Part shown: piece by piece, positions 1 through 64,000 of the stretch
Position numbering within the stretch: the stretch's first letter is position 1
Layout of the letters: every line of letters starts with the position of its first letter
Assembly: GCA_963422205.2 (NCBI GenBank)
Contig: CAXMWX010000003.1
Location: 160,001 to 224,000 of the forward strand
Source of the DNA: Gammaproteobacteria bacterium
GTDB lineage: Bacteria; Pseudomonadota; Gammaproteobacteria; Eutrophobiales; Eutrophobiaceae
Length of the DNA: 64,000 nucleotides
Direction: 5' to 3'
Position numbers and translations under genes: made by a program
Notes under the pieces: generated by a model
What the model was told of the DNA's origin: nothing
What the model saw: the letters and a program-made list of their open reading frames with translations, nothing else
The model's database searches: none

Positions 1-430
1 GATCAGGAAAGTAACCGGCGGTGATTCGCTTGCGTTCCTCATCGTTAAAGTCGGCCGCATTGTCCAGTATGAGGTAGTCGACCCGTTGCTCAAATCGCTT
101 GCTGAATTCGATGGCGATTTGCGCCCCGGTGGCACTGCCATACACACCCGCATTGACCAGGCCCAGCCCTTGACAGAACTGATCGAGGGCGGCGGCGTAA
201 TCGCTGATTTTAAGCCCCGCCCCCTGCAACTGATCGGAGTAACCGTAGCCTGGCGTATCCGGTGCAATGACCGTCACATAAGGAGACAAGACCCGGATAA
301 AGGGCAATAACGCATGAGAGGACACAGGTGAGGCGTGCAGCATGAGCAACACAGGCCCCTGGCCCTGCTGTCGATAATGTATCAACACCGGCGCCTCATC
401 ACTGCCGATATTAACGTAGCCGCGCCGCAT
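1..430 (-). CDS. alpha/beta hydrolase fold protein (runs off window start)
   Basis: Manual translation from ATG at 430: MRRGYVNIG..IHYRQQGQGPVLLMLHASP..VIAPDTPGYGYSD..GVYGSATGAQIA; absent from ORF track because it has no stop in the window. Confidence 0.85.
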   Translation of the reverse strand, partial: MRRGYVNIGSDEAPVLIHYRQQGQGPVLLMLHASPVSSHALLPFIRVLSPYVTVIAPDTPGYGYSDQLQGAGLKISDYAAALDQFCQGLGLVNAGVYGSATGAQIAIEFSKRFEQRVDYLILDNAADFNDEERKRITAGYFPD

Positions 431-444
431 TGAATAAAACCCGT

Positions 445-2031
445 TCAGTCCAGGCCGAGTGATTTGGGATTGATCCGCTTGTCGGGATCAACCAGCTGTT
501 TGATCGACTGGATGAGTTTCCAGTTATCCGGCTTGATACCTTCCCGGTAGTTGTATGATTTGGCAATCTGCAGGTGGATACCGCCCAGCTCGCAAAACAG
601 ATCGATCAACTCCTGACGGATCTTCTCTACCATCTCCCTCGCTGCTGCATTTTTTTCAAAACCGGGCAATTTCTTCAGTATCGACGGCTCGATGGTATCG
701 CGATGCAGATCCATCATCTCGTCCGGCCAGAAAAACACCGGCTCAACGACAAAGCCGTTGGTGGCGATAGTGGCGAATAAAAAGCCCACGCCGATTTCAT
801 ATTTTTCAATCTCTGCCGCATTCTCTGCAAATACCTTTTTGACAGCAGCAGTGGTCGCTACCGCTTTGGAGTGCGGAACAAGGGTATGGACGGGCACCCA
901 GCGTTCTCCCTGCGGGCCTACGATATTGTTTAAAGGTGTGAAGGGATTGGCGCGCAGGATTTTGGGAATGCTGTCTTTAATCTCCTTCCCCTCATGGCGT
1001 TTTGCGATGGCGCGGACTTCCTGCACAGCCGCCCCAGCCCCTGCCTCAGTACGATCCTCGATCATGATGTGTGCAGAATAGGCCACGTCTTTCATGAAGC
1101 GGCGCCCGGACAGCGCCAGCCTGGCCCCATCCTTGATTGCCCCGCTGATTGAACCGCTGGCGGCCAGCACGCCGGCGAAGGCCTTGACGTCTTTGGCCAG
1201 GCTCTCTCGCTGCATGCGTTGTGCTTGCAGGTAAGGATCAAACGCAAAACATTCCATGACGATACCTCGCCGGGAAATCTCGCTCATGGCAGGCAACATC
1301 GTCTTATAGGAGTCAAAATCAAATGAGAGAAAACGCCGCACGGGTAATTCCGGGATAAGCCGGAGGGTCGCCACGGCCTTAAAACCCAAAGCGCCGCTAT
1401 CGCAGGTAAACAGCCCCGTCAAATCCGGCCCGTAATAACGAAAAAACGGGGAGCCATTCAGCTGTGCATCCGAACCGGTGCTGATCATGCGGCCATCGGC
1501 CAGTACGACATCCAGTGAGATAACCGAATCCGCCGCACTGCCAAACTGGCCAGATCCCCAGAAGATGCCGTTTTGTGACAAACTGCCACCAATGCTCGCC
1601 TTAATCCCGGAAAGAGGACCCCAGAAAGGCGTACGCAGCCCGCTGCCATCCAGGGCCTTGTGTAATTCATGCCAGGTGCAGCCGCATTCGACTTTGACAT
1701 ACATATCTTCCCGGTTGATTTCCAGAACCCGATTCATGCGCCGCATATCGACCTGTATGCTGCCCGGCTCTGCCGGCAGGCAAGCACCGGTATAAGACAT
1801 CCCGCCACCCCGTGGCACGATGGCATGGCCTGCCTTGATGGTGGTGGCGATGACAGCGGCCAGTTCCTCGGTATTTAGCGGCTGCACAACGGCAAAAGCG
1901 GGGATACCCTGTTTGTAAATGTCCTGGGTATAAAACCGGCAACTGGCCGCATCGGTCAGGACGTAATCTGCACCGACAATGCTGCTTAACTCTGTAATCA
2001 ATACATCTTGATGGCGTGCCGCTTCAGCCAT
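445..2031 (-). CDS. FAD-binding oxidoreductase (VAO/GlcD-type FAD-linked oxidase)
   Basis: PRGGGMSYTG FAD-binding motif, SIGGSLS, C-terminal KQLVDPDKRINP. Confidence 0.9.
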   Translation of the reverse strand: MAEAARHQDVLITELSSIVGADYVLTDAASCRFYTQDIYKQGIPAFAVVQPLNTEELAAVIATTIKAGHAIVPRGGGMSYTGACLPAEPGSIQVDMRRMNRVLEINREDMYVKVECGCTWHELHKALDGSGLRTPFWGPLSGIKASIGGSLSQNGIFWGSGQFGSAADSVISLDVVLADGRMISTGSDAQLNGSPFFRYYGPDLTGLFTCDSGALGFKAVATLRLIPELPVRRFLSFDFDSYKTMLPAMSEISRRGIVMECFAFDPYLQAQRMQRESLAKDVKAFAGVLAASGSISGAIKDGARLALSGRRFMKDVAYSAHIMIEDRTEAGAGAAVQEVRAIAKRHEGKEIKDSIPKILRANPFTPLNNIVGPQGERWVPVHTLVPHSKAVATTAAVKKVFAENAAEIEKYEIGVGFLFATIATNGFVVEPVFFWPDEMMDLHRDTIEPSILKKLPGFEKNAAAREMVEKIRQELIDLFCELGGIHLQIAKSYNYREGIKPDNWKLIQSIKQLVDPDKRINPKSLGLD

Positions 2032-2226
2032 GTCTTTGATATACCTGCCTGTCTACTTTATATTGCTGCCAGTGAACCGGGCAGCTCTGACTAAGTGAAT
2101 ATATCCGGCAAATTCACCCTGCCCCGATTTCTCAAGTTGTTCTCAAGTTGTATTTAAATTATAACATTAATATCATTGTAAACCTGTATACGTTTTGATG
2201 ATTTTGTCATTTATCGGGGGCTTTCT

Positions 2227-3228
2227 ATGGCTGACAATACCCGGGTTTTACTCAAACAACCCTCAGCGGGTGTGCCCGAACCGGACGATTTTGAGCTGGT
2301 GGCCGGCGCAGAGGCCACGGCCGATGATGATCAGCTGCTGTGCGAGACTCTGTACCTGTCGCTGGATCCCTATTTGCGTGGCAAAATCAGCGGTCGCCAC
2401 ATATCCGGGAGCATTCTCCCCGGAGAACTCATGGCCGGTGAAGCCGTAAGCCGGGTGCTGGACTCAAAGGCGGCAGGCTTTACAGCAGGTGATATCATCA
2501 CCGCCCACAGCGGCTGGCAAAGTCACCCGGTGATTGATGCAAAGCATGCACGGCGTGTCGATCCAAATCTGGGCCCACTGTCCACCTCCTTAGGAATCCT
2601 CGGTATGCCGGGACTGACCGCCTATGCCGGCCTGTTGCGCCTGGGCGAGCCTGAAGCCGGTGATCTGCTGGTGGTCTCGGCCGCCTCCGGGCCGGTCGGA
2701 TCCATGGTCGGTCAAATCGCAAAAATCAAAGGCTGCCGGGCGATTGGTATTGCCGGTTCGGATGAGAAATGCCAATGGGTGGTTGAGGAGGCGGGCTTTG
2801 ATGGCTGCATTAATTATAAGAAAGAAGCCCTGCGAGAGGGCATTAAACGCGTATGCCCGGATGGCATGGATATGTATTTTGATAATGTCGGTGGGGAGGT
2901 GTTGCAGGCCGCGATGGAGAATCTGGCATTGCATGCCCGCGTGATCTTGTGTGGCCTGATGGCACAATACAATACTGACGCCATGCCGCCAGGCCCCAAT
3001 CCCGCTTTTATTATCAAGGCACGTGCCACCGTAAGAGGCATGGTCGTCTATGACCATGACGATCTCCGGGCGGAATTCGGGCAGGAATGCAGCCGATGGC
3101 TGAAGCAGGGCATGATCCACTACAAGGAAGATATGGCCGAGGGGCTGGCGGCGGCACCGGAGGCATTTTGTCGTCTGATGCGAGGTCAGAATTTTGGCAA
3201 AGCCATTGTGCGGGTTAATCCCGAATAA
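2227..3228 (+). CDS. NADP-dependent oxidoreductase (MDR, PTGR/CurA-like)
   Basis: YLSLDPYLRG, LGMPGLTAY, VSAASGPVGS, YFDNVGG, NFGKAIV motifs. Confidence 0.92.
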   Translation: MADNTRVLLKQPSAGVPEPDDFELVAGAEATADDDQLLCETLYLSLDPYLRGKISGRHISGSILPGELMAGEAVSRVLDSKAAGFTAGDIITAHSGWQSHPVIDAKHARRVDPNLGPLSTSLGILGMPGLTAYAGLLRLGEPEAGDLLVVSAASGPVGSMVGQIAKIKGCRAIGIAGSDEKCQWVVEEAGFDGCINYKKEALREGIKRVCPDGMDMYFDNVGGEVLQAAMENLALHARVILCGLMAQYNTDAMPPGPNPAFIIKARATVRGMVVYDHDDLRAEFGQECSRWLKQGMIHYKEDMAEGLAAAPEAFCRLMRGQNFGKAIVRVNPE

Positions 3229-3253
3229 TCAACTGTATAATATGGAGCAGCTT

Positions 3254-3733
3254 ATGAGCAAAACCCCGACTGATTTTCGTCGCATCACCTTGCTGGTCAA
3301 CGACATTGAAAAACCGCTGAAAATCTATCATGACATTCTGGGAATGAAAATCTACTACGATGATGAGATGACGCTCACGGGTGTGACCATACCCGCAGGC
3401 GAGCTGGATACGAAGGCGCGCCTGGTTATTCTTCAATGTAACGATCCCTATATCGGTATGCTCGGCATCCTTCAGTATCTCGATCCTCCCTTGCCTGAAC
3501 AAGGTGAGTACAGGAAACGCCTGGGGATTGGAGATAGTGTTTTTGTCATGAACCACGATGATGTACGTACCGTTTATGAACAGCTTAAAGAAATTGACGG
3601 GGTGCATATACAAAGCGAACCGTCCATATCGGAATACCCGAAACCTGATGGCGGCGTATTCAGACTGCTCGGTATCAGCTTCTTTGATCCGAACGGCTAT
3701 TTTATAGAAGTCAACCAATGGCTTGACAGATAA
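3254..3733 (+). CDS. VOC/glyoxalase family protein (cytoplasmic)
   Basis: RRITLLVNDIE..FFDPNGYFIEVNQ; GGAG RBS before ATG 3254. Confidence 0.85.
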   Translation: MSKTPTDFRRITLLVNDIEKPLKIYHDILGMKIYYDDEMTLTGVTIPAGELDTKARLVILQCNDPYIGMLGILQYLDPPLPEQGEYRKRLGIGDSVFVMNHDDVRTVYEQLKEIDGVHIQSEPSISEYPKPDGGVFRLLGISFFDPNGYFIEVNQWLDR

Positions 3734-3760
3734 GCGCCACTGGTCAAGCAGTTTCAGCAA

Positions 3761-4810
3761 ATGAATGAGGATCGAAATTGCCAGTGGCGTATCGCCGCCC
3801 GGCCAGCCGGCCATGTAAAGCCAACGGACTTTGCCTACACCGAAGAAGCGATCCCGGCGCCGGGTGCAGGCGAAATGCTGTTAAAGACGCTTTATCTTGG
3901 TCTGGCGCCGGTCATGCGTATGTATATGCAGGGTCTTGGCGTTGGCGGCCAGATGCCACTGGCACCTGGCGATGTTATTCATGGCCGGGGAGTGGCGGAG
4001 GTATTGCACTCCAATCACCCGGATTATCAGGCGGGTGACATCGTTCAGGGACAAACCGGCTGGCAAACCTATGCCGTCACAAAAGCAACGCCAACCGACA
4101 GATTTTATAAATGCAAGCACTATGATTTGCCGTATGAACTGGCCGCCGGTATCCTCGGCATGAATGGCTTGAGTGCTTACGGCGGCCTGCTTGATTGCGG
4201 CCAACCCAGGGCCGGCGATCTGCTGGTGGTCTCAGGTGCCGCTGGCGGCGTGGGAACAGTGGTCGTACAAATGGCCCGGATATTAGGTTGCCGCATCATT
4301 GGCATTGCTGGTGGGCCGGAGAAGTGTCGCTTTGTAAAAGAGCTTGGCTGCGAGCAAGCCATCGATTATAAAAATGACAATGTTGCAGAGAAGATTGCCG
4401 CCTATTGCCCGCAAGGCATGGACATTTATTTTGATAATGTCGGCGGTGAGATACTGTCCACCTGCCTGGAACATCTCGCCTACGAAGCGCGTATTGTGCT
4501 GTGCGGTTCAATTTCCGAATATACCAGGCAAGCGCCTTTTGCGTTAAGCAACTACACGAATCTAAGGGCGGTCAACGCCACCATGAAGGGCTTTTTCGTC
4601 TACAACTATGCAGAGCGCTTCTACGAGATGACAGATCAATTCGCCGCCTGGATAAAGGCAGGGCAACTGAAACCGGTGCAGGATATCGTGGATGGCTTTG
4701 AAAATATGCCTGCCGCACTGGCAAGGCTGTATGATGGAGATAATATCGGGGTACAGTGCTGTCGGGTACGTGGCGAGCCGGCATCAGGCCAACCAGCACA
4801 TGCAATATGA
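3761..4810 (+). CDS. NADP-dependent oxidoreductase (MDR), paralog of 2227..3228
   Basis: LGMNGLSAY, VSGAAGGVG, YFDNVGG motifs. Confidence 0.9.
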   Translation: MNEDRNCQWRIAARPAGHVKPTDFAYTEEAIPAPGAGEMLLKTLYLGLAPVMRMYMQGLGVGGQMPLAPGDVIHGRGVAEVLHSNHPDYQAGDIVQGQTGWQTYAVTKATPTDRFYKCKHYDLPYELAAGILGMNGLSAYGGLLDCGQPRAGDLLVVSGAAGGVGTVVVQMARILGCRIIGIAGGPEKCRFVKELGCEQAIDYKNDNVAEKIAAYCPQGMDIYFDNVGGEILSTCLEHLAYEARIVLCGSISEYTRQAPFALSNYTNLRAVNATMKGFFVYNYAERFYEMTDQFAAWIKAGQLKPVQDIVDGFENMPAALARLYDGDNIGVQCCRVRGEPASGQPAHAI

Positions 4811-6138
4811 CTGATACGCATGACTATCCAGCAACGAAATACGCCTGGTATATGGTGGTGTTGCTGACGATTGCTTATGTCTTCTCTTTTGTTGATCGCT
4901 ATATACTGGGGCTGCTTATCGAGCCGATTAAAGCGGATCTGGGCTTCTCCGATACCCAGATAGGTCTGCTGCTCGGGCCGGCCTTTGCTATTTTTTACGC
5001 CACCATTGGACTGCCGCTGGGCTGGCTGGCCGATCGTAAAAGACGCACCTGGATCATTGCCGCGGGCATTACCATTTGGTCGCTTGCCACTGCTGCCTCC
5101 GGTTTCGCCCGAAACTTCACGCACATGTTTATTGCCCGCATGAGTGTTGGCATTGGTGAAGCGGCGCTGGGGCCTTGCGCCATGTCGATGATCTCCGACA
5201 GCTTCCCCAAAGAGCGCCGTGGCCGGCCCATCGCTTTTTACACCATGGCCTTGTCAATAGGTGCGGGCCTCGCTTACATATTCGGTTCAACGGTGCTTGG
5301 CTGGGCGAGAACTGTTCCGAATATTGCGTTACCTGTTATTGGTGTTGTCGCTACCTGGCAATTCACTTTTATCGCCGTGGGCCTGCCGGGATTGATCCTC
5401 GCTATCCTGTTTTTTTTCATGCACGAGCCAAAACGCATGGATCAAAAAGACCACAGCAAAGAATCAGGGGCCAGCATTTTGGATATGCTGAAGTTTGTCG
5501 GTGTGCACTGGAGAACATTTATCACTTTTTTCCCGCTGTTTTGCTATATGACCATCGTTGCCTACAGCCAGGGCTGGTTAGCATCACTTTTCAAACGCAC
5601 CTGGGGTTGGGAAGCAGAGCAGTTTGCCCTGATAAAGGGATTAATACTGATCATTGTCGGCCCTGCCACCGTAAACGCCGCCGGCTGGTTCTCTGATCAT
5701 TTCTATAACAAAGGTATCAAGGATGCCCCTTTGATCATCCCCATCATTGGCACCTTCGTGATCGTCATTACCGGCACCGCCGCCCCGCTGATGCCAACTG
5801 CTGAGATAGCCATGTTCTTTTTTGGCTTGAACAATATTGGTATCGCCATGGCCTCCGCTACCGGCATTACCGCACTGCTCAATGTTGTTCCAGGGAAGAT
5901 CCGCGCCCAGATAGTCGCCTTTTATTACTTGTGTATCAGCATGAGCGGCTTGTTTCTGGGGCCAACCACGGTGGGCCTGCTGACCGACAATGTGTTTGGC
6001 CAGGAAAATCTACACTACGCCATGGCACTGTTGCCCCTGCTGTTTGGCGTGCCGGTGCTGGCGCTCATTCCATGGACGAGGCGCTGCTATAAACAGCGCC
6101 TTGTGTTAAGTGAGGCCGAAGAGCGTCAATCCACCTGA
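4807..6138 (+). CDS. MFS transporter (spinster-like)
   Basis: SFVDR, GWLADRKRR, RMSVGIGEA motifs, hydrophobic TM pattern; ATGA overlap with upstream gene. Confidence 0.92.
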   Translation: MTDTHDYPATKYAWYMVVLLTIAYVFSFVDRYILGLLIEPIKADLGFSDTQIGLLLGPAFAIFYATIGLPLGWLADRKRRTWIIAAGITIWSLATAASGFARNFTHMFIARMSVGIGEAALGPCAMSMISDSFPKERRGRPIAFYTMALSIGAGLAYIFGSTVLGWARTVPNIALPVIGVVATWQFTFIAVGLPGLILAILFFFMHEPKRMDQKDHSKESGASILDMLKFVGVHWRTFITFFPLFCYMTIVAYSQGWLASLFKRTWGWEAEQFALIKGLILIIVGPATVNAAGWFSDHFYNKGIKDAPLIIPIIGTFVIVITGTAAPLMPTAEIAMFFFGLNNIGIAMASATGITALLNVVPGKIRAQIVAFYYLCISMSGLFLGPTTVGLLTDNVFGQENLHYAMALLPLLFGVPVLALIPWTRRCYKQRLVLSEAEERQST

Positions 6139-6157
6139 GCGATAGCAGGTCAATCCA

Positions 6158-6955
6158 ATGCAACGACACTACCTCGATTCGTCTTTTGGGCAGATACATA
6201 TACGTCACCTTAAAGCAGAAGGCGACAAAACAGCGACCCCGCTGATCTGCCTGCATCCCATTCCCTACAGCGGCCTTTACTTTACCCGCCTCATGCCCCG
6301 GTTAAACCGGGGGCGTGATGTGCTGGCGCTGGACTACCCCGGCTATGGCGGGTCAGACCCCTTGACCGACAAGCCCGCCATCGGGGACTTCGCACAAGCG
6401 GTTATTGAAGCCCTTGATAATTCACATGTTGCCGGGCCTTTTGATTTGCTCGGTTTTCACACCGGCTGCCTGGTCGCCGGGGAGATTTCACTGCTTGAAC
6501 CGCAGCAGGCTAATCGGCTGGTCTTGATAGATGTGCCTTATTTTGACAACGCATCACGGGAACGCCTCTATGATCAGGTCACCCGGGGGAGCGCAATCAG
6601 CACCGAGCTGGAATGTCTGGCGCCCGCCTGGGAATTTAACATCAGCAATCGCATTAACGATATGCCACTGGAACGTGCCTTTGCATTGTTCGTTGAACAA
6701 TTACGCACCGGCAACAATACCACCTTCGGGTTTCATGCGGCATTCACCTATCCCTGTGAAGAACGATTTCCGAAAATCAAACACCCCGCCCTGGTGATTG
6801 CTACGCAATCGGGGTTGCTTGCGCCCAGCCGCCAGGCCGCCGGGATGTTAGCTGACTGTACGCTCAGGGAATGCCTGGAAATAGAACGGGCAGTGATGGA
6901 GACCGGTATAGAAAAAATTGCCAAAATCACCGATGATTACTGTCGCAAAAATTAA
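6158..6955 (+). CDS. alpha/beta hydrolase fold protein
   Basis: LICLHP, ALDYPGYGGSD, LLGFHTG at nucleophile elbow. Confidence 0.85.
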   Translation: MQRHYLDSSFGQIHIRHLKAEGDKTATPLICLHPIPYSGLYFTRLMPRLNRGRDVLALDYPGYGGSDPLTDKPAIGDFAQAVIEALDNSHVAGPFDLLGFHTGCLVAGEISLLEPQQANRLVLIDVPYFDNASRERLYDQVTRGSAISTELECLAPAWEFNISNRINDMPLERAFALFVEQLRTGNNTTFGFHAAFTYPCEERFPKIKHPALVIATQSGLLAPSRQAAGMLADCTLRECLEIERAVMETGIEKIAKITDDYCRKN

Positions 6956-7036
6956 AATTCATGGTCACACAATACATGGTCTGAGGGTTTAAGAAAGCCC
7001 GTTACATGCTCAACCAACAGATGCAGTGAGATATTA

Positions 7037-8467
7037 ATGTCAGTCGATAAAAATGTATTCGATGTAAATTCTCATCCGCTATCACGCCGTCGCTTTCTAT
7101 GCTATGGCGCAATGCTGGCGGCAAGCACCGGGATCAGACCGGTATTTGCTGAACAAAAACGCTATGACGTGCTTGTTATTGGCGCCGGTTTGGCCGGGCT
7201 GCAATGCACCCGTCTGCTTCAACAACACGGGATATCCACCCTGCTGCTGGAGGGCGGCGATCGTGTTGGTGGTCGTGTTCATACCCTGGATGAACTGGAA
7301 GGCAGGCCCGAAGCCGGCGGCACACAGACCGGGACGGGCTACACTGCGCTCAATCAGGTGGCCGATGAACTACAGATTACATTCACATCGATGCGCCCGG
7401 GCATGCCTGGTATGACGCTATCGATCAAAGGTGAGCTGATGGACGCCGACACCTGGGAGAACAGCGCGGTGAATCAACTCACCGAACCCTATCGAAAAAT
7501 ACAGCCAAGAGGATTAATGTACGCCTTGCTGGCCAGGGGCGAGCAATTAACCACTCCTCTGGCATGGAATACAACAGCAAACGCCCGCCTGGATATCCCC
7601 CTGTCCGCCTACCTGACATCTCTTGGGGCAGATAAAGAAATGCTGCGTTTGATTAACGCTAACCTTAATGGCACAGGTGTCGATCAGATTTCCGCTGCTG
7701 ATGTATTACGTAAAAGCCGTGTGTTGCAAAGTGCAGGCGGCCCGCAACGGATCAAGGGCGGCAGCCAGCGCCTGCCCGATGCACTGGCGGCCACATTAAC
7801 ATCCCGGGTACAGCTCAACAAACCTGTTGTAGCGATTAATGATACAGGCAGGCACATCGCCGTCATCTGTGCTGATGGCAGTCAGTATCTGGGCGAGCGC
7901 GGCATCATTGCCCTGCCTTACAGCGTACTAAGGCATATCAGGATAGATGCCCCGCTATCGCCAGCCAAACAATCAGCGATCAATAAACTGGCCTATACAC
8001 CGGTCACCATCACGCTGATGCAGCCGAGCAGCCCGTTCTGGCTTGAAGATGGCCTCAGCCCTGCCATGTGGACAGACGCCCCTGTTGGCAGAATTTTTAC
8101 CGAAACCGATGACAATGGCGAGCTTATACGCATTCGTTCCTGGGTCATGGGGCCGTTTGCGGAGCGGCTGAACAAGATGACTGATGACGCCACGGGCGAA
8201 TTCATCAAAGAGACTCTTGCACGCTTGCGCCCTTCAACAAAAGGCAAATTAGAAGTTGAAAAAGTGATCTCCTGGGGGCGCAACCCGCTCGCCCGTGGTG
8301 CGTTTTCCCACTACCTTGCTGGTGATGTACAAGGCTTTTCTCACATAATCGGCAAACCCGAGGGCAGGCTGCATTTTATCGGCGAGCACACCGCCCCGGA
8401 AGCCGCAGGCATGGAAGCTGCCATATTATCGGCAAACCGAGGCGCACTGGAAGTGATGAACGTCTGA
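7037..8467 (+). CDS. Tat-exported flavin monoamine oxidase family protein
   Basis: SRRRFL twin-arginine signal, VIGAGLAGL..LEGGDRVGGR, HFIGEHT..GMEAA. Confidence 0.9.
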   Translation: MSVDKNVFDVNSHPLSRRRFLCYGAMLAASTGIRPVFAEQKRYDVLVIGAGLAGLQCTRLLQQHGISTLLLEGGDRVGGRVHTLDELEGRPEAGGTQTGTGYTALNQVADELQITFTSMRPGMPGMTLSIKGELMDADTWENSAVNQLTEPYRKIQPRGLMYALLARGEQLTTPLAWNTTANARLDIPLSAYLTSLGADKEMLRLINANLNGTGVDQISAADVLRKSRVLQSAGGPQRIKGGSQRLPDALAATLTSRVQLNKPVVAINDTGRHIAVICADGSQYLGERGIIALPYSVLRHIRIDAPLSPAKQSAINKLAYTPVTITLMQPSSPFWLEDGLSPAMWTDAPVGRIFTETDDNGELIRIRSWVMGPFAERLNKMTDDATGEFIKETLARLRPSTKGKLEVEKVISWGRNPLARGAFSHYLAGDVQGFSHIIGKPEGRLHFIGEHTAPEAAGMEAAILSANRGALEVMNV

Positions 8468-8565
8468 TGCGTGTTTTTTTAAGGTGCTTGTCCGCGGTCT
8501 CTTCCAATACGGGGAAAGCCGGATTGCAGAAGCCCTTTGCGAAAGCTATGATAATGATCAAGGTC

Positions 8566-9459
8566 ATGACGATGATACAAAAACCGACGGCAATTATACT
8601 GGCTTTTCTGTGCGCCACCGGCTTAGGTTATGCCGAAGAGATCGTTCTCACGGGCAGCGATGCCTTCATTGCCATGCAAAAAACAACCTGCGGTACCACC
8701 GAGCCAGGGCTTACCCGGTATGGTATTTTCGAAGGCCGGGGATACAGCCGCATCCCCGGTGAAAAGGACCGGCACCTGTTTAATGTATTGGGGATCAATG
8801 TTCGGCATTGTTCGGTAAAAAAACAGGCGCAACGCGGCCGCAGCTACCGCAGCGTGTCCCGCGAGATCATGGTGTATATGGACCCTGAAACAGGTGCCGT
8901 GCTTGATCAGTGGTTGAACCCATGGACGGGCAAAGAAGTCGCTGTTATTCACGTCGCCAACGACCCCGTTAACATGCGCGACTATCGTTATGAACTGGAC
9001 GAAGCGGGGAACGCCTCTTATGAAATGAAGGTTCAGCGTTATGGTGAGGTGGCAGTCCGCTCTTCTGAAATCCCGTTGTTCTACAAAAATCCTCTCGGTG
9101 GCGGCTATCAACATTATGTCGGCGGCATGTATCATGCGATGGAGATCTTCAACAGTTTTTATGATGCTGAGAAGTTATTGGATGCAAAGAAAAAATCCGT
9201 GGGCGAGTCTCATCTTGGCTGGAGTCGTATTGCCCAGTGGCTGCCCTGGCTGGAAATGGGTGATCGTCCGGGGGTCATGATATTCAATGCGAGTGGTTTC
9301 AGCACGTTCGATAAAAACCGGATTCCTGAGAAATTAATGCACATCCTGCAAGAGCGCTATCCGCTTTATCTCACCCCGCCACCGCTTAACGACAATCGCC
9401 CGAACGAGACTTCCTGGACAGTCTTTAAAAGACACCTTGAGTCTCAAAAGGAAAACTAG
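8566..9459 (+). CDS. secreted DUF1838 family protein
   Basis: GRGYSRIPGE, SREIMVYMDP, NPWTG..VIHVANDPVN, WLPWLEMG; N-terminal signal peptide; start uncertain. Confidence 0.82.
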   Translation: MTMIQKPTAIILAFLCATGLGYAEEIVLTGSDAFIAMQKTTCGTTEPGLTRYGIFEGRGYSRIPGEKDRHLFNVLGINVRHCSVKKQAQRGRSYRSVSREIMVYMDPETGAVLDQWLNPWTGKEVAVIHVANDPVNMRDYRYELDEAGNASYEMKVQRYGEVAVRSSEIPLFYKNPLGGGYQHYVGGMYHAMEIFNSFYDAEKLLDAKKKSVGESHLGWSRIAQWLPWLEMGDRPGVMIFNASGFSTFDKNRIPEKLMHILQERYPLYLTPPPLNDNRPNETSWTVFKRHLESQKEN

Positions 9460-9482
9460 CAACTCAGCTGTTTTAAGATCCG

Positions 9483-10562
9483 GTGGTCGACTATCCTGCC
9501 CCATACAGATCAAGACACGGATCAAACCCCCCTGCCTCAACGCGCTGTTACGTACAAAAAATATTAATAGCACTGATATTAATCCTTGCTGTATCGCTTT
9601 GCCGTGCCGATGATGCTTTCAAGATATCCGGTTGGCGTGAGGTTGTTATCAGCGTATCTGACATAGAACAACATATCAGCTTGCTGGAAGCCATCGGCGG
9701 CTGGGAAATCAAGTATCGGGGAGAGATCAGCCGCGCACAACTGGATTTCTGGCATCTCCCTGAAGCGGCAAAGGCATCAGAGGTATTGATGGGCAACATC
9801 GGCGTTGAAGTTGGCTTCATTCGCCTGGTCCAATTCAGCGGCGTCCCGCAGCGGTAGATTCGCTCAAATGCCCGCAGTTGGGACAGCGGCGGTATCTTTG
9901 ATATCAATATGCGTGTGCTGGATATGGATAAAAAGTTTCGTCAATTACAGGCCGCAGGCTGGCATGCCTACAGTGATCCTGTGCAGTTTTCATTCGGCCC
10001 CTTTGTGGTAAAAGAATGGATTACCTTAGGCCCGGATGGCGTCTCCTTTGCCCTGATTGAGCGCATCAAACCCAGGCTGGAAGGCTGGCCGAAGTTGCGT
10101 GAGTTTAGCCGCACCTTTAACGCAACGCAGATCGTGCGTGAGATGGAGCCGGCACGTCGCTTTTATATGAACATACTTGGCTTTAAGCAATACCTCTACC
10201 ATAACAGCCCGGGCAAGGTGCCAGGGCCGAATGTGCTGGGCCTGCCGCATAACCTGACAACAGCGATCAATCGTGAGGTCTGGATCGTCCAGCCTGATGG
10301 AGAGAATTCCGGCTCGGTAGAATTACTTGCCTATGATGGCCTTACCGGAGCGGATTTCTCGGCCCGTGCGGTACCGCCAAACCTCGGCCTGTTGGCCTTG
10401 CGTTTCCCGGTTGATAATATCAAGGCACTGGAGATGCATCTGTACGCCCATGGCGTAGACATTGCCAGCCCAACGGCGGCAATTCGTCTGCCGTATTACC
10501 AATCCAGGCAACTGCTCGCCGTGAGGGCGCCCGGTGGGGCCTGGCTTGAGTTCTTTGAATAA
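9483..10562 (+). pseudogene. secreted two-domain VOC protein interrupted by in-frame TAG at 9855-9857
   Basis: ORFs 9483..9857 and 9909..10562 share a frame; reading through gives ..FSGVPQR*IRSNARSWDSGGIFDINMRV..; VOC motifs GPDGVSFALIE and APGGAWLEFFE. Confidence 0.8.
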
Positions 10563-10576
10563 GCACCTATTCGCCA

Positions 10577-13204
10577 TCAATACGAATAAGAGACACGCAG
10601 GCCAATCGTGCGCTTTTCTTGCGGCGACACGGCGATACCCTGACGTGCGGTCAAGGTCTGAAAGAAGGTTGGCACACTGAAATCGCTCCAGCGTGAGCCG
10701 GCTGACCAGGCATCCTCATCCAGGAGGTTGTTGATAAAGACCTCGGTGCGTACACGGCCATTATCTACACCCGCACGCAGGTGCATCAGGAAGTAGTCGT
10801 CCGTCTCTGCCAGGTTGGCCTCATCCACAAAGGCTTTACCAAAGTAGATGGTGTCCAGCCGGACAAAGGCTTGCATCTCATGACCAAACCAGGACACCTG
10901 ATCGCTGTAGGTGGTTGAAAGATTCCCGCTCCATTCAGGGAAACGCGGCTGGGTATTGCCTTTCATATTGGTGAATCCGGCAATGGGCTGGGTAAAGTTA
11001 AAGAGATAATCCTTAAACTCATTTCTCGCCCAGGTGAGATTCAGCGCCGCAGTCAAGTTTTGCCGGATTGCCACAACGCTTTCCAGTTCAATGCCGTACA
11101 GCCTGGCATCACCGGTTACCAGGGCGTTTCTGCTATTGAAGAGTGGCGTGAGTCCCCCCATGCCATCGCTGATCATGGCCGGGTCGCCCAGGCGAATGCC
11201 ATCGCTGACCATACAGCCGGACTGCATCCCGTCACCAAACTTCATTGCATCACAGGTCTCGTTGATCAGCGCGGTGGTGCGCCCTTTCTGGTTACGCCAT
11301 TGATTGTAATAACCCGCCAGTGAAAAACGCGCCCGCCCATCCCAGAACACCTGCTTTAAGCCCAGTTCAAAGGCATCAAGCAATTCAGGTTTGGTGATGA
11401 CGCCCGCTGAGGGCAGCTGTGCGGCATACTGTGCCCGCTCCCGGGCATCGGCCCGTTGCAGGTCGGTATTGATATCCCCATTCAGCACCCCCCTGGCGTA
11501 GCTGAAATACAGCGTGGTATCGGCAACCGGCTGATAACGGATGATGGCACGTGGCAGAAACTTCTTCGTGCTGATCGTACTGGCACCGGCACCAAGACCG
11601 TCCGCACCAACCCTGCCCCCCTTGATGAGATCATCCTGCTGCCAGCGCCCTTCAAAGCTCAAGGTGATCTGCATCGTCAGATCATACTCCAGGGAACCAA
11701 ACACCCCTAAGACTTCGGACTGATCATTATTTGCATAGCCATTGGGGAAAAACAGCGCGCTGAAACAGGGGCCATTGTCGACTATAGCAAAACACCCCGT
11801 CGCCGAATCACCCCCACTGCCCGATGAGGTAAATTCCTGCTCATAGTAATTAATGCCGGCACTGGCACGCCAGCGATTATCCTCTGGCGTATAGATACGT
11901 GCTTCTACACTCCAGTCTTCGGCATATTGCGGGTCTCGCGATAACCAGCCAAAGCGATCGGTTAAGTCGAAATCACGAATCCAGTTTGCCCCCTGCCGGT
12001 TATAGCCGGTCAGAACGGCGCCTCCCCAGTCGTTATCATGCTCATAATCAACACGGGCACTGAAACGTCGGGTCTCACGTTTCAAGCCATTTTTGTCAAT
12101 CTCGGGAACACCGGTTGGTAGTCGGGCGGTGGCGATGCGATCGAGGAAAAAGGTACTGGCCGTTGGCCGAACAGTTTGTGCCGGCAGCAATACGCCGGTG
12201 TTAGAGGAGATGAGGCGCTGGCCTGCCACCGGCACGGCACTGTCAACATCCGGCACCGTCCCGCACACGTAGTTTCTTGGCATTGCCGTTTCACCGGAAT
12301 CTGTGGTGTAGGTTAAACCCGTGCAGGTATCGTTTGCCTCGCCGGCAATGAAACCGCCAGCCGCCGGCCCGTCATTATCTTCGGCATAGTGTCCGCGCAC
12401 AGTGATGGTCAGGTTATCTGTCGGCGCCACATACAGCTTGCCGGTAACAGACCAGGTCTCTTCATTGCCCAGGCGACCGCCATCGGTTGCCTGGTAATGG
12501 CCCCGCTTGTCATACAGACGTGCTGATAAAAACAACGCGGCCTGATCCGGCACGACCGGTACGCTGACATTGCCACTCAACTCATAACCGCCGCGATGAT
12601 CCACCCTGCCAGACGCCTTTCCTTCAACCTCTTCCAGGCTGGGTGTTTTGGTGATGAGGTTGACAGCACCGCCAAAGGTATTGCGGCCAAACTGTGCCGC
12701 CTGCGGGCCCTTGATGACCTCCACGCGCTCCACATCATCCAGCGCCAGGGAAGTCCCGCCATTCAGCACATAAACACCATCGATAAACAGGGCGCCGGTG
12801 GCAAAGCTGGGGGAGAACTGGGCTGTGTTCATGCCCCGAAAGCGTAGCTGGGTGTTGTAGCGTCCGGGCTGCTGGCCGCCCTGATTGTGAAACTGCAAAC
12901 CCGATGCCTGTAGCGATAAATCCTGCAACCCCTGAAAACCGGCATTCTCAATATCCTCTGCATTGAACGTTGTTATTGACAGCGGGATGTCCTGTAGACT
13001 TTCATCGCGTTTACGTGCTGTCACAGTAATCTCCTCCAGCGCTAAAACGCTGCTACCCCCCCCCCCCGGGGGGGGAGGAGATGAAGAGCTCGAAGACTGA
13101 GCAGCAACGAGGCTCGGTACGACCGTCAGTGAACCAACCAGCAAACCGAGCGTGATATATTGGCGAGTGATAGCGTGAAGATAAGTCGAATGGTTAATTT
13201 GCAT
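10577..13204 (-). CDS. TonB-dependent receptor
   Basis: Signal peptide, LEEITVTARKR, VERVEVIKGPQ..GGAVN plug, C-terminal beta strand GLRVSYSY. Confidence 0.93.
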   Translation of the reverse strand: MQINHSTYLHAITRQYITLGLLVGSLTVVPSLVAAQSSSSSSPPPPGGGGSSVLALEEITVTARKRDESLQDIPLSITTFNAEDIENAGFQGLQDLSLQASGLQFHNQGGQQPGRYNTQLRFRGMNTAQFSPSFATGALFIDGVYVLNGGTSLALDDVERVEVIKGPQAAQFGRNTFGGAVNLITKTPSLEEVEGKASGRVDHRGGYELSGNVSVPVVPDQAALFLSARLYDKRGHYQATDGGRLGNEETWSVTGKLYVAPTDNLTITVRGHYAEDNDGPAAGGFIAGEANDTCTGLTYTTDSGETAMPRNYVCGTVPDVDSAVPVAGQRLISSNTGVLLPAQTVRPTASTFFLDRIATARLPTGVPEIDKNGLKRETRRFSARVDYEHDNDWGGAVLTGYNRQGANWIRDFDLTDRFGWLSRDPQYAEDWSVEARIYTPEDNRWRASAGINYYEQEFTSSGSGGDSATGCFAIVDNGPCFSALFFPNGYANNDQSEVLGVFGSLEYDLTMQITLSFEGRWQQDDLIKGGRVGADGLGAGASTISTKKFLPRAIIRYQPVADTTLYFSYARGVLNGDINTDLQRADARERAQYAAQLPSAGVITKPELLDAFELGLKQVFWDGRARFSLAGYYNQWRNQKGRTTALINETCDAMKFGDGMQSGCMVSDGIRLGDPAMISDGMGGLTPLFNSRNALVTGDARLYGIELESVVAIRQNLTAALNLTWARNEFKDYLFNFTQPIAGFTNMKGNTQPRFPEWSGNLSTTYSDQVSWFGHEMQAFVRLDTIYFGKAFVDEANLAETDDYFLMHLRAGVDNGRVRTEVFINNLLDEDAWSAGSRWSDFSVPTFFQTLTARQGIAVSPQEKRTIGLRVSYSY
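13056..13075. repeat. adjacent C12 and G8 homopolymer tracts in the TBDR 5' coding region
   Basis: C12 at 13056-13067 then G8 at 13068-13075; encodes PPPGGGG. Confidence 0.9.
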
Positions 13205-13367
13205 CTTGGTTAAGCTCCTTCATAAACGCTAGGTATGTTTATGTATAGTATTGGGAAAGTCGCCGTTTCCCTGTAATGACTGGAAAATCGCACCGTTGCA
13301 TCCCATATCCCTAAGGCCAGGCGTGAGCATCGGTCGTGATCACCAAGCGCTGCATGATATACCTGCT

Positions 13368-13409
13368 ATATTAACATATTGTTATATATTTGTAACAATA
13401 TGTTAATAT
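13368..13409. promoter_or_regulatory. perfect 17-bp inverted repeat, candidate operator between divergent TBDR and CpcT-like gene
   Basis: ATATTAACATATTGTTA-N8-TAACAATATGTTAATAT. Confidence 0.7.
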
Positions 13410-13474
13410 GAGCGGCTTGGCTGTTAGGATATTTCTCTGCGCTCTATAACGAAAAACCTTCGGAGTATGCGGTC

Positions 13475-14473
13475 ATGATGTTCATACTGAAGCCTAAACC
13501 CGATACGGCCTTGCCAGTCATGCTGCTGATGTTTTTCCCCTTCACCATGCAGGCAACAGCACAGGGGCTTGACAGCGAGCCGGCGATGCGTATGCGCCTG
13601 ATTATTGCAGAGATGTTGCCGGGGATTTATGACAATATGAATCAGGCGTATTTTGATCGGCGCCGTAATCTGGATAAGCCGCAGCAACATGAACGCCGAC
13701 ACCTCACAATTGAACGACTGGAGTCTGCAACACCTGACAGGCATTCTTATCGAATCCTCGAATACAAAGCGGGGGCTGACCGGGAGCTTCTGCGGCAAGC
13801 GATATGGCAACTCACCCCCGATCCCGCTCGCCCTGAACAAGTACGCATGCGGATCTACCCGGTATCAAACAACCGCCCTGTGAGAGATGTGCCAGCAAGT
13901 GCTGATGGCGGCTGGTTGCCGGAAGATTGTGACATCTTGTGGGAGCGCCGTGCTGGCCAGTTCTACGGCAAGCCTCATGATACCTGCGATAAGGCCATCG
14001 GGGTACACATGCTGTCCGAAGATGGCTTATGGTTTCACCAGATGCACAAAAACAGCCGCGGTGAAATCGTACCGACCCACCCCGGCAATACCCCCTATGA
14101 ACTGGAACGGGCGCGGATTTTTCATTGCTATGCCGATGTGCCTGGCGTTGGCGGCGGCAGGGCTGTCCCCTTCAGGCGTTACGGGCCTTACCTGTTGCAT
14201 GACAAAGGGGGTAGAACATCGTTTATAATTGCAGATAAAGATAAGCGCAAGATAGCAATCAGGCTGAATAATGTGACCTGGCGAATCAATAATGAAAAAA
14301 ACCTGTATACGCGCAACTCGCTGGTGCTGTATATTGAGCAGACAGTGAATAACGAGACGCAGCAGCAATACAGCTTTACCGAGCCCTCAGCAACCCGACT
14401 CGGTTTAAATGTAGGCGCTGTACTGGTAAATTGTGCAATAACACCACGAAGCGAGGCCCGTCCACGCCTGTAA
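13475..14473 (+). CDS. secreted CpcT/CpeT (T-type bilin lyase)-like protein with extra C-terminal domain
   Basis: LPGIYDNMNQA, RQAIW, CDILWERRAGQFYG..C, LSEDGLW, PYELER resemble the CpcT/CpeT pattern; signal-peptide-like N-terminus. Confidence 0.68.
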   Translation: MMFILKPKPDTALPVMLLMFFPFTMQATAQGLDSEPAMRMRLIIAEMLPGIYDNMNQAYFDRRRNLDKPQQHERRHLTIERLESATPDRHSYRILEYKAGADRELLRQAIWQLTPDPARPEQVRMRIYPVSNNRPVRDVPASADGGWLPEDCDILWERRAGQFYGKPHDTCDKAIGVHMLSEDGLWFHQMHKNSRGEIVPTHPGNTPYELERARIFHCYADVPGVGGGRAVPFRRYGPYLLHDKGGRTSFIIADKDKRKIAIRLNNVTWRINNEKNLYTRNSLVLYIEQTVNNETQQQYSFTEPSATRLGLNVGAVLVNCAITPRSEARPRL

Positions 14474-14527
14474 TCACACGTATCATCAACCTCAACCTCT
14501 GAACCTGGCCTGCAAACCCACGTGAAA

Positions 14528-15898
14528 ATGACCAGCGAGAATCACACCGATAAACAGCCGGATACCGCGTATCCTGAATCACGCTATGCCTGGTATGTGG
14601 TCACCCTGTTGACTCTGGCCTATATCGTCTCCTTCATCGACCGCCAGGTATTGAATCTGCTGGTGCAGCCGATTAAGGCCGATCTGGGGATCTCCGACAC
14701 ACAAATCAGCCTGCTCATGGGGCTGGCCTTTGGGATTTTTTATACGCTGATGGGGATCCCCATCGGCCGGCTGGTGGACCGGTACAGCCGCCGCCTGATT
14801 ATCGCCGGCGGTATTACGCTGTGGTGTCTCATGACGGCAGGCTGTGGTCTTGCAAAGAGCTATGCCCAGCTGTTTGCCTTCCGTATAGGCGTAGGAATCG
14901 GCGAAGCCTCTCTGACCCCCAGCGCCCTGTCACTTATCAGCGATTATTTTCCCAAAGAAAAACGCGGGCGCGCCATCAGTTTCTACAACATGGGTATTTC
15001 CCTGGGGGTGGGCATCGCCATGATCCTCGGCGGGCTGGTCATTGGCTATGTGCAAAACGCCCCTCCTCTTGAACTGCCCATTGTCGGTGAATTGCGCGCC
15101 TGGCAGACGGTCTTCCTGATGGTTGGCTTGCCTGGAATCCTCATCGCCTTACTGATGGCAACAGTCAAAGAACCCATCCGCAAAGAAATGCTGGCAACAC
15201 AAGACAGTGCCAACCCTTCATTACCCATACGCTTTGTTTTTCGCTATCTCGGCGAGCGCTGGAAAACGTACACCACGCTGTTTTTGGGCATGTCGATAGT
15301 CACCGTTATTGGCTATGCCTATTTTTCCTGGATACCCACCATGTTTACCCGCACATACGACTGGACGATAAAAGACATCGGGCTTGCCTACGGGATTGTC
15401 CTGCTCATATTTGGCCCGATCGGTGTCAACTTTGGTGGCTGGTTAGCAGATCACCTGTATAAAAAAGGCCACAAAGACGGACACATGCGCGCCACCTTCA
15501 TTGGCGCCGCTATTACCGTACCAAGCGCAACACTGGCACCGCTCATGCCAACCCCGGAACTGGCAGTCGTCATGTTGATACCGGCTTCCATTGGCCCGGC
15601 GATGACGACCGCCACAGGCGCATCATCATTGATGATGATCACGCCCAATCAAATGCGAGGCCAGTTCTCCGCACTGTATCTGTTCGTTATTAACATCCTT
15701 GGCTTGACTATTGGCCCAACGGCCGTTGCTGTGGTGACTGATTATGTCTTCAAAAATGAATCCGCCCTGCATTATTCTATCGTGCTGGTCTCATTTATTG
15801 CCGGGCTCATCGCACTGGTTTTTCTTTACATCAACCTTGCACATTATCGAGAGAGTATCGAAGAGTCTGAAAGCTGGGGACACATGGATAAATTGTAA
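14528..15898 (+). CDS. MFS transporter (spinster-like)
   Basis: SFIDRQ, GRLVDRYSRR, RIGVGIGEA; paralog of 4807..6138. Confidence 0.92.
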   Translation: MTSENHTDKQPDTAYPESRYAWYVVTLLTLAYIVSFIDRQVLNLLVQPIKADLGISDTQISLLMGLAFGIFYTLMGIPIGRLVDRYSRRLIIAGGITLWCLMTAGCGLAKSYAQLFAFRIGVGIGEASLTPSALSLISDYFPKEKRGRAISFYNMGISLGVGIAMILGGLVIGYVQNAPPLELPIVGELRAWQTVFLMVGLPGILIALLMATVKEPIRKEMLATQDSANPSLPIRFVFRYLGERWKTYTTLFLGMSIVTVIGYAYFSWIPTMFTRTYDWTIKDIGLAYGIVLLIFGPIGVNFGGWLADHLYKKGHKDGHMRATFIGAAITVPSATLAPLMPTPELAVVMLIPASIGPAMTTATGASSLMMITPNQMRGQFSALYLFVINILGLTIGPTAVAVVTDYVFKNESALHYSIVLVSFIAGLIALVFLYINLAHYRESIEESESWGHMDKL

Positions 15899-16077
15899 AT
15901 AAACTGGTTTGCCGCTTTCCGGCTGACCAAATGCGTGCGAAAGATGGCTGTGCAGTGGTGTTGATTGTGTCAACTTTCGTTGGATTTTCGCTGCTGAACT
16001 GTTAGGGGAAGGGCTTACACTTCCGGTCTGTCCACCTGCCTGCTGGCCCGTCCGGTCACTCACCCCTGATCATTGCT

Positions 16078-16302
16078 CTAGTCATTACTGATCAGCACCT
16101 CGCCTGCTTCTTTCTGTTTCCCTTTCTGCACTGAGTAGCGGGTCTTGACGGCCTTGATAGCAAAGCCCTTGAACAACTCCCGCACCTCTGGCACGTCATT
16201 CAGTGACAGGATAAAGCGTCCCTGGATGCTGGTCAGCAATTCACTCAAGACACCGAAGTCATCCCTATGGAATAAGTCCTTATCTTAGTAATGCTCACAG
16301 CG
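16078..16302 (-). pseudogene. C-terminal remnant of a phage-type DNA adenine methylase (Dam/D12 class)
   Basis: Manual translation CEHY*DKDLFHRDDFGVLSELLTSIQGRFILSLNDVPEVRELFKGFAIKAVKTRYSV..GEVLISND*; no start, internal TAA at 16285-16287. Confidence 0.75.
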
Positions 16303-16597
16303 ATCTGGCGATTAAAGATCAACAGATCGCTGTCCCAGGCAAGCGAACTGACTTTCACTCAGCAACCAAGATATCCACCGGCTTCAAATGTATGCAGATA
16401 CTCCAGCTAGTCAGGCCAATACTTTTGCGTTTGCTCACAACTGGCAATCACTTCAGTTCAAATAACATGGTGCTGCTTGCGAGGCAACCGGGTGCGTCAA
16501 TAGGGTAACTGGTAGTTATTGCAATTATCGACTGCCTTTTGGGTATCAACCAGACCGCAGACTTTAGGCGAAATCAAATTCCACCCGGGCTATGGGC

Positions 16598-17857
16598 TTA
16601 TACCTTGTCAATCGCTTCGGCATCCGCCAATGCGGTGTGGTAGGCTTTGCGTGCCATAAAGAACATCAGCGTTGCCAGGGTTAAACCGAAAGTGCCGACG
16701 ATAGAGAGTGAATAGCGAATCATCGACAGATCCGCAAAGGCTTTCTCGGTCAACAAAGTGACCAATGTCGGCCCTAAGCCTAAACTGATCAGCGACTGAA
16801 CGAAAAAATACACCGCGGTAATCTGGCCTCTCATACGGGCGGGGGAGGCCAGTTGCAATGCGGCGGCGGCCACGCCAAAGGTGGCACCGGTGAGCAACTG
16901 AGTGGGCATGGATACCAACAGCGCCAGCGTGTGGCTGGGCATCAGCGGGTAGATCAGCCGCAGCCAGAGCGACAGGAATGCAATGGTCAGCAGTATCAGC
17001 ATTTTGGCATCGCGCCCGACTTTCGCCGAGATGCGGTCGGTGACCAGGCCGCCGATCAGTGCGCCGACAAACTGCCCGGTTGTCGCGGCAATGCCGTACA
17101 AAATGCCGCTCTCTTCCGGCGGCCAGCCGTAGGTTCGGTCAAAAAAGGTGATGTCCCAGAATGCCCCCGCATAACTGCCCATATTCAGGCAGCCCACACC
17201 CACATAAATCCCTAAAAATACGCGCCAGTGTGTGCGTACATAGGCGATCACCTGCGGGATGGAGGGCACTGCATTGTGGCTGTCGGCCTGACCGGTTCGC
17301 TGCGGCTCTCTGACGGTAAACAACAGCAAGGACAGGAATAAACCCGGCAGCCCCACCGCCAGAAACACAATCCGCCAGGGCGTTAAATCGCCGAAAAGCG
17401 CCACCTGAACATAGCCTTGATCGGCGACCAGATCATTGGCCCAGCCCAGCACCCAGGCACCGCCTAAGAAGGCAAAACCGAAGCCAAAGGCGCCGCCCAT
17501 AGTGCAAATGCTGATGGCGATGGTGAGTCGCTTGCGCGGGAAAATATCGGCCAGACCGCAGGCGGCCGTTGCTACTGTCCATATCACCACCCCGGCAAAA
17601 ATCAGCCATTTCCGGTTGTAGGAATCGGCCATGCGACCCAAGGGGATGCCAAAGATGGTGTAGAAGAGCACAAAGCTCAAACCGCCGATATAACTTAACT
17701 GCAAATCTGATAAGCCGATCTCCTCTTTCATCCCGGGCACAAGAATGCCGATGATTTGTCTGTCCACGAACGAGAAAACAAAAAATACCGCAAACAGGAT
17801 GGCGACATACCAGGCGTAAGCCGAAATTTTTTCAGAGGGACTGTCTACGGATGACAT
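16598..17857 (-). pseudogene. spinster-like MFS transporter with in-frame internal deletion
   Basis: Reads ACGLA-DIFPRKR; both paralogs have about 28 more residues here, including the TM4 RxxVGIGEA motif. Confidence 0.72.
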
Positions 17858-17916
17858 CTGATGAAACCTTTATGAATGGGAAGAAAAAACACGGCACCTG
17901 CATCGACTAAAACCGC

Positions 17917-18578
17917 CTAGTCTTGCTTTTTGAAAGGATTGTCCTGACCTAACTGATTTTTAATGGCGCTACGCAGGAAAGCGGCCGACTCATCAACCAG
18001 ATAGGGCCCTTTGACTTCGATTCCGGTTGCGGCCAGGGCGCCCATTGTCGAAGCGGGTAGTTGTGAGTTGCCCGTATCGGGGAAATACTCCTTGTAGATT
18101 TCATCCACCTGCTTTGCCGAGACCGCATACACAACCCGCCCAATCCTCGACCAGAAAATAGCCCCCGCAAGGGCTCGGCGCTGGTGTAAATCGTCGCTTC
18201 TCTCAACTTGTCCCGGTCTTCCTTCCAGTGCATGCCCGAATCAAAGACCTTGCTCAACAGGGTCATCTTGGCATGGCGGGTGGCATCGCCTTTGCGGGCC
18301 ACCGTATTCCAGGCCTCCATGGTGCGGCCATCTGTAAACCGGATCAGGGCGCCATAGGGGCGGTTTGAGCCGTTTTCAGGCTTGATTCCCTGTCGGGCGA
18401 CCTCGATGGCGCGGCGCAAATAGGTCTCATCTTCGCCGCCTAAGGGCATGGTATTGAAGACCTCAGATGAATTTTCAGGCTTCTTATCAGCCAAGGCCGC
18501 CGGGGCAGCGCCGGCAGAGAATAACGTCATTCCCAGCACACTCTTTTTTAACGCCTCTCTTCTGGAAAGATTGCACAT
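17917..18578 (-). pseudogene. Tat-exported nucleoside/guanine deaminase-like protein, frameshifted
   Basis: SRREAL Tat signal, YLRRAIEVA..RPYGALI, HAK in place of HAE, IYTSAEP then frameshift into AGAIFWSRIGRVVYA with CxxC missing. Confidence 0.82.
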
Positions 18579-18733
18579 AATCGGTCACCCGCTATCGAAA
18601 CATTGAATCACATAACAAAATACTGAGTGCCCAAGCCGCTTATTAACCAGGCGACAGGCGGCCAGCAACGTCTGGCTGCTGACCGCTACTGACCATTTGG
18701 CTGGCTACTTGACTGGCGATAACAGGCAACGGG

Positions 18734-20628
18734 CTAGAACTGATAACCTACGCGAAAAATAACCTGTCGTGGTGCAACATATTGCTCTGACGTTTGGCCG
18801 ACACCGAACACATTGGTCCAGCGCGCATTAATCTCATCGTCATCCGCCAGGTTGGTAAGGAGCAGATCCAGATTCCAGTCGGCATCATCCGGCTGGTAGC
18901 TAAAGGACAGATCCCAAATATCAGAGGCAGGCACTCCTAGCCCCGGGTCATTGAAGATCGTATAGTCATAGCTGCCGACATGGGTGTAGGTGAGAGACGA
19001 TGTCAACAAGCCGGCGGGCATTTGCCAGGCGTGGGTCAATGTGATGTTGGCAGAAAACTTGGGCAATTTCGGTGGCTTGTTGCCGTTGAGATTGACCACT
19101 GAATCGTCCCCCAAGGTGGCTTGCCCCTGTGACCTTGCCAGACGTGCTGTCAAGGGGCCAATTGCCCGATGATCTGTGTCAACTTCACCATCCAGAAATG
19201 AGAGGTTCGCATCCAGCCGCAGGGTATGCGGCGCGGTATCTATCAGCAGCCCCTGAAACTCGGTTTCCAGCCCGTATATTCTGACATTATCCACATTGCC
19301 GACACCGTTAGTAAAGCGCCTGAAGTTGTCGCCGTGAAACTGAAAGCCGTCGTAGTCATAAAGAAATGCCGCCGCATTCAACTGATACCTGCCATCGCCA
19401 AACCGGCTTTTCAGTCCCAGTTCAAAAGACGTGACTTCCTCTTCTGCAAACACATCGTCAATTAAGGATTCAGCCCCTCTTTCATTCAGCGTATTGACGC
19501 CGCCCGGTTTCAGGCCGGTGGTCACGGCAAAATAAACCATGGCATCAGCCAGTCTATGCGGCTGTCGTCTGCATTGGAAATCAGGTCGATTTCCTGGGTG
19601 AGAATATCCCGGTCCTCACTGATAATACCGACAACGGCCTGAGGTCGGAAAAAGCTGGGGTCGCCCAGGTCGCTGTCCCGATTGCGCTCCACAGCCTCCA
19701 CATCCTGAAAGGCGGTAATGCTTTTGAGTGTCGCCCAGGACATGTCGTACTGCATTTCAAGATCTACCGATTGTTGATCGATATCGGTGGTGCCCACCTG
19801 ATTCTGCCGCACTCGCCGAACATCGGTTCCCGGATCCAGAACATTGCGCTGGCCGTTGGCGTTGGTATCGCTTTTGTACTTGCTAGCGCGCAATACCGCA
19901 GAGAACTCGGCGGTCGGCTGCCACAGGAATTGCCCGCGGATGGCCAGATTGTCGGCCTCGTCAAGTTCAGTGCCCGCCAATGCGGTATCGACAATTTCCG
20001 TGAAACCATCGCGTGTGTGCCGGGATACAGCAATGCGCGCCGCGGTGGTATCGCCGAGCGGGATGTTGACCATGGCCCTGGCCTTCAGGTGAGCGTAGTT
20101 GCCGACCGCAAGATCGGTCTTGCCTTCAAACTGATTCAACTCCGGACGGCGGGTGGTAATGTTGATAGCGCCGCCGGTGGAGTTTTGCCCGAACACAGTT
20201 CCCTGCGGGCCGCGCAACACCTCGATGCGCTCCACATCCAGAAAATCGGCATTCAGCGAATAGGTAAACGGCATAAACACCCCGTTGACATGCATGGCCA
20301 CACCGGGCACTGACTGCCCGTTTTGGTTGGCCTCATGACCAATGCCACGGATGGTGACAACCTGCTTTGGCCCTTCGTTCTTGTTGATCGTCAATCCCGG
20401 CACCTTGCCGCTGAGATCGACAACGCTGTTGATATTGGCGCGATCCAGACCCTCGGCGGTAAAGGCCGAGACGGCGACCGGCGTCTCCTGAAGACTGGTC
20501 TCCCGCTTTTCGGCTGTTACTGTGATTTCTTCTAAAACTGAAGCAGCATGAGCAAACAGGGAGCCTGTGGCGAGAACAATCCCCGAAATCATGGTTGCGA
20601 AAGCTGCTGGGTTTTTCTGATGATTCAT
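18734..20628 (-). pseudogene. TonB-dependent receptor with internal deletion and frameshift
   Basis: N-part (LEEITVTAEKR..ERIEVLRGPQG) ends at IDWL; C-part resumes in another frame at DAMVYFAVTTGLKPGG and ends RVGYQF. Confidence 0.85.
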
Positions 20629-21578
20629 GATTTTTTCCTGGAACTGGTGAGTTAAGTGGTAATTAAAATTGAATTAAAAATTGCTTTTCTTGCGGCCTGG
20701 AAAGTATCACTGATTGTGATCACAGTAAATGATGCTTTGAAGAATCTTATCAGTCCCCTGGTCACCGGCAAATTTAACGTCTGCATTGATTTTGAACAGC
20801 ACAACGTGTGACCATACAGCCTGGAATATGCGGTTGTTGCCACCGATATTAACAACAGCAGTCGCCGCAAACCGCCCCTGGGCAGCTGTGCCAGATCCCC
20901 CGTGCCACTTACCAATACCTTCGTCAAGCGGGCTGCCCGTGGCGATGTCAACATCCCCCTGTTTCGCACCAACCGGCCATGCAGAACGCCGTACCTGCCG
21001 CCAGGGCGACCATCGCCTTTCGCAACCCCCCCGACATGGATACCGATAACTCCCTCCGCTTTATGCCCCAGGCCGCCATCGGAAACTGGCTGAGACTGAA
21101 AGGATAACCGCTGGGCGGAGACGAACCATGCCCAGGTATGGCCAGGTATGACGATTACAGAAACGGGGCAACGGCCGCCGGGTGACGCTGGTCAATCCGT
21201 CGCTGCCGATTCAAGATAGCCGATCGCCTCCATGAAACAACAGGTCTGGGAAACCACAGGTCTGGGGCGTGATGATTGCTAACCTAAGGATACTTTCAAC
21301 TCAACCAGATGGGAGAGAACGCTGCTGGGGTAGCGAATGCCCTGTGCTTCAGAGACGCCGAAGGCGATGATTTCCATGCGGTGCAGGATGGTCTGGAAGG
21401 GGCATACTGCTGGCCGGTCCGGTCACGCCATAGGGCCTCAGCCACAGCGCCGTTTGACATTGACCGCCGACGATCTGCATGGAACCGTGCCGCTCATGAT
21501 CGCCGCTCTTCCGTGAACATGTCGTATGCACAAGAGTACGACCCTGGCTGGCGAACCAGCAGTGGCCGTATTGTCAGG

Positions 21579-22175
21579 CTATTTCAACTCAGACAGCAGT
21601 TGATTTAACTCCACCACATACCCGTCCGGGTCAATCAGCACGCTGACTTTTACCTTGATCATGCCCTTGCCCTGATAGTCTGGGTATTGCGTCTCGCTGG
21701 GCTCGTCCAGGACCTTCACGCCCAGGGTGTTGCGCGCCGCCTGAAAACGGGATTCGAGGTTATCGGTATTGAACACCAGCACGATACTGCCGACAGAAAA
21801 CGGCTCTGCCCCCTGATGTGCGGACTGTTTTGCGGGCTTTGCATATTGCAACAGGCCAATGACGCCGATGTAATCATCATTGGCCTGCAAGAACACCAGG
21901 CGCAGGGCACTCTCGGCAGCGGCAATATTCTTCGCATCGCGCGGGGTGAAGATCTCCCGATCATAGATCACTTTTAACCCCAGGGCATCGCGATAAAACG
22001 CCAGCGATTGATCGATATCCCGAACCACCAGCGTGGTGCGCCGCAGATCAATGTCAACGCGCTCGGCTTCCGGTACTGGCGCTGCCTGGACGCTCGCCGC
22101 ACCCACCACCTGACCACCAGCCAGAATGCCGCACAGCAGGATGCACCACAGCGTTTCTCGCACAGGGCTAGTCAT
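21579..22175 (-). CDS. secreted VOC/glyoxalase family protein
   Basis: Signal peptide, DLRRTTLVVRDID..LIDPDGYVVELNQ; overlaps DUF1838 stop. Confidence 0.85.
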   Translation of the reverse strand: MTSPVRETLWCILLCGILAGGQVVGAASVQAAPVPEAERVDIDLRRTTLVVRDIDQSLAFYRDALGLKVIYDREIFTPRDAKNIAAAESALRLVFLQANDDYIGVIGLLQYAKPAKQSAHQGAEPFSVGSIVLVFNTDNLESRFQAARNTLGVKVLDEPSETQYPDYQGKGMIKVKVSVLIDPDGYVVELNQLLSELK

Positions 22176-23064
22176 CTTGCTGCTGCCGTTGGTTATCGAT
22201 GAATTTTTTGAAGTAAGTCCAGCTTGTCTCGTTTTTGCGGTCATCATCACCGGGCGGCGGCTTGGTGTATTCAGGGTAATTGGTCTTGATCTCCTGCTTG
22301 ATTAACATCGGCAGATCATCCCAGCTTTTCAGGTTTTTACCCGTGGCGTTGACATACATGAGGCCAGGGCGGCTGCCCATCCTCATCCACGGCAGCCATT
22401 GCGCTATCCTCACCCAGGCGATATTTATGGACGCCGTGTTCTTCGACAGATCGGCAAAATCATCAAGCCGGGCAGAGAAATCAAAGATCTCGGTGGCGTG
22501 ATAATTGCCGCCGACATATTCCTGATAATCACCGCCCAGCGCGTTGGTGTAGAACAGCGGGATTTCATAATTGATGAACGCTGTACCATCGATCACCTCG
22601 AACTGAAAGCGGCTTTCCTTGCCGTCCCTGCCGATGGGAAACTGCGGCGGCTGATTCACCGGATCATTGGCGACATGAATGACCTTGACCGTCTCGCCCG
22701 TCCAGGGGTTATCCCATTCCCTGAGTATTGCGCCAGTCTGCGGGTCAAGATACAGCATGAGCTCACGCGAGACCTTGCGAAAACCCTCGCCCCTTGCCTT
22801 GTCCTTCACCGTGACGCATTGCCGCACGTTCATGCCAAGCACGCCGAACAGCAGCTTGTCACGCTCCCCGGGCACCCGAGAGTAGGCCCGGCCCTTCCAT
22901 ACATAGGTGACGTGTTCGTTGTCTTTCAGCGAGCATAACAGCTTGCGCTTCGCCTGCACGGCGCCCTCGCCGGTATTAAAATCAATGGTTTTGCCCGCTT
23001 CGGCAGGGGGTATCACGACCAGCAGCAGGCTGAGGATCAGCAAGGCGGATAGTTTGTCAGGCAT
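22168..23064 (-). CDS. secreted DUF1838 family protein
   Basis: GRAYSRVPGE, SRELMLYLDP, NPWTGETVKVIHVANDPVN, WLPWMRMG; signal peptide; GGAG RBS. Confidence 0.85.
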   Translation of the reverse strand: MPDKLSALLILSLLLVVIPPAEAGKTIDFNTGEGAVQAKRKLLCSLKDNEHVTYVWKGRAYSRVPGERDKLLFGVLGMNVRQCVTVKDKARGEGFRKVSRELMLYLDPQTGAILREWDNPWTGETVKVIHVANDPVNQPPQFPIGRDGKESRFQFEVIDGTAFINYEIPLFYTNALGGDYQEYVGGNYHATEIFDFSARLDDFADLSKNTASINIAWVRIAQWLPWMRMGSRPGLMYVNATGKNLKSWDDLPMLIKQEIKTNYPEYTKPPPGDDDRKNETSWTYFKKFIDNQRQQQDD

Positions 23065-23457
23065 GGCGTTCTCTCCCATAAGGGGTTGTAAACGATGCCT
23101 GTTATCATACTCGTTGCGGCGGCAGGTACAAGCCGAAATTAAGCGGCGTTTGCTGGCTGGCTTCGGCGCATGGGCGTGGCTCAAGATTGCTCACGCCAGC
23201 GAATATCAGTTTTTCTATGCGGGGCGATGCAAGCGCACAAGCACAGGTTGATCAGGCTCTGGTAAGGAACGCCATTCTCAAAACAACACCAATTTTGGCT
23301 GGGAATGAGGTGAATACAGGCGGCAAGACGCTGAATAAGGTCTCGGCAACGCGGGTTGGTTGACGTTGGATTTGAGCAGCACTATAAGCTATAGTTTGCC
23401 AAGAGTGTCGTATCCTTACGTAATGATACTTTTGCCGACTTGAACATGTATTAGCTG

Positions 23458-24033
23458 ATGTCTACCTCTGCTCATAAAACTCATCCAGTCGCGACCTATC
23501 AGGATGTGCTGGATGCACCGCCGCACAAGGTGGCTGAGATTATCGCCGGTACGCTGTACATGAATCCCAGGCCAGCGATGAGTCATGCCTGGGCGAGTTC
23601 CATCTTGGGTGATGAGTTGGTAAGCCCCTTTGGCCGTGGTCGGGGCGGCCCGGGCGGCTGGTGGATTATTGATGAGCCGGAGTTGCACTTCGGTCAGGAT
23701 ATTCTGGTGCCCGATCTCGCTGGCTGGCGACGTGAGACCATGCCGGTGTATCCGGATGCGGCTTACTGTACGATTGCCCCGGACTGGGTCTGTGAGGTAT
23801 TATCGCCCTCAACCCGCCAGCTCGATTTGACCGACAAGCGCGACATCTATGCCCGTGAAGAGGTCACTTACCTGTGGTTTGTCGACCCGGACGTGCGTAC
23901 GCTGGAGGCATTTCAACTTAAAGGTGGCGCATGGTCGCTGATCGCCTCATTAGCCGGTGATGCCGCCGTCTCCGTTCCCCCGTTTGATGCCATCAGTTTT
24001 CCGCTGGCTGCGCTATGGCCGGATACGGAATAA
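23458..24033 (+). CDS. Uma2 family (PD-(D/E)xK) endonuclease, copy 1
   Basis: AEIIAG, LVPDLAGW, APDWVCEVLSPST, KRDIYA, WFVDP. Confidence 0.9.
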   Translation: MSTSAHKTHPVATYQDVLDAPPHKVAEIIAGTLYMNPRPAMSHAWASSILGDELVSPFGRGRGGPGGWWIIDEPELHFGQDILVPDLAGWRRETMPVYPDAAYCTIAPDWVCEVLSPSTRQLDLTDKRDIYAREEVTYLWFVDPDVRTLEAFQLKGGAWSLIASLAGDAAVSVPPFDAISFPLAALWPDTE

Positions 24034-24089
24034 AGTTAGGGGTTTGCAACACTGCTTATGATCTCACGTGCTAATCTAAGGATATATAA

Positions 24090-24668
24090 ATGATGCCCAC
24101 ACCTGCCCGTAAAACTCATCCAGTCGCCACCTATCAGGATGTGCTGGATGCACCGCCGCACAAGGTGGCTGAGATTATCGCCGGTACGCTGTACATGAAT
24201 CCCAGGCCAGCGATGCGGCATGCCTGGGTGAGTTCTGTTATGGGCGGGGAGCTGTTCAACCCCTTTGGTCGTGGTCGCGGCGGCCCCGGTGGCTGGTGGA
24301 TTATCGATGAGCCGGAGTTGCACTTCGGTCAGGATATTCTGGTGCCCGATCTCGCTGGCTGGCGACGTGAGACCATGCCGGTGTATCCGGATGCGGCTTA
24401 CTGTACGATTGCCCCGGACTGGGTCTGTGAGGTATTATCGCCCTCAACCCGGCAGCTGGACTTGACGGACAAGCGCGACATCTATGCCCGTGAGGGGGTC
24501 ACTTACCTGTGGTTTGTCGACCCGGACGTGCGTACGCTGGAGGCGTTTCAACTTAAAGGTGGCCTATGGTCGCTGATCGCCTCATTAGCCGGTGATGCCG
24601 CCGTCTCTGTTCCCCCTTTTGATGCCATCAGTTTTCCGCTGGCTGCGCTATGGCCGGATACGGAATAA
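24090..24668 (+). CDS. Uma2 family endonuclease, copy 2 (tandem duplicate)
   Basis: Near-identical to copy 1 in DNA and protein. Confidence 0.9.
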   Translation: MMPTPARKTHPVATYQDVLDAPPHKVAEIIAGTLYMNPRPAMRHAWVSSVMGGELFNPFGRGRGGPGGWWIIDEPELHFGQDILVPDLAGWRRETMPVYPDAAYCTIAPDWVCEVLSPSTRQLDLTDKRDIYAREGVTYLWFVDPDVRTLEAFQLKGGLWSLIASLAGDAAVSVPPFDAISFPLAALWPDTE

Positions 24669-24936
24669 AGCCGAGCGGTTTCCATGGTGTCACAGTGAAA
24701 AATCGAAGTTGCCTTTGGGCAAACAGCCAATCATGATCTGGACATTTGCGATACACTCGGCGAGAGGGCCGGTCAAGCCTTATTCCGGTAATATCACACC
24801 ACTATTGCGAAGGCGGCTGGTTTAGTTTCAACTAACAAGTTGCCATGGCGTTAGCAGCGGCTTTGAATAAGTCCCAATCTACAACCTGATGCGCTCTCCT
24901 CAACGCACGGTTTTTTTATTCCAAATATGTTTGTGG

Positions 24937-25869
24937 TTATACCAAATCAATATCAATGTAAACAGGGCAATGATCAGATGCTTTAGGTTCTTCTTCACCT
25001 ACGCCATCATATCTATCTCCCTTATGATTTTCAGCACGAAAAGGAAGCCCCTTTCGTACAATTACGGGCTTCTCATTTTTATTCTTTTCCGCTAATTCTT
25101 TGCCTAGTAGTATGAAGTCTATCTGTTTGTATTTATTTCCTCCCGCCCAATAGTGTGTCCACCTGTCATCTTCGCTGCTTATTCGCAAGAGAATATTTTC
25201 TAGACCTTGATGTTGAGTCAATGCAGTTAAAGATGTGTTAGAATCCACATAATCATTAAAATCGCCAAGTACTACGAAATTTCCTTTGTAATTATTTTTC
25301 CCCCATCTTTCATCAATGATATCGGCTACTCGCTCCGCTTGTGATTTTCTTTTCTCTTTGGTTTCATCTCTACCGTCAACCATTGATTTGAAATGATTAT
25401 TATACAATGTCAACTCTTTCGAATCTTTTTTAACAGTCACTTCCAAGCAGTCTCTACTAAATAACCAAGCGGTATTTTCAGCGTTTCTCTCGTGTCTGAA
25501 AATTCTTGTATTAACAATTGGTAACTTGCTGATGACAGCAACATCAATCTTTCGAGGATCATGACTGTCAATGAGCATTTTGTATTTATATTTCTGTCCT
25601 CCTAGGTATCTAGAGACAAAGCGTTCCAAGGTTCCCATATTTTCAACTTCTTGAAGACAAACCACATCGGCTTTTGTTTCTTTGATAGCTTTTGCTGTAA
25701 TCTTCTTTGAGTCGTCATCGTGCAGTGTAAAAGCCAATTCATTTATCAAAAAACCCACAGCACCAGCACTTAAAGGATCGATATTTTTTCCAAAGTTATA
25801 TCGTGCAAATAAGTTCTCAACATTAAATGTTGCAATTCTAATTTTTGATGTTTGGTTAACCATTGTCAT
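24937..25869 (-). CDS. endonuclease/exonuclease/phosphatase (EEP) family protein, AT-rich
   Basis: IATFNVENLF, DVVCLQEVE, NHFKS, LGDFND, QIDFIL, SDHCPV. Confidence 0.9.
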   Translation of the reverse strand: MTMVNQTSKIRIATFNVENLFARYNFGKNIDPLSAGAVGFLINELAFTLHDDDSKKITAKAIKETKADVVCLQEVENMGTLERFVSRYLGGQKYKYKMLIDSHDPRKIDVAVISKLPIVNTRIFRHERNAENTAWLFSRDCLEVTVKKDSKELTLYNNHFKSMVDGRDETKEKRKSQAERVADIIDERWGKNNYKGNFVVLGDFNDYVDSNTSLTALTQHQGLENILLRISSEDDRWTHYWAGGNKYKQIDFILLGKELAEKNKNEKPVIVRKGLPFRAENHKGDRYDGVGEEEPKASDHCPVYIDIDLV

Positions 25870-25937
25870 ACACCTCTAAAATTACGCCTACTTCTATTTT
25901 TAAGTCTATTTTCGGCTTGTTCCGACTTTTCCCCGAC

Positions 25938-25971
25938 AAAAAAGCCGGTGGTCATAATGAACACCGGCTTT
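25938..25971 (-). terminator. rho-independent terminator after TBDR
   Basis: AAAGCCGGTG-loop-CACCGGCTTT stem followed by a T run on the minus strand. Confidence 0.7.
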
Positions 25972-26015
25972 GGTTTTGAAGGGTAATGCTGTTATAGGCC
26001 TGCTGCCGCTAGAAG

Positions 26016-28496
26016 CTAAAAACGATACCTCGCAGTAATGCCGATGCGGCGCTCATCCGGCAGCGTCAGGCCGATGGCTCTGTCAAATAGAAAGCTGGGG
26101 AATCCTGCAGATACGTAGCGGATTAGCGCGGGCGATGTGTCGTTGTTAAGGACATTGTTCACCCATAACTCGATATCGAAGCTATCGCTGCGGATACCGC
26201 CGCGCAGGTTGACAATCTCGCGTGCGCCCGTGTGGGCAAGATTGTACACTTGCGCGTAGCGCTTGGAGTTGTAATTGAAATCGGTACGCAGAAACCAACC
26301 GAAGTTTGCGGTAAGGTCGCCAGTGAAGGTATTGGACAGGTTCAACTGATGCCTGGAGACCTGCGGCAACTCGGTGCCGGTGATCAGCACATCGCCGCCG
26401 GGCTGGTAGCCGAACAGCAGGGCGGCCTCCCTGAATGCGCTGCCCGCAGTGGCGCCAGCATCGACCGATTGGATGAATCTGTCAATTTTGCCGTCGGTCA
26501 GCGCATAGCCCAGGTACACATTCCAGAAGTCCGTCACATCAAGGGCCAGTTCCAACTCCACGCCATTGATGGTGGATTTGCCGATGTTTTGCAGGATGGA
26601 GAACGTGCGATTCTGATTCCTGACCCTGGCGGCGCGGGTGACAGTCAGTTGCTGATCCTTCCAGTCTATGTGATAGACGGCGACGTTGGCACGCAGGCGG
26701 TCATCCAGCCACAGGGATTTCACGCCCAATTCATAGCTCCAGGCGGTCTCCTCATCGTAATTGCGATCAGCGGCAGGCGTACCCTCTGCACTGTTCAAGC
26801 CGCCCGGCTTGTTGCCGCGTGCCATATTGGCATAGACGGTCAGGTTGTCTGCGGGCTGGTAGCGGGCGGTAAACTTGGGCAGGAACTTGCTGAAAGCCCC
26901 TTTGACATCGGTATCAGGAATGGGAGCCATCTCGTCTCGGAAAAACTTGAAGCGATCCTTGTTGTAGCGGAACGTGGCGCCCAGGGTGAGCGTGTCGGTG
27001 AAATCAAACTCCATAGCGCCGAACACCGACCAACTGGTTATCTCGTTTTTACCATCATCGGTGGCCGACATACCCCCCTCGCTGTAGAACGCCCTTGCGT
27101 TGCTTGAGTTAATACTCGTGCCCGTATCTTCCGAGGTATAATAGTAGCTGCCCACCATGTGGCGCATCCCCTCCCCGTCATACGCCAGCCTTAACTCCTG
27201 CGAGAAATCATCAAATCTCCCACGCTCAAAGGTAAGAAAACCCACCCTTCCCGCAGGGATAAAGGGGACTGGCGGCCTGGTCAAGTCCCCACCGCCAAAG
27301 GTCTGATCCTGCCGCAATTTATTATCAAACTCGTTATAACCGGTGACGGAGGTGAACGTGAAGGTGTCGGTGAGGTCGTACTCCAGCTTCAGACCCAGCC
27401 GCAGGCTTTTGGTCTCCGTGCCAAAATTATCATAGAAGCTGGTCTCCAGATTGGTTGCACCGTTGTTGGTCGCCAGCACATCGTCCACATCCACACGCCC
27501 GCAGTAATAGCCACTGCCCCTGTACGGGGCTGAATTTACAAAATTGGCACCCGCTTCCGGCGTACCGGGGGGGGGGGCAGGCTGGGACAGCGGCATACCA
27601 TCTGCGCCGGTGCTCCTGTTCGGGTTGCGTGCGCCGGTGATGAAGCAGTTGTTAAAGCTGGGGGGTTGCAGGGCGATGGCATATTGATCGTCATCCGTGC
27701 GCTCATACATGGCATGGGCGGTGATGTTCAACTGTTCAACCGGGTTGAAGGTAAACACGGCCACCGCGCTGCTGGTCTCCTCACCGCCCACCTCATCGTT
27801 GATGGCTGGCGTACCCAGGCTGTTGGCGGCATAACTGTTATCGTATTCGCCATCGCGCTGGTAGCGGGCGAGGGTGAGGGCGAAACCGGCCACTTCTGTG
27901 ATCGGGCCGCTGACATGGGCCTCGGCGCGAATGTAATCACGCTCGCCATACTCGGCGGTCACCTCGCCTTCAAAGTCCTCGGTGGGCTTTTTCAGCACAT
28001 AGTTCACTGCACCGGCCAGGGTGGAACGGCCATACAAGGCACTTTGCGGGCCCTTGACCACCTCGACGCGCTCCAGCGCAGACAGCGGCACAGTGGCCGC
28101 GCCACGTTCGATGATAATGCCGTCTATGAACAGCCCCGCGTTGGCGCGCCCTATGATGGTGGACTGACCGCGAATGGCCGGGCGGAAATCCTGCCGCCCG
28201 AAGGCCTGCGCGAAGTCAAAACCCGGCGTGGCATCGGCGATGTTGTTCAGAGAGGCGATGCCGCGCTCTTCCAGCACAGATTTGGTGAAGGCGTTGACGG
28301 TAAGCGGGATGTCTTGCAGGCTCTCCTCGCGCTTGCGTGCCGTGACCGTGATTTCTTCCAGGATGACTTGCGAGTAGCTGTGCAGCGGGAGAAACGACGT
28401 GGCGGTGAACAGGGCGAGTGCGGCGAGCGCACCTGCTGGTCGTCTGCCTGTACTCCGGCGGGCGGATACGGAAGGGGTTGTTGTGTCAATACGCAT
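26016..28496 (-). CDS. TonB-dependent receptor
   Basis: Signal peptide, LEEITVTARKREE, LERVEVVKGPQSALYG, C-terminal ARYRF. Confidence 0.93.
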   Translation of the reverse strand: MRIDTTTPSVSARRSTGRRPAGALAALALFTATSFLPLHSYSQVILEEITVTARKREESLQDIPLTVNAFTKSVLEERGIASLNNIADATPGFDFAQAFGRQDFRPAIRGQSTIIGRANAGLFIDGIIIERGAATVPLSALERVEVVKGPQSALYGRSTLAGAVNYVLKKPTEDFEGEVTAEYGERDYIRAEAHVSGPITEVAGFALTLARYQRDGEYDNSYAANSLGTPAINDEVGGEETSSAVAVFTFNPVEQLNITAHAMYERTDDDQYAIALQPPSFNNCFITGARNPNRSTGADGMPLSQPAPPPGTPEAGANFVNSAPYRGSGYYCGRVDVDDVLATNNGATNLETSFYDNFGTETKSLRLGLKLEYDLTDTFTFTSVTGYNEFDNKLRQDQTFGGGDLTRPPVPFIPAGRVGFLTFERGRFDDFSQELRLAYDGEGMRHMVGSYYYTSEDTGTSINSSNARAFYSEGGMSATDDGKNEITSWSVFGAMEFDFTDTLTLGATFRYNKDRFKFFRDEMAPIPDTDVKGAFSKFLPKFTARYQPADNLTVYANMARGNKPGGLNSAEGTPAADRNYDEETAWSYELGVKSLWLDDRLRANVAVYHIDWKDQQLTVTRAARVRNQNRTFSILQNIGKSTINGVELELALDVTDFWNVYLGYALTDGKIDRFIQSVDAGATAGSAFREAALLFGYQPGGDVLITGTELPQVSRHQLNLSNTFTGDLTANFGWFLRTDFNYNSKRYAQVYNLAHTGAREIVNLRGGIRSDSFDIELWVNNVLNNDTSPALIRYVSAGFPSFLFDRAIGLTLPDERRIGITARYRF
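27567..27577. repeat. G11 homopolymer inside TBDR coding region
   Basis: G11 on the plus strand, encodes APPP. Confidence 0.85.
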
Positions 28497-28562
28497 GATG
28501 GTTGCCTCTTTGAAGTTTGATGTATTGTGGCCTTTATTTAAGGGGTATCTATGCGACTATAC

Positions 28563-28578
28563 GTTATAAACTTATAAC
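28563..28578. promoter_or_regulatory. palindrome GTTATAA-AC-TTATAAC upstream of TBDR
   Basis: Perfect 7-bp dyad, similar to GTTATATATTTGTAAC at 13381-13396. Confidence 0.6.
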
Positions 28579-28704
28579 ATTTGCATGATAGCGCGGGCGC
28601 CCCCTGTGTCAAACGGTGTTGTAAAAATAGACAAGCCAGGTGTTGATTTAAAGTGCAAGTAATGTAAGCAGTTAGGCTGTTTGCGAGAGATTTATCCTCG
28701 CATT

Positions 28705-28723
28705 GTTGTAGAAAAGCAACGGG
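28705..28723 (+). repeat. 19-bp direct repeat, copy 1 (GTTGTAGAAAAGCAACGGG)
   Basis: Identical copy at 30581-30599. Confidence 0.85.
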
Positions 28724-28914
28724 GTTCGGGTGGGTCGGCGGCGTGGGCATTGTTCATAAGTACGGAGTCTGCCGCAGGCTCGGCAACGGCTAAGGTCGGG
28801 GATGGGCTTTATCGTACATCAGCTAAAGTGGGTGTTTAGGATTCGCCTCTGTTGACCAGAGCGTCCTTTGTGCGTGATTTTTTCGTCTGATTTTTGTCGG
28901 TGGCTTGACTATAA

Positions 28915-28933
28915 TTTAACCATTATGGTTAAA
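28915..28933. promoter_or_regulatory. palindrome TTTAACCAT-T-ATGGTTAAA downstream of TTGACT
   Basis: Perfect 9-bp dyad; -35-like TTGACT at 28905-28910. Confidence 0.55.
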
Positions 28934-29008
28934 GTTCCTGCTGGTGGCCATAGACATTTTTGAATTGGAGTGTTGCACGATGATCAATAAAGTGATTTTT
29001 CATGATGT

Positions 29009-29806
29009 ATGGTTCCAGATTTTATTGGGAGGTTACATGTGGTGGATGAATTAGGATTAGTAGAGTTTATTCTCATCAGTGTCACGCTGGGCGCTGCTAT
29101 TCTGGGTACTATTTCGAATCCTGGGAGAAATATAAAGATAGCCTTAATTAGTTTGGCAATCTTGGCTTCAATCGCTACATTAATTAAAACCTCTTCGACC
29201 GCGAAAGAAAACAGCATCAACAAAAAACTGATTATCGCTTTAGTGCAAGCCAGCAATCCACCTCTATATTTTTCTCATGATCTGGTTAAGGAACTTTCTC
29301 CACTAGTCAAAAGTAGTTATAAAAAATATGTATCGGGGCAAACAATAGAGGAAGACTCTGGTGAAAGAATATTTATGTTCAGCGATGTTAATGGGGATAG
29401 CGATGATGTAACCGGATTATTGTATGTCTCGAAAAAGGCGATGGGGCCTGTGTATTACGCATATGCCACTGGGGAATCTGTGGGAGATCAGCTAAACGAA
29501 ATACTATCAAGTAAATGGGCCGACTGTCACTCTCATTGGAATCAATGTCTGAACGAACTGTCGGCAATCTCAAAGATGGCATTGGAGTTAGCGCCGATTG
29601 CAATATCTGAAACAACATCATCAATGGATGGAAGCCCACCAACGTTCGAAATAGTATCCGATGAGGCTTTTCAAGGGGAGCCGATAAAAATTGTTTTGGG
29701 GCAAGAATTTATCGAAAGCCTGTATGGCTTAAACTCACTGGACAGGGGCTTGAAAATATTACAGGAAAGTCAAAAATATATTATTGACCATATGCGACCA
29801 GAGTAA
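29009..29806 (+). CDS. AT-rich hypothetical membrane protein (2 N-terminal TM helices)
   Basis: 265-aa ORF, two hydrophobic segments, composition unlike flanks; family not recognised. Confidence 0.7.
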   Translation: MVPDFIGRLHVVDELGLVEFILISVTLGAAILGTISNPGRNIKIALISLAILASIATLIKTSSTAKENSINKKLIIALVQASNPPLYFSHDLVKELSPLVKSSYKKYVSGQTIEEDSGERIFMFSDVNGDSDDVTGLLYVSKKAMGPVYYAYATGESVGDQLNEILSSKWADCHSHWNQCLNELSAISKMALELAPIAISETTSSMDGSPPTFEIVSDEAFQGEPIKIVLGQEFIESLYGLNSLDRGLKILQESQKYIIDHMRPE

Positions 29807-30175
29807 GCCACCCTTACATTGGTAGCTTAAATAAATCCTACGACAATGTGAGAAACGGCAGAAGTAGCCCTAGATGAAATCAAGACTAACCAGTGAAATT
29901 TTAACTATTGCGCCATCTGATAAGTAGTTAGCCGTTGCCGCTGTCATAATGATTGGAATGACGAATGCATTATTCCATTCTATAGTTTTCCTCACCATAC
30001 CGCCCTAAAAAAGTGACACGCTTTTATAATAGCCTCCCCTAAAACTCTGTTAGCGTTCGGATCATGTCCCAGCATTATTGTCTCGCCCTGAACGTTGAGC
30101 AGGATGGCGGCATCCCTGCCTGATGGCCGCTGATCCCGACGAGTCGCTGGGCATTGCTGGTTAAGGAAACAGTGT

Positions 30176-30436
30176 CTTGGGGGCACGATTGGGGTTGCAA
30201 GCCGCCTCACTGACAGCAGCCGGTTTGAGGGCAGCTTGAGTGGGGCGAGTTTCAGCTATGCCAGTGATGAGGATAAGAGCGTGCATAGCCTGTATGTGGG
30301 TGTGGATGGTCGGCATCAACTCAGTGATACGGTAAGTCTCCTGGTGGATGTGGAGTACAGCCATGATGCCGGGGAAGTCAGCGATCGTGCCTTGAGTGGT
30401 CTCATTTGGTTAGGGTATGCGTGTATCAATGACTAG
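30176..30436 (+). pseudogene. possible C-terminal fragment of an outer-membrane beta-barrel (autotransporter-like)
   Basis: LGGTIGVASRL..LYVGVDGRHQLSDTVSLLVDVEYSH..SGLIWLGYA shows alternating beta-strand pattern; no credible start. Confidence 0.4.
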
Positions 30437-30580
30437 GCGGCAGTGCCAGGGCTTTGCTGGTGCTGGGTCGAGTTGATGGACTGGGTTAGTAGTCCCGGCT
30501 AATGAGCATGGCTAATGATTGAGGCTGGCAGCATGTCTGTACACCCGCCATGACAGTCAGATAAGCCATCAGGCTGCCCA

Positions 30581-30599
30581 GTTGTAGAAAAGCAACGGG
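30581..30599 (+). repeat. 19-bp direct repeat, copy 2
   Basis: Identical to 28705-28723. Confidence 0.85.
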
Positions 30600-30687
30600 A
30601 TTTAGCGAGAAGCGGAGAGGCGAAGGGCGCACGGTGGTGGCGTGGACAGCTACCCCCTGCGGTTGATTTCAGGCCGACAGGTGTGAC

Positions 30688-32454
30688 CTAGAACTGTGCC
30701 ACATCCAGCGCCATGACGGCCTCGCTGCCTGCGGTGATGGTGGTCAGATAGCCCGTTGTTCGGGGCAAGAAATGCTCGGCATAGAACCTGGCGGTGATCA
30801 CTTTGCTGCGGTTAAACAGGCTGTCATCCTGGGCGGCTATAGCGGCGGCCCGGGCCATTTGCCAGCCACCGCACACCGTCCCCATGAGCATGAGAAAATT
30901 CACGGCGACCGAGCCGGCGACATGATAATCGTCTTGGAAGTTTGCCAGCACCCATTGACAGGCAGCGTCCAGATCGTCTATGGCCGCTTGAAGCCGGGCG
31001 GCGATGATCTTCAGCGCGGTATCTCGGCTATCAAGCGCCGTCTGCACAGCGCGCATCTCGGCCAGCAGTGCGGTCACAGCCTTGCCATTGTCACGGATGA
31101 TTTTCCGACCGATCAAGTCCTGTGCCTGGATGCCGGTCGTGCCTTCGTAGATGCTGATGATGCGGGCATCACGGTAGTGTTGGGCAGCGCCGGTCTCCTC
31201 CACATAACCCATGCCGCCATGCACCTGAATACCGAGGCTGGTCAACTCCTGGGCCAATTCGCTCGACCAGCCCTTCACCACGGGCGTCAGCAGGGCAAAG
31301 CGCATGGCGTGATGTTCTTTGTCCTCATCCGGTTCGGCATGGTGCATGATATCCAGCGAAGCGGCGGTGACATAGGCCAGCGCCCGCATGGCCTCGGTAC
31401 CGGCCCGCATGAACATCAGCATGCGCCTGACATCGGCATGGTCTATGATCAGCGCCCGCCCCTGCTTGCCTGGGGTGCGCCCCTGCTGCCGGTCTTTGGC
31501 GTAGTGTCGCGCCTGCTGATAGGCGCGCTCGCTGATGCTCAAGCCCTGGATACCGACAGCAATGCGGGCATGGTTCATCATGGTGAACATGCAGCCAATG
31601 CCATCGTGCAGCTCGCCCACCAGATAACCCACGGCACCGCCGTTATCGCCATAGCTCATGACACAGGTCGGGCTGGCATGGATCCCCAGCTTGTGTTCAA
31701 TGGACACCGGATAGACATCATTGCGCTTACCCGGGCTGCCATCGGCATTGAGCAGAAACTTGGGCACCAGAAATAAAGAAATCCCCTTGATGCCGGGCGG
31801 GGCCTCCGGTGTTCTGGCCAGCACCAGATGCATGATGTTATCGGTGAGATCATGATCGCCCCAGGTGATATAGATCTTCTGCCCGCTAATCAGGTAATGC
31901 TCGCCTTCGGGAACGGCACGGGTCTTGACCGCCGCCAGGTCTGAACCGGCCTGGGGTTCGGTCAGGTTCATGGTGCCTGTCCATTCGCCCGTCACCAGCT
32001 TCGGCAGGTAGGTTTGCTGTAATGCCTCGCTGGCATGGGTGTGCATGGCCACCACGGCGCCCTCGGTCAGCATCGGACACAGGGCAAAGGCCATGTTGGC
32101 AGACTGCCAGATTTCATTGGCTGCCGCCGCCACCACTTCCGGCAAGCCCTGACCGCCCAGTTCCGGGGCGAATGGCAGCGCTGGCCAGCCGCCCGCGACA
32201 AAGTCCTGATAGGCCGCCGCAAAACCCGGCACCGAGGTGACTGCATTATCGCTGAAACGGGCGCCGGTGCTGTCACCTGTGCGGTTAAGCGGCGCCAACA
32301 CCTCCCCGGCAAAACGGCTGGCCTCTGTCAGCACGGCCTCAACGACATCGTCAGTGGCCGCCTGAAGGCCGGGTAATTTGTTCAGCTGGTTCAGCCCGGC
32401 CAGCTGGTGCAGGGCAAACTGCATGTCTGTGATGGGGGCGGCATAGTCAGTCAT
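30688..32454 (-). CDS. acyl-CoA dehydrogenase (DmdC-like subfamily)
   Basis: GTMNLTEPQAGSD, GQKIYITWG, IEHKLGIHASPT, QVHGGMG, IYEGTTGIQ. Confidence 0.93.
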   Translation of the reverse strand: MTDYAAPITDMQFALHQLAGLNQLNKLPGLQAATDDVVEAVLTEASRFAGEVLAPLNRTGDSTGARFSDNAVTSVPGFAAAYQDFVAGGWPALPFAPELGGQGLPEVVAAAANEIWQSANMAFALCPMLTEGAVVAMHTHASEALQQTYLPKLVTGEWTGTMNLTEPQAGSDLAAVKTRAVPEGEHYLISGQKIYITWGDHDLTDNIMHLVLARTPEAPPGIKGISLFLVPKFLLNADGSPGKRNDVYPVSIEHKLGIHASPTCVMSYGDNGGAVGYLVGELHDGIGCMFTMMNHARIAVGIQGLSISERAYQQARHYAKDRQQGRTPGKQGRALIIDHADVRRMLMFMRAGTEAMRALAYVTAASLDIMHHAEPDEDKEHHAMRFALLTPVVKGWSSELAQELTSLGIQVHGGMGYVEETGAAQHYRDARIISIYEGTTGIQAQDLIGRKIIRDNGKAVTALLAEMRAVQTALDSRDTALKIIAARLQAAIDDLDAACQWVLANFQDDYHVAGSVAVNFLMLMGTVCGGWQMARAAAIAAQDDSLFNRSKVITARFYAEHFLPRTTGYLTTITAGSEAVMALDVAQF

Positions 32455-32504
32455 CGTGGATTTCCTTACAAAAAATTAATCAGTAGCAGCATTTGGAGCA
32501 AGAC

Positions 32505-33488
32505 TCAGGTTTGCAGACGATGGGAGTATTTGTGATTAAAATTATCGCAACGATCCAGCAGGGCCTGGGTGGTGACCGGCATGGGGATACGCAGGTTTGC
32601 CAGATCGACGATCAGCAGGCCGGCCGCATGGAATAACTCGATGCCGCGCTTGCCAAGGGCATGATCCCGGCGGCTTGGCTCGGCGGGCAAGGCCGGTTTG
32701 CTGCCAGCCACGCCTTCCGAGGCGCTGACAAAACGCGGCCAGATATCGATAAACGCACTGTCGCTTCGCATGGTCTCCAACACGCCCTTGCCGCTGCCCG
32801 CCAGCGCATTTAAAAGTGGCACGGCGTCTTTGAACATGGCGGCGTGCTTGCATATCGCTTCCAGCTTATCGGCGATGCGATCGATGGCGCGCATGGTCTG
32901 GGCGATCTTCATGTAACGGCTTTCGTGGAATTGGTCAATCGGCGTGGCGAACACCTTGAACGGCTCGCCCCATAATTCATTCAGGCTCTCGCCGCCGTGG
33001 ATGGGCTTGATGTACTTGCCGTATTCCAGCGCGCCCATGAAGCAGCGGCCACATTCCTTGATCAGCGGATTATCGGATTTTACCTCAACGCCGATAACCT
33101 CCAGCTCCACCATCTTGGTCAGTATGTCGCTGCCGCGATTGAGCAGGGCGCCGGCCAGCATGGCCGCCAGCACGCGTTTTCTCGCCGCATTATTCTCGGA
33201 CTCATACGCCTGGCGCACTTCCTCAAGCCGCTCGCCGGGGGTATTGATGCCGGGCTCGACATGGTGAAAGACGCGCTTGGTGAGGTGATCGATCAGCCGT
33301 TTCTTGTACATCAGGGTATCGCCCGGGACGTTATAATGGCGTATCCAGTAGCCGTCATAATAGATGCGCGAGACATTATCCTGGTGAATTTTTCTCACCG
33401 TGCCGTTTTTAACCGGATGCAGCACGGACACATCGGCGGTGTTGCCCGTGATGACCGGTTCAGTTCTATGCAGGTTAGCCAGTGCCAT
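32505..33488 (-). CDS. conserved hypothetical protein downstream of shc
   Basis: 327-aa ORF with host-like codon usage, co-oriented between shc and acyl-CoA dehydrogenase. Confidence 0.75.
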   Translation of the reverse strand: MALANLHRTEPVITGNTADVSVLHPVKNGTVRKIHQDNVSRIYYDGYWIRHYNVPGDTLMYKKRLIDHLTKRVFHHVEPGINTPGERLEEVRQAYESENNAARKRVLAAMLAGALLNRGSDILTKMVELEVIGVEVKSDNPLIKECGRCFMGALEYGKYIKPIHGGESLNELWGEPFKVFATPIDQFHESRYMKIAQTMRAIDRIADKLEAICKHAAMFKDAVPLLNALAGSGKGVLETMRSDSAFIDIWPRFVSASEGVAGSKPALPAEPSRRDHALGKRGIELFHAAGLLIVDLANLRIPMPVTTQALLDRCDNFNHKYSHRLQT

Positions 33489-33514
33489 GATGCAAGTATT
33501 TCTCTTTGGCCGGG

Positions 33515-35629
33515 TTAGCGAAATCTGGCGAGGTAGTCGGGGTTGCTGAGCACGGGCAGGAGGGCCGGATCGATGCCCTGGCTCTGCCTAATCAATATAT
33601 CCTGCCTGCTTGGCTGGCCTTGTGTTAATCGCCGGTAGACGCCCAGCGCCCAGACCGGGAAGTAGTGGCTGTAGCCGTGGTAGCGCAGATAGAACACGCG
33701 CGGAAAGCCCGTGCCAGTGTAGAGCGATTCGAACCAGCCGCCGGCGCTGTTGCGATCATCGCGGTAATGGCGGAGCAGATATTGTACGCCGCGCGCCACC
33801 GCCTCCGATTCATGCTCGCCTGCCGCCATCAGCCCCAGCAGGCCCCAGGCCGTTTGTGAGGGCGTGCTTTTGCCCCTGCCGGCCAGGGCGCTGTCATTAT
33901 AGCTGGTGCAATCCTCGCCCCAGCCGCCATCGCTATTTTGCACCTGCTCTAACCAGTGCACGGCCTTGCGTATGCAGGCGTGATTAGGATCTTCGCCAAT
34001 GGCCGCCAGCCCGACCAGGGCCGCCCAGGTGCCGTAGATATAATTCACCCCCCAGCGCCCGAACCAGGCGCCGTCATCTGCCTGATCCTGTCGCAGAAAT
34101 TCAATGCCGCGGCTGATGGGCGGAAAACTTTTATCAAAGCCGAACATGGCCAGCATCTCTATACAGCGACCAGTCAAATCCGCCGTGCCGGGATCGACCA
34201 GGGCGCCATGATCGGCAAACGGGATGTTATTTAAATAGTCATAATGATTGTCGATATCAAATGCACCCCAGCCGCCATCGCTGCCCTGCATGCCCAGCAC
34301 CCAGTTGACCGCCATCGCCATACGCTTGAGCCTGTCCGGGTCTTTATGTGCGTCCGCCCGCAGCAAGGCCATCACTACCATGCTGGTATCATCAAGGTCA
34401 GGGTAGAAATCATTTTCATATTGAAACGCCCAGCCGCCGCTGTCCAGTGTCGGTGCTTTGTCAGACCAGTCGCCGCGGACGACTACCTGCCGGGCAAACA
34501 GCCAGCGGATGGCGGTCTGTACCGCCTGATGGTCGATGGCAAGGCCCGCCTCGGACAAGGCGCTTAGGCTAAGGCAGGTGTCCCAGACGGGTGAGAGGCA
34601 GGGCTGTACGTAGCTCTCCTCCGCCCCCGCATCATCTATGACCAGGTCTTCAATCGCCTGAATGCCACGTATCCGGTCGGGGTCGGTCGGGCCAGCCCCT
34701 TGCAGATGCAGGGCATAGACCGCATTGGCCATCGCCGGATAAATGGCACCGATGCCGCCGGCACCCCGCATGTGTTCACGTGTCCACCGCTCCAGCGCCT
34801 TCACAGCATGGCGGCGTATCACGCCCGGCACCCAGGGATCAATGCGCTTCAGGCAACGATCAACCAGAAGGAATAAGTTCTTGGCCGGTTGGCCGGGGGT
34901 AAATTTATCCAGGTGTTTTAAGGTGTTCGGGTCACGGCTGAATAATTCCCGAATCGTCTTGCCCTCTGGCACGGCAAAGACCGGCTTATGGGCAAAGATG
35001 AGCAGCAGCGGCACGATGACGCAACGTGACCAGTAAGAGACCTTGCTCAAGCTGAAGATAAACCATCCTGGCAGCCAGATGATCTCCGGCGGCATGGCAG
35101 GCACAGTGCGCCAGGGAAGCTGACCAAACATCGCCAGCAAGATGCGGGTAAAGACATTGCTGGCCTCAGCACCGCCGTGTTGATGCACCCAGTCGTGCGC
35201 CCGCTGCATGACCTGACTGGCCGGGTCTGTACCCGCCATCTTCAAGGCGAAGTAGGACTTGACCGTGGCGCTGATGTTGCCCGGGCCGGCATAGTAAAGC
35301 GGCCAGCTGCCATCGTCCAACTGGCGGCTGATGAGGTAGTCGGCCAGCCGCTTCTCCCTGGCCTCATCCACCGTGCCTAACAGGTGTTGCAGCAACATGT
35401 ACTCGGCCGGGATAGTGGCATCGGCCTCAAGATCGAAGCGCCAGTGGCCATCTTTGTTTTGCTGATCCAGCAGGGCCTGGGCGGCCTGGGCGAGGGTGCG
35501 GGTCAGGACATTGATCTGGGCATCTGCCTGGGTTGCCGGCGGACTGAAATCAGCACCTTGTGCCAGCTGGGCGGAGAGCCATTCATCAACGCTGCCATCG
35601 ATCAGGGTGTGTGTACTTGCTTTTGTCAT
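33515..35629 (-). CDS. shc: squalene-hopene cyclase
   Basis: YPDLDDT (DxDD) motif, QW repeats, WFGRWGVNYIYGT, TGTGFPRVFYLRYH; start uncertain. Confidence 0.95.
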   Translation of the reverse strand: MTKASTHTLIDGSVDEWLSAQLAQGADFSPPATQADAQINVLTRTLAQAAQALLDQQNKDGHWRFDLEADATIPAEYMLLQHLLGTVDEAREKRLADYLISRQLDDGSWPLYYAGPGNISATVKSYFALKMAGTDPASQVMQRAHDWVHQHGGAEASNVFTRILLAMFGQLPWRTVPAMPPEIIWLPGWFIFSLSKVSYWSRCVIVPLLLIFAHKPVFAVPEGKTIRELFSRDPNTLKHLDKFTPGQPAKNLFLLVDRCLKRIDPWVPGVIRRHAVKALERWTREHMRGAGGIGAIYPAMANAVYALHLQGAGPTDPDRIRGIQAIEDLVIDDAGAEESYVQPCLSPVWDTCLSLSALSEAGLAIDHQAVQTAIRWLFARQVVVRGDWSDKAPTLDSGGWAFQYENDFYPDLDDTSMVVMALLRADAHKDPDRLKRMAMAVNWVLGMQGSDGGWGAFDIDNHYDYLNNIPFADHGALVDPGTADLTGRCIEMLAMFGFDKSFPPISRGIEFLRQDQADDGAWFGRWGVNYIYGTWAALVGLAAIGEDPNHACIRKAVHWLEQVQNSDGGWGEDCTSYNDSALAGRGKSTPSQTAWGLLGLMAAGEHESEAVARGVQYLLRHYRDDRNSAGGWFESLYTGTGFPRVFYLRYHGYSHYFPVWALGVYRRLTQGQPSRQDILIRQSQGIDPALLPVLSNPDYLARFR

Positions 35630-35760
35630 CTGGTTTGTTAGCTCTGATCTGGCCTGAAGCGGCGCACTTTGCGCCTTATAGGCCAGCCCGGGCATTGTAT
35701 TGCAGCGTGCTGATTTTGCAAGCTCTCCGGTGGGTAAGAGAAGGTGCGCCCGGGGCGCTA

Positions 35761-37284
35761 TCACAGCAGCGGGATCGTTGTATGAGTGGATTTCCCGTAT
35801 GCTACGGACGGCGTATTAAACCGCTTGCCGAGAAGAATATCCGCCACGGTCAAGAGCTGCATGCGTGCATAGCGGACGCCCCGGTGATTGAGATCGCCCG
35901 CCGCGGCCATCTCGCGCTGGAAGTTGGCGGTTTTGCGCGGCCCCGGATCGTCCATCACGACCAGCCCGGCCATGAGCGCATCATCGCGCTCCAGCGCACC
36001 GCGCAAATCGCGCACGGCGCCAATGCCGACTTGTGTGCCGCCCTTTACCTCAAGCACCATGCTTTGCAGGGAATCTCCGCCCATGTCGAAGTAAAGCCTG
36101 CCATCAATGCCGCCATCCGCCGTCTGGCGGGTGGTGACAAACCCGTCAACCTGCTCAACCACCCATCGTTGAAACTGATAGGTATCTCGCTCCCACAGAT
36201 CGCGCGCGCCCTCAAGGGTACGGGGCAGGCCAGTGACAGTAAAATCATGGTCTTCTCTTAAACCAAGCCGCTCCTCCAGCCGCACCTTCGCCACCCGCTT
36301 GATCGCATGTATGGTGATGTCAATGCCGATCCACCGGCGCTTGAGGTGATGGGCGGCCTCCAGCGTGGTGGCACAGCCGCAGAACGGATCGAATACCACA
36401 TCGTTCGGATTCGAACTGGCCTTGATAATGCGCTCCAGCAACGCAAGGGGCTTTTGGGTGGCATAGCCCAGGCGCTCTTTCGCATTCTGGTTAATGATAT
36501 CTATCATCCAATAATCAACGGCATAGGTTCCTTCACGCAGATAGTGGCGATATACAAGATCGGGGCGTTCCTTTTCCCATTTCTCTGCCACGTCTCTTTT
36601 GGATTTAACGGGGCTGTCGGTAATGCCTCTTCCCATCAGCCGATAAGGCCCCCTCTCATCTCGATATTTGTATTTTCGGATCGTTGATTTTGCATGAGGG
36701 TCAAGCACATCATCCGCATTAAACGTCCACTTCTTGCTGTTTGAGTAAAACAGGAGGGTGTCATGTTTTCTATTCCACCGCTTGCGTGAGTTGATCGCCT
36801 CTCTGTAACACCACACAATCTCATTTTGAAAATTCTTAATCCCGAATATCCCGTCCATGACCAGTTTCAAATAGTGGCTTGCCGTCGGGTCACAGTGCAG
36901 ATAAATCGAGCCGGTCGGCTTGAGCAGAGTACGCATCGGCAGCAGCCGCTCGGCCATGTAGGACAGATAGGCCAACAACTGCGGTTGCAGCGTGCGTAAG
37001 GAATCCATCCAGGTTTTCAGAAACTCGGCGGCGGCAGCGTCAACGCCAGCTTCGCACATCTTTACGGGCAGGTCTTTGATAGCCCGCTCACGCTCATTGT
37101 CCAAGGCCCATAAATCGCTGAAGCCCCTGACCTGATCGGGCAAAGGCCGGCCGGTCTCATCCTGGTAAATCATGTTGTAGTCGCGGTTGGAATTAAACGG
37201 TGGGTCAAGGTAGATCAAATCCACACTGGCCGCCGGCATCTCCTGCATGATGTCGAGACAATCGCCGAAGTACAGCCGGTTCAC
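35761..37284 (-). CDS. N4/N6 DNA methyltransferase (beta class) fused to a C-terminal restriction-endonuclease-like domain
   Basis: YLDPPF, TQKPLALLERII, DPFCGCAT; C-terminal ADGGIDG..VLEVKGG PD-(D/E)xK-like motif. Confidence 0.88.
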   Translation of the reverse strand: MNRLYFGDCLDIMQEMPAASVDLIYLDPPFNSNRDYNMIYQDETGRPLPDQVRGFSDLWALDNERERAIKDLPVKMCEAGVDAAAAEFLKTWMDSLRTLQPQLLAYLSYMAERLLPMRTLLKPTGSIYLHCDPTASHYLKLVMDGIFGIKNFQNEIVWCYREAINSRKRWNRKHDTLLFYSNSKKWTFNADDVLDPHAKSTIRKYKYRDERGPYRLMGRGITDSPVKSKRDVAEKWEKERPDLVYRHYLREGTYAVDYWMIDIINQNAKERLGYATQKPLALLERIIKASSNPNDVVFDPFCGCATTLEAAHHLKRRWIGIDITIHAIKRVAKVRLEERLGLREDHDFTVTGLPRTLEGARDLWERDTYQFQRWVVEQVDGFVTTRQTADGGIDGRLYFDMGGDSLQSMVLEVKGGTQVGIGAVRDLRGALERDDALMAGLVVMDDPGPRKTANFQREMAAAGDLNHRGVRYARMQLLTVADILLGKRFNTPSVAYGKSTHTTIPLL

Positions 37285-38471
37285 GGCAGCCGTTCAAATA
37301 TGGCGGCAATGCCCTGGCCGCCGCCGATGCACATGGTCACCAGCGCATAACGTCCGCCTGTTCGTTGCAACTCATACAGCGCCTTGACGGTGATGATGCA
37401 GCCGGTGGCGCCCACCGGATGGCCTAAGGATATGCCGCTGCCGCTGGGGTTGGTTTTATCCTCCGGCAACTCCAGCTCCCCGGCCACGGCCAGCGCCTGT
37501 GCGGCAAACGCCTCGTTGGCCTCGATCACATCCATATCGGCCACCGTCAGGCCGGTTTTCTGCATGACATGACGCACCGCCGGGATGGGGCCGGTGCCCA
37601 TCAGCAAAGGCTCAACGCCCGCATGGGCGTAGCCGATGAGCCGGGCCAGGGGCTTGAGATCATGTTGTTCGGCATAGTGCTGGCTCGCCATGATAATCGC
37701 CGCCGCCCCATCGTTGATGCCGGAGGCATTGCCCGCCGTGACTGTGCCGCCCTCTTTGAATGCGGCCGGCAGCCGGGCGAGGTCAGCCAGGCGCACATCT
37801 GCCCGCACATGCTCATCGGTATCAAACAGGTGGGTTTTGCGTTTCGATGTGATTTCAACCGGCGCGATTTGCTGCTGGAAAACGCCCTGTTCGATGGCCC
37901 TGGCGGCGCGCCGGTGGCTCTCTACCGCCAGCGCATCCTGCGCTTCCCGGGTAATCCCCCATTTCTCCGCCACATGCTCGGCGGTGATCCCCATGTGACA
38001 GCCATCAAACGGATCATGCAGGGCGGCCAGCATGGCATCGGTGAGCGCAGCATGCCCCATCCGCTGGCCCCAGCGCATACTGGCAGACCAGTGCGGCGAG
38101 CGGCTCATGTTCTCGGCCCCGCCCGCCACGGCGGTTTGGACATCGCCCAGCATGATCAACTGGGCGGCGGAGATAATCGCCTGCAAGCCGCTGCCGCACA
38201 GGCGGTTGAGCGTCATGGCGGGCGTGGCCACGGGCAGCCCGGCATTGACGGCAGCCACCCGGCCAAGGTACATATCGGCCGGTTCGGTGTGGATGATGTT
38301 GCCGAATACGGCATGTTGAATCTGCTCTGCGCCCAGGCCGGAGCGCGTTAGCGCTGTGCGTATGGCGACTTCCGCCAGCCTGCCCGGCGGGGTATTTTTC
38401 AAGCTGCCGCCGTAGGTGCCGATGGCCGTCCGGGCGGCGCTCAAGACAACGACCGGGTGAATTTCTGACAT
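37281..38471 (-). CDS. acetyl-CoA C-acyltransferase (beta-ketothiolase, BktB-like)
   Basis: NRLCGSG, EANEAFA, GHPVGATG, MCIGGGQG. Confidence 0.93.
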   Translation of the reverse strand: MSEIHPVVVLSAARTAIGTYGGSLKNTPPGRLAEVAIRTALTRSGLGAEQIQHAVFGNIIHTEPADMYLGRVAAVNAGLPVATPAMTLNRLCGSGLQAIISAAQLIMLGDVQTAVAGGAENMSRSPHWSASMRWGQRMGHAALTDAMLAALHDPFDGCHMGITAEHVAEKWGITREAQDALAVESHRRAARAIEQGVFQQQIAPVEITSKRKTHLFDTDEHVRADVRLADLARLPAAFKEGGTVTAGNASGINDGAAAIIMASQHYAEQHDLKPLARLIGYAHAGVEPLLMGTGPIPAVRHVMQKTGLTVADMDVIEANEAFAAQALAVAGELELPEDKTNPSGSGISLGHPVGATGCIITVKALYELQRTGGRYALVTMCIGGGQGIAAIFERLP

Positions 38472-38631
38472 AGGCTGATTGCAGTTAATTTCGGATTCAG
38501 ACGAATCGCCCATGTTGCACCGCAACACCGAAGATGTCAAGCGCACAGGTCAACCCGTGCTGTATCGACATGGGCGTACAGCAGCACGCCTGTGCCGTTG
38601 TGGACGGCCCTCGCCTTGCCGTATCTGATGG

Positions 38632-39139
38632 CTACGGCAGTGATTTCTCTGGTGCGGCGGCTGGAACCGGGATGACGAAGCTGGCAGGGTAAATGCGATG
38701 CTTGTCCGTGATGCCATCGACTATGCCGAAGTCCAGAAAGACAGCGCTGGCGATGATCTTGGCGCCGACTCTGCTCGGAATACCACCGGTCGCCTTGCGC
38801 CCATCATCCGTTTCGCAGTCGTATTTTAATATGTCATCCGAGCGCCGGATGTCCAGGGTGCCGGGGATGGCGACTGTCCATGCACCGCGCTTGTTCGATA
38901 AGTTGCAGGTGCCGGAGGAGCCGTCACCGAATGACAGGGAGACCGGCGTGTTGGGTGAATTGGTCAATGTTGCACAGCCTGTGGCGCAGACAAAGAGCAT
39001 GAGGGCGCAGGCTGGCCTTATGATGCCATCATGCCATCTTGACGGGTTGACGGGTTGACGGGTTGACGGGTTGACGGGTTGACGGGTTGACGGGTTGACG
39101 GGTTGACGGGTTGACGGGTTGACGGGTTGATTTAGTCAT
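38632..39139 (-). CDS. lipoprotein, out of frame from its likely start because of an octamer repeat
   Basis: GGAG RBS and ATG at 39139; removing the repeats gives MTKSRWHDGIIRPACALMLFVCATGC (lipobox ATG-C) in frame with ORF 38632..39000. Confidence 0.7.
39039..39130 (+). repeat. tandem octamer (TTGACGGG)x11 plus TTGA
   Basis: Perfect tandem array; preceded by (ATGCCATC)x2 at 39023-39038. Confidence 0.97.
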
Positions 39140-39207
39140 CACGCTGATACTCCAATAATAAAAACATCAAGTATACCATACCCCCGTTTCAACTGCCAGG
39201 CGTGGAT

Positions 39208-40497
39208 TTACAGCTTTGCGAAGGCCGCTGCTGCTGCCGCTGCCGTTATTTCAATATCCTCATCGCTGTGGGCGGCGGAGATAAAGCCGGCCTCATAGGC
39301 CGAGGGTGCAAGATAAATACCCGCCTTCAGCATGACATGGAAAAATGCCTTGAATCTGTCTGTATCGCAGCGCATCACCTGGGCAAACCGGCGGATGGTG
39401 TGATCCTCGCTGAAAAACAAACCAAACATGCCGCCCGCATGGTTGGTGGTGAACGGGATGCCATGCCGGGCGGCGGCGGCGCACAGCCCGTCCAGCAGCT
39501 GCGCGGTCTTTGCGGTCAGCGCACTGAAAAAGTCCGCTTCGGTCAGCCGTGTCAAGGTAGCCAGCCCGGCGGTCATGGCCACCGGATTGCCGGACAGGGT
39601 GCCTGCCTGATAGACCGGCCCGTCCGGGGCGATGTGCGCCATGATATCGGCCCGCCCGCCAAAGGCGCCAACAGGCAGGCCGCCACCGATCACCTTGCCT
39701 AAAATCGTCATGTCCGGCTGGATATTGTAGAGAGACTGTGCGCCGCCCAGGGCGACCCGAAAGCCGGTCATGACCTCATCAAAGATCAGGATGCTGCCAT
39801 AGTCATCACAGCACTGGCGCAGTGCTTGCAGGAATGCCGGGCTGCCCGGCACACAGTTCATATTGCCAGCAACTGGCTCAACGATGACGGCGGCAATGTC
39901 ATCGCCCATCCTGGCAAAGGCATCGCTGACTTGCTCTGGGTCGTTAAAATCCAGCACCAGCGTATGTCGGGCAACATCCGCCGGGACGCCGGGCGAGGTT
40001 GGTACGCCCAGGGTCAGCGCACCCGAACCCGCCTTGACCAGCAGGGAATCCACATGGCCGTGGTAGCCGCCTTCGAATTTGATGATGGTATCCCGACCGG
40101 TCACGCCACGTGCCAGCCGGATGGCGCTCATCGCCGCCTCTGTACCGGAGTTCACCATGCGGATCTTCTCTATGGCCGGCATCAGCGCTATGATCTTCGC
40201 TGCCAATTCGGTCTCGATTTCAGTCGGTGCGCCAAAGCTCAAGCCGTAAGCAACACAATGTTGCACTTTTTTGATGATCTCTGGGTGGGCATGGCCCAGG
40301 ATCATCGGCCCCCAGGAGCCGACATAGTCAATGTATTTGTTGCCTGCATCATCAAACAGATAGGCCCCTGCGCCCTGGGCGAAGAATACCGGCTCGCCGC
40401 CGACTGACTTGAATGCCCGTACTGGCGAGTTCACGCCGCCAGCGATATAGTGTTTTGCTCTGTTGAATTGTCGATTTTGCATGGGCTTAGGGTGCAT
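39208..40497 (-). CDS. hemL: glutamate-1-semialdehyde 2,1-aminomutase
   Basis: [56 protein letters not shown]. Confidence 0.97.
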
Positions 40498-40575
40498 GGC
40501 CTTGCCGGGCGGGCAAGCGTGTATCCGTCATCATTGTAGCGGGTCATTGTAGTGGATAGTGAGCAGGAATCGGAA

Positions 40576-40743
40576 ATGCGAAAATATATGTGTGTCATCT
40601 GTGGTTTTATCTATGATGAGCGCCGGGGCTGGCCGGATGATGGCATTCCTGCGGGGACGAAGTGGGAGGATGTGCCGATTAACTGGGTGTGTCCAGAGTG
40701 CGGGGCGAGGAAGGAAGACTTTATCATGCAGGAGATAGCTTAG
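40576..40743 (+). CDS. rubredoxin
   Basis: CVICGFIYD..WVCPECG. Confidence 0.95.
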   Translation: MRKYMCVICGFIYDERRGWPDDGIPAGTKWEDVPINWVCPECGARKEDFIMQEIA

Positions 40744-40766
40744 CAGTCGCTATAGACATCGTTTGT

Positions 40767-41189
40767 TTAGTTAGGACGGTACACCGCCAGGGCGATGATG
40801 GCAATCAGCAGGATGACCGGGATCTCGTTGAACCAGCGATACCACAGATGGCCATGCGTATTGTTATCGTGTTTGAATCCATGCAGCAACATGCCGCAGT
40901 AGACATGATAGGCAATCAGCAGGCCGATCAGGGCGAGTTTTAATTGCAGCCACAGTTGGGTGATATAAAAACCGGCATTCATGCCCAGCAGGCCGACACC
41001 GAATAACAGGGTCAACAGGCCGCCCGGCGTCATGATGCCGTAGAACAGTTTTCTTTCCATCAGCTTGAAGCGCTCAATGCTGATCGCATCGGTACTCATG
41101 GCATGGTAGACAAACAGCCGAGGCAGATAGAACAGGCCGGCAAACCAGGTCACCATAAAGATCAAATGCAGTGTCTTCAGCAGCAGCAT
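40767..41189 (-). CDS. hemJ: protoporphyrinogen oxidase HemJ
   Basis: LHLIFMVTWFAGLFYLPRLFVYH, MERKL, RWFNEIP. Confidence 0.93.
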   Translation of the reverse strand: MLLLKTLHLIFMVTWFAGLFYLPRLFVYHAMSTDAISIERFKLMERKLFYGIMTPGGLLTLLFGVGLLGMNAGFYITQLWLQLKLALIGLLIAYHVYCGMLLHGFKHDNNTHGHLWYRWFNEIPVILLIAIIALAVYRPN

Positions 41190-41192
41190 GGG

Positions 41193-41753
41193 TCAGGTTA
41201 TGTCAGGCTTATGTTGTGTCGGTCGGTCATGTTGAGGGGTCTCTGGGGAGGCGGCTGGCAGCAGAAGGGCCAGTCGGGTTTGCAGTTTGTGCATGTCCAT
41301 TTTGCCGATTTTCTGCATCAGAATCCTGCCCTCGGCGCTGATCAGAAAAGACGTGGGGGTCAGCATGACATCGCCAAACGCCCTGGCGATATGCCCGTCC
41401 AGGTCGAGGGATACAGGGTAAGGCAGCTGGCGCTGTGTGGTCACTTCCAGCACCCGATTCGGCGGATCATAGGCCATGGCCACACCGATGATCTCCAGGC
41501 CGTGTGCGGATAATTCATCATACAGGGCGATGAGATGCGGCATTTCCTGCAAACAGCCTGAGCATGTACTCGCCCAGAACGTCACCAGCACCGGCCGGCC
41601 GCGCAGTTGCTGCAAAGGGACTTGTCGCCCATCCAGATAAGCAAACGTCACCTTGGGTGCCGGCTTGAGGCCAGCGGGGCTTAGCCATAACCAGACCCCT
41701 GCCACCACGGCACACAGCAGCACTGCCAGGCTGGCGATTTCCTTGCGTTGCAT
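41193..41753 (-). CDS. TlpA-family thiol:disulfide oxidoreductase
   Basis: N-terminal anchor, FWASTCSGCLQEMP, TPTSFLI. Confidence 0.9.
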   Translation of the reverse strand: MQRKEIASLAVLLCAVVAGVWLWLSPAGLKPAPKVTFAYLDGRQVPLQQLRGRPVLVTFWASTCSGCLQEMPHLIALYDELSAHGLEIIGVAMAYDPPNRVLEVTTQRQLPYPVSLDLDGHIARAFGDVMLTPTSFLISAEGRILMQKIGKMDMHKLQTRLALLLPAASPETPQHDRPTQHKPDIT

Positions 41754-41899
41754 CAGCTTCCCGCCGGCGGCAACATGAGGCAGGCATGATCACCGGCCAG
41801 GCCGGGCATGAAGACAGCCGCATACAGGCTGATGCCGCTCGCCCAGGCCATGCCCATGCCATGATCCATGATCAGGGCAACAATGCGTACGGTTTCCAC
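41752..41899 (-). pseudogene. truncated N-terminus of a DUF4126-like membrane protein
   Basis: Manual translation VETVRIVALIMDHGMGMAWASGISLYAAVFMPGLAG..LPPAGS*; AWASGIxLYA motif; only 48 codons. Confidence 0.6.
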
Positions 41900-42191
41900 T
41901 CGCTTCAGTCTCCGCTGTGTTCTCTCTGGCATGGTAATCGTTGTGGCCTGGTTTCGAAAGCCTTACGCCTGCTGTGAGATCGTGTTTAATGGCAAGGTGA
42001 TGATACACCTTAAAGACCCTGCTGCTAAGGTATCGTTCAGGAGTGTACGCCTGAGGGTTGTCACCGGCGCCGGGTATCACCCGGTGATATCACCCTGATC
42101 CGGCCATCACGGTCAGGCGGTAATTTTATCTGGCAGATTCTGCCCGGCATCTTGTATGATGCCCAACTTTTGACATTGGCTTGATCATGCG

Positions 42192-43223
42192 ATGGTGAAT
42201 GCAGGCATTGTCGGTGCCAGCGGTTATACCGGCCTGGAATTGATGCGGATATTATCAGGGCATCCTGGGGTGGCTCTTCGTTGTGTGGCATCACGCAGCG
42301 AGCAGGGCCGGCCGGTGGCGGCGGTATTTCCGTCCCTTAGATGTCGCATCTCGCTGGAATTTATCGCCCCTGATACGGCCGCACTGGCAGGCTGTGATGT
42401 GGTGTTTTTTGCTACCCCCCATGGCACGGCCATGCAGGCCGCCCCGCCCCTGCTGGAGGCGGGCGTGAAGGTCATCGATCTCTCGGCTGATTTTCGGCTG
42501 CAGGACGCTCAACTCTGGTCAACCTGGTATGGACTTGAGCATACTTCTCCGGGGCTGTTGAACCAGGCTGTCTATGGCTTAACTGAGATCCATCGTGAAC
42601 TGATCAAACAGGCCGATTTGGTGGCTAATCCCGGCTGTTATCCCACGGCGGTATTGCTGGGGTTTATCCCTTTGCTGGAGCAGGGGCTGGTGGATGTCAC
42701 CGGCCTGGTTGCCGATGCCAAATCAGGGATCAGCGGGGCCGGGCGGCAGGTGCAGTTGAACACGCAGTTTTGTGAATCAGCCGATACCTTCAGCGCCTAC
42801 GCCGCCGATGGGCATCGCCACCTGCCGGAGATGAGAGAAGGCTTGCAGCAACTTACCGGGGAGGATGTGGGGCTGGTGTTTGTGCCGCATCTCTTACCCA
42901 TTAACCGCGGGATTGAAGCCACGCTGTATGCGCCCCTGCTGAACAGGCAGGTTGACCTTCACGCCATCTATGCCGAGCGTTATCAGGATGAGGCGTTTAT
43001 TGATGTGATGCCGCCCGGCAGCTGTCCCGATACGGCCTCGGTGCGTGGTTCGAATATGTGCCGGATAGCCTGCTTTGTGCCAGAGGCGGGTGAGATGGCC
43101 GTGATTTCGGTGGTTGAGGATAATCTGGTCAAGGGGGCGGCCGGTCAGGCGGTGCAGAATATGAACGTAATGTTTGGCCTTGATGAGACGGCGGGGCTGC
43201 TGCATTTGCCCGTGCTGCCCTGA
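42192..43223 (+). CDS. argC: N-acetyl-gamma-glutamyl-phosphate reductase
   Basis: [46 protein letters not shown]. Confidence 0.97.
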
Positions 43224-43243
43224 CATTCACCATCACGCCGCCC

Positions 43244-43963
43244 ATGCCAAAATTCGCCGTAAAATTACACCGCCCCTGGCAGTTTGCTATCGCCGTTTCA
43301 GGCTTGAGCATGATTCTGGCGACCTTGATCTGGCTGTTGCTCGATAACAGCCACTGGCATTACATTCAGGATGTGCTGCGCCGCAATCAGGACGATAAGC
43401 TGCTGTGGCAGGTCAACCGGGCGCTGGAACAGGAGAATACGTTGCTGCGCGATAAAGTGCTGATGCTGGAGCAGACCACGGATATTGACAAACAGACGGC
43501 CGGCATTGTGCAAGCTGAGATCAAAAACCAGCAGGATGAGATTCATCAACTCAAAGATGAATTACAGTTTTATCGGGAGATCATGGATTCCGCTTCGGGG
43601 GCGAATGGTCTGGATGTGCAGGGGGTATATATCAAGCCCTTGGCCGAGGCGGGCGGCTATCGTATGAAGCTGGTATTAACCCATATAGGAAAAGCTGGTA
43701 AAGTGACCAAAGGCACATTGACCGTGATGCTGGAGGGGCGGGCGGGCGATAAAAAACATGCTGTCAGCCTGGCCGATATCAGCTTAGGAGAAGACCAGCG
43801 CCTGACCTATAACTTTAGACATTTTCAACGCATTGAAACGGACTTCATGCTGCCGGAGAATTTTAAGCCGCAACGCATCGTGGTGAATGTAACAGATAAA
43901 AACAGGCAGGGATCAAGAGTGAAAAAGGCATTCAGCTGGTCTGAATCAACAACCAGGAGATAA
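43244..43963 (+). CDS. DUF6776-like membrane-anchored coiled-coil protein
   Basis: TM plus coiled coil, ELQFYREIM, FRHFQ..LPENFKP; usual position upstream of bactofilin. Confidence 0.7.
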   Translation: MPKFAVKLHRPWQFAIAVSGLSMILATLIWLLLDNSHWHYIQDVLRRNQDDKLLWQVNRALEQENTLLRDKVLMLEQTTDIDKQTAGIVQAEIKNQQDEIHQLKDELQFYREIMDSASGANGLDVQGVYIKPLAEAGGYRMKLVLTHIGKAGKVTKGTLTVMLEGRAGDKKHAVSLADISLGEDQRLTYNFRHFQRIETDFMLPENFKPQRIVVNVTDKNRQGSRVKKAFSWSESTTRR

Positions 43964-43969
43964 ATCATC

Positions 43970-44389
43970 ATGTGGCGCAGCAAATCAAAAAAAGGCAAGA
44001 CCTCGCGTATCGATACGCTGATAGGCCAGCAGACCCAGGTGCTGGGCGATGTGAAGTTCTCCGGCGGCCTGCATGTCGATGGCCTTATTAAGGGCAATGT
44101 CAGTGCCGAGGCGGATGGCTCGTCCATGCTGTCATTGAGTGAGTCCGGCACGATTGAGGGCGAAGTCAAGGTGCCTTTTGTGGTGCTTGACGGGGCGGTG
44201 AAAGGCGATGTACATGGCGGCGAGCATGTGCAGCTTTCAGAACATGCCCAGGTGACCGGTAATGTCTACTACAATCTGATCGAGGTAACCATGGGGGCGG
44301 CGGTGAATGGCAAGTTGGTACACACGCCTGAAGCAGACAGGCAGGCCGTCAGGCAAGCCCCGCCCGACTCGCTTGAAGCCCCGGAATGA
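43970..44389 (+). CDS. bactofilin (polymer-forming cytoskeletal protein)
   Basis: TLIG..GDVKFSGGLHVDGLIKGNV beta-helix repeats. Confidence 0.92.
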   Translation: MWRSKSKKGKTSRIDTLIGQQTQVLGDVKFSGGLHVDGLIKGNVSAEADGSSMLSLSESGTIEGEVKVPFVVLDGAVKGDVHGGEHVQLSEHAQVTGNVYYNLIEVTMGAAVNGKLVHTPEADRQAVRQAPPDSLEAPE

Positions 44390-44505
44390 TCGTATCTCGC
44401 ATGACGGCATACGGCGCCCATAATACGTGATTGAAACCCTTGGTTTATGGCGTGCAACACGGTAGTATGTAGCTATCTTTAACCAGCCAGCATGACTCTT
44501 GCAAA

Positions 44506-44862
44506 ATGATAGCAGCGACACACTATGTCCCCCAACAGCCGCTGATCTTTACCGATGCGGCCGCCGAGAAGGTCAAAGCACTGATTGCCGATGAGGATAA
44601 TGAGGCGTTGATGCTGCGGGTGTTTATCTCCGGTGGTGGCTGTTCCGGCTTCCAGTACGGCTTCACCTTTGATGAGAATTCAACCGAGGGCGATACGGTG
44701 GTTGAAAAAGAAGGCGTGAAACTGCTGATCGATCCCATGAGTGTGCAATACTTGAAAGGGGCTGAAATTGATTACACCGAGGGCATGGAGGGCGCACAAT
44801 TCGTTATCCGTAACCCCAACGCCAAGACCACCTGTGGTTGCGGCTCTTCCTTTTCTGTTTGA
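44506..44862 (+). CDS. erpA: iron-sulfur cluster insertion protein ErpA
   Basis: [25 protein letters not shown]. Confidence 0.95.
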
Positions 44863-44955
44863 ATGACGATACCGGGCCGATGGGCGCCCACCGGCGTTAA
44901 AAAAATCTAGCGGGTGCAGCAGGCACGGCGATGCTCGGCATGGCGGTTGTGCCAT

Positions 44956-46053
44956 CTAGGGTTGATAGACTGCCCCGGCAATGACCGCCTTGGTGGCACC
45001 GGTGACCGAGGGCAGGGTGCCCGGCTGCACCTCCAGCCGTTGTCTCGCCAGCCAGGCAAAAGCCACCGCCTCTACGGCATCGGGATCAAGCCCGTATTTT
45101 GCCGAGGAGCATAGCTTCACACCGGCCAGGTGTTGTTGCAGGCCGTTAATCAACGCAGCGTTATGCAGACCGCCGCCACAGATGATGATCTCTTCTGTTG
45201 CCGGGGTGTGCTGGTTGATGGCATCGGCGATGCTTTGAATGGACAAGGCCAGCAGGGTGGCCTGAATATCCTTATCTGCCGGTCGGTCGGGTAACTGGCC
45301 CAGCAGGGCTTCCAGCCAGCGGAGGTTAAATGAATCCTTGCCGGTGCTCTTCGGCGGCGGCAAGGCGAAGTACGGGTGTGCCAGCATCTGCTGCAACAAG
45401 GCCGTATGACAGTGACCGGTTGCCGCCCAGGCGCCGTTCTCATCAAACTCCAGCCCGCGCCGGTTTTGTATCCATTGATCCATCAGCCCGTTGCCCGGGC
45501 CGGTATCAAAGCCGCTGATGTGTTCGGGGTGCAGCCGGGTGATATTGGCGATACCGCCGAGATTCATCACCAGCGTATTTTGCCCGGCATGCTTGAAATA
45601 CCAGGCATGGAATGCCGGTGCCAGGGGCGCACCTTGCCCTGATACCACCATATCAGCCCGCCTGAAATCGGTGACCGTGGTGATGCCGGTGTGCTGGCAG
45701 ATGATGTTGGCATCGCCTATCTGTAGCGTGCATGGCGGGTCTTTATCGGGCAGGTGCAGCACGGTCTGCCCGTGACTGCCGATCGCCCGCACCTCGGCGT
45801 GATTGATATCGCTGGTATGCAGAAGTTGCCGCACCGCCCTGGCAAACGCCCGGCCGAGCATATTATCCAGCACAGCGATCTCAAGCAGGCTGGTGGTTAA
45901 ATCAACGGCACGTACCCGCCGCCGAATATCCTCGCTGATGGGGTATTGCTGATAGGCGATCACCTCCAAGCTGGCGGCCTCCATATCAACGATGACCGCA
46001 TCAATCGCATCCATACTGGTTCCCGACATAAGGCCGATAAAATACATACGCAT
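44956..46053 (-). CDS. anmK: anhydro-N-acetylmuramic acid kinase
   Basis: GLMSGTSMD, GSHGQT, GQGAPLAP, NLGGIAN, FDTGPGN, PKSTG, EAVAFAWLA. Confidence 0.96.
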   Translation of the reverse strand: MRMYFIGLMSGTSMDAIDAVIVDMEAASLEVIAYQQYPISEDIRRRVRAVDLTTSLLEIAVLDNMLGRAFARAVRQLLHTSDINHAEVRAIGSHGQTVLHLPDKDPPCTLQIGDANIICQHTGITTVTDFRRADMVVSGQGAPLAPAFHAWYFKHAGQNTLVMNLGGIANITRLHPEHISGFDTGPGNGLMDQWIQNRRGLEFDENGAWAATGHCHTALLQQMLAHPYFALPPPKSTGKDSFNLRWLEALLGQLPDRPADKDIQATLLALSIQSIADAINQHTPATEEIIICGGGLHNAALINGLQQHLAGVKLCSSAKYGLDPDAVEAVAFAWLARQRLEVQPGTLPSVTGATKAVIAGAVYQP

Positions 46054-46091
46054 TCACAAAGAGGTTAGGGGGCGAACCGGGCATTCATCGC

Positions 46092-47339
46092 TTAGCTGTT
46101 TATGGTAGCAGTATTCATGGCAGGGATATAGGTAAAGGGTTTCAGCCATAACAGCAGCAGCGCACCGCCTGCCAGGCCCAGGGCAATCGCATACAGGGCC
46201 ATGCTGTAGCTGCCAGTGAGATCGAACACCAGCGCCATCAGTACCGGTGTTACCCCCTGTGTTACCACGATGAGGGCATAGACCATGCCGGAGATTTCGC
46301 CGTAATGACGGACGCCGAAGTAACGCGATAAAAAATACGGCAACACACCGTATTCTGTGCCCAGGTCAAAACCCAGCAGCACGGCAGCAACCAGCAGCAC
46401 GGCATAAGCATTGCTGTTGTTTAACAGTATCAGGCCAACAAGCGCCAGCAGGTAAAACGGTACAGCTATCCAGGGCCTGGGGAAGCGGTCAAGTATAAAG
46501 CCGATGCTGATCTGCCAGATGGCCGTTACGATGGAGAATGTGGCGATGATCCTGGCAGCGTATGGCAGCGACAGGTCGCGCTCGAGCAACATGGGGACGA
46601 GATGAACGAAGACGGCCGTCATACACCCGGCCATCAGGCCGACAGCAAGGCTGATGATCCAGAAGGCCGCCGTTTTTCTGGCCTCCGCCAGGGTCATGCC
46701 AGTCGCATGATGTGCAGCTACCGCCCCGTCTTTTTGCCATCGTTCAGGCGGGTCCCACAACAATAAAAATAATACCGGAAAACCGATCAGTGCGATTGCC
46801 ATGGCGATGCCGACATAGCCGAAGCGCCAGCCGCCAGCGGTCAACAACAGGCTGACGAAAACAGGTGCCAGCGCCGCCCCGGCACCATTGCCCAGCCCGC
46901 CGACGATGCCCAGCAACACGCCGCGGTGCCTGTCAAACCAGGCGGCAATCACCTTGGTAAACATGACCCCACTGGGTATGGCGCCAGTAAAACCAATGAA
47001 GGCATAAGCAAGGTAGAAGTGCAGCATATTCTCGTCAATCAGGAAGACAGATCCCACAGCGACAGCAAACAACAGGTTGCCGATCAACAGGATACGCCTG
47101 GCGCCATGCCGATCGATCATGCGCCCGATAAGGGGGTAACTGATGGCACTGGTGGCAGCAATGATCATTAACGCGATTGAGATAGCCGCCCTTGACCAGC
47201 CGAACTCCTCTTCCAATGGCACAAGAAACAACCCGAATACCGTAAATACCATCGGCGTCAGACCAACCATGTTGCCCACAGTACAGGCGGCGACAACGCC
47301 CGCCGGTCGGTAGCCCGGAAAGGAAAGACGACCAGCCAT
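46092..47339 (-). CDS. MFS transporter
   Basis: Hydrophobic TM pattern, GRMIDRHGARR motif A. Confidence 0.9.
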   Translation of the reverse strand: MAGRLSFPGYRPAGVVAACTVGNMVGLTPMVFTVFGLFLVPLEEEFGWSRAAISIALMIIAATSAISYPLIGRMIDRHGARRILLIGNLLFAVAVGSVFLIDENMLHFYLAYAFIGFTGAIPSGVMFTKVIAAWFDRHRGVLLGIVGGLGNGAGAALAPVFVSLLLTAGGWRFGYVGIAMAIALIGFPVLFLLLWDPPERWQKDGAVAAHHATGMTLAEARKTAAFWIISLAVGLMAGCMTAVFVHLVPMLLERDLSLPYAARIIATFSIVTAIWQISIGFILDRFPRPWIAVPFYLLALVGLILLNNSNAYAVLLVAAVLLGFDLGTEYGVLPYFLSRYFGVRHYGEISGMVYALIVVTQGVTPVLMALVFDLTGSYSMALYAIALGLAGGALLLLWLKPFTYIPAMNTATINS

Positions 47340-47352
47340 CTGCGCTATCGGC

Positions 47353-48735
47353 CTATTCTATCGGCCAGGGGCAGATAAACGGCACCCCTGAGCGTACCAG
47401 GATGGCCTCGCTGGCGGACTGTACCCGGCGGTACAATGCCGCCTCATCGATCAGGGTGGAGCGGTAGTTGTTGATCACACGCACACCATCCACCCAAACG
47501 CTGTGTACGCCTCTGCCATCCGCCGAGCAGACCAGTTGGTTAAGCACATGGGTGCGTGGCTGCCATTCAGGACGGTCAGTATCATGCAGGACAAAGTCGG
47601 CTTTTTTGCCCACCGCCAATGCGCCTGTCTCCTGTTCCAGTTGCAGCGCTTTTGCCGCATTGACTGTCGCCATTTCCAGCATGCTGGCAGCGGGAAACAG
47701 ACGGCTGTCCTCTCGTGCATCTTTGAATATAGCGCCCGTTGCCTTCATCGCCAGCATCAGATCCGGGCTGTAGCCATCGCTGCCCAGCAACAGGTTGATA
47801 CCCGCCGCGGCCATTTCCGGGAAACGGCCGGCTGTGCCGAGACCACAGGCATCACGCATGGCCGCAATGGGGCAGTGAATCACATGCGTATGCGTCTCGG
47901 CCAGCAGCGCCTGTTCGTGCTCGTCAATATGCACGGCATGGGTAAGACAAACATTCCCGCCCAGTACCCCAATGGCGTGCAGGTGTTCAACAGGCCGCCG
48001 GCCCGTGTGTTGCAGATACCATACCGGATCGCTGGCATACGGACTCATGTGCGCTGATACCCCGACGCCGTTTGCATCCGCCAGTGATTTGGCCGCCTGC
48101 CAGACCGCATCGCTGTTGGTATGATGACCAATGAGAACAGGCCAGGCAGCGATCCTGGCATCGTCACTGGCCGGATAACGTGTTATCTCATCTGTCAATC
48201 GCTGAATGGCCTCGGCAGGCGATTGCCGTTGCTCATCCTGGCCATCGAAAACACGCCCCTCCACCCAGCCACCAACACGTCCGCGGATACCCGTGGTATT
48301 TAACCCCTCAACCACGGCATCCAGATGCCGGATCGTCCCCGCTTCAAGAAAACAGGTGGTGCCACAGCGCAGCATCGCCAGCGCCTGCAGTTGTGCTGAC
48401 AGCCGCTCATCCTCGGCCGTGTGTGCCTGAAAACGCGGGATGACCCAGCGGGTCAATTTTTCCGTAAAACCCGCATCAATTTCGTCTGGTACATAGCCAC
48501 GTGTCAGAGGATCGCCGGTGATATGTACATGGCCATCAATGAGTCCCGGCGTGATGATAAATTGATCCGCATGAATGATGTCGGTGCTCTCAAGCGTGTT
48601 GACCGCCTCCTGACGTTTACCGACAAAGACGATCTTGTCTTGCCTGGTGGCGAGTGCGCCATCACGAACGATGCGGCGCTGTGCATCCATCGTAATGATG
48701 GTACCCCCCAGAATCAGGCTATCAACATGCTGCAT
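47353..48735 (-). CDS. metal-dependent amidohydrolase (AtzA/TrzA/MTA-deaminase-like)
   Basis: PGLIDGHVH, SAHMS, LTHAVH, LGSDG, GKKAD. Confidence 0.9.
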   Translation of the reverse strand: MQHVDSLILGGTIITMDAQRRIVRDGALATRQDKIVFVGKRQEAVNTLESTDIIHADQFIITPGLIDGHVHITGDPLTRGYVPDEIDAGFTEKLTRWVIPRFQAHTAEDERLSAQLQALAMLRCGTTCFLEAGTIRHLDAVVEGLNTTGIRGRVGGWVEGRVFDGQDEQRQSPAEAIQRLTDEITRYPASDDARIAAWPVLIGHHTNSDAVWQAAKSLADANGVGVSAHMSPYASDPVWYLQHTGRRPVEHLHAIGVLGGNVCLTHAVHIDEHEQALLAETHTHVIHCPIAAMRDACGLGTAGRFPEMAAAGINLLLGSDGYSPDLMLAMKATGAIFKDAREDSRLFPAASMLEMATVNAAKALQLEQETGALAVGKKADFVLHDTDRPEWQPRTHVLNQLVCSADGRGVHSVWVDGVRVINNYRSTLIDEAALYRRVQSASEAILVRSGVPFICPWPIE

Positions 48736-48866
48736 CTTGATTATTTTACCTGCGATAAAAGGTTAAAAGACGATGAGAATATGCGGTAAAACCAGCGGTG
48801 ATTACCTGTAAATATACCCTGGTCTTCATAAACCATGCTGTGTTTGTGCCGGCATGTGCTGATTCT

Positions 48867-50389
48867 TTAAGAATCGTAGCCTTGCTCTATTTCTCGTAAT
48901 TCAGTTTTTAATACTTTACCGTAATTATTTTTTGGCAGACTTTTTACAATACGGTAGTGTCTTGGCCGTTTAAATCGGGCAATATGCTTGATACAAAGCT
49001 GATCCAATGAGGCGGTATCAATAGAGTCAGCTGAGTTGGCAACAACATAGGCTACAACAGTCTCACCCCATTCCCTATCGGCACGACCAATCACAGATAC
49101 TTCAGATATTTGTGGATGCTTTAATAGCACTTCTTCCACTTCTCTGGGATAGATATTGTTACCTCCGGATATGATCAAATCCTTGCGGCGATCTTTCAGT
49201 GTTAAAAAACCTTCTGCATCGAAACTGCCAAAATCACCGGTATGTAGCCAACCGTTACGTAAAGCCTGTGCTGTTGCTTCGGGATTTTGCCAGTAGCCAC
49301 TCATGACCGTTTGACCGCGCACCAGTATTTCACCTGTTTCGCCTGTGGGTAAGGGCTGATCCGTATCGTCTGCAACACGTACTTCAACTGCACTTTGCGG
49401 CAGGCCAACAGAAGATAAACGTTCACGCCAACGTGGATGGGTATCATCAGCATGTATACGCGAACTTAACGCGGTAATCGTCATCGGGCTTTCGCCCTGG
49501 CCATATATTTGCACCAGTTTCGATCCAAAACGCTGTAAACCTGATATGCAGTCTTCTATATACATAGGGCCACCGCCATAGATGATGATTTTCAAGTTTG
49601 TTGTATCTGTGTATTCAGGATGTTCCAGCAAGCGTTTTACCATGGTGGGGGCGGCAAAAAACACACTGCCGGGCCAATGCTCGATCAGGCTATAGGTCTC
49701 ACTGACATCAAAACTGTTACTCTCTGGAAGCACATGACAACTGGCCCGCATGATATGCGCCAGGGCATATAAACCGGAACCGTGACTCATAGGTGCGACA
49801 TGCAGGATCGATAACCAGGGTGATTGCTGATCGACATCCACAAAATAGCAAAGCGACATGGCCAACAAGTTACGATGACTGAGCATTGCCCCCTTCGGCT
49901 TGCCTGTCGTACCACTGGTGTAAAACAGCCAGGCATGATCATCCGGTTCACAATCACACAGAGCTAATTGCTCAGATTTCAGCATACGATTGTAATCGGT
50001 GCTATGGATGTCGATGATGGTGGCTAACTCATCGTTGCTTAATGAACTGGTATCTGCTTTATGTTGCGAGGAGAGAAAACATAACTTGGCCCCGAGTTTT
50101 CAATGATATAAGCGAACTCCATTTGGTGTAGTTTAGCGTTGATTGGTACGGTGACCATGCCCGCATGCCAACAGGCATAGAGGATTTCAAGATACTGAGG
50201 ACAGTTCTTGAGTATGAGTGCAACACGATCACCCTTAGCCAGATTAAAGTCATGACAGAGAGAACAGGCCAGACGGCTTATCCGATCTGCCAGTTCACCA
50301 TACGTGCAAACCATGTTATTACCTATTGCAACCGCCGGACGCTCTGCATGAGCATGCCCTGCACGTTGCATGAGCACTGCGATGTTCAT
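48867..50389 (-). pseudogene. acyl-CoA synthetase (AMP-binding) split by a 1-nt frameshift near 50090
   Basis: N-part 50039..50389 and C-part (YTSGTTGKPKG, YGQGE, TGD) join if the coding-strand G4 at 50090-50093 were G5. Confidence 0.82.
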
Positions 50390-50473
50390 GGCGATTATTT
50401 ATGCATGGTACTGCTACTCATGATATTCATAGGAATTAGCTTGACGCGTGATCATAATAAATAGACAATCATA

Positions 50474-50508
50474 TTGCTATAAGTAATTGTGTTTCGTATA
50501 ATGAAACA
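50474..50508 (+). promoter_or_regulatory. sigma70 promoter with overlapping IclR-like operator
   Basis: TTGCTA(50474)-17 bp-TATAAT(50497); dyad TGTTTC-N7-GAAACA at 50490-50508. Confidence 0.65.
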
Positions 50509-50543
50509 ACAGTGTTTGCCTAATCTCTTCGCTGAGGTGTCAT

Positions 50544-50927
50544 GTGAGTGAGAAACAGAGAGCAGTAGTCTATCAATGGGATAAATTGGCTAAAGAAGAT
50601 GTGCGACCCGGTGTCTCACGGGCGGGCTTCAGTGGCGACAATGTCTTAATGGTCATGAACTGGTTGGAGCTGGGAATGGAAGTGAACCCCCACAGTCATC
50701 CTTTTGAACAACTGGTATATATTGTTAAAGGCACTATGCGTTTTGTTATTGCAGGTGAGGAGTTTATCGTCAAGGCAGGTGGTTTGATTCGAATTCCGCC
50801 CAGCATGGAGCATTACGGTGAACCGCTAGGTGATGAGCCTGTGATGAACCTGGATGTGTTCTCGCCCATACGAGATGATTACCGTCATCTGGTTGAATAT
50901 CAGCAGGCTGATTTTGGACGAGATTGA
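50544..50927 (+). CDS. cupin domain protein
   Basis: HSHPFEQ..IPPSMEH. Confidence 0.9.
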   Translation: MSEKQRAVVYQWDKLAKEDVRPGVSRAGFSGDNVLMVMNWLELGMEVNPHSHPFEQLVYIVKGTMRFVIAGEEFIVKAGGLIRIPPSMEHYGEPLGDEPVMNLDVFSPIRDDYRHLVEYQQADFGRD

Positions 50928-51038
50928 ACCAGGCATGCTGAACTTCCAGATACAACATGAGTTACAGCAAAAGAGCCGCGCAAGGGTGTGTCCAGTTGGC
51001 GTCTTTTAAAGGCAGGCTCAGCCAGACGGAGTTTTTCT

Positions 51039-51815
51039 ATGGCTGAAAGCACACCTGTTTATTCTGTCATCACGACGTTAAAGATTATTGAATACCTTGC
51101 CAGTGTCTCCGGGCCGATGGGGGTGAGTGAAATTGCAAATGCATTGGATACCACCAAACCCAGGGTGTTCCGGCATTTACGCACCTTGTTAGATCAGGAT
51201 TATGTCTCACAAGACGCTAACACGGATAAGTATCAGTTGACCGTTAAGTTGTTTCATATCGGTCAAGCGATTGCCGATCAAACAGATTTCCTGGCAGAGG
51301 TCAGACGGGTGATGCCGATGCTGCGTGCTCAGGTCAACCTGACCGTCACGGTGGGGCAGTATGAAGAAGAGGGAGTGCGTGTGCTGGATATCCTCAAGCA
51401 TCGTTCTGAATTTGAGATCAGCGCCCGCCCCGGTGCATTTTTTGACTTTCATTGTTCTGCACAAGGCAAGATTGCTCTGGCATTTGGGCCGACAAGATTA
51501 TGGGACAAGGTAAAACAATCCACACTAAAGTCCTGGACGGTCAAAACAAATACTGATCTAAAAGCTTTATTGCATGAAATTAAACAGATCAAAAAGCAGG
51601 GTTGGGCCATGGCACCGGAACAGGTTTTAAGTGGTATCAATGCAGTCTCAGTACCTGTTTTTGATAGCACAGGGTCACTGGTGGGCATGATGACTATCCT
51701 GGGATCCATTCAGTTTTTACCAGTTAAGCCTGAACCGGTACAAATAAAAGCAATCATGGGAGCCGCAGCAGAAGTATCAAGCAGGCTGGGTTACAGGGAG
51801 GTGATAGCAGTATGA
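51039..51815 (+). CDS. IclR family transcriptional regulator
   Basis: HTH GVSEIA..VFRHLRTL, HCSAQGK, GINAVSVPVF. Confidence 0.93.
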   Translation: MAESTPVYSVITTLKIIEYLASVSGPMGVSEIANALDTTKPRVFRHLRTLLDQDYVSQDANTDKYQLTVKLFHIGQAIADQTDFLAEVRRVMPMLRAQVNLTVTVGQYEEEGVRVLDILKHRSEFEISARPGAFFDFHCSAQGKIALAFGPTRLWDKVKQSTLKSWTVKTNTDLKALLHEIKQIKKQGWAMAPEQVLSGINAVSVPVFDSTGSLVGMMTILGSIQFLPVKPEPVQIKAIMGAAAEVSSRLGYREVIAV

Positions 51816-53884
51816 CGAAATATGCCTTAGCTGTGGATATTGGCGGCACGTTCACTGATGGTGTTTTACTCGATAGTAACGGACAGGCTTGGACGGATAA
51901 GACCTTAACCACGCACGATGATTTACTACAGGGATTTTTTCAAGTTGCTGAGCTGGTGTTGAAACGTGCTGCTATTGGCTTGCAAGAGGTCAATGATGTA
52001 GTCACTCACGCGACCACTATTGTGACCAATGTTTTGATCGAACGCAAAGGCCCAAGGACTGCTTTGGTGGTAACAGAGGGATTTCGCGATGTGTTATACA
52101 TTCGCGATGAACATCGCTATGATATGTTTGATCCGCAGATTGAATATCCTGAGCCGTTAATTACCAGTGACTTTACCTGGGGTCTGACCGAGCGTACTTA
52201 TGCCGATGGCAGTGTTGGCAGCCCGGTTAACGTAGATGCAGTCAAGCGACTTGCCGCAGAACTTAAGGGTAAAGGTATCGCTTCAGTCGCTGTCTGTTTG
52301 TTGAACAGTTACAGTAATCCAGAGAATGAACATGTTGTTCGCGATATATTAAAGGCAGCAGCACCGGATATTTTTGTCTCATTATCCAGCGATGTTGCAC
52401 CACAAATGCGCGAGTATTTGCGTGCCAGCACCACCACCTTGAATGCTTACGCCGTCCCTGTCTCACGACCATACCTGGATGCGCTGATTGAAAAAATGCA
52501 ACAATCAGGTCGCGATCAGGAACCGTTAATCATGTTATCCAACGGTGGTGTCGTTGGGGCACGGGTTGCCGGTCATTATCCCGTGCGTATGATCGAGTCA
52601 GGACCGGCAGCAGGTGCGCTGGTTGCTGGATACATTGCAAAAAAATATGGCATAGAAAATCTGATCTCTTTTGACATGGGTGGCACAACAGCCAAGGCCT
52701 GTCTGATCCAACAAGGTAAACCTTTAGTCAGTGGTGAATTTGAAGTGGACAGGCGTTATCGATTTAAACCAGGCAGTGGTATGCCGATCACAGTGCCTTC
52801 AATAGATATGATTGAGATCAGTGCAGGTGGGGGCTCTATCGCCAGAGTGAATGAGTTGGGTTTGTTAAAAGTCGGGCCGGATAGTGCCGGTTCTGATCCT
52901 GGCCCGGCCTGTTATGGCCTTGGTGGTAGTAACCCCTGTGTGACGGATGCCGATGTTATTTTGGGGATCTTGGACCCGAACAATTTCCTCGGCGGTGATA
53001 TGCAACTGAACCTGGTCGCTGCCGAACAGGCGATACAAACATTAGCGAACGCCCTGGATGTGTCAATGCAGGAGGCTGCTTATGGTATCTTCAGTGTAGT
53101 AGGTGAATCCATGGCAGCGGCGGCACGTGCACATGCAACTGACAGAGGGGTGAATTATCGTGGCCTGCCGTTATTGGCATTTGGCGGCGCCGGGCCAGTG
53201 CACGCCTGTTATGTGGCGCAACAGTTGGACAGTTCACAAGTGATCTACCCACCGATGGCCAGTGTTTTGAGTGCGTTTGGTACACTGGTGACGCCAGTGC
53301 GGTTGGATTTAGCCCGTGGTGGCTTGTGCCGTTTAGAGGCCATTGATTGGGATAGCGTTAGTGGCTTGATAGACAGTATGCTGATAGAGGGAAAACACGT
53401 CTTGTTAGAGGCGGGTATAGGGCAGGATTCTATTAGCTACGAGTATTCGGCTGATATGCGTTATGTTGGCCAGCAGACTGAAGTGATAGTTAGTTTTGCA
53501 GCCAATCCCAGACAAGCTCGTGACCCCGCAACATTACGCCGCAGTTTTGATAATGCTTATGAAATCCTGTATGGCGTAAGACTGGATGACATGGATGTAG
53601 AAGTCGTGAACTGGCGCATTACTGCCCATGGCGGCGAAGCTGGTCGAGAGGCGCGATTTGAACTACCAGACACGCCTGCAAAACTCAAATACACACGCCA
53701 GGTTTATTTCGAACAAGAAACTTTGGGTGTGCCTGTTTACGACAGAACGGCGCTGGCACTGGAACAAGTCATCAACGGACCAGTGATTGTGGAAGAACGT
53801 GAGACCACAGTATTTATCCTACCGGGTTGGTCTTTGCAAACGGATGCTGATGGCAGCCTTGTCGCAACTAAATCAGAAGGGTAG
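51812..53884 (+). CDS. hydantoinase/oxoprolinase subunit A
   Basis: [39 protein letters not shown]. Confidence 0.94.
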
Positions 53885-53888
53885 GAGT

Positions 53889-55439
53889 ATGGACGGAATA
53901 GAACTGGAGATTATGTGGGGTAATTTGATCAGTATTGTCAGCGAGCAGGCGAAGGCTTTGCAACGTACTGCATTCAGCCCCATCGTGCGTGAGGCTGGAG
54001 ATTTAGCGACAGCACTATTTGATTCAGATACGCGCATGGTCGCACAAGGCCTAATCGGCACACCGGGGCATATTAACTCGCTGGCCGCGGCGGCAAAAAA
54101 TCTCGTTAATGTGATCCCGAAAGAGGAGATTTACCCCGGTGATGTGCTGATCACCAATGATCCCTGGATGTCCGCCGGACATTTTTTTGACATCACCGTG
54201 CTGACACCGATATTCAGAAAAGAAAAACTGATTGCTTATTGCGGTTCTACCATTCACCATACTGACATTGGTGGTTATGGCATTGGTGCCGGTGCCCGGG
54301 ATATTCATGAAGAGGGTTTGTGGATACCCGTATTAAAACTCTATGAACGCGGTAATCCAAACCCGACCTTACATGCCATCATAAAACAAAACGTGCGTAC
54401 ACCGGATGCCATATTTGGCGATCTGGCAGCACAACTATCCAGTGGCAAGATGGGTGGGGAGCGTCTCAATGCCATGTGTGATCGTTATGATTTGGATGCT
54501 ATCGATGAATTGGCAGAAGAAATCATTAACCGTTCAGAAGAGGCTACCCGTGCCGACATTCGAAAACTGGCCGCTGGCACCTATCATGGCCAAACATCAT
54601 TTGATGTACCTGGTGGTGATGTCATTACCTTGAAGACGGCGGTTACAGTAGACAATAAACTGGGCGAGATAAGGATCGACTTTGCCGGTAGTTCTCCCCC
54701 TAGCAAACATGGCATCAATGTCGTTGCTGCTTATACTCATGCCTATAGTACGTTTGCGATGCGTAGTATTTTGAATCCTGATTTGCCTAATAACGCCGGT
54801 AGTCTGGCACCGATCAAAGTAGAATTGCCCAGCAACTGTATTGTCAATGCAAAATACCCTGTGCCAGTGAACGCACGGCATGTCGTCGGTATGTATGTGC
54901 CATTTCCAATTCTCAATGCCTTATCAGAGTTGATGCCGGAACGGGTGCTGGCGGAAGGGTCAGGTGCCGTATGGACGATACAGATTCAAGGCCGTGATAA
55001 AGACGATAAGCCATTCATCAGTTCCATGTTCAATTACTCTGGCGGTATGGGTGGGCGGGCGCGGAAGAATGGCCTTTCCGCAACTTGTTATCCTACGGGT
55101 GTATCAGCAGTGCCGGTCGAGGTATTGGAAGCCTCTATTCCGATAGCATTTACCTGCAAGGAGTTGTTGTCAGGGACAGGTGGCAGGGGTAAATACAATG
55201 GCGGCGATGGCCAACGTATCGGTTTTAAAATGCGTACAGGAAAAAAGTGGTTGTTAAATGCGATTCCCAGCCGCTTACAGATACAGGCAAAAGGTTTACA
55301 AGGTGGTGAGCCGGGTGCTGCGGGTGCGTTTTTAGTAAATGGTGAGCCAAGTTTGGAAGCACACAAAAAGTCTATGTTAGCCGATGATGAAGTACTTATG
55401 CATACACCGGGTGGGGGTGGCTTTGGTATACCATGTTAG
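53889..55439 (+). CDS. hydantoinase B/oxoprolinase subunit
   Basis: RTAFSPIVRE, NDPW..GH, HHTDIGG, EEG, TPGGGGFG. Confidence 0.94.
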   Translation: MDGIELEIMWGNLISIVSEQAKALQRTAFSPIVREAGDLATALFDSDTRMVAQGLIGTPGHINSLAAAAKNLVNVIPKEEIYPGDVLITNDPWMSAGHFFDITVLTPIFRKEKLIAYCGSTIHHTDIGGYGIGAGARDIHEEGLWIPVLKLYERGNPNPTLHAIIKQNVRTPDAIFGDLAAQLSSGKMGGERLNAMCDRYDLDAIDELAEEIINRSEEATRADIRKLAAGTYHGQTSFDVPGGDVITLKTAVTVDNKLGEIRIDFAGSSPPSKHGINVVAAYTHAYSTFAMRSILNPDLPNNAGSLAPIKVELPSNCIVNAKYPVPVNARHVVGMYVPFPILNALSELMPERVLAEGSGAVWTIQIQGRDKDDKPFISSMFNYSGGMGGRARKNGLSATCYPTGVSAVPVEVLEASIPIAFTCKELLSGTGGRGKYNGGDGQRIGFKMRTGKKWLLNAIPSRLQIQAKGLQGGEPGAAGAFLVNGEPSLEAHKKSMLADDEVLMHTPGGGGFGIPC

Positions 55440-55483
55440 CCTTAGGTGCAATTTTAAGGTTTGTTCAAGTGAAGTCATTAATA

Positions 55484-56728
55484 TCAGCGAACTGCCATTG
55501 TGTTTTTGATTGGCGGGCGCATCAGGGCCACTGTGACAGCGACAGCCAACAGCAAGACAGCATAGGCGTAGAAGACGGCAGTGAAGCCACCCAGCTTATC
55601 GCCGATGATGCCGGTCAATATCGGGCCGGCGGTGGCCAGCGTGGTGATCATGTTCAACGTGCCCAGTATCTCCGGGTTGTTTTTTGTCCCAAAATAATTG
55701 ATCAACAACACGGTGGTGGCAAAGAAACACATGCCAAAGCCATAGCCCTCGCCCAGCACGAACACCGCGATCGCAAACAGATTATCAGCGACCGACAAGG
55801 CTAACATGCCGATGATCTCGGCGATCAAGGCCGATAGCAGCAGCCATTTGGGATCAATACGGGTGCTGATGATGCCGCCGAAGGCGCGTGATGCCGCATT
55901 CAGGGCGGCGTGGATACTCATGGCGCTGGCGGCGACTGCCGGGGCAATACCAAAATTACGCAGATGGATCACCGCCCAGGTGCTGATGGTGATAGCACAG
56001 AACAGCGTCATGGTCATCGCCGCTACGATAATATAGAACTGGGGGCAACGGATGACCTCCCGGTAATGCCAGTCCAGCCGGGTTTGATACACACGGGCGG
56101 CATGGGGTTCGTCGTTGGCTTTGCTCGCTTTTGCTTCGGTCGGGGCATGCTCTGGCTCTGCCTTGATGAGGATGCTCGCCAGCAGTGCCAGCAGCGCAAC
56201 AGCACCAGCGGCCAGCCACCAGTAAACACGCCAGGCATGGGTGAATGCCTGTATGCTGGTGACAAGCAGCGGCCCGGCCACGCCGCCCAGGCCGCCGATC
56301 GTCATATAAGCACCGATGGCAAGCGAGCGCTTGTCTGCCAGCCAGTGATTGATGAAATGGATCCCCGGCACATTGGCACAATGGCTGAAACCATAGCCGA
56401 GCAGGGCGGCGGCGATGAAGTAGTGGCTTGGTGCCGTGCAGGTCGCCAGCAGGACAAACCCGCCCGCCATCGCCAGCCCGCCTATGCCATAAGTCGCCCC
56501 GATACCAAATCGGCGCAGCATGAGTGCTGGCAGGATGGCCGTGAGGCCATTCGCCAGGCCGAGCAGGGTGAAGCCCGTGCCAGCATCGGTATAGCTCCAG
56601 CCAAGTTCCTGCATCATAAATGGCAATGCAACACCGAGTGAGCCATAGCTCGCCCCCGTGATCAGAAAAAACATCAGGCTGACAATGGCAAACATGCCCC
56701 AGCGTTTGACAGCGAAAGCATTGGCCAT
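55484..56728 (-). CDS. MFS transporter
   Basis: Multiple hydrophobic helices, MFS layout. Confidence 0.88.
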   Translation of the reverse strand: MANAFAVKRWGMFAIVSLMFFLITGASYGSLGVALPFMMQELGWSYTDAGTGFTLLGLANGLTAILPALMLRRFGIGATYGIGGLAMAGGFVLLATCTAPSHYFIAAALLGYGFSHCANVPGIHFINHWLADKRSLAIGAYMTIGGLGGVAGPLLVTSIQAFTHAWRVYWWLAAGAVALLALLASILIKAEPEHAPTEAKASKANDEPHAARVYQTRLDWHYREVIRCPQFYIIVAAMTMTLFCAITISTWAVIHLRNFGIAPAVAASAMSIHAALNAASRAFGGIISTRIDPKWLLLSALIAEIIGMLALSVADNLFAIAVFVLGEGYGFGMCFFATTVLLINYFGTKNNPEILGTLNMITTLATAGPILTGIIGDKLGGFTAVFYAYAVLLLAVAVTVALMRPPIKNTMAVR

Positions 56729-56823
56729 GAATTTTTCAAATATCACCAGCCTTTACCAAGGCGCATTGCCGCCAGTGCAAGTCCAGCATTATACGGTTTT
56801 TTAAATGAATACAGTTGCTATGA

Positions 56824-57315
56824 TTATTCGCGAGTATAGTTATCAGGTATCTGTGGATCTTCACCGGCTTTTACCCATAGTACGATTTCATTACCCCAGG
56901 GGTCACGAAAAGCATGGTTATAACCATTGAATTCCGCCCAGTAGTGATCGCGCCACATGATCTCTGCACCTAGCTTTTCAGCCGTTTCCAGAATCCTTTC
57001 ATGTGAGTCGTCATCACTAACCAACATCCAGATACGAGCCTTTCTACCATCTTTGCTTAGCCCGCGTGGTTCTACACCACCCAGATCAGGATGTGGACGT
57101 GCATTACTTACATTAAAAATACCCAAATGCAGGTTACCAATTTCACTTTGTGATCCGTCAGGATTTTTAAAATTTTGACCCGGCACCAAACGATGGAATT
57201 CCCCCGCAGGTCTGCCTTCATTGCTCCAGCCAAAGACCTTGGTGTAGAACTTTCCAGTTGCTTCGGGGTCATCGGAGGCCAGATCAACAAATATCAAGGT
57301 AGTAGGGTAAGCCAT
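56824..57315 (-). CDS. VOC/glyoxalase family protein
   Basis: FVDLASDDPE..FYTKVFGW, FRDPWGNEIVL. Confidence 0.85.
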   Translation of the reverse strand: MAYPTTLIFVDLASDDPEATGKFYTKVFGWSNEGRPAGEFHRLVPGQNFKNPDGSQSEIGNLHLGIFNVSNARPHPDLGGVEPRGLSKDGRKARIWMLVSDDDSHERILETAEKLGAEIMWRDHYWAEFNGYNHAFRDPWGNEIVLWVKAGEDPQIPDNYTRE

Positions 57316-57449
57316 GATCATCTCCTGTTATTTTGGTTTGGAGGGATTGATAGAGTACATCCTTTTATCGCTGAAGTTTCTCTCAAAGTCTTGTGTGCAT
57401 GCGCCTAATCTCTTGCCAATATAATACTAACAACATGCTGCTAATTCTC

Positions 57450-58394
57450 TTACAGACCACCACGACGATAGTCGCGTGGTGAAATACCATATTCATTGCG
57501 GAATACCCGGCTGAAGTGTGCCGAACCGTTAAAACCCCAGCGAAAACAGATCTCTGAAATCGACAACTGACTGTGCAAGGGACTCATCAGATCAGCCCGA
57601 CATCGCTCCAGTCTGCGGGTACGTAAATACTGGCTGAAGCTCATGTCCGCATTGGTAAACAGTTTTTGCAGGTAGCGAGTTGATACGCCATGTTCACTGG
57701 CAACCCGGGCCAGGTTCAAGTCAGGATCGCCTAACATGGTTTCTATACTTTGGCAGATCCTGTGCAGGTGTGAGGTACGCGCACCAGCGGCACCACCTAG
57801 ACCAAACACAGTTTTTTCGTCACTCAGCGAGGCAATGATAAACTCTGTCAAGGCCAGCTCAACGGGTGGTAACTGACTGGATTCAATCTCTTCTAATATT
57901 TCTGCGAGTGCGGTGAGCATCCTGGCAAATATATGATCAATACCGGATTTTGAGTTCAAGTGACCGATACTGAGCGACAGTGGTGCGATAACACGCGGGT
58001 TTAATGTCAGGCGTGGAATGCGAATATACAGTATGCTGAAGTCAGTCAGAAAGTGCATGGTCGCCTCGTTACGACAGGGGCCGTAGGCAATATCACCTAC
58101 TGCCATATCTATAGTATGATCACTTAATACTAACTGTGCCTGTCCATGGAGCAGCAAGACCAACCAGATAGCAGCAGATTGATTCATGTACTTGCCGGAT
58201 ATTTCATGGGCTGAGGCATTGATACAGGCAAACTCCATACCCAATGGAGAGGCATGACAGGAGACTGTACCGTGAAAATTCCGTGTGTTGTCCAACTCGC
58301 CGACCGGTAAGGCCAGGCGATGCATGGCCTCAAGCCAGCCCTGATGCCGTTCGCTAGCTGGGTATGTTTCTGTGGTGAACTGCCAGGCTTTCAC
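57450..58394 (-). CDS. AraC family transcriptional regulator (FeaR-like)
   Basis: VSTRYLQKLF, RRLERCR, ISEICFRWGFN..HFSRVFR..GISP. Confidence 0.93.
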   Translation of the reverse strand: MKAWQFTTETYPASERHQGWLEAMHRLALPVGELDNTRNFHGTVSCHASPLGMEFACINASAHEISGKYMNQSAAIWLVLLLHGQAQLVLSDHTIDMAVGDIAYGPCRNEATMHFLTDFSILYIRIPRLTLNPRVIAPLSLSIGHLNSKSGIDHIFARMLTALAEILEEIESSQLPPVELALTEFIIASLSDEKTVFGLGGAAGARTSHLHRICQSIETMLGDPDLNLARVASEHGVSTRYLQKLFTNADMSFSQYLRTRRLERCRADLMSPLHSQLSISEICFRWGFNGSAHFSRVFRNEYGISPRDYRRGGL

Positions 58395-58609
58395 GGTGTA
58401 CTTGTTTTTTTAATGTGTGTTTTCATTCTAAAGTCTAAAGCAACTGCCAGGCAAAGTTTAGCGTATGACAAGCTAAATCCGTGTCTGTGGACAAGCCGTT
58501 TTTCGACAGGCGAAACCCGGATAAAAGCTTACTTTGCCGTGCTTGCCTCTATGGTATGGTGTATCGGGAAAATTCTTAAATAACGCCTATCTTGCAGCAA
58601 ACGGGTAGC

Positions 58610-59644
58610 ATGAAAGCACTTATTTATGATCAGCCTGGTGGTGTTGATGTTTTGCAATATCGCGATGTGCCTGACCCGGAACCAGAGGCGCATGATGTCG
58701 TCATTAAAGTGACAGCCACTACCATTAATCATCTGGATGTTGTCCAGCGTAATGGCTGGTTTAGCCTGCCGGGTTTTTCGCTGCCACATATTGCCGGGAT
58801 GGATATAGTTGGTACGGTGATCGAAGTGGGTGAAGCCGTTACCAGTGTCAAAACAGGTGACAGGGTAGTGGTCGATCCATCCATGACGGAAGTGCCTGAG
58901 GGTTCGAAACTTGCCGGATACGGTGATCTCTATGGTGAGTTAGGTGTGCTTGGTGGTACGCTTGCTGGCGGTTATGCCGAGCGTTGTCTGGCGCCGGAGA
59001 CGCATTTACATGCTATTCCCGATGACATGTCCTGGCACCAGGCCGTTATTTTTCCAACGGCCTGCATGACGGCACACCATGCCTTGTTCGATGTCGCCAG
59101 GCTCAAAGCCGGTGAGACCATCATGATCCATGCGGCTGGCAGCGGCGTATCCATGGTGACTATCCAGTTGGCCAGACAGCAGGGGGCAACGGTATTGGCA
59201 ACGGCGGGTAGTGAAGAGAAATGTGAATATGCTGCCGATCTAGGGGCCGATCACACCTGCAATAATCGCACAACAGATGTGGCGGCATGGGCACGCAAAT
59301 GCACAGACGGCAAAGGGGTGGATGTGGTCTTTGATCACGTTGGTGAGGCTTTGTGGGCGGCTTCAATGTTTTCCCTGACCCCACGTGGCCGTTTGGTGAA
59401 CTGCGGCAGCACCTCCGGCAATGCGCCTGTTATTCCAGACCTGGGTTATATGTATCACATGGGTTTGCAGATACTCGGCTCAGATCCGTACCGCTATGAG
59501 GAATTTGAACCGGCCTGGCAGCAGTATTGTGCGGGCGAGTTGGAAGCCGTCATTGATAGTGTCTATCCGTTAGCAGATGGCGCAACAGCACAGGAGCGGC
59601 TGCTCGGCGGCCAGTCGTTCGGCAAGATTGTATTGGAACCCTGA
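58610..59644 (+). CDS. MDR quinone-oxidoreductase-like dehydrogenase
   Basis: INHLD, PHIAGMD, HAAGSGVS, GVDVVFDHVG, FGKIVL. Confidence 0.9.
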   Translation: MKALIYDQPGGVDVLQYRDVPDPEPEAHDVVIKVTATTINHLDVVQRNGWFSLPGFSLPHIAGMDIVGTVIEVGEAVTSVKTGDRVVVDPSMTEVPEGSKLAGYGDLYGELGVLGGTLAGGYAERCLAPETHLHAIPDDMSWHQAVIFPTACMTAHHALFDVARLKAGETIMIHAAGSGVSMVTIQLARQQGATVLATAGSEEKCEYAADLGADHTCNNRTTDVAAWARKCTDGKGVDVVFDHVGEALWAASMFSLTPRGRLVNCGSTSGNAPVIPDLGYMYHMGLQILGSDPYRYEEFEPAWQQYCAGELEAVIDSVYPLADGATAQERLLGGQSFGKIVLEP

Positions 59645-59660
59645 TATTTAGTAGCTGTTA

Positions 59661-60075
59661 GTGACTGCTGATTCCCCTTATCCAGAACTCAAAAAGCGCC
59701 ACACCATGGCCTGTCAAGATCGGTCGTGGTGCGATTACGAGCCACCACCATCTACAGCAATCTGGTCTGTCATCCAGGGTGCTAACGCCTATTGGATGTT
59801 GCTGGCGGCGATTGATTTGGGCGTGTTTGATGCGCTGGAGGAGCAGGGCAGACAGGCCCGAGTGGCGACCGTTATTGAATGTAATGAATCAACTGGTCTG
59901 GTCGGCTCACGGTGGGGGTGTGGATACGGTGATGGTGGATGGCAGGATGGTTGTCGAAAACGGGCGTTGTGTGACCTTGGATGAGGAGTGGCTATGGGCG
60001 GAAGCGCAGCGTATGGGAGAGGCTATTGCTGGGCGTTCGGGTCTGCCCGACAAAGCAAAGTTTCCGACCTTATAG
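59661..60075 (+). pseudogene. chimeric remnant: O-methyltransferase N-terminus joined to amidohydrolase C-terminus
   Basis: YWMLLAAIDLGVFDALEEQG (OMT dimerisation-like), then in another frame DRPEWRPLLNVMNQLVWSA..VDTVMVDGR, paralogous to the C-terminus of 47353..48735. Confidence 0.75.
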
Positions 60076-60078
60076 TTG

Positions 60079-60555
60079 CTATCCCCACACCTCGCGGGCC
60101 TTTTCATACACGCCCTGGTCGTAGGAAAATTCCACCATATTACCTTCCGGATCACGCAGGAAACAGATATAGCCGATGCGTTTTGGCATTTGTTTTGGCC
60201 CCAGCACCAGGCAGCCGCCTGCCTTGCCCCTGGCCGCTATGGTGTCAATGGTTTGTTTATCCGGCACTTCTATGCCAATGTGGGCAAACGGCCCCAGGGC
60301 CGGGTGCTCAATAGGGGCAAACGGGTCATGGCCTTCAAAGAACTGCGCCAGCACCAGGATAAACGGACTGTCACCCTGGCTGTTATCGCCCAGCCAGGCG
60401 CCATAGCCATCCTCATCCTCTTCCTTAAACAAGAGCGATAGGTGGGTAAACTCTTCATACCAGGCAATGACCTTGTCTATGTCTTTGACATGCAGGGCCA
60501 GATGCGTCCAGGTGGGGCGCTGGGGTCGGCGTTTATGGTTGGTCTTGGCACTCAT
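60079..60555 (-). CDS. VOC/glyoxalase family protein
   Basis: THLALHVKD, AHIGIE, LRDPEGNMVEFS. Confidence 0.9.
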   Translation of the reverse strand: MSAKTNHKRRPQRPTWTHLALHVKDIDKVIAWYEEFTHLSLLFKEEDEDGYGAWLGDNSQGDSPFILVLAQFFEGHDPFAPIEHPALGPFAHIGIEVPDKQTIDTIAARGKAGGCLVLGPKQMPKRIGYICFLRDPEGNMVEFSYDQGVYEKAREVWG

Positions 60556-60558
60556 CAA

Positions 60559-62865
60559 TCAGTCCCAGTGGTATCTGATGCTGCCTGTCACTTCCCGTGG
60601 CGGGATATATTCATGACTGGTGGACCATATCCCGAATGGATTGCTAAAGACATTGTTAATGCCGTCCTCATTGAGGAGATTGGAAACGAGCAGGGTAAAG
60701 CTGAGGGGGTATTGAGGCATATCGTAGGCGAAATGCAGATTGACGACATCATAGCTGGGCACGGTATCGACCAGCGGGTTATTAAATACCCGTGCCTGCA
60801 TCTTGCCACGGTGGACATATTCAATGCGAGAGCTCAGTACGCCACCATCAGCAAAGCTATATGTATTCGTTAAACCGAGCCGCACCATGATGTTGGGCAG
60901 CTTCGGCGGCTCATTGCCGTTGAGGTTATTGGCCTCGGCCAACATATGCCGTGTTGTTTGAGAACCGTCACTGAACAGCCCTAAACCCGGTGCCAGTGCC
61001 TCACGAAAATCAATGGGGTCCAGCGCCAGGTTATCCCCCTTTATCTTGCCATCCTGCCAGGCGAGCATACCATCAAACCGCCATTGGGCATTGACCTGCC
61101 AGCTAAACTCGCTTTCAATGCCGTACTCTTCCAGCTTGGGGATAGTGCCAGTGCCGCCAGCAAAGGGGACCGGGTCCTCAAAGATATATTGCAGGTGTTC
61201 ATGGTCGTAGTAGAACGCCGTGACATTGAAGCGCACGGCGTTATCGAACAAGGTATTGCGGCTGCCAAGCTCGAACGCCATCACCTTCTCAGGGGCAAAC
61301 AGACCATCCAGGAAGGTGGCATTGTTGGCAATGGCCCCCGGATTGGTGCCGCCGTTTTTCCAGCCGGTGGAGATCAGGCCGTACACGAGGTGATCGTCAG
61401 TCAGCTTGACATCAATGCCTGCCTTCCAGGCGAGCTGCGAGTCGTTCGTCTCCCGGTCAAAGCCGACACTGAAGAACTGCACACCAAAGTCACGCTGCTT
61501 CTCATCCTGATAGCGCAGGCCGGCGGTGAGAGAAAAGGTCTCATTCAGGCGATAGGTGGCCTGTCCATAAGCCGCCAGGTCTTCGCGGGCCACTTCACGT
61601 GCTTCATTGAAGTTCAACACCGAATTAAACGGCGGCAGAGTGGCCGGGCTGGGGTTGGCCAGCGCGGCGGCGGAGGCTGAGAACGGCGCTGCCCCGGTGG
61701 CTTCAAGGAAATCATTGAAATTGTCATGATCCAGGTAATAGGCTCCCACGACCCAGTCAAGCTGCTCACTATTGTAGGTAATATTGATTTCCTGGCTGAA
61801 GGCATCGGAATCATTATCCCAGAAAGTCAGTACATCCCAGTTGTCAGGGTTGAAAAAACCCAATCTGTCTATGCTGAGAGTTGCCTCAGTCAGGCGATCA
61901 CCATCGACTGACTGCCGCTTCTCCAGCATCTGATAACCGGTCATTGATTTGACTGTGACACCAACAGGCGTCTGCCATTCAAGAATAATCGAAGCACTGG
62001 TATTTTCCAGTTTGAAAATGCCGGGGAAATCCTGGGTCAGGCGGCGTGGATCCGGGTTTGGGTCATCCACATTTTTCTGCGCCGCTGCGTTTTGATCAGA
62101 GTCCTGATAGAAACCCTGTGCAATGATTTTTAATGATTCTGTGGGTTCCCAGAGCAGGGCTGCTTTTGCGGTCACTGAGTCTGCATTATCAAGTTGATAG
62201 CCGTCCAACGCACCACCGCTGATTTCAGCAAAACCGTCGCGGCGATATTTCTGGAGCGAGGCACGCATAGCAGCGGTGCTGCCAAGTGGCAGGTTAATGG
62301 CGGTACGTGCATTGAGCATATCATAGGTGCCATAACCCAGTTCCGCATAGCCGCTGGCCTCGTCAAGCCCCGGTTTTTTTGTTATCAGGTTAATGGCACC
62401 GCCGGTGGTGCCCTGGCCGAATTCGGTGCCCTGGGGCCCACGAAAAACCTCAATGCGCTCAAGTTCACCGAGATCCAGCCCCATGGAAAGCGGATTGGCC
62501 AGATAGATACCATCAATGTAAGTCAGCACACTGGGTTGCGAGGCAATATTCTGTGCGGTTTCCCAGCCAATGCCGCGAATAGACACCACGCGACCTGCCC
62601 CATCGTTCTTGGCAACGACCAGCCCGGGGACAAAGCCGTTGAAGTTATCCAGTTTGACGATGTTGGATTTATCGAAGTCCTCGCCGGTGACGACCGAGAC
62701 GGCGATGGCCGCCTCCTGCAGGGCCACTTCACGTTTACGGGCAGTAACAATAATTTGTTCAAGCCCGACTGCTGTTACGGGTGATGTTGCAAGTATACTG
62801 GAGAGTATTATTGCTGTAATAACAGACTTGCCTAAGTGATTGATATGAATCTGCAACTCGCACAT
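60559..62865 (-). CDS. TonB-dependent receptor
   Basis: LEQIIVTARKRE, LERIEVFRGPQGTEFG..GGAIN; start chosen by RBS. Confidence 0.93.
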   Translation of the reverse strand: MCELQIHINHLGKSVITAIILSSILATSPVTAVGLEQIIVTARKREVALQEAAIAVSVVTGEDFDKSNIVKLDNFNGFVPGLVVAKNDGAGRVVSIRGIGWETAQNIASQPSVLTYIDGIYLANPLSMGLDLGELERIEVFRGPQGTEFGQGTTGGAINLITKKPGLDEASGYAELGYGTYDMLNARTAINLPLGSTAAMRASLQKYRRDGFAEISGGALDGYQLDNADSVTAKAALLWEPTESLKIIAQGFYQDSDQNAAAQKNVDDPNPDPRRLTQDFPGIFKLENTSASIILEWQTPVGVTVKSMTGYQMLEKRQSVDGDRLTEATLSIDRLGFFNPDNWDVLTFWDNDSDAFSQEINITYNSEQLDWVVGAYYLDHDNFNDFLEATGAAPFSASAAALANPSPATLPPFNSVLNFNEAREVAREDLAAYGQATYRLNETFSLTAGLRYQDEKQRDFGVQFFSVGFDRETNDSQLAWKAGIDVKLTDDHLVYGLISTGWKNGGTNPGAIANNATFLDGLFAPEKVMAFELGSRNTLFDNAVRFNVTAFYYDHEHLQYIFEDPVPFAGGTGTIPKLEEYGIESEFSWQVNAQWRFDGMLAWQDGKIKGDNLALDPIDFREALAPGLGLFSDGSQTTRHMLAEANNLNGNEPPKLPNIMVRLGLTNTYSFADGGVLSSRIEYVHRGKMQARVFNNPLVDTVPSYDVVNLHFAYDMPQYPLSFTLLVSNLLNEDGINNVFSNPFGIWSTSHEYIPPREVTGSIRYHWD

Positions 62866-62988
62866 TAGATTAACCCCCCATAAGCCGTGAGTCACAAGCC
62901 TATTGAGTGTGGGACAAAATATGTATCAGGACTTGCACAAATGCGCCCTTTTATTTGCGTAATATCATTTTGTGCAAGGATGACGGGG

Positions 62989-63780
62989 TTAATTATATTC
63001 ACCAAAAACCACACTGGTCATGCTCAACGAGCGATAGACAATGTAATCAGACAGCAGGCTGATTTTATCATCAGCGTATCTGGCGCCCAGGGCATACAAC
63101 AGGGGACAATAATGATCAGTACCAGGCACAGACAGCATAGCCGACTCACCAAACTCGGCGTAGTTACAAATGTTATCTATGTTATAGCTCAGGATATTGT
63201 TCTTAATATACTCATTGAACCGCACCGCCCAGTCATACGGTTCTGCCTGTTCGTTCCATTCCATAATCGACAGGTTATGGACGATGTTGCCTGTTGCCAT
63301 AATCAGCACACCTTCATCACGCAGTGGTTGCAGTTTTTTACCGATCTTAACATGCCATGCCAGTGGTTGAGATAAATCCATACTCAACTGTATAACCGGA
63401 ATATCGGCTTGCGGGTACATCTTTAGCAGGACTGACCAGGTGCCGTGATCCAAACCCCAGGACTGATCCAGCGTCACATCAACGGGTGCTAATAGCCCGG
63501 CTACCCATTGTGCCAGTTCAGGATCACCAGCGGCAGGGTATTGTAAATCAAATAAAGCAGCGGGTAAGGAACGGCCAAAGTCATGGATGGTCTTAGGTTG
63601 CAGCATCGCTGTGACAGCTGTGCCACGGGTACACCAATGTGCAGAGATGGATAGAATGGCTTGGGGTTTTGCGATGGTCTGGCCAAAACGCTGCCAGGAA
63701 CGTGTCGCCTCGTTATCAGCAATGGCGTTGACAGGGCTGCCGTGGCCGATGAACACAACAGGCATTGTCGTTGCTTTCAT
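62989..63780 (-). CDS. extradiol ring-cleavage dioxygenase (4,5-DOPA dioxygenase/YgiD-like)
   Basis: FIGHGSP, ISAHW, GLDHGTW, GNIVHNL, DHYCPLLY. Confidence 0.92.
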   Translation of the reverse strand: MKATTMPVVFIGHGSPVNAIADNEATRSWQRFGQTIAKPQAILSISAHWCTRGTAVTAMLQPKTIHDFGRSLPAALFDLQYPAAGDPELAQWVAGLLAPVDVTLDQSWGLDHGTWSVLLKMYPQADIPVIQLSMDLSQPLAWHVKIGKKLQPLRDEGVLIMATGNIVHNLSIMEWNEQAEPYDWAVRFNEYIKNNILSYNIDNICNYAEFGESAMLSVPGTDHYCPLLYALGARYADDKISLLSDYIVYRSLSMTSVVFGEYN

Positions 63781-63795
63781 GAGTGGTATGGGCAA

Positions 63796-64000
63796 TCAGC
63801 TTGCCTGCATACGTTTCCAGCAGGCCTGATAACGCGGCACCAACCATTTGTTCAGATCAGACTGTGCCCCCTCTTGCCAGGAATAGCGACCGCGCACGGC
63901 GAAACGGGAACGCAGACCGATCTGTACCAATTCATCAACATGCTGGTCTTGCTGCATGATCTTGCCAGCGGCAGAGATGATCATTTCTAAACGGTATTCA
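63796..64000 (-). CDS. C-terminus of a Rieske oxygenase alpha subunit (partial)
   Basis: QQD..LVQIGLRSRFAVRGRYSWQE..WL..Y pattern; start lies beyond the window. Confidence 0.65.
   Translation of the reverse strand, partial: EYRLEMIISAAGKIMQQDQHVDELVQIGLRSRFAVRGRYSWQEGAQSDLNKWLVPRYQACWKRMQAS

Follow-up and report, generated by a model that had tools for sequence, protein, structure and literature searches.

The island and its genes

The window analysed here is a stretch of 64,000 nucleotides, and its first 28.6 kb (positions 1-28600) hold an island of candidate uptake and catabolic genes. The island contains three TonB-dependent receptors, three related MFS carriers, two DUF1838 genes each followed by the gene of an exported VOC protein, an exported two-domain CpcT-fold protein, a Tat amine oxidase and a cytoplasmic set comprising a FAD oxidase, two ene-reductases, one VOC protein and two non-canonical alpha/beta-fold proteins. 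Pfam matches place every one of these genes where the earlier note had listed it, and structure models and a reading of the N-termini likewise bear that inventory out, with three amendments: one receptor (TBDR2) is split, one exported VOC gene (VOCa) is interrupted by an in-frame TAG, and there is a degenerate Tat deaminase-like gene. Signal peptides throughout are by-eye readings of the N-termini made with no prediction program. The features are as follows.

2-430, minus strand: abh0, N-terminal part of a tandem alpha/beta-fold protein (Abhydrolase_1)
445-2031, minus: FADox, cytoplasmic flavoprotein of the VAO/PCMH superfamily (FAD_binding_4, 120.5 bits)
2227-3228, plus: MDR1, NADPH double-bond (ene) reductase (ADH_N_2 and ADH_zinc_N)
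3194-3733, plus: VOCc, cytoplasmic VOC/glyoxalase-fold protein (Glyoxalase, 29.9 bits)
3761-4810, plus: MDR2, second ene-reductase (ADH_N_2, 99.8 bits)
4756-6138, plus: MFS1, inner-membrane carrier (MFS_1, 140.8 bits)
6158-6955, plus: abh1, alpha/beta-fold protein with His at the nucleophile position (Abhydrolase matches)
7037-8467, plus: AmOx, Tat-exported flavin amine oxidase (Amino_oxidase PF01593, 156.4 bits)
8572-9459 (ORF from 8467), plus: DUF1838a, exported barrel protein (PF08894, 218.8 bits)
9483-10562, plus: VOCa, exported two-domain VOC-like gene after DUF1838a, in-frame TAG at 9855-9857
10577-13204, minus: TBDR1, TonB-dependent receptor (Plug and barrel domains, Pfam)
13475-14473, plus: CpcT-like, exported two-domain CpcT-fold protein (fold match; signal peptide)
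14522-15898, plus: MFS2 (MFS_1, 182 bits)
16598-17857, minus: MFS3 (MFS_1, 103 bits)
17949-18578, minus: Tat deaminase-like ORF, probably degenerate (dCMP_cyt_deam_1, 27.5 bits)
18734-20628, minus: TBDR2, split receptor (overlapping ORFs 19522-20628 and 18734-19540)
21579-22250, minus: VOCb, exported VOC protein after DUF1838b (Glyoxalase PF00903, 43.4 bits)
22168-23064, minus: DUF1838b, exported barrel protein (PF08894, 249.6 bits)
26016-28496, minus: TBDR3, TonB-dependent receptor (Plug and barrel domains, Pfam)

The clustering of receptors is stronger than chance would give. With 29 Plug matches in the 2.99 Mb genome, 0.28 would be expected in 28.6 kb and three are seen (P about 0.003 by Poisson arithmetic). 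The same genome has no copy outside the island of DUF1838, the CpcT-like gene, FADox, AmOx, abh1 or any of the three VOC types. No regulator gene was found by Pfam among the annotated ORFs of the island, operator-like words common to its intergenic regions amount to chance-level 11-12-mers and one 14-mer pair, and no riboswitch or other Rfam family reaches its gathering score in positions 1-30000. A further receptor/VOC/MFS region lies in the window at 46-64 kb.

Receptors and carriers

TBDR1 and TBDR3 encode Plug and 22-strand barrel domains in one reading frame, whereas in TBDR2 the two domains lie in separate frames (Plug 368 aa, barrel 268 aa), with a summed length of 636 aa against 727-832 aa in its nearest homologues. 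The TBDR3 orthologue immediately precedes DUF1838 in the nearest relatives of the island (loci L003, L004 and L007). MFS1 and MFS2 are 42% identical, while MFS3 shares 31-32% with either. MFS1 lies within a conserved operon with VOC, MDR and abh1 genes, and its nearest NCBIfam model is TIGR00893, with a score under the cut-off.

The exported proteins

AmOx carries a twin-arginine motif (SRRRFL) followed by a hydrophobic stretch, again read by eye, and its nearest solved relatives in the PDB are of the MAO or L-amino-acid oxidase (LAAO) type. In PMC12224317, NicA2 and Pnao with CycN are described as periplasmic Tat-exported flavoprotein amine oxidoreductases, and an adjacent Sec-exported cytochrome c gene is the criterion for a cytochrome c-dependent amine dehydrogenase. 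AmOx resembles NicA2 and Pnao in its Tat signal and flavin amine oxidase domain but differs from them in that the island has no cytochrome c gene: the sole CxxCH strings in positions 1-28600 are in the wrong frame inside MFS1 and DUF1838a. Because such a gene is absent, AmOx is, by the criteria of PMC12224317, probably a periplasmic oxidase that uses O2 and less probably a dehydrogenase.

DUF1838 (PF08894) is an uncharacterised Pfam family. The HMM check that the earlier note had proposed gave matches for both genes far above the cut-off of 25 bits. The two paralogues are 45% identical; DUF1838a, in which a signal peptide is read at the N-terminus, belongs to the subtype that occurs beside CpcT-like genes. 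Solved relatives were found neither by sequence nor, at E below 0.1, by profile, and a look-up in the ESM Atlas gave no usable match. In a fold comparison of the DUF1838 model (DUF1838b, pLDDT 91) the best Z scores were 8.6 (BFA1), 7.9 (CpeS), 7.8 (Rv2717c) and 6.7-6.9 (nitrobindins), a range that the tool calls common, and a Foldseek search gave a TM of at most 0.28. Residues E101, D107, N119, N133, Y188 and R219 are conserved across the family. A cytochrome b5-like domain is fused to DUF1838 in 4 of 19 long family representatives, and one DUF1838-b5 fusion is red algal; these fusions are a hint, read from domain architecture, that DUF1838 proteins may have a redox connection. Literature searches (supplements aside) returned no paper on a role for DUF1838 or the CpcT-fold family and none for PF08894; the mentions of DUF1838 that were found are gene tables of Streptomyces clusters. 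The presence of DUF1838 in azinothricin-type clusters prompted the idea that it is the piperazate synthase family, which was dropped as the papers only list DUF1838 and the profile finds no solved relative.

Both exported VOC genes follow a DUF1838 gene. VOCb is well above the PF00903 cut-off of 20.6 bits for the VOC/glyoxalase fold, its likely start overlaps the stop of DUF1838b, and a signal peptide is read at its N-terminus. The C-terminal part of VOCa scores 19.6 bits, just under the same cut-off. In orthologues of VOCa (325-362 aa), the column aligned with the stop is occupied by V, D, G or A and the following one by Q, Y, F or P.

The CpcT-like protein is recognised mainly by its fold. 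It scores 15.8 bits against Pfam CpeT (PF06206), under the cut-off of 21, although most homologues among the matches listed have a precomputed PF06206 match. In the model (pLDDT 85), residues 34-215 form the same barrel as the T-type lyases CpcT/CpeT (4O4O, 4O4S, 5HI8) and Arabidopsis CRL (6LIX), with Z 16.5-16.8 and rmsd 1.7-2.9 Å over 132-170 aligned residues (5hi8 16.8, 6lix 16.8, 4o4s 16.7; the following group scores 10.0) and a Foldseek probability of 1.00. Against 4o4o the family profile reaches E 3.6e-5, and two conserved cysteines of the CpcT-like protein align with Cys116 and Cys137 of that structure. The protein nonetheless differs from CpcT/CpeT in several ways. For example, it has a signal peptide and so is read as exported instead of cytoplasmic, it has an extra C-terminal beta domain (residues 215-332) with no match, its gene lies beside receptor, DUF1838 and MFS genes, and its host genome has no phycobiliproteins. 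The last point is based on a PF00502 search of the 98%-complete genome, which gave no match while a Synechococcus positive control did. Searches of the literature, supplements aside, found nothing linking CpcT with TonB-dependent proteins, and nothing relevant among the 12 listed of 283 matches on the breakdown of phycobilins by heterotrophs. Compared profile against profile, DUF1838 and the CpcT-like family gave a probability of 2%. A complex prediction for the CpcT-like protein (30-332) with DUF1838a (24-295) returned a score of 0.00, marked 'no answer', which speaks neither for nor against binding.

The cytoplasmic enzymes

The two MDR proteins are akin to the LTB4 12-hydroxydehydrogenase/CurA group. 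The best PDB relatives of MDR2 are double-bond reductases (4b7c aligns at full length, E 3.7e-85). However, MDR1 (381 bits) and MDR2 (302.9 bits) both fall under the 440-bit cut-off of the CurA equivalog NF058644, and therefore no substrate is assigned to either. VOCc is 32% identical to VOCb, and the PDB relatives of FADox align within the FAD domain alone.

The abh0 gene, which forms a recurrent pair with FADox, encodes 568 aa in full and runs out of the window on the left. Its nucleophile elbow reads GSATG in the first domain (G[ST]ATG in 7 of 12 aligned sequences) and GDSAA in the second, while abh1 has GFHTG (GFH[TS]G in all 9 of 9 aligned sequences). On a requirement for Ser, Cys or Asp at the elbow, neither abh1 nor abh0 classes as a serine hydrolase.

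Disrupted genes, insertions and surroundings

All three defects read identically in contigs from a second sample. The deaminase-like ORF covers profile positions 3-82 of 102 only, has a low-complexity tail and reads HAK where the dCMP_cyt_deam_1 family typically has HAE. With three of its genes disrupted, the island may function only in part.

Between DUF1838b and TBDR3 lies an insertion of two Uma2 genes and one EEP nuclease gene, and the order of the island is rearranged relative to L003, L004 and L007. The earlier note was silent on this insertion and on the deaminase-like ORF. Homologues of Uma2, the EEP nuclease, the deaminase-like ORF and a hypothetical ORF at 29009 each occur in 0 of 80 DUF1838 loci from other genomes. 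A blastx search for gene remnants found no match to locus proteins in the gaps 15899-16597, 20629-21578 and 28497-30700, nor any in 17858-18733, which holds the deaminase-like ORF. The two genomes of the same family are only remotely related (flanking housekeeping proteins 44-46% identical) and have no orthologues of FADox, DUF1838 or the CpcT-like gene, and consequently an insertion site is not definable.

Recurrence in other genomes

The DUF1838-anchored set comprises 80 loci in 44 lineage groups. The families found near DUF1838 are as follows.

TonB-dependent receptor: 39 of 80 loci, 22 of 44 groups
VOCb/c: 24 of 80 loci, 17 of 44 groups
Ene-reductase: 22 of 80 loci, 16 of 44 groups
FADox: 21 of 80 loci, 14 of 44 groups
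AmOx: 25 of 80 loci, 12 of 44 groups
CpcT-like: 11 of 80 loci, 8 of 44 groups

The earlier note had held that its system would fall if the genes did not co-occur elsewhere; they are found together in other genomes. For example, an operon of the form DUF1838-VOC-(MDR)-VOC-MFS1-abh1, with FADox, MDR1 and CpcT-like genes nearby, is present in distant lineages (L049, L057, L069, L072, L073, L068, L079 and G238). The enrichment of receptors near DUF1838 is modest for receptor-rich taxa. There is no universal DUF1838 neighbour, and 15 of the 80 loci have none of the window families in their stored flanks, many of these contigs being short. From the other anchor, DUF1838 is present in 18 of 80 CpcT-anchored metagenome loci, mostly adjacent, and in 10 of the 35 that span at least 10 kb. 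Its absence from the other 62 counts against a single-system reading, and one CpcT-anchored lineage has GGT, GST, RmuC and FKBP neighbours instead. Both families are rare: DUF1838 occurs in 6 of 400 other genomes of the class and the CpcT-like family in 2 of 399, where the strong match lies 12 kb from the DUF1838 gene of its genome. The species-level genome set contains at least 579 DUF1838 places. Carriers include sediment, soil-type and deep-water lineages. Cultured carriers include Exilibacterium tricleocarpae R142 (L008), Pelagerythrobacter marinus H32 (L040) and Brevundimonas aurifodinae C11 (L055).

Of the families that neighbour DUF1838 in other genomes, half lie in this genome at a second locus (C11:250-284 kb), which holds GntR, CoA_transf_3, HMGL-like, MFS, DUF1330, CN_hydrolase, Aldedh, one receptor and unnamed families. 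The copies of CoA_transf_3, HMGL-like, u12 and u29 at this locus are 62-67% identical to the DUF1838-flanking copies elsewhere, and the remaining copies 23-43%.

Discussion

The best reading of the island, to which we give a probability of roughly 55%, is that of an accessory island, modular in build, for taking up and breaking down an organic nutrient, probably one that contains nitrogen together with an unsaturated or aromatic moiety. From the gene families, export signals, folds and recurrent neighbourhoods described above we infer one substrate class for all parts, an order of steps and a role for each enzyme. The TonB-dependent receptors would carry the compound, or a few related ones, over the outer membrane. 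In the periplasm the Tat-exported flavin amine oxidase would oxidise a C-N bond, and the two DUF1838 paralogues and the CpcT-fold protein may hold or convert the ligand alongside the exported VOC-fold enzymes. MFS carriers would then move the product into the cell, where the VAO-type flavoprotein, the two NADPH ene-reductases, the VOC enzyme and the two non-canonical alpha/beta-fold proteins are predicted to act on it. Later steps could be supplied from the second locus by its CoA-transferase, HMG-CoA-lyase-like enzyme, C-N hydrolase and aldehyde dehydrogenases. The earlier note had likewise proposed a staged pathway. Its compartment layout, from outer-membrane receptors through exported proteins and MFS carriers to cytoplasmic redox enzymes, stands, as does the co-occurrence, but the view that the 28.6 kb form one pathway for one substrate is more tentative, the composition varying between genomes. 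More than one substrate may be served, given that receptors and MFS carriers number three each.

Known systems offer partial parallels. DdvT and DdvK of Sphingobium sp. SYK-6 are a TonB receptor and an MFS carrier for the uptake of aromatic acids, and other TonB-linked systems include receptor-containing 'CUT' or PUL-like loci. The island follows a like logic in pairing an outer-membrane receptor with an MFS carrier; however, its protein families are different and it has no SusD-like gene and no glycoside hydrolase. In E. coli, TynA and FeaB carry out periplasmic amine oxidation and then cytoplasmic aldehyde oxidation; the island would similarly place its first oxidation in the periplasm, with different protein families.

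A less probable, though still tenable, explanation is that the region is a mosaic of small modules for different substrates that have piled up in flexible genome regions, candidate modules being receptor with DUF1838 and VOC, the amine oxidase, the VOC-MDR-MFS-abh operon, FADox with abh0, and the CpcT-like gene with an MFS gene. Neighbour composition that differs locus by locus, the rearranged order with its Uma2/nuclease insertion, the presence of three receptors and three carriers and the further receptor/VOC/MFS region at 46-64 kb all favour such a mosaic. Against this, the same modules meet repeatedly in distant lineages when approached from both anchors, and DUF1838 and CpcT-like families are rare in genomes. 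We regard it as very improbable that the cytoplasmic set serves to detoxify reactive electrophiles (quinones, unsaturated aldehydes) and has no feeding role. The MDR genes do fall in the alkenal/one double-bond reductase group and have VOC and hydrolase-fold proteins alongside, and such sets serve quinone resistance in Bacillus, but detoxification has no need for TonB receptors, importer-type MFS carriers or an exported amine oxidase, and the companion genes for a CoA-transferase, an HMGL-like enzyme, aldehyde dehydrogenase and a C-N hydrolase speak for assimilation.

The scavenging of bilins or bilin-peptides from phycobiliproteins is, in our estimate, very improbable. The CpcT-fold protein would here bind the pigment or free it from its cysteine, the DUF1838 barrels would carry or convert it, and ene-reductases and C-N hydrolases would open the bilin for its nitrogen. 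Consistent with such a route are the N-terminal T-type lyase fold, whose Z stands well clear of the next group at about 10, the retained cysteine pair, the resemblance, borderline at Z 6.7-7.9, of the DUF1838 model to the barrels of S-type lyases and nitrobindins, and the red algal DUF1838-b5 fusion. The genome also has no phycobiliprotein gene of its own, so any bilin would be of external origin. A fold by itself, however, shows no ligand, and Arabidopsis CRL, which acts outside phycobilisomes, shares this one. The annotated ORFs of the island include no gene for a haem oxygenase, a bilin reductase or a peptidase, it is not obvious what the amine oxidase would do to a bilin, and sediment, soil-type and deep-water lineages are among the carriers. 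The bilin suggestion of the earlier note has the CpcT fold as its one support. An N-heterocycle, which the note also named, or some other nitrogen compound would fit the C-N hydrolases, the amidases and the amine oxidase that recur.

The uptake and breakdown island that we favour bears on a general problem, as TonB-receptor loci decide which dissolved organics marine and freshwater bacteria take up and most of these loci have no known substrate. Pieces of the island occur in many water-dwelling Proteobacteria and are so far unstudied. It joins at least four families with no known role: DUF1838, the exported two-domain CpcT-fold proteins, the alpha/beta-fold proteins with a His or Ala elbow, and the two exported VOC types. 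Because the recurring genomic context includes cultured species, function is directly testable. A more far-reaching proposal, which we consider a long shot, is that heterotrophic Proteobacteria possess a periplasmic route devoted to nitrogen compounds of phototroph debris that are pigment-like or otherwise hydrophobic (such as bilin-peptides), in which the CpcT-fold protein would act behind a TonB receptor as a reverse lyase or ligand receiver, DUF1838 proteins would be new periplasmic barrel enzymes or carriers, with the redox link that the b5 fusions suggest, and the His-elbow alpha/beta-fold proteins would be a new catalytic type. If the substrate is a pigment or an abundant nitrogen-rich compound of phototrophs, the island would represent a branch of carbon and nitrogen turnover not described before.

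Gene organization of the island

The map of window positions 1-28600 was built from the ORF listing together with Pfam scans. To the right of FADox, eight plus-strand genes lie in a row from MDR1 to VOCa.

Genes of the island (window positions, strand, description)
2-430, -, abh0, alpha/beta-fold protein; window-edge part of a 568-aa gene with two alpha/beta-fold domains, the rest lying outside the window
445-2031, -, FADox, FAD_binding_4
2227-3228, +, MDR1, predicted ene-reductase
3194-3733, +, VOCc
3761-4810, +, MDR2, predicted ene-reductase
4756-6138, +, MFS1
6158-6955, +, abh1, alpha/beta-fold protein
7037-8467, +, Tat amine oxidase
8572-9459, +, DUF1838a
9483-10562, +, VOCa
10577-13204, -, TBDR1, TonB receptor
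13475-14473, +, CpcT-like gene, grouped with MFS2
14522-15898, +, MFS2
16598-17857, -, MFS3
17949-18578, -, Tat deaminase-like ORF
18734-20628, -, TBDR2, TonB receptor
21579-22250, -, VOCb
22168-23064, -, DUF1838b
23458-24033, Uma2 gene 1, in tandem with gene 2
24090-24668, Uma2 gene 2, in tandem with gene 1
between DUF1838b and TBDR3, beside the Uma2 pair, EEP nuclease gene
26016-28496, -, TBDR3, TonB receptor

Reading of the N-termini gave signal peptides on DUF1838a, DUF1838b, VOCa, VOCb and the CpcT-like protein, twin-arginine motifs on the amine oxidase and the deaminase-like ORF, and no export signal on FADox, MDR1, MDR2, VOCc, abh0 or abh1. The gene inventory of the earlier note, drawn from sequence inspection, and its division of the products between compartments therefore hold.

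Recurrence around DUF1838 and the CpcT-like gene

DUF1838 relatives occur in at least 579 places in a species-level genome set, from which 80 loci were fetched with at most 10 kb on each side. Overlapping matches were resolved, and loci were collected into 44 lineage groups at 75% DUF1838 identity.

Island families near DUF1838 (loci; lineage groups)
TBDR: 39/80; 22/44
VOCb/c: 24/80; 17/44
ene-reductase: 22/80; 16/44
FADox: 21/80; 14/44
amine oxidase: 25/80; 12/44
abh0: 14/80; 10/44
MFS1-3: 11/80; 9/44
abh1: 9/80; 8/44
CpcT-like: 11/80; 8/44
VOCa: 8/80; 6/44

The Uma2, nuclease and deaminase-like genes and the ORF at 29009 were found in none of these 80 loci. An operon of DUF1838, VOC, ene-reductase, VOC, MFS1 and abh1 recurs in Woeseiaceae-, Caulobacterales- and Kordiimonas-labelled records, with FADox, MDR1 and the CpcT-like gene nearby, and appears again in one genome of the class sample (G238). 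Anchoring on the CpcT-like gene instead, DUF1838 was present in 18 of 80 metagenome loci, mostly as the next gene, and in 10 of the 35 loci of at least 10 kb; the other 62 of the 80 lacked it. When the class was sampled evenly, 6 of 400 other genomes had DUF1838, as did neither of two genomes of the window's family; the CpcT-like family was found in 2 of 399, the strong one of these matches being 12 kb from the same genome's DUF1838. These genomes are samples, and related ones are not independent.

Several frequent DUF1838 neighbours are absent from the window, namely CN_hydrolase (26 loci), CoA_transf_3 (23), Aldedh (22), FAD_binding_3 (18), GntR/UTRA (11) and DUF1330 (10). Most of these missing companion families lie together with a receptor and an MFS gene at 250-284 kb of another contig of the same genome (C11), where CoA_transf_3, HMGL-like and two families without a Pfam name (u12, u29) are 62-67% identical to copies beside DUF1838 elsewhere. 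The genome's best FAD_binding_3 matches are on contigs C7 and C4. The C11 locus (250000-284000; L172, L173) encodes GntR/UTRA, amidohydrolases, an aconitase-type hydratase pair, an AstE/AspA-type deacylase, an ABC-2/DUF3526 transporter, a receptor, CoA_transf_3, HMGL-like, MFS, CN_hydrolase, aldehyde dehydrogenases and several families without a Pfam match; many of its genes are orthologous to DUF1838-flanking genes in other genomes.

Two further regions of the window were recorded. Positions 46092-63795 form a catabolic region with MFS, amidohydrolase, an AMP-binding ORF (second half of the profile only), IclR, hydantoinase A and B, a second MFS, VOC, AraC, Zn-ADH, a second VOC that adjoins a fourth TonB receptor, and a LigB-type dioxygenase. 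At 33515-37284, a squalene-hopene cyclase gene directly adjoins an N6/N4 DNA methylase gene.

Disrupted genes and rearrangement

Three island genes are disrupted. VOCa carries an in-frame TAG at 9855-9857, in a column occupied by V, D, G or A in full-length orthologues (Q, Y, F or P in the next); the stop looks recent, since the aligned sequence remains conserved on either side. TBDR2 consists of two ORFs, one with the Plug and one with the barrel, that overlap by 19 bases and total 636 aa versus 727-832 aa in the nearest homologues. The deaminase-like ORF matches its profile over only the first 82 of 102 positions and has a low-complexity end. At these defects the sequence is identical and ungapped in contigs of a second sample from the study (depth ~500). 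The window may itself derive from one of the two runs. Because these contigs agree, the three defects are real features of the DNA and not errors of a single assembly.

Gene order in the island is unlike that of the nearest relatives (L003, L004, L007), which run amine oxidase, receptor, DUF1838, MFS. The tandem Uma2 genes (putative restriction endonucleases) are 94% identical to one another, and tblastn returned 10 matches to the family across this genome (78-99% identity), several of them likewise arranged in tandem (C9, C11). The pair resembles a repeated cassette of two genes that inserted between DUF1838b and TBDR3. A perfect 14-nt inverted repeat (21309-21322 / 23066-23079) flanks the VOCb-DUF1838b pair. 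We estimate that ~0.02 such pairs would be expected by chance in 2.9 kb, and the repeat may be the trace of an inversion relative to related loci.

The DUF1838 and CpcT-like proteins

The high-confidence DUF1838b model (pLDDT 91) shows a beta-barrel and, after it, helices. Foldseek gave no convincing match (TM at most 0.28). A wide structure search returned ligand-binding barrels at borderline scores, namely BFA1 (Z 8.6), the S-type lyase CpeS (7.9), Rv2717c (7.8) and nitrobindins (6.7-6.9), a range that the tool rates as common. Neither sequence nor profile searches found a solved relative, and a literature search turned up nothing on what DUF1838 does. The family comprises 878 representative clusters (E at most 0.001) among 1.84 billion, and polar residues E101, D107, N119, N133, Y188 and R219 are kept in at least 90% of 65 members at ~30% identity. 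Tandem DUF1838 accounts for 13 of 14 long forms. A cytochrome b5-like (haem/steroid-binding) domain is fused in 4 of 19 long representatives (P0337, P0357, P0389, P0394), P0337 coming from the red alga Porphyridium aerugineum; these fusions are a weak hint that DUF1838 has a haem electron carrier or a haem-like ligand as its partner. In P0281, DUF1838 is fused to a Coq4 domain.

In the CpcT-like protein model (pLDDT 85), T-type lyases and Arabidopsis CRL are the best matches to residues 34-215 (Z 16.5-16.8), with the next fold group at ~10. The family profile reaches CpcT (4o4o) at E 3.6e-5, and Cys116 and Cys137 of 4o4o have aligned counterparts in two conserved cysteines of the family. An additional beta domain (residues 215-332) gave no structural match, and no phycobiliprotein gene was found in the genome. 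Consequently, the protein is a CpcT homologue by fold and profile that falls outside the biological definition of that family. A literature search found no paper on the role of exported CpcT-fold proteins. Gamma-glutamyltranspeptidase is near the CpcT-like gene in 20 of 80 metagenome loci and glutathione S-transferase in 18, in one metagenome lineage lacking DUF1838 (L114-L131 and similar). Both enzymes act on thiol conjugates, which is of interest beside a relative of a thioether-forming lyase; however, this may be plain lineage synteny, as RmuC, FKBP and rpoC are also present.

Other enzymes

Judged by their motifs, the alpha/beta-fold proteins are conservedly non-canonical. The abh1 motif GFHTG places His at the nucleophile elbow, and GFH[TS]G is found in 9/9 aligned sequences from distant lineages (GFHSG in one) and in some abh0-like proteins; the abh0 motif is GSATG, with G[ST]ATG in 7/12. 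Among described alpha/beta-fold enzymes, none with His at this position is known to us. MDR1 and MDR2 are predicted double-bond reductases and FADox a predicted VAO/PCMH-type flavoprotein, with no close solved relative for its substrate domain. The solved proteins closest to the amine oxidase are MAO and L-amino-acid oxidases, and the island has no cytochrome c gene. PMC12224317 describes most Tat-exported members of the family that lack a neighbouring cytochrome c as reacting rapidly with O2.

Interpretation

The earlier note had read the island as one staged system and proposed co-occurrence elsewhere as a check; the island genes do meet in other genomes, around both anchors, and this recurrence is far above chance for two rare families. 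The best-supported explanation (probability about 0.55) is a modular system for uptake and breakdown, in which receptor import would be followed by periplasmic oxidation and ligand handling, MFS uptake and cytoplasmic redox steps, with additional assimilation genes supplied from the second locus. The main rival, possible and clearly less probable, is that the modules act on different substrates, with nothing but a location in flexible genome regions to unite them. For the modular system, we infer a nitrogen-bearing, unsaturated or aromatic substrate, which would fit the amine oxidase, the C-N hydrolases and amidases of the wider set, the ene-reductases and the VAO-type oxidase; a bilin, suggested speculatively in the earlier note, is improbable. 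By type, the island belongs to the TonB-receptor nutrient loci. Its novelty is in content, as a locus assembled from several uncharacterised families.
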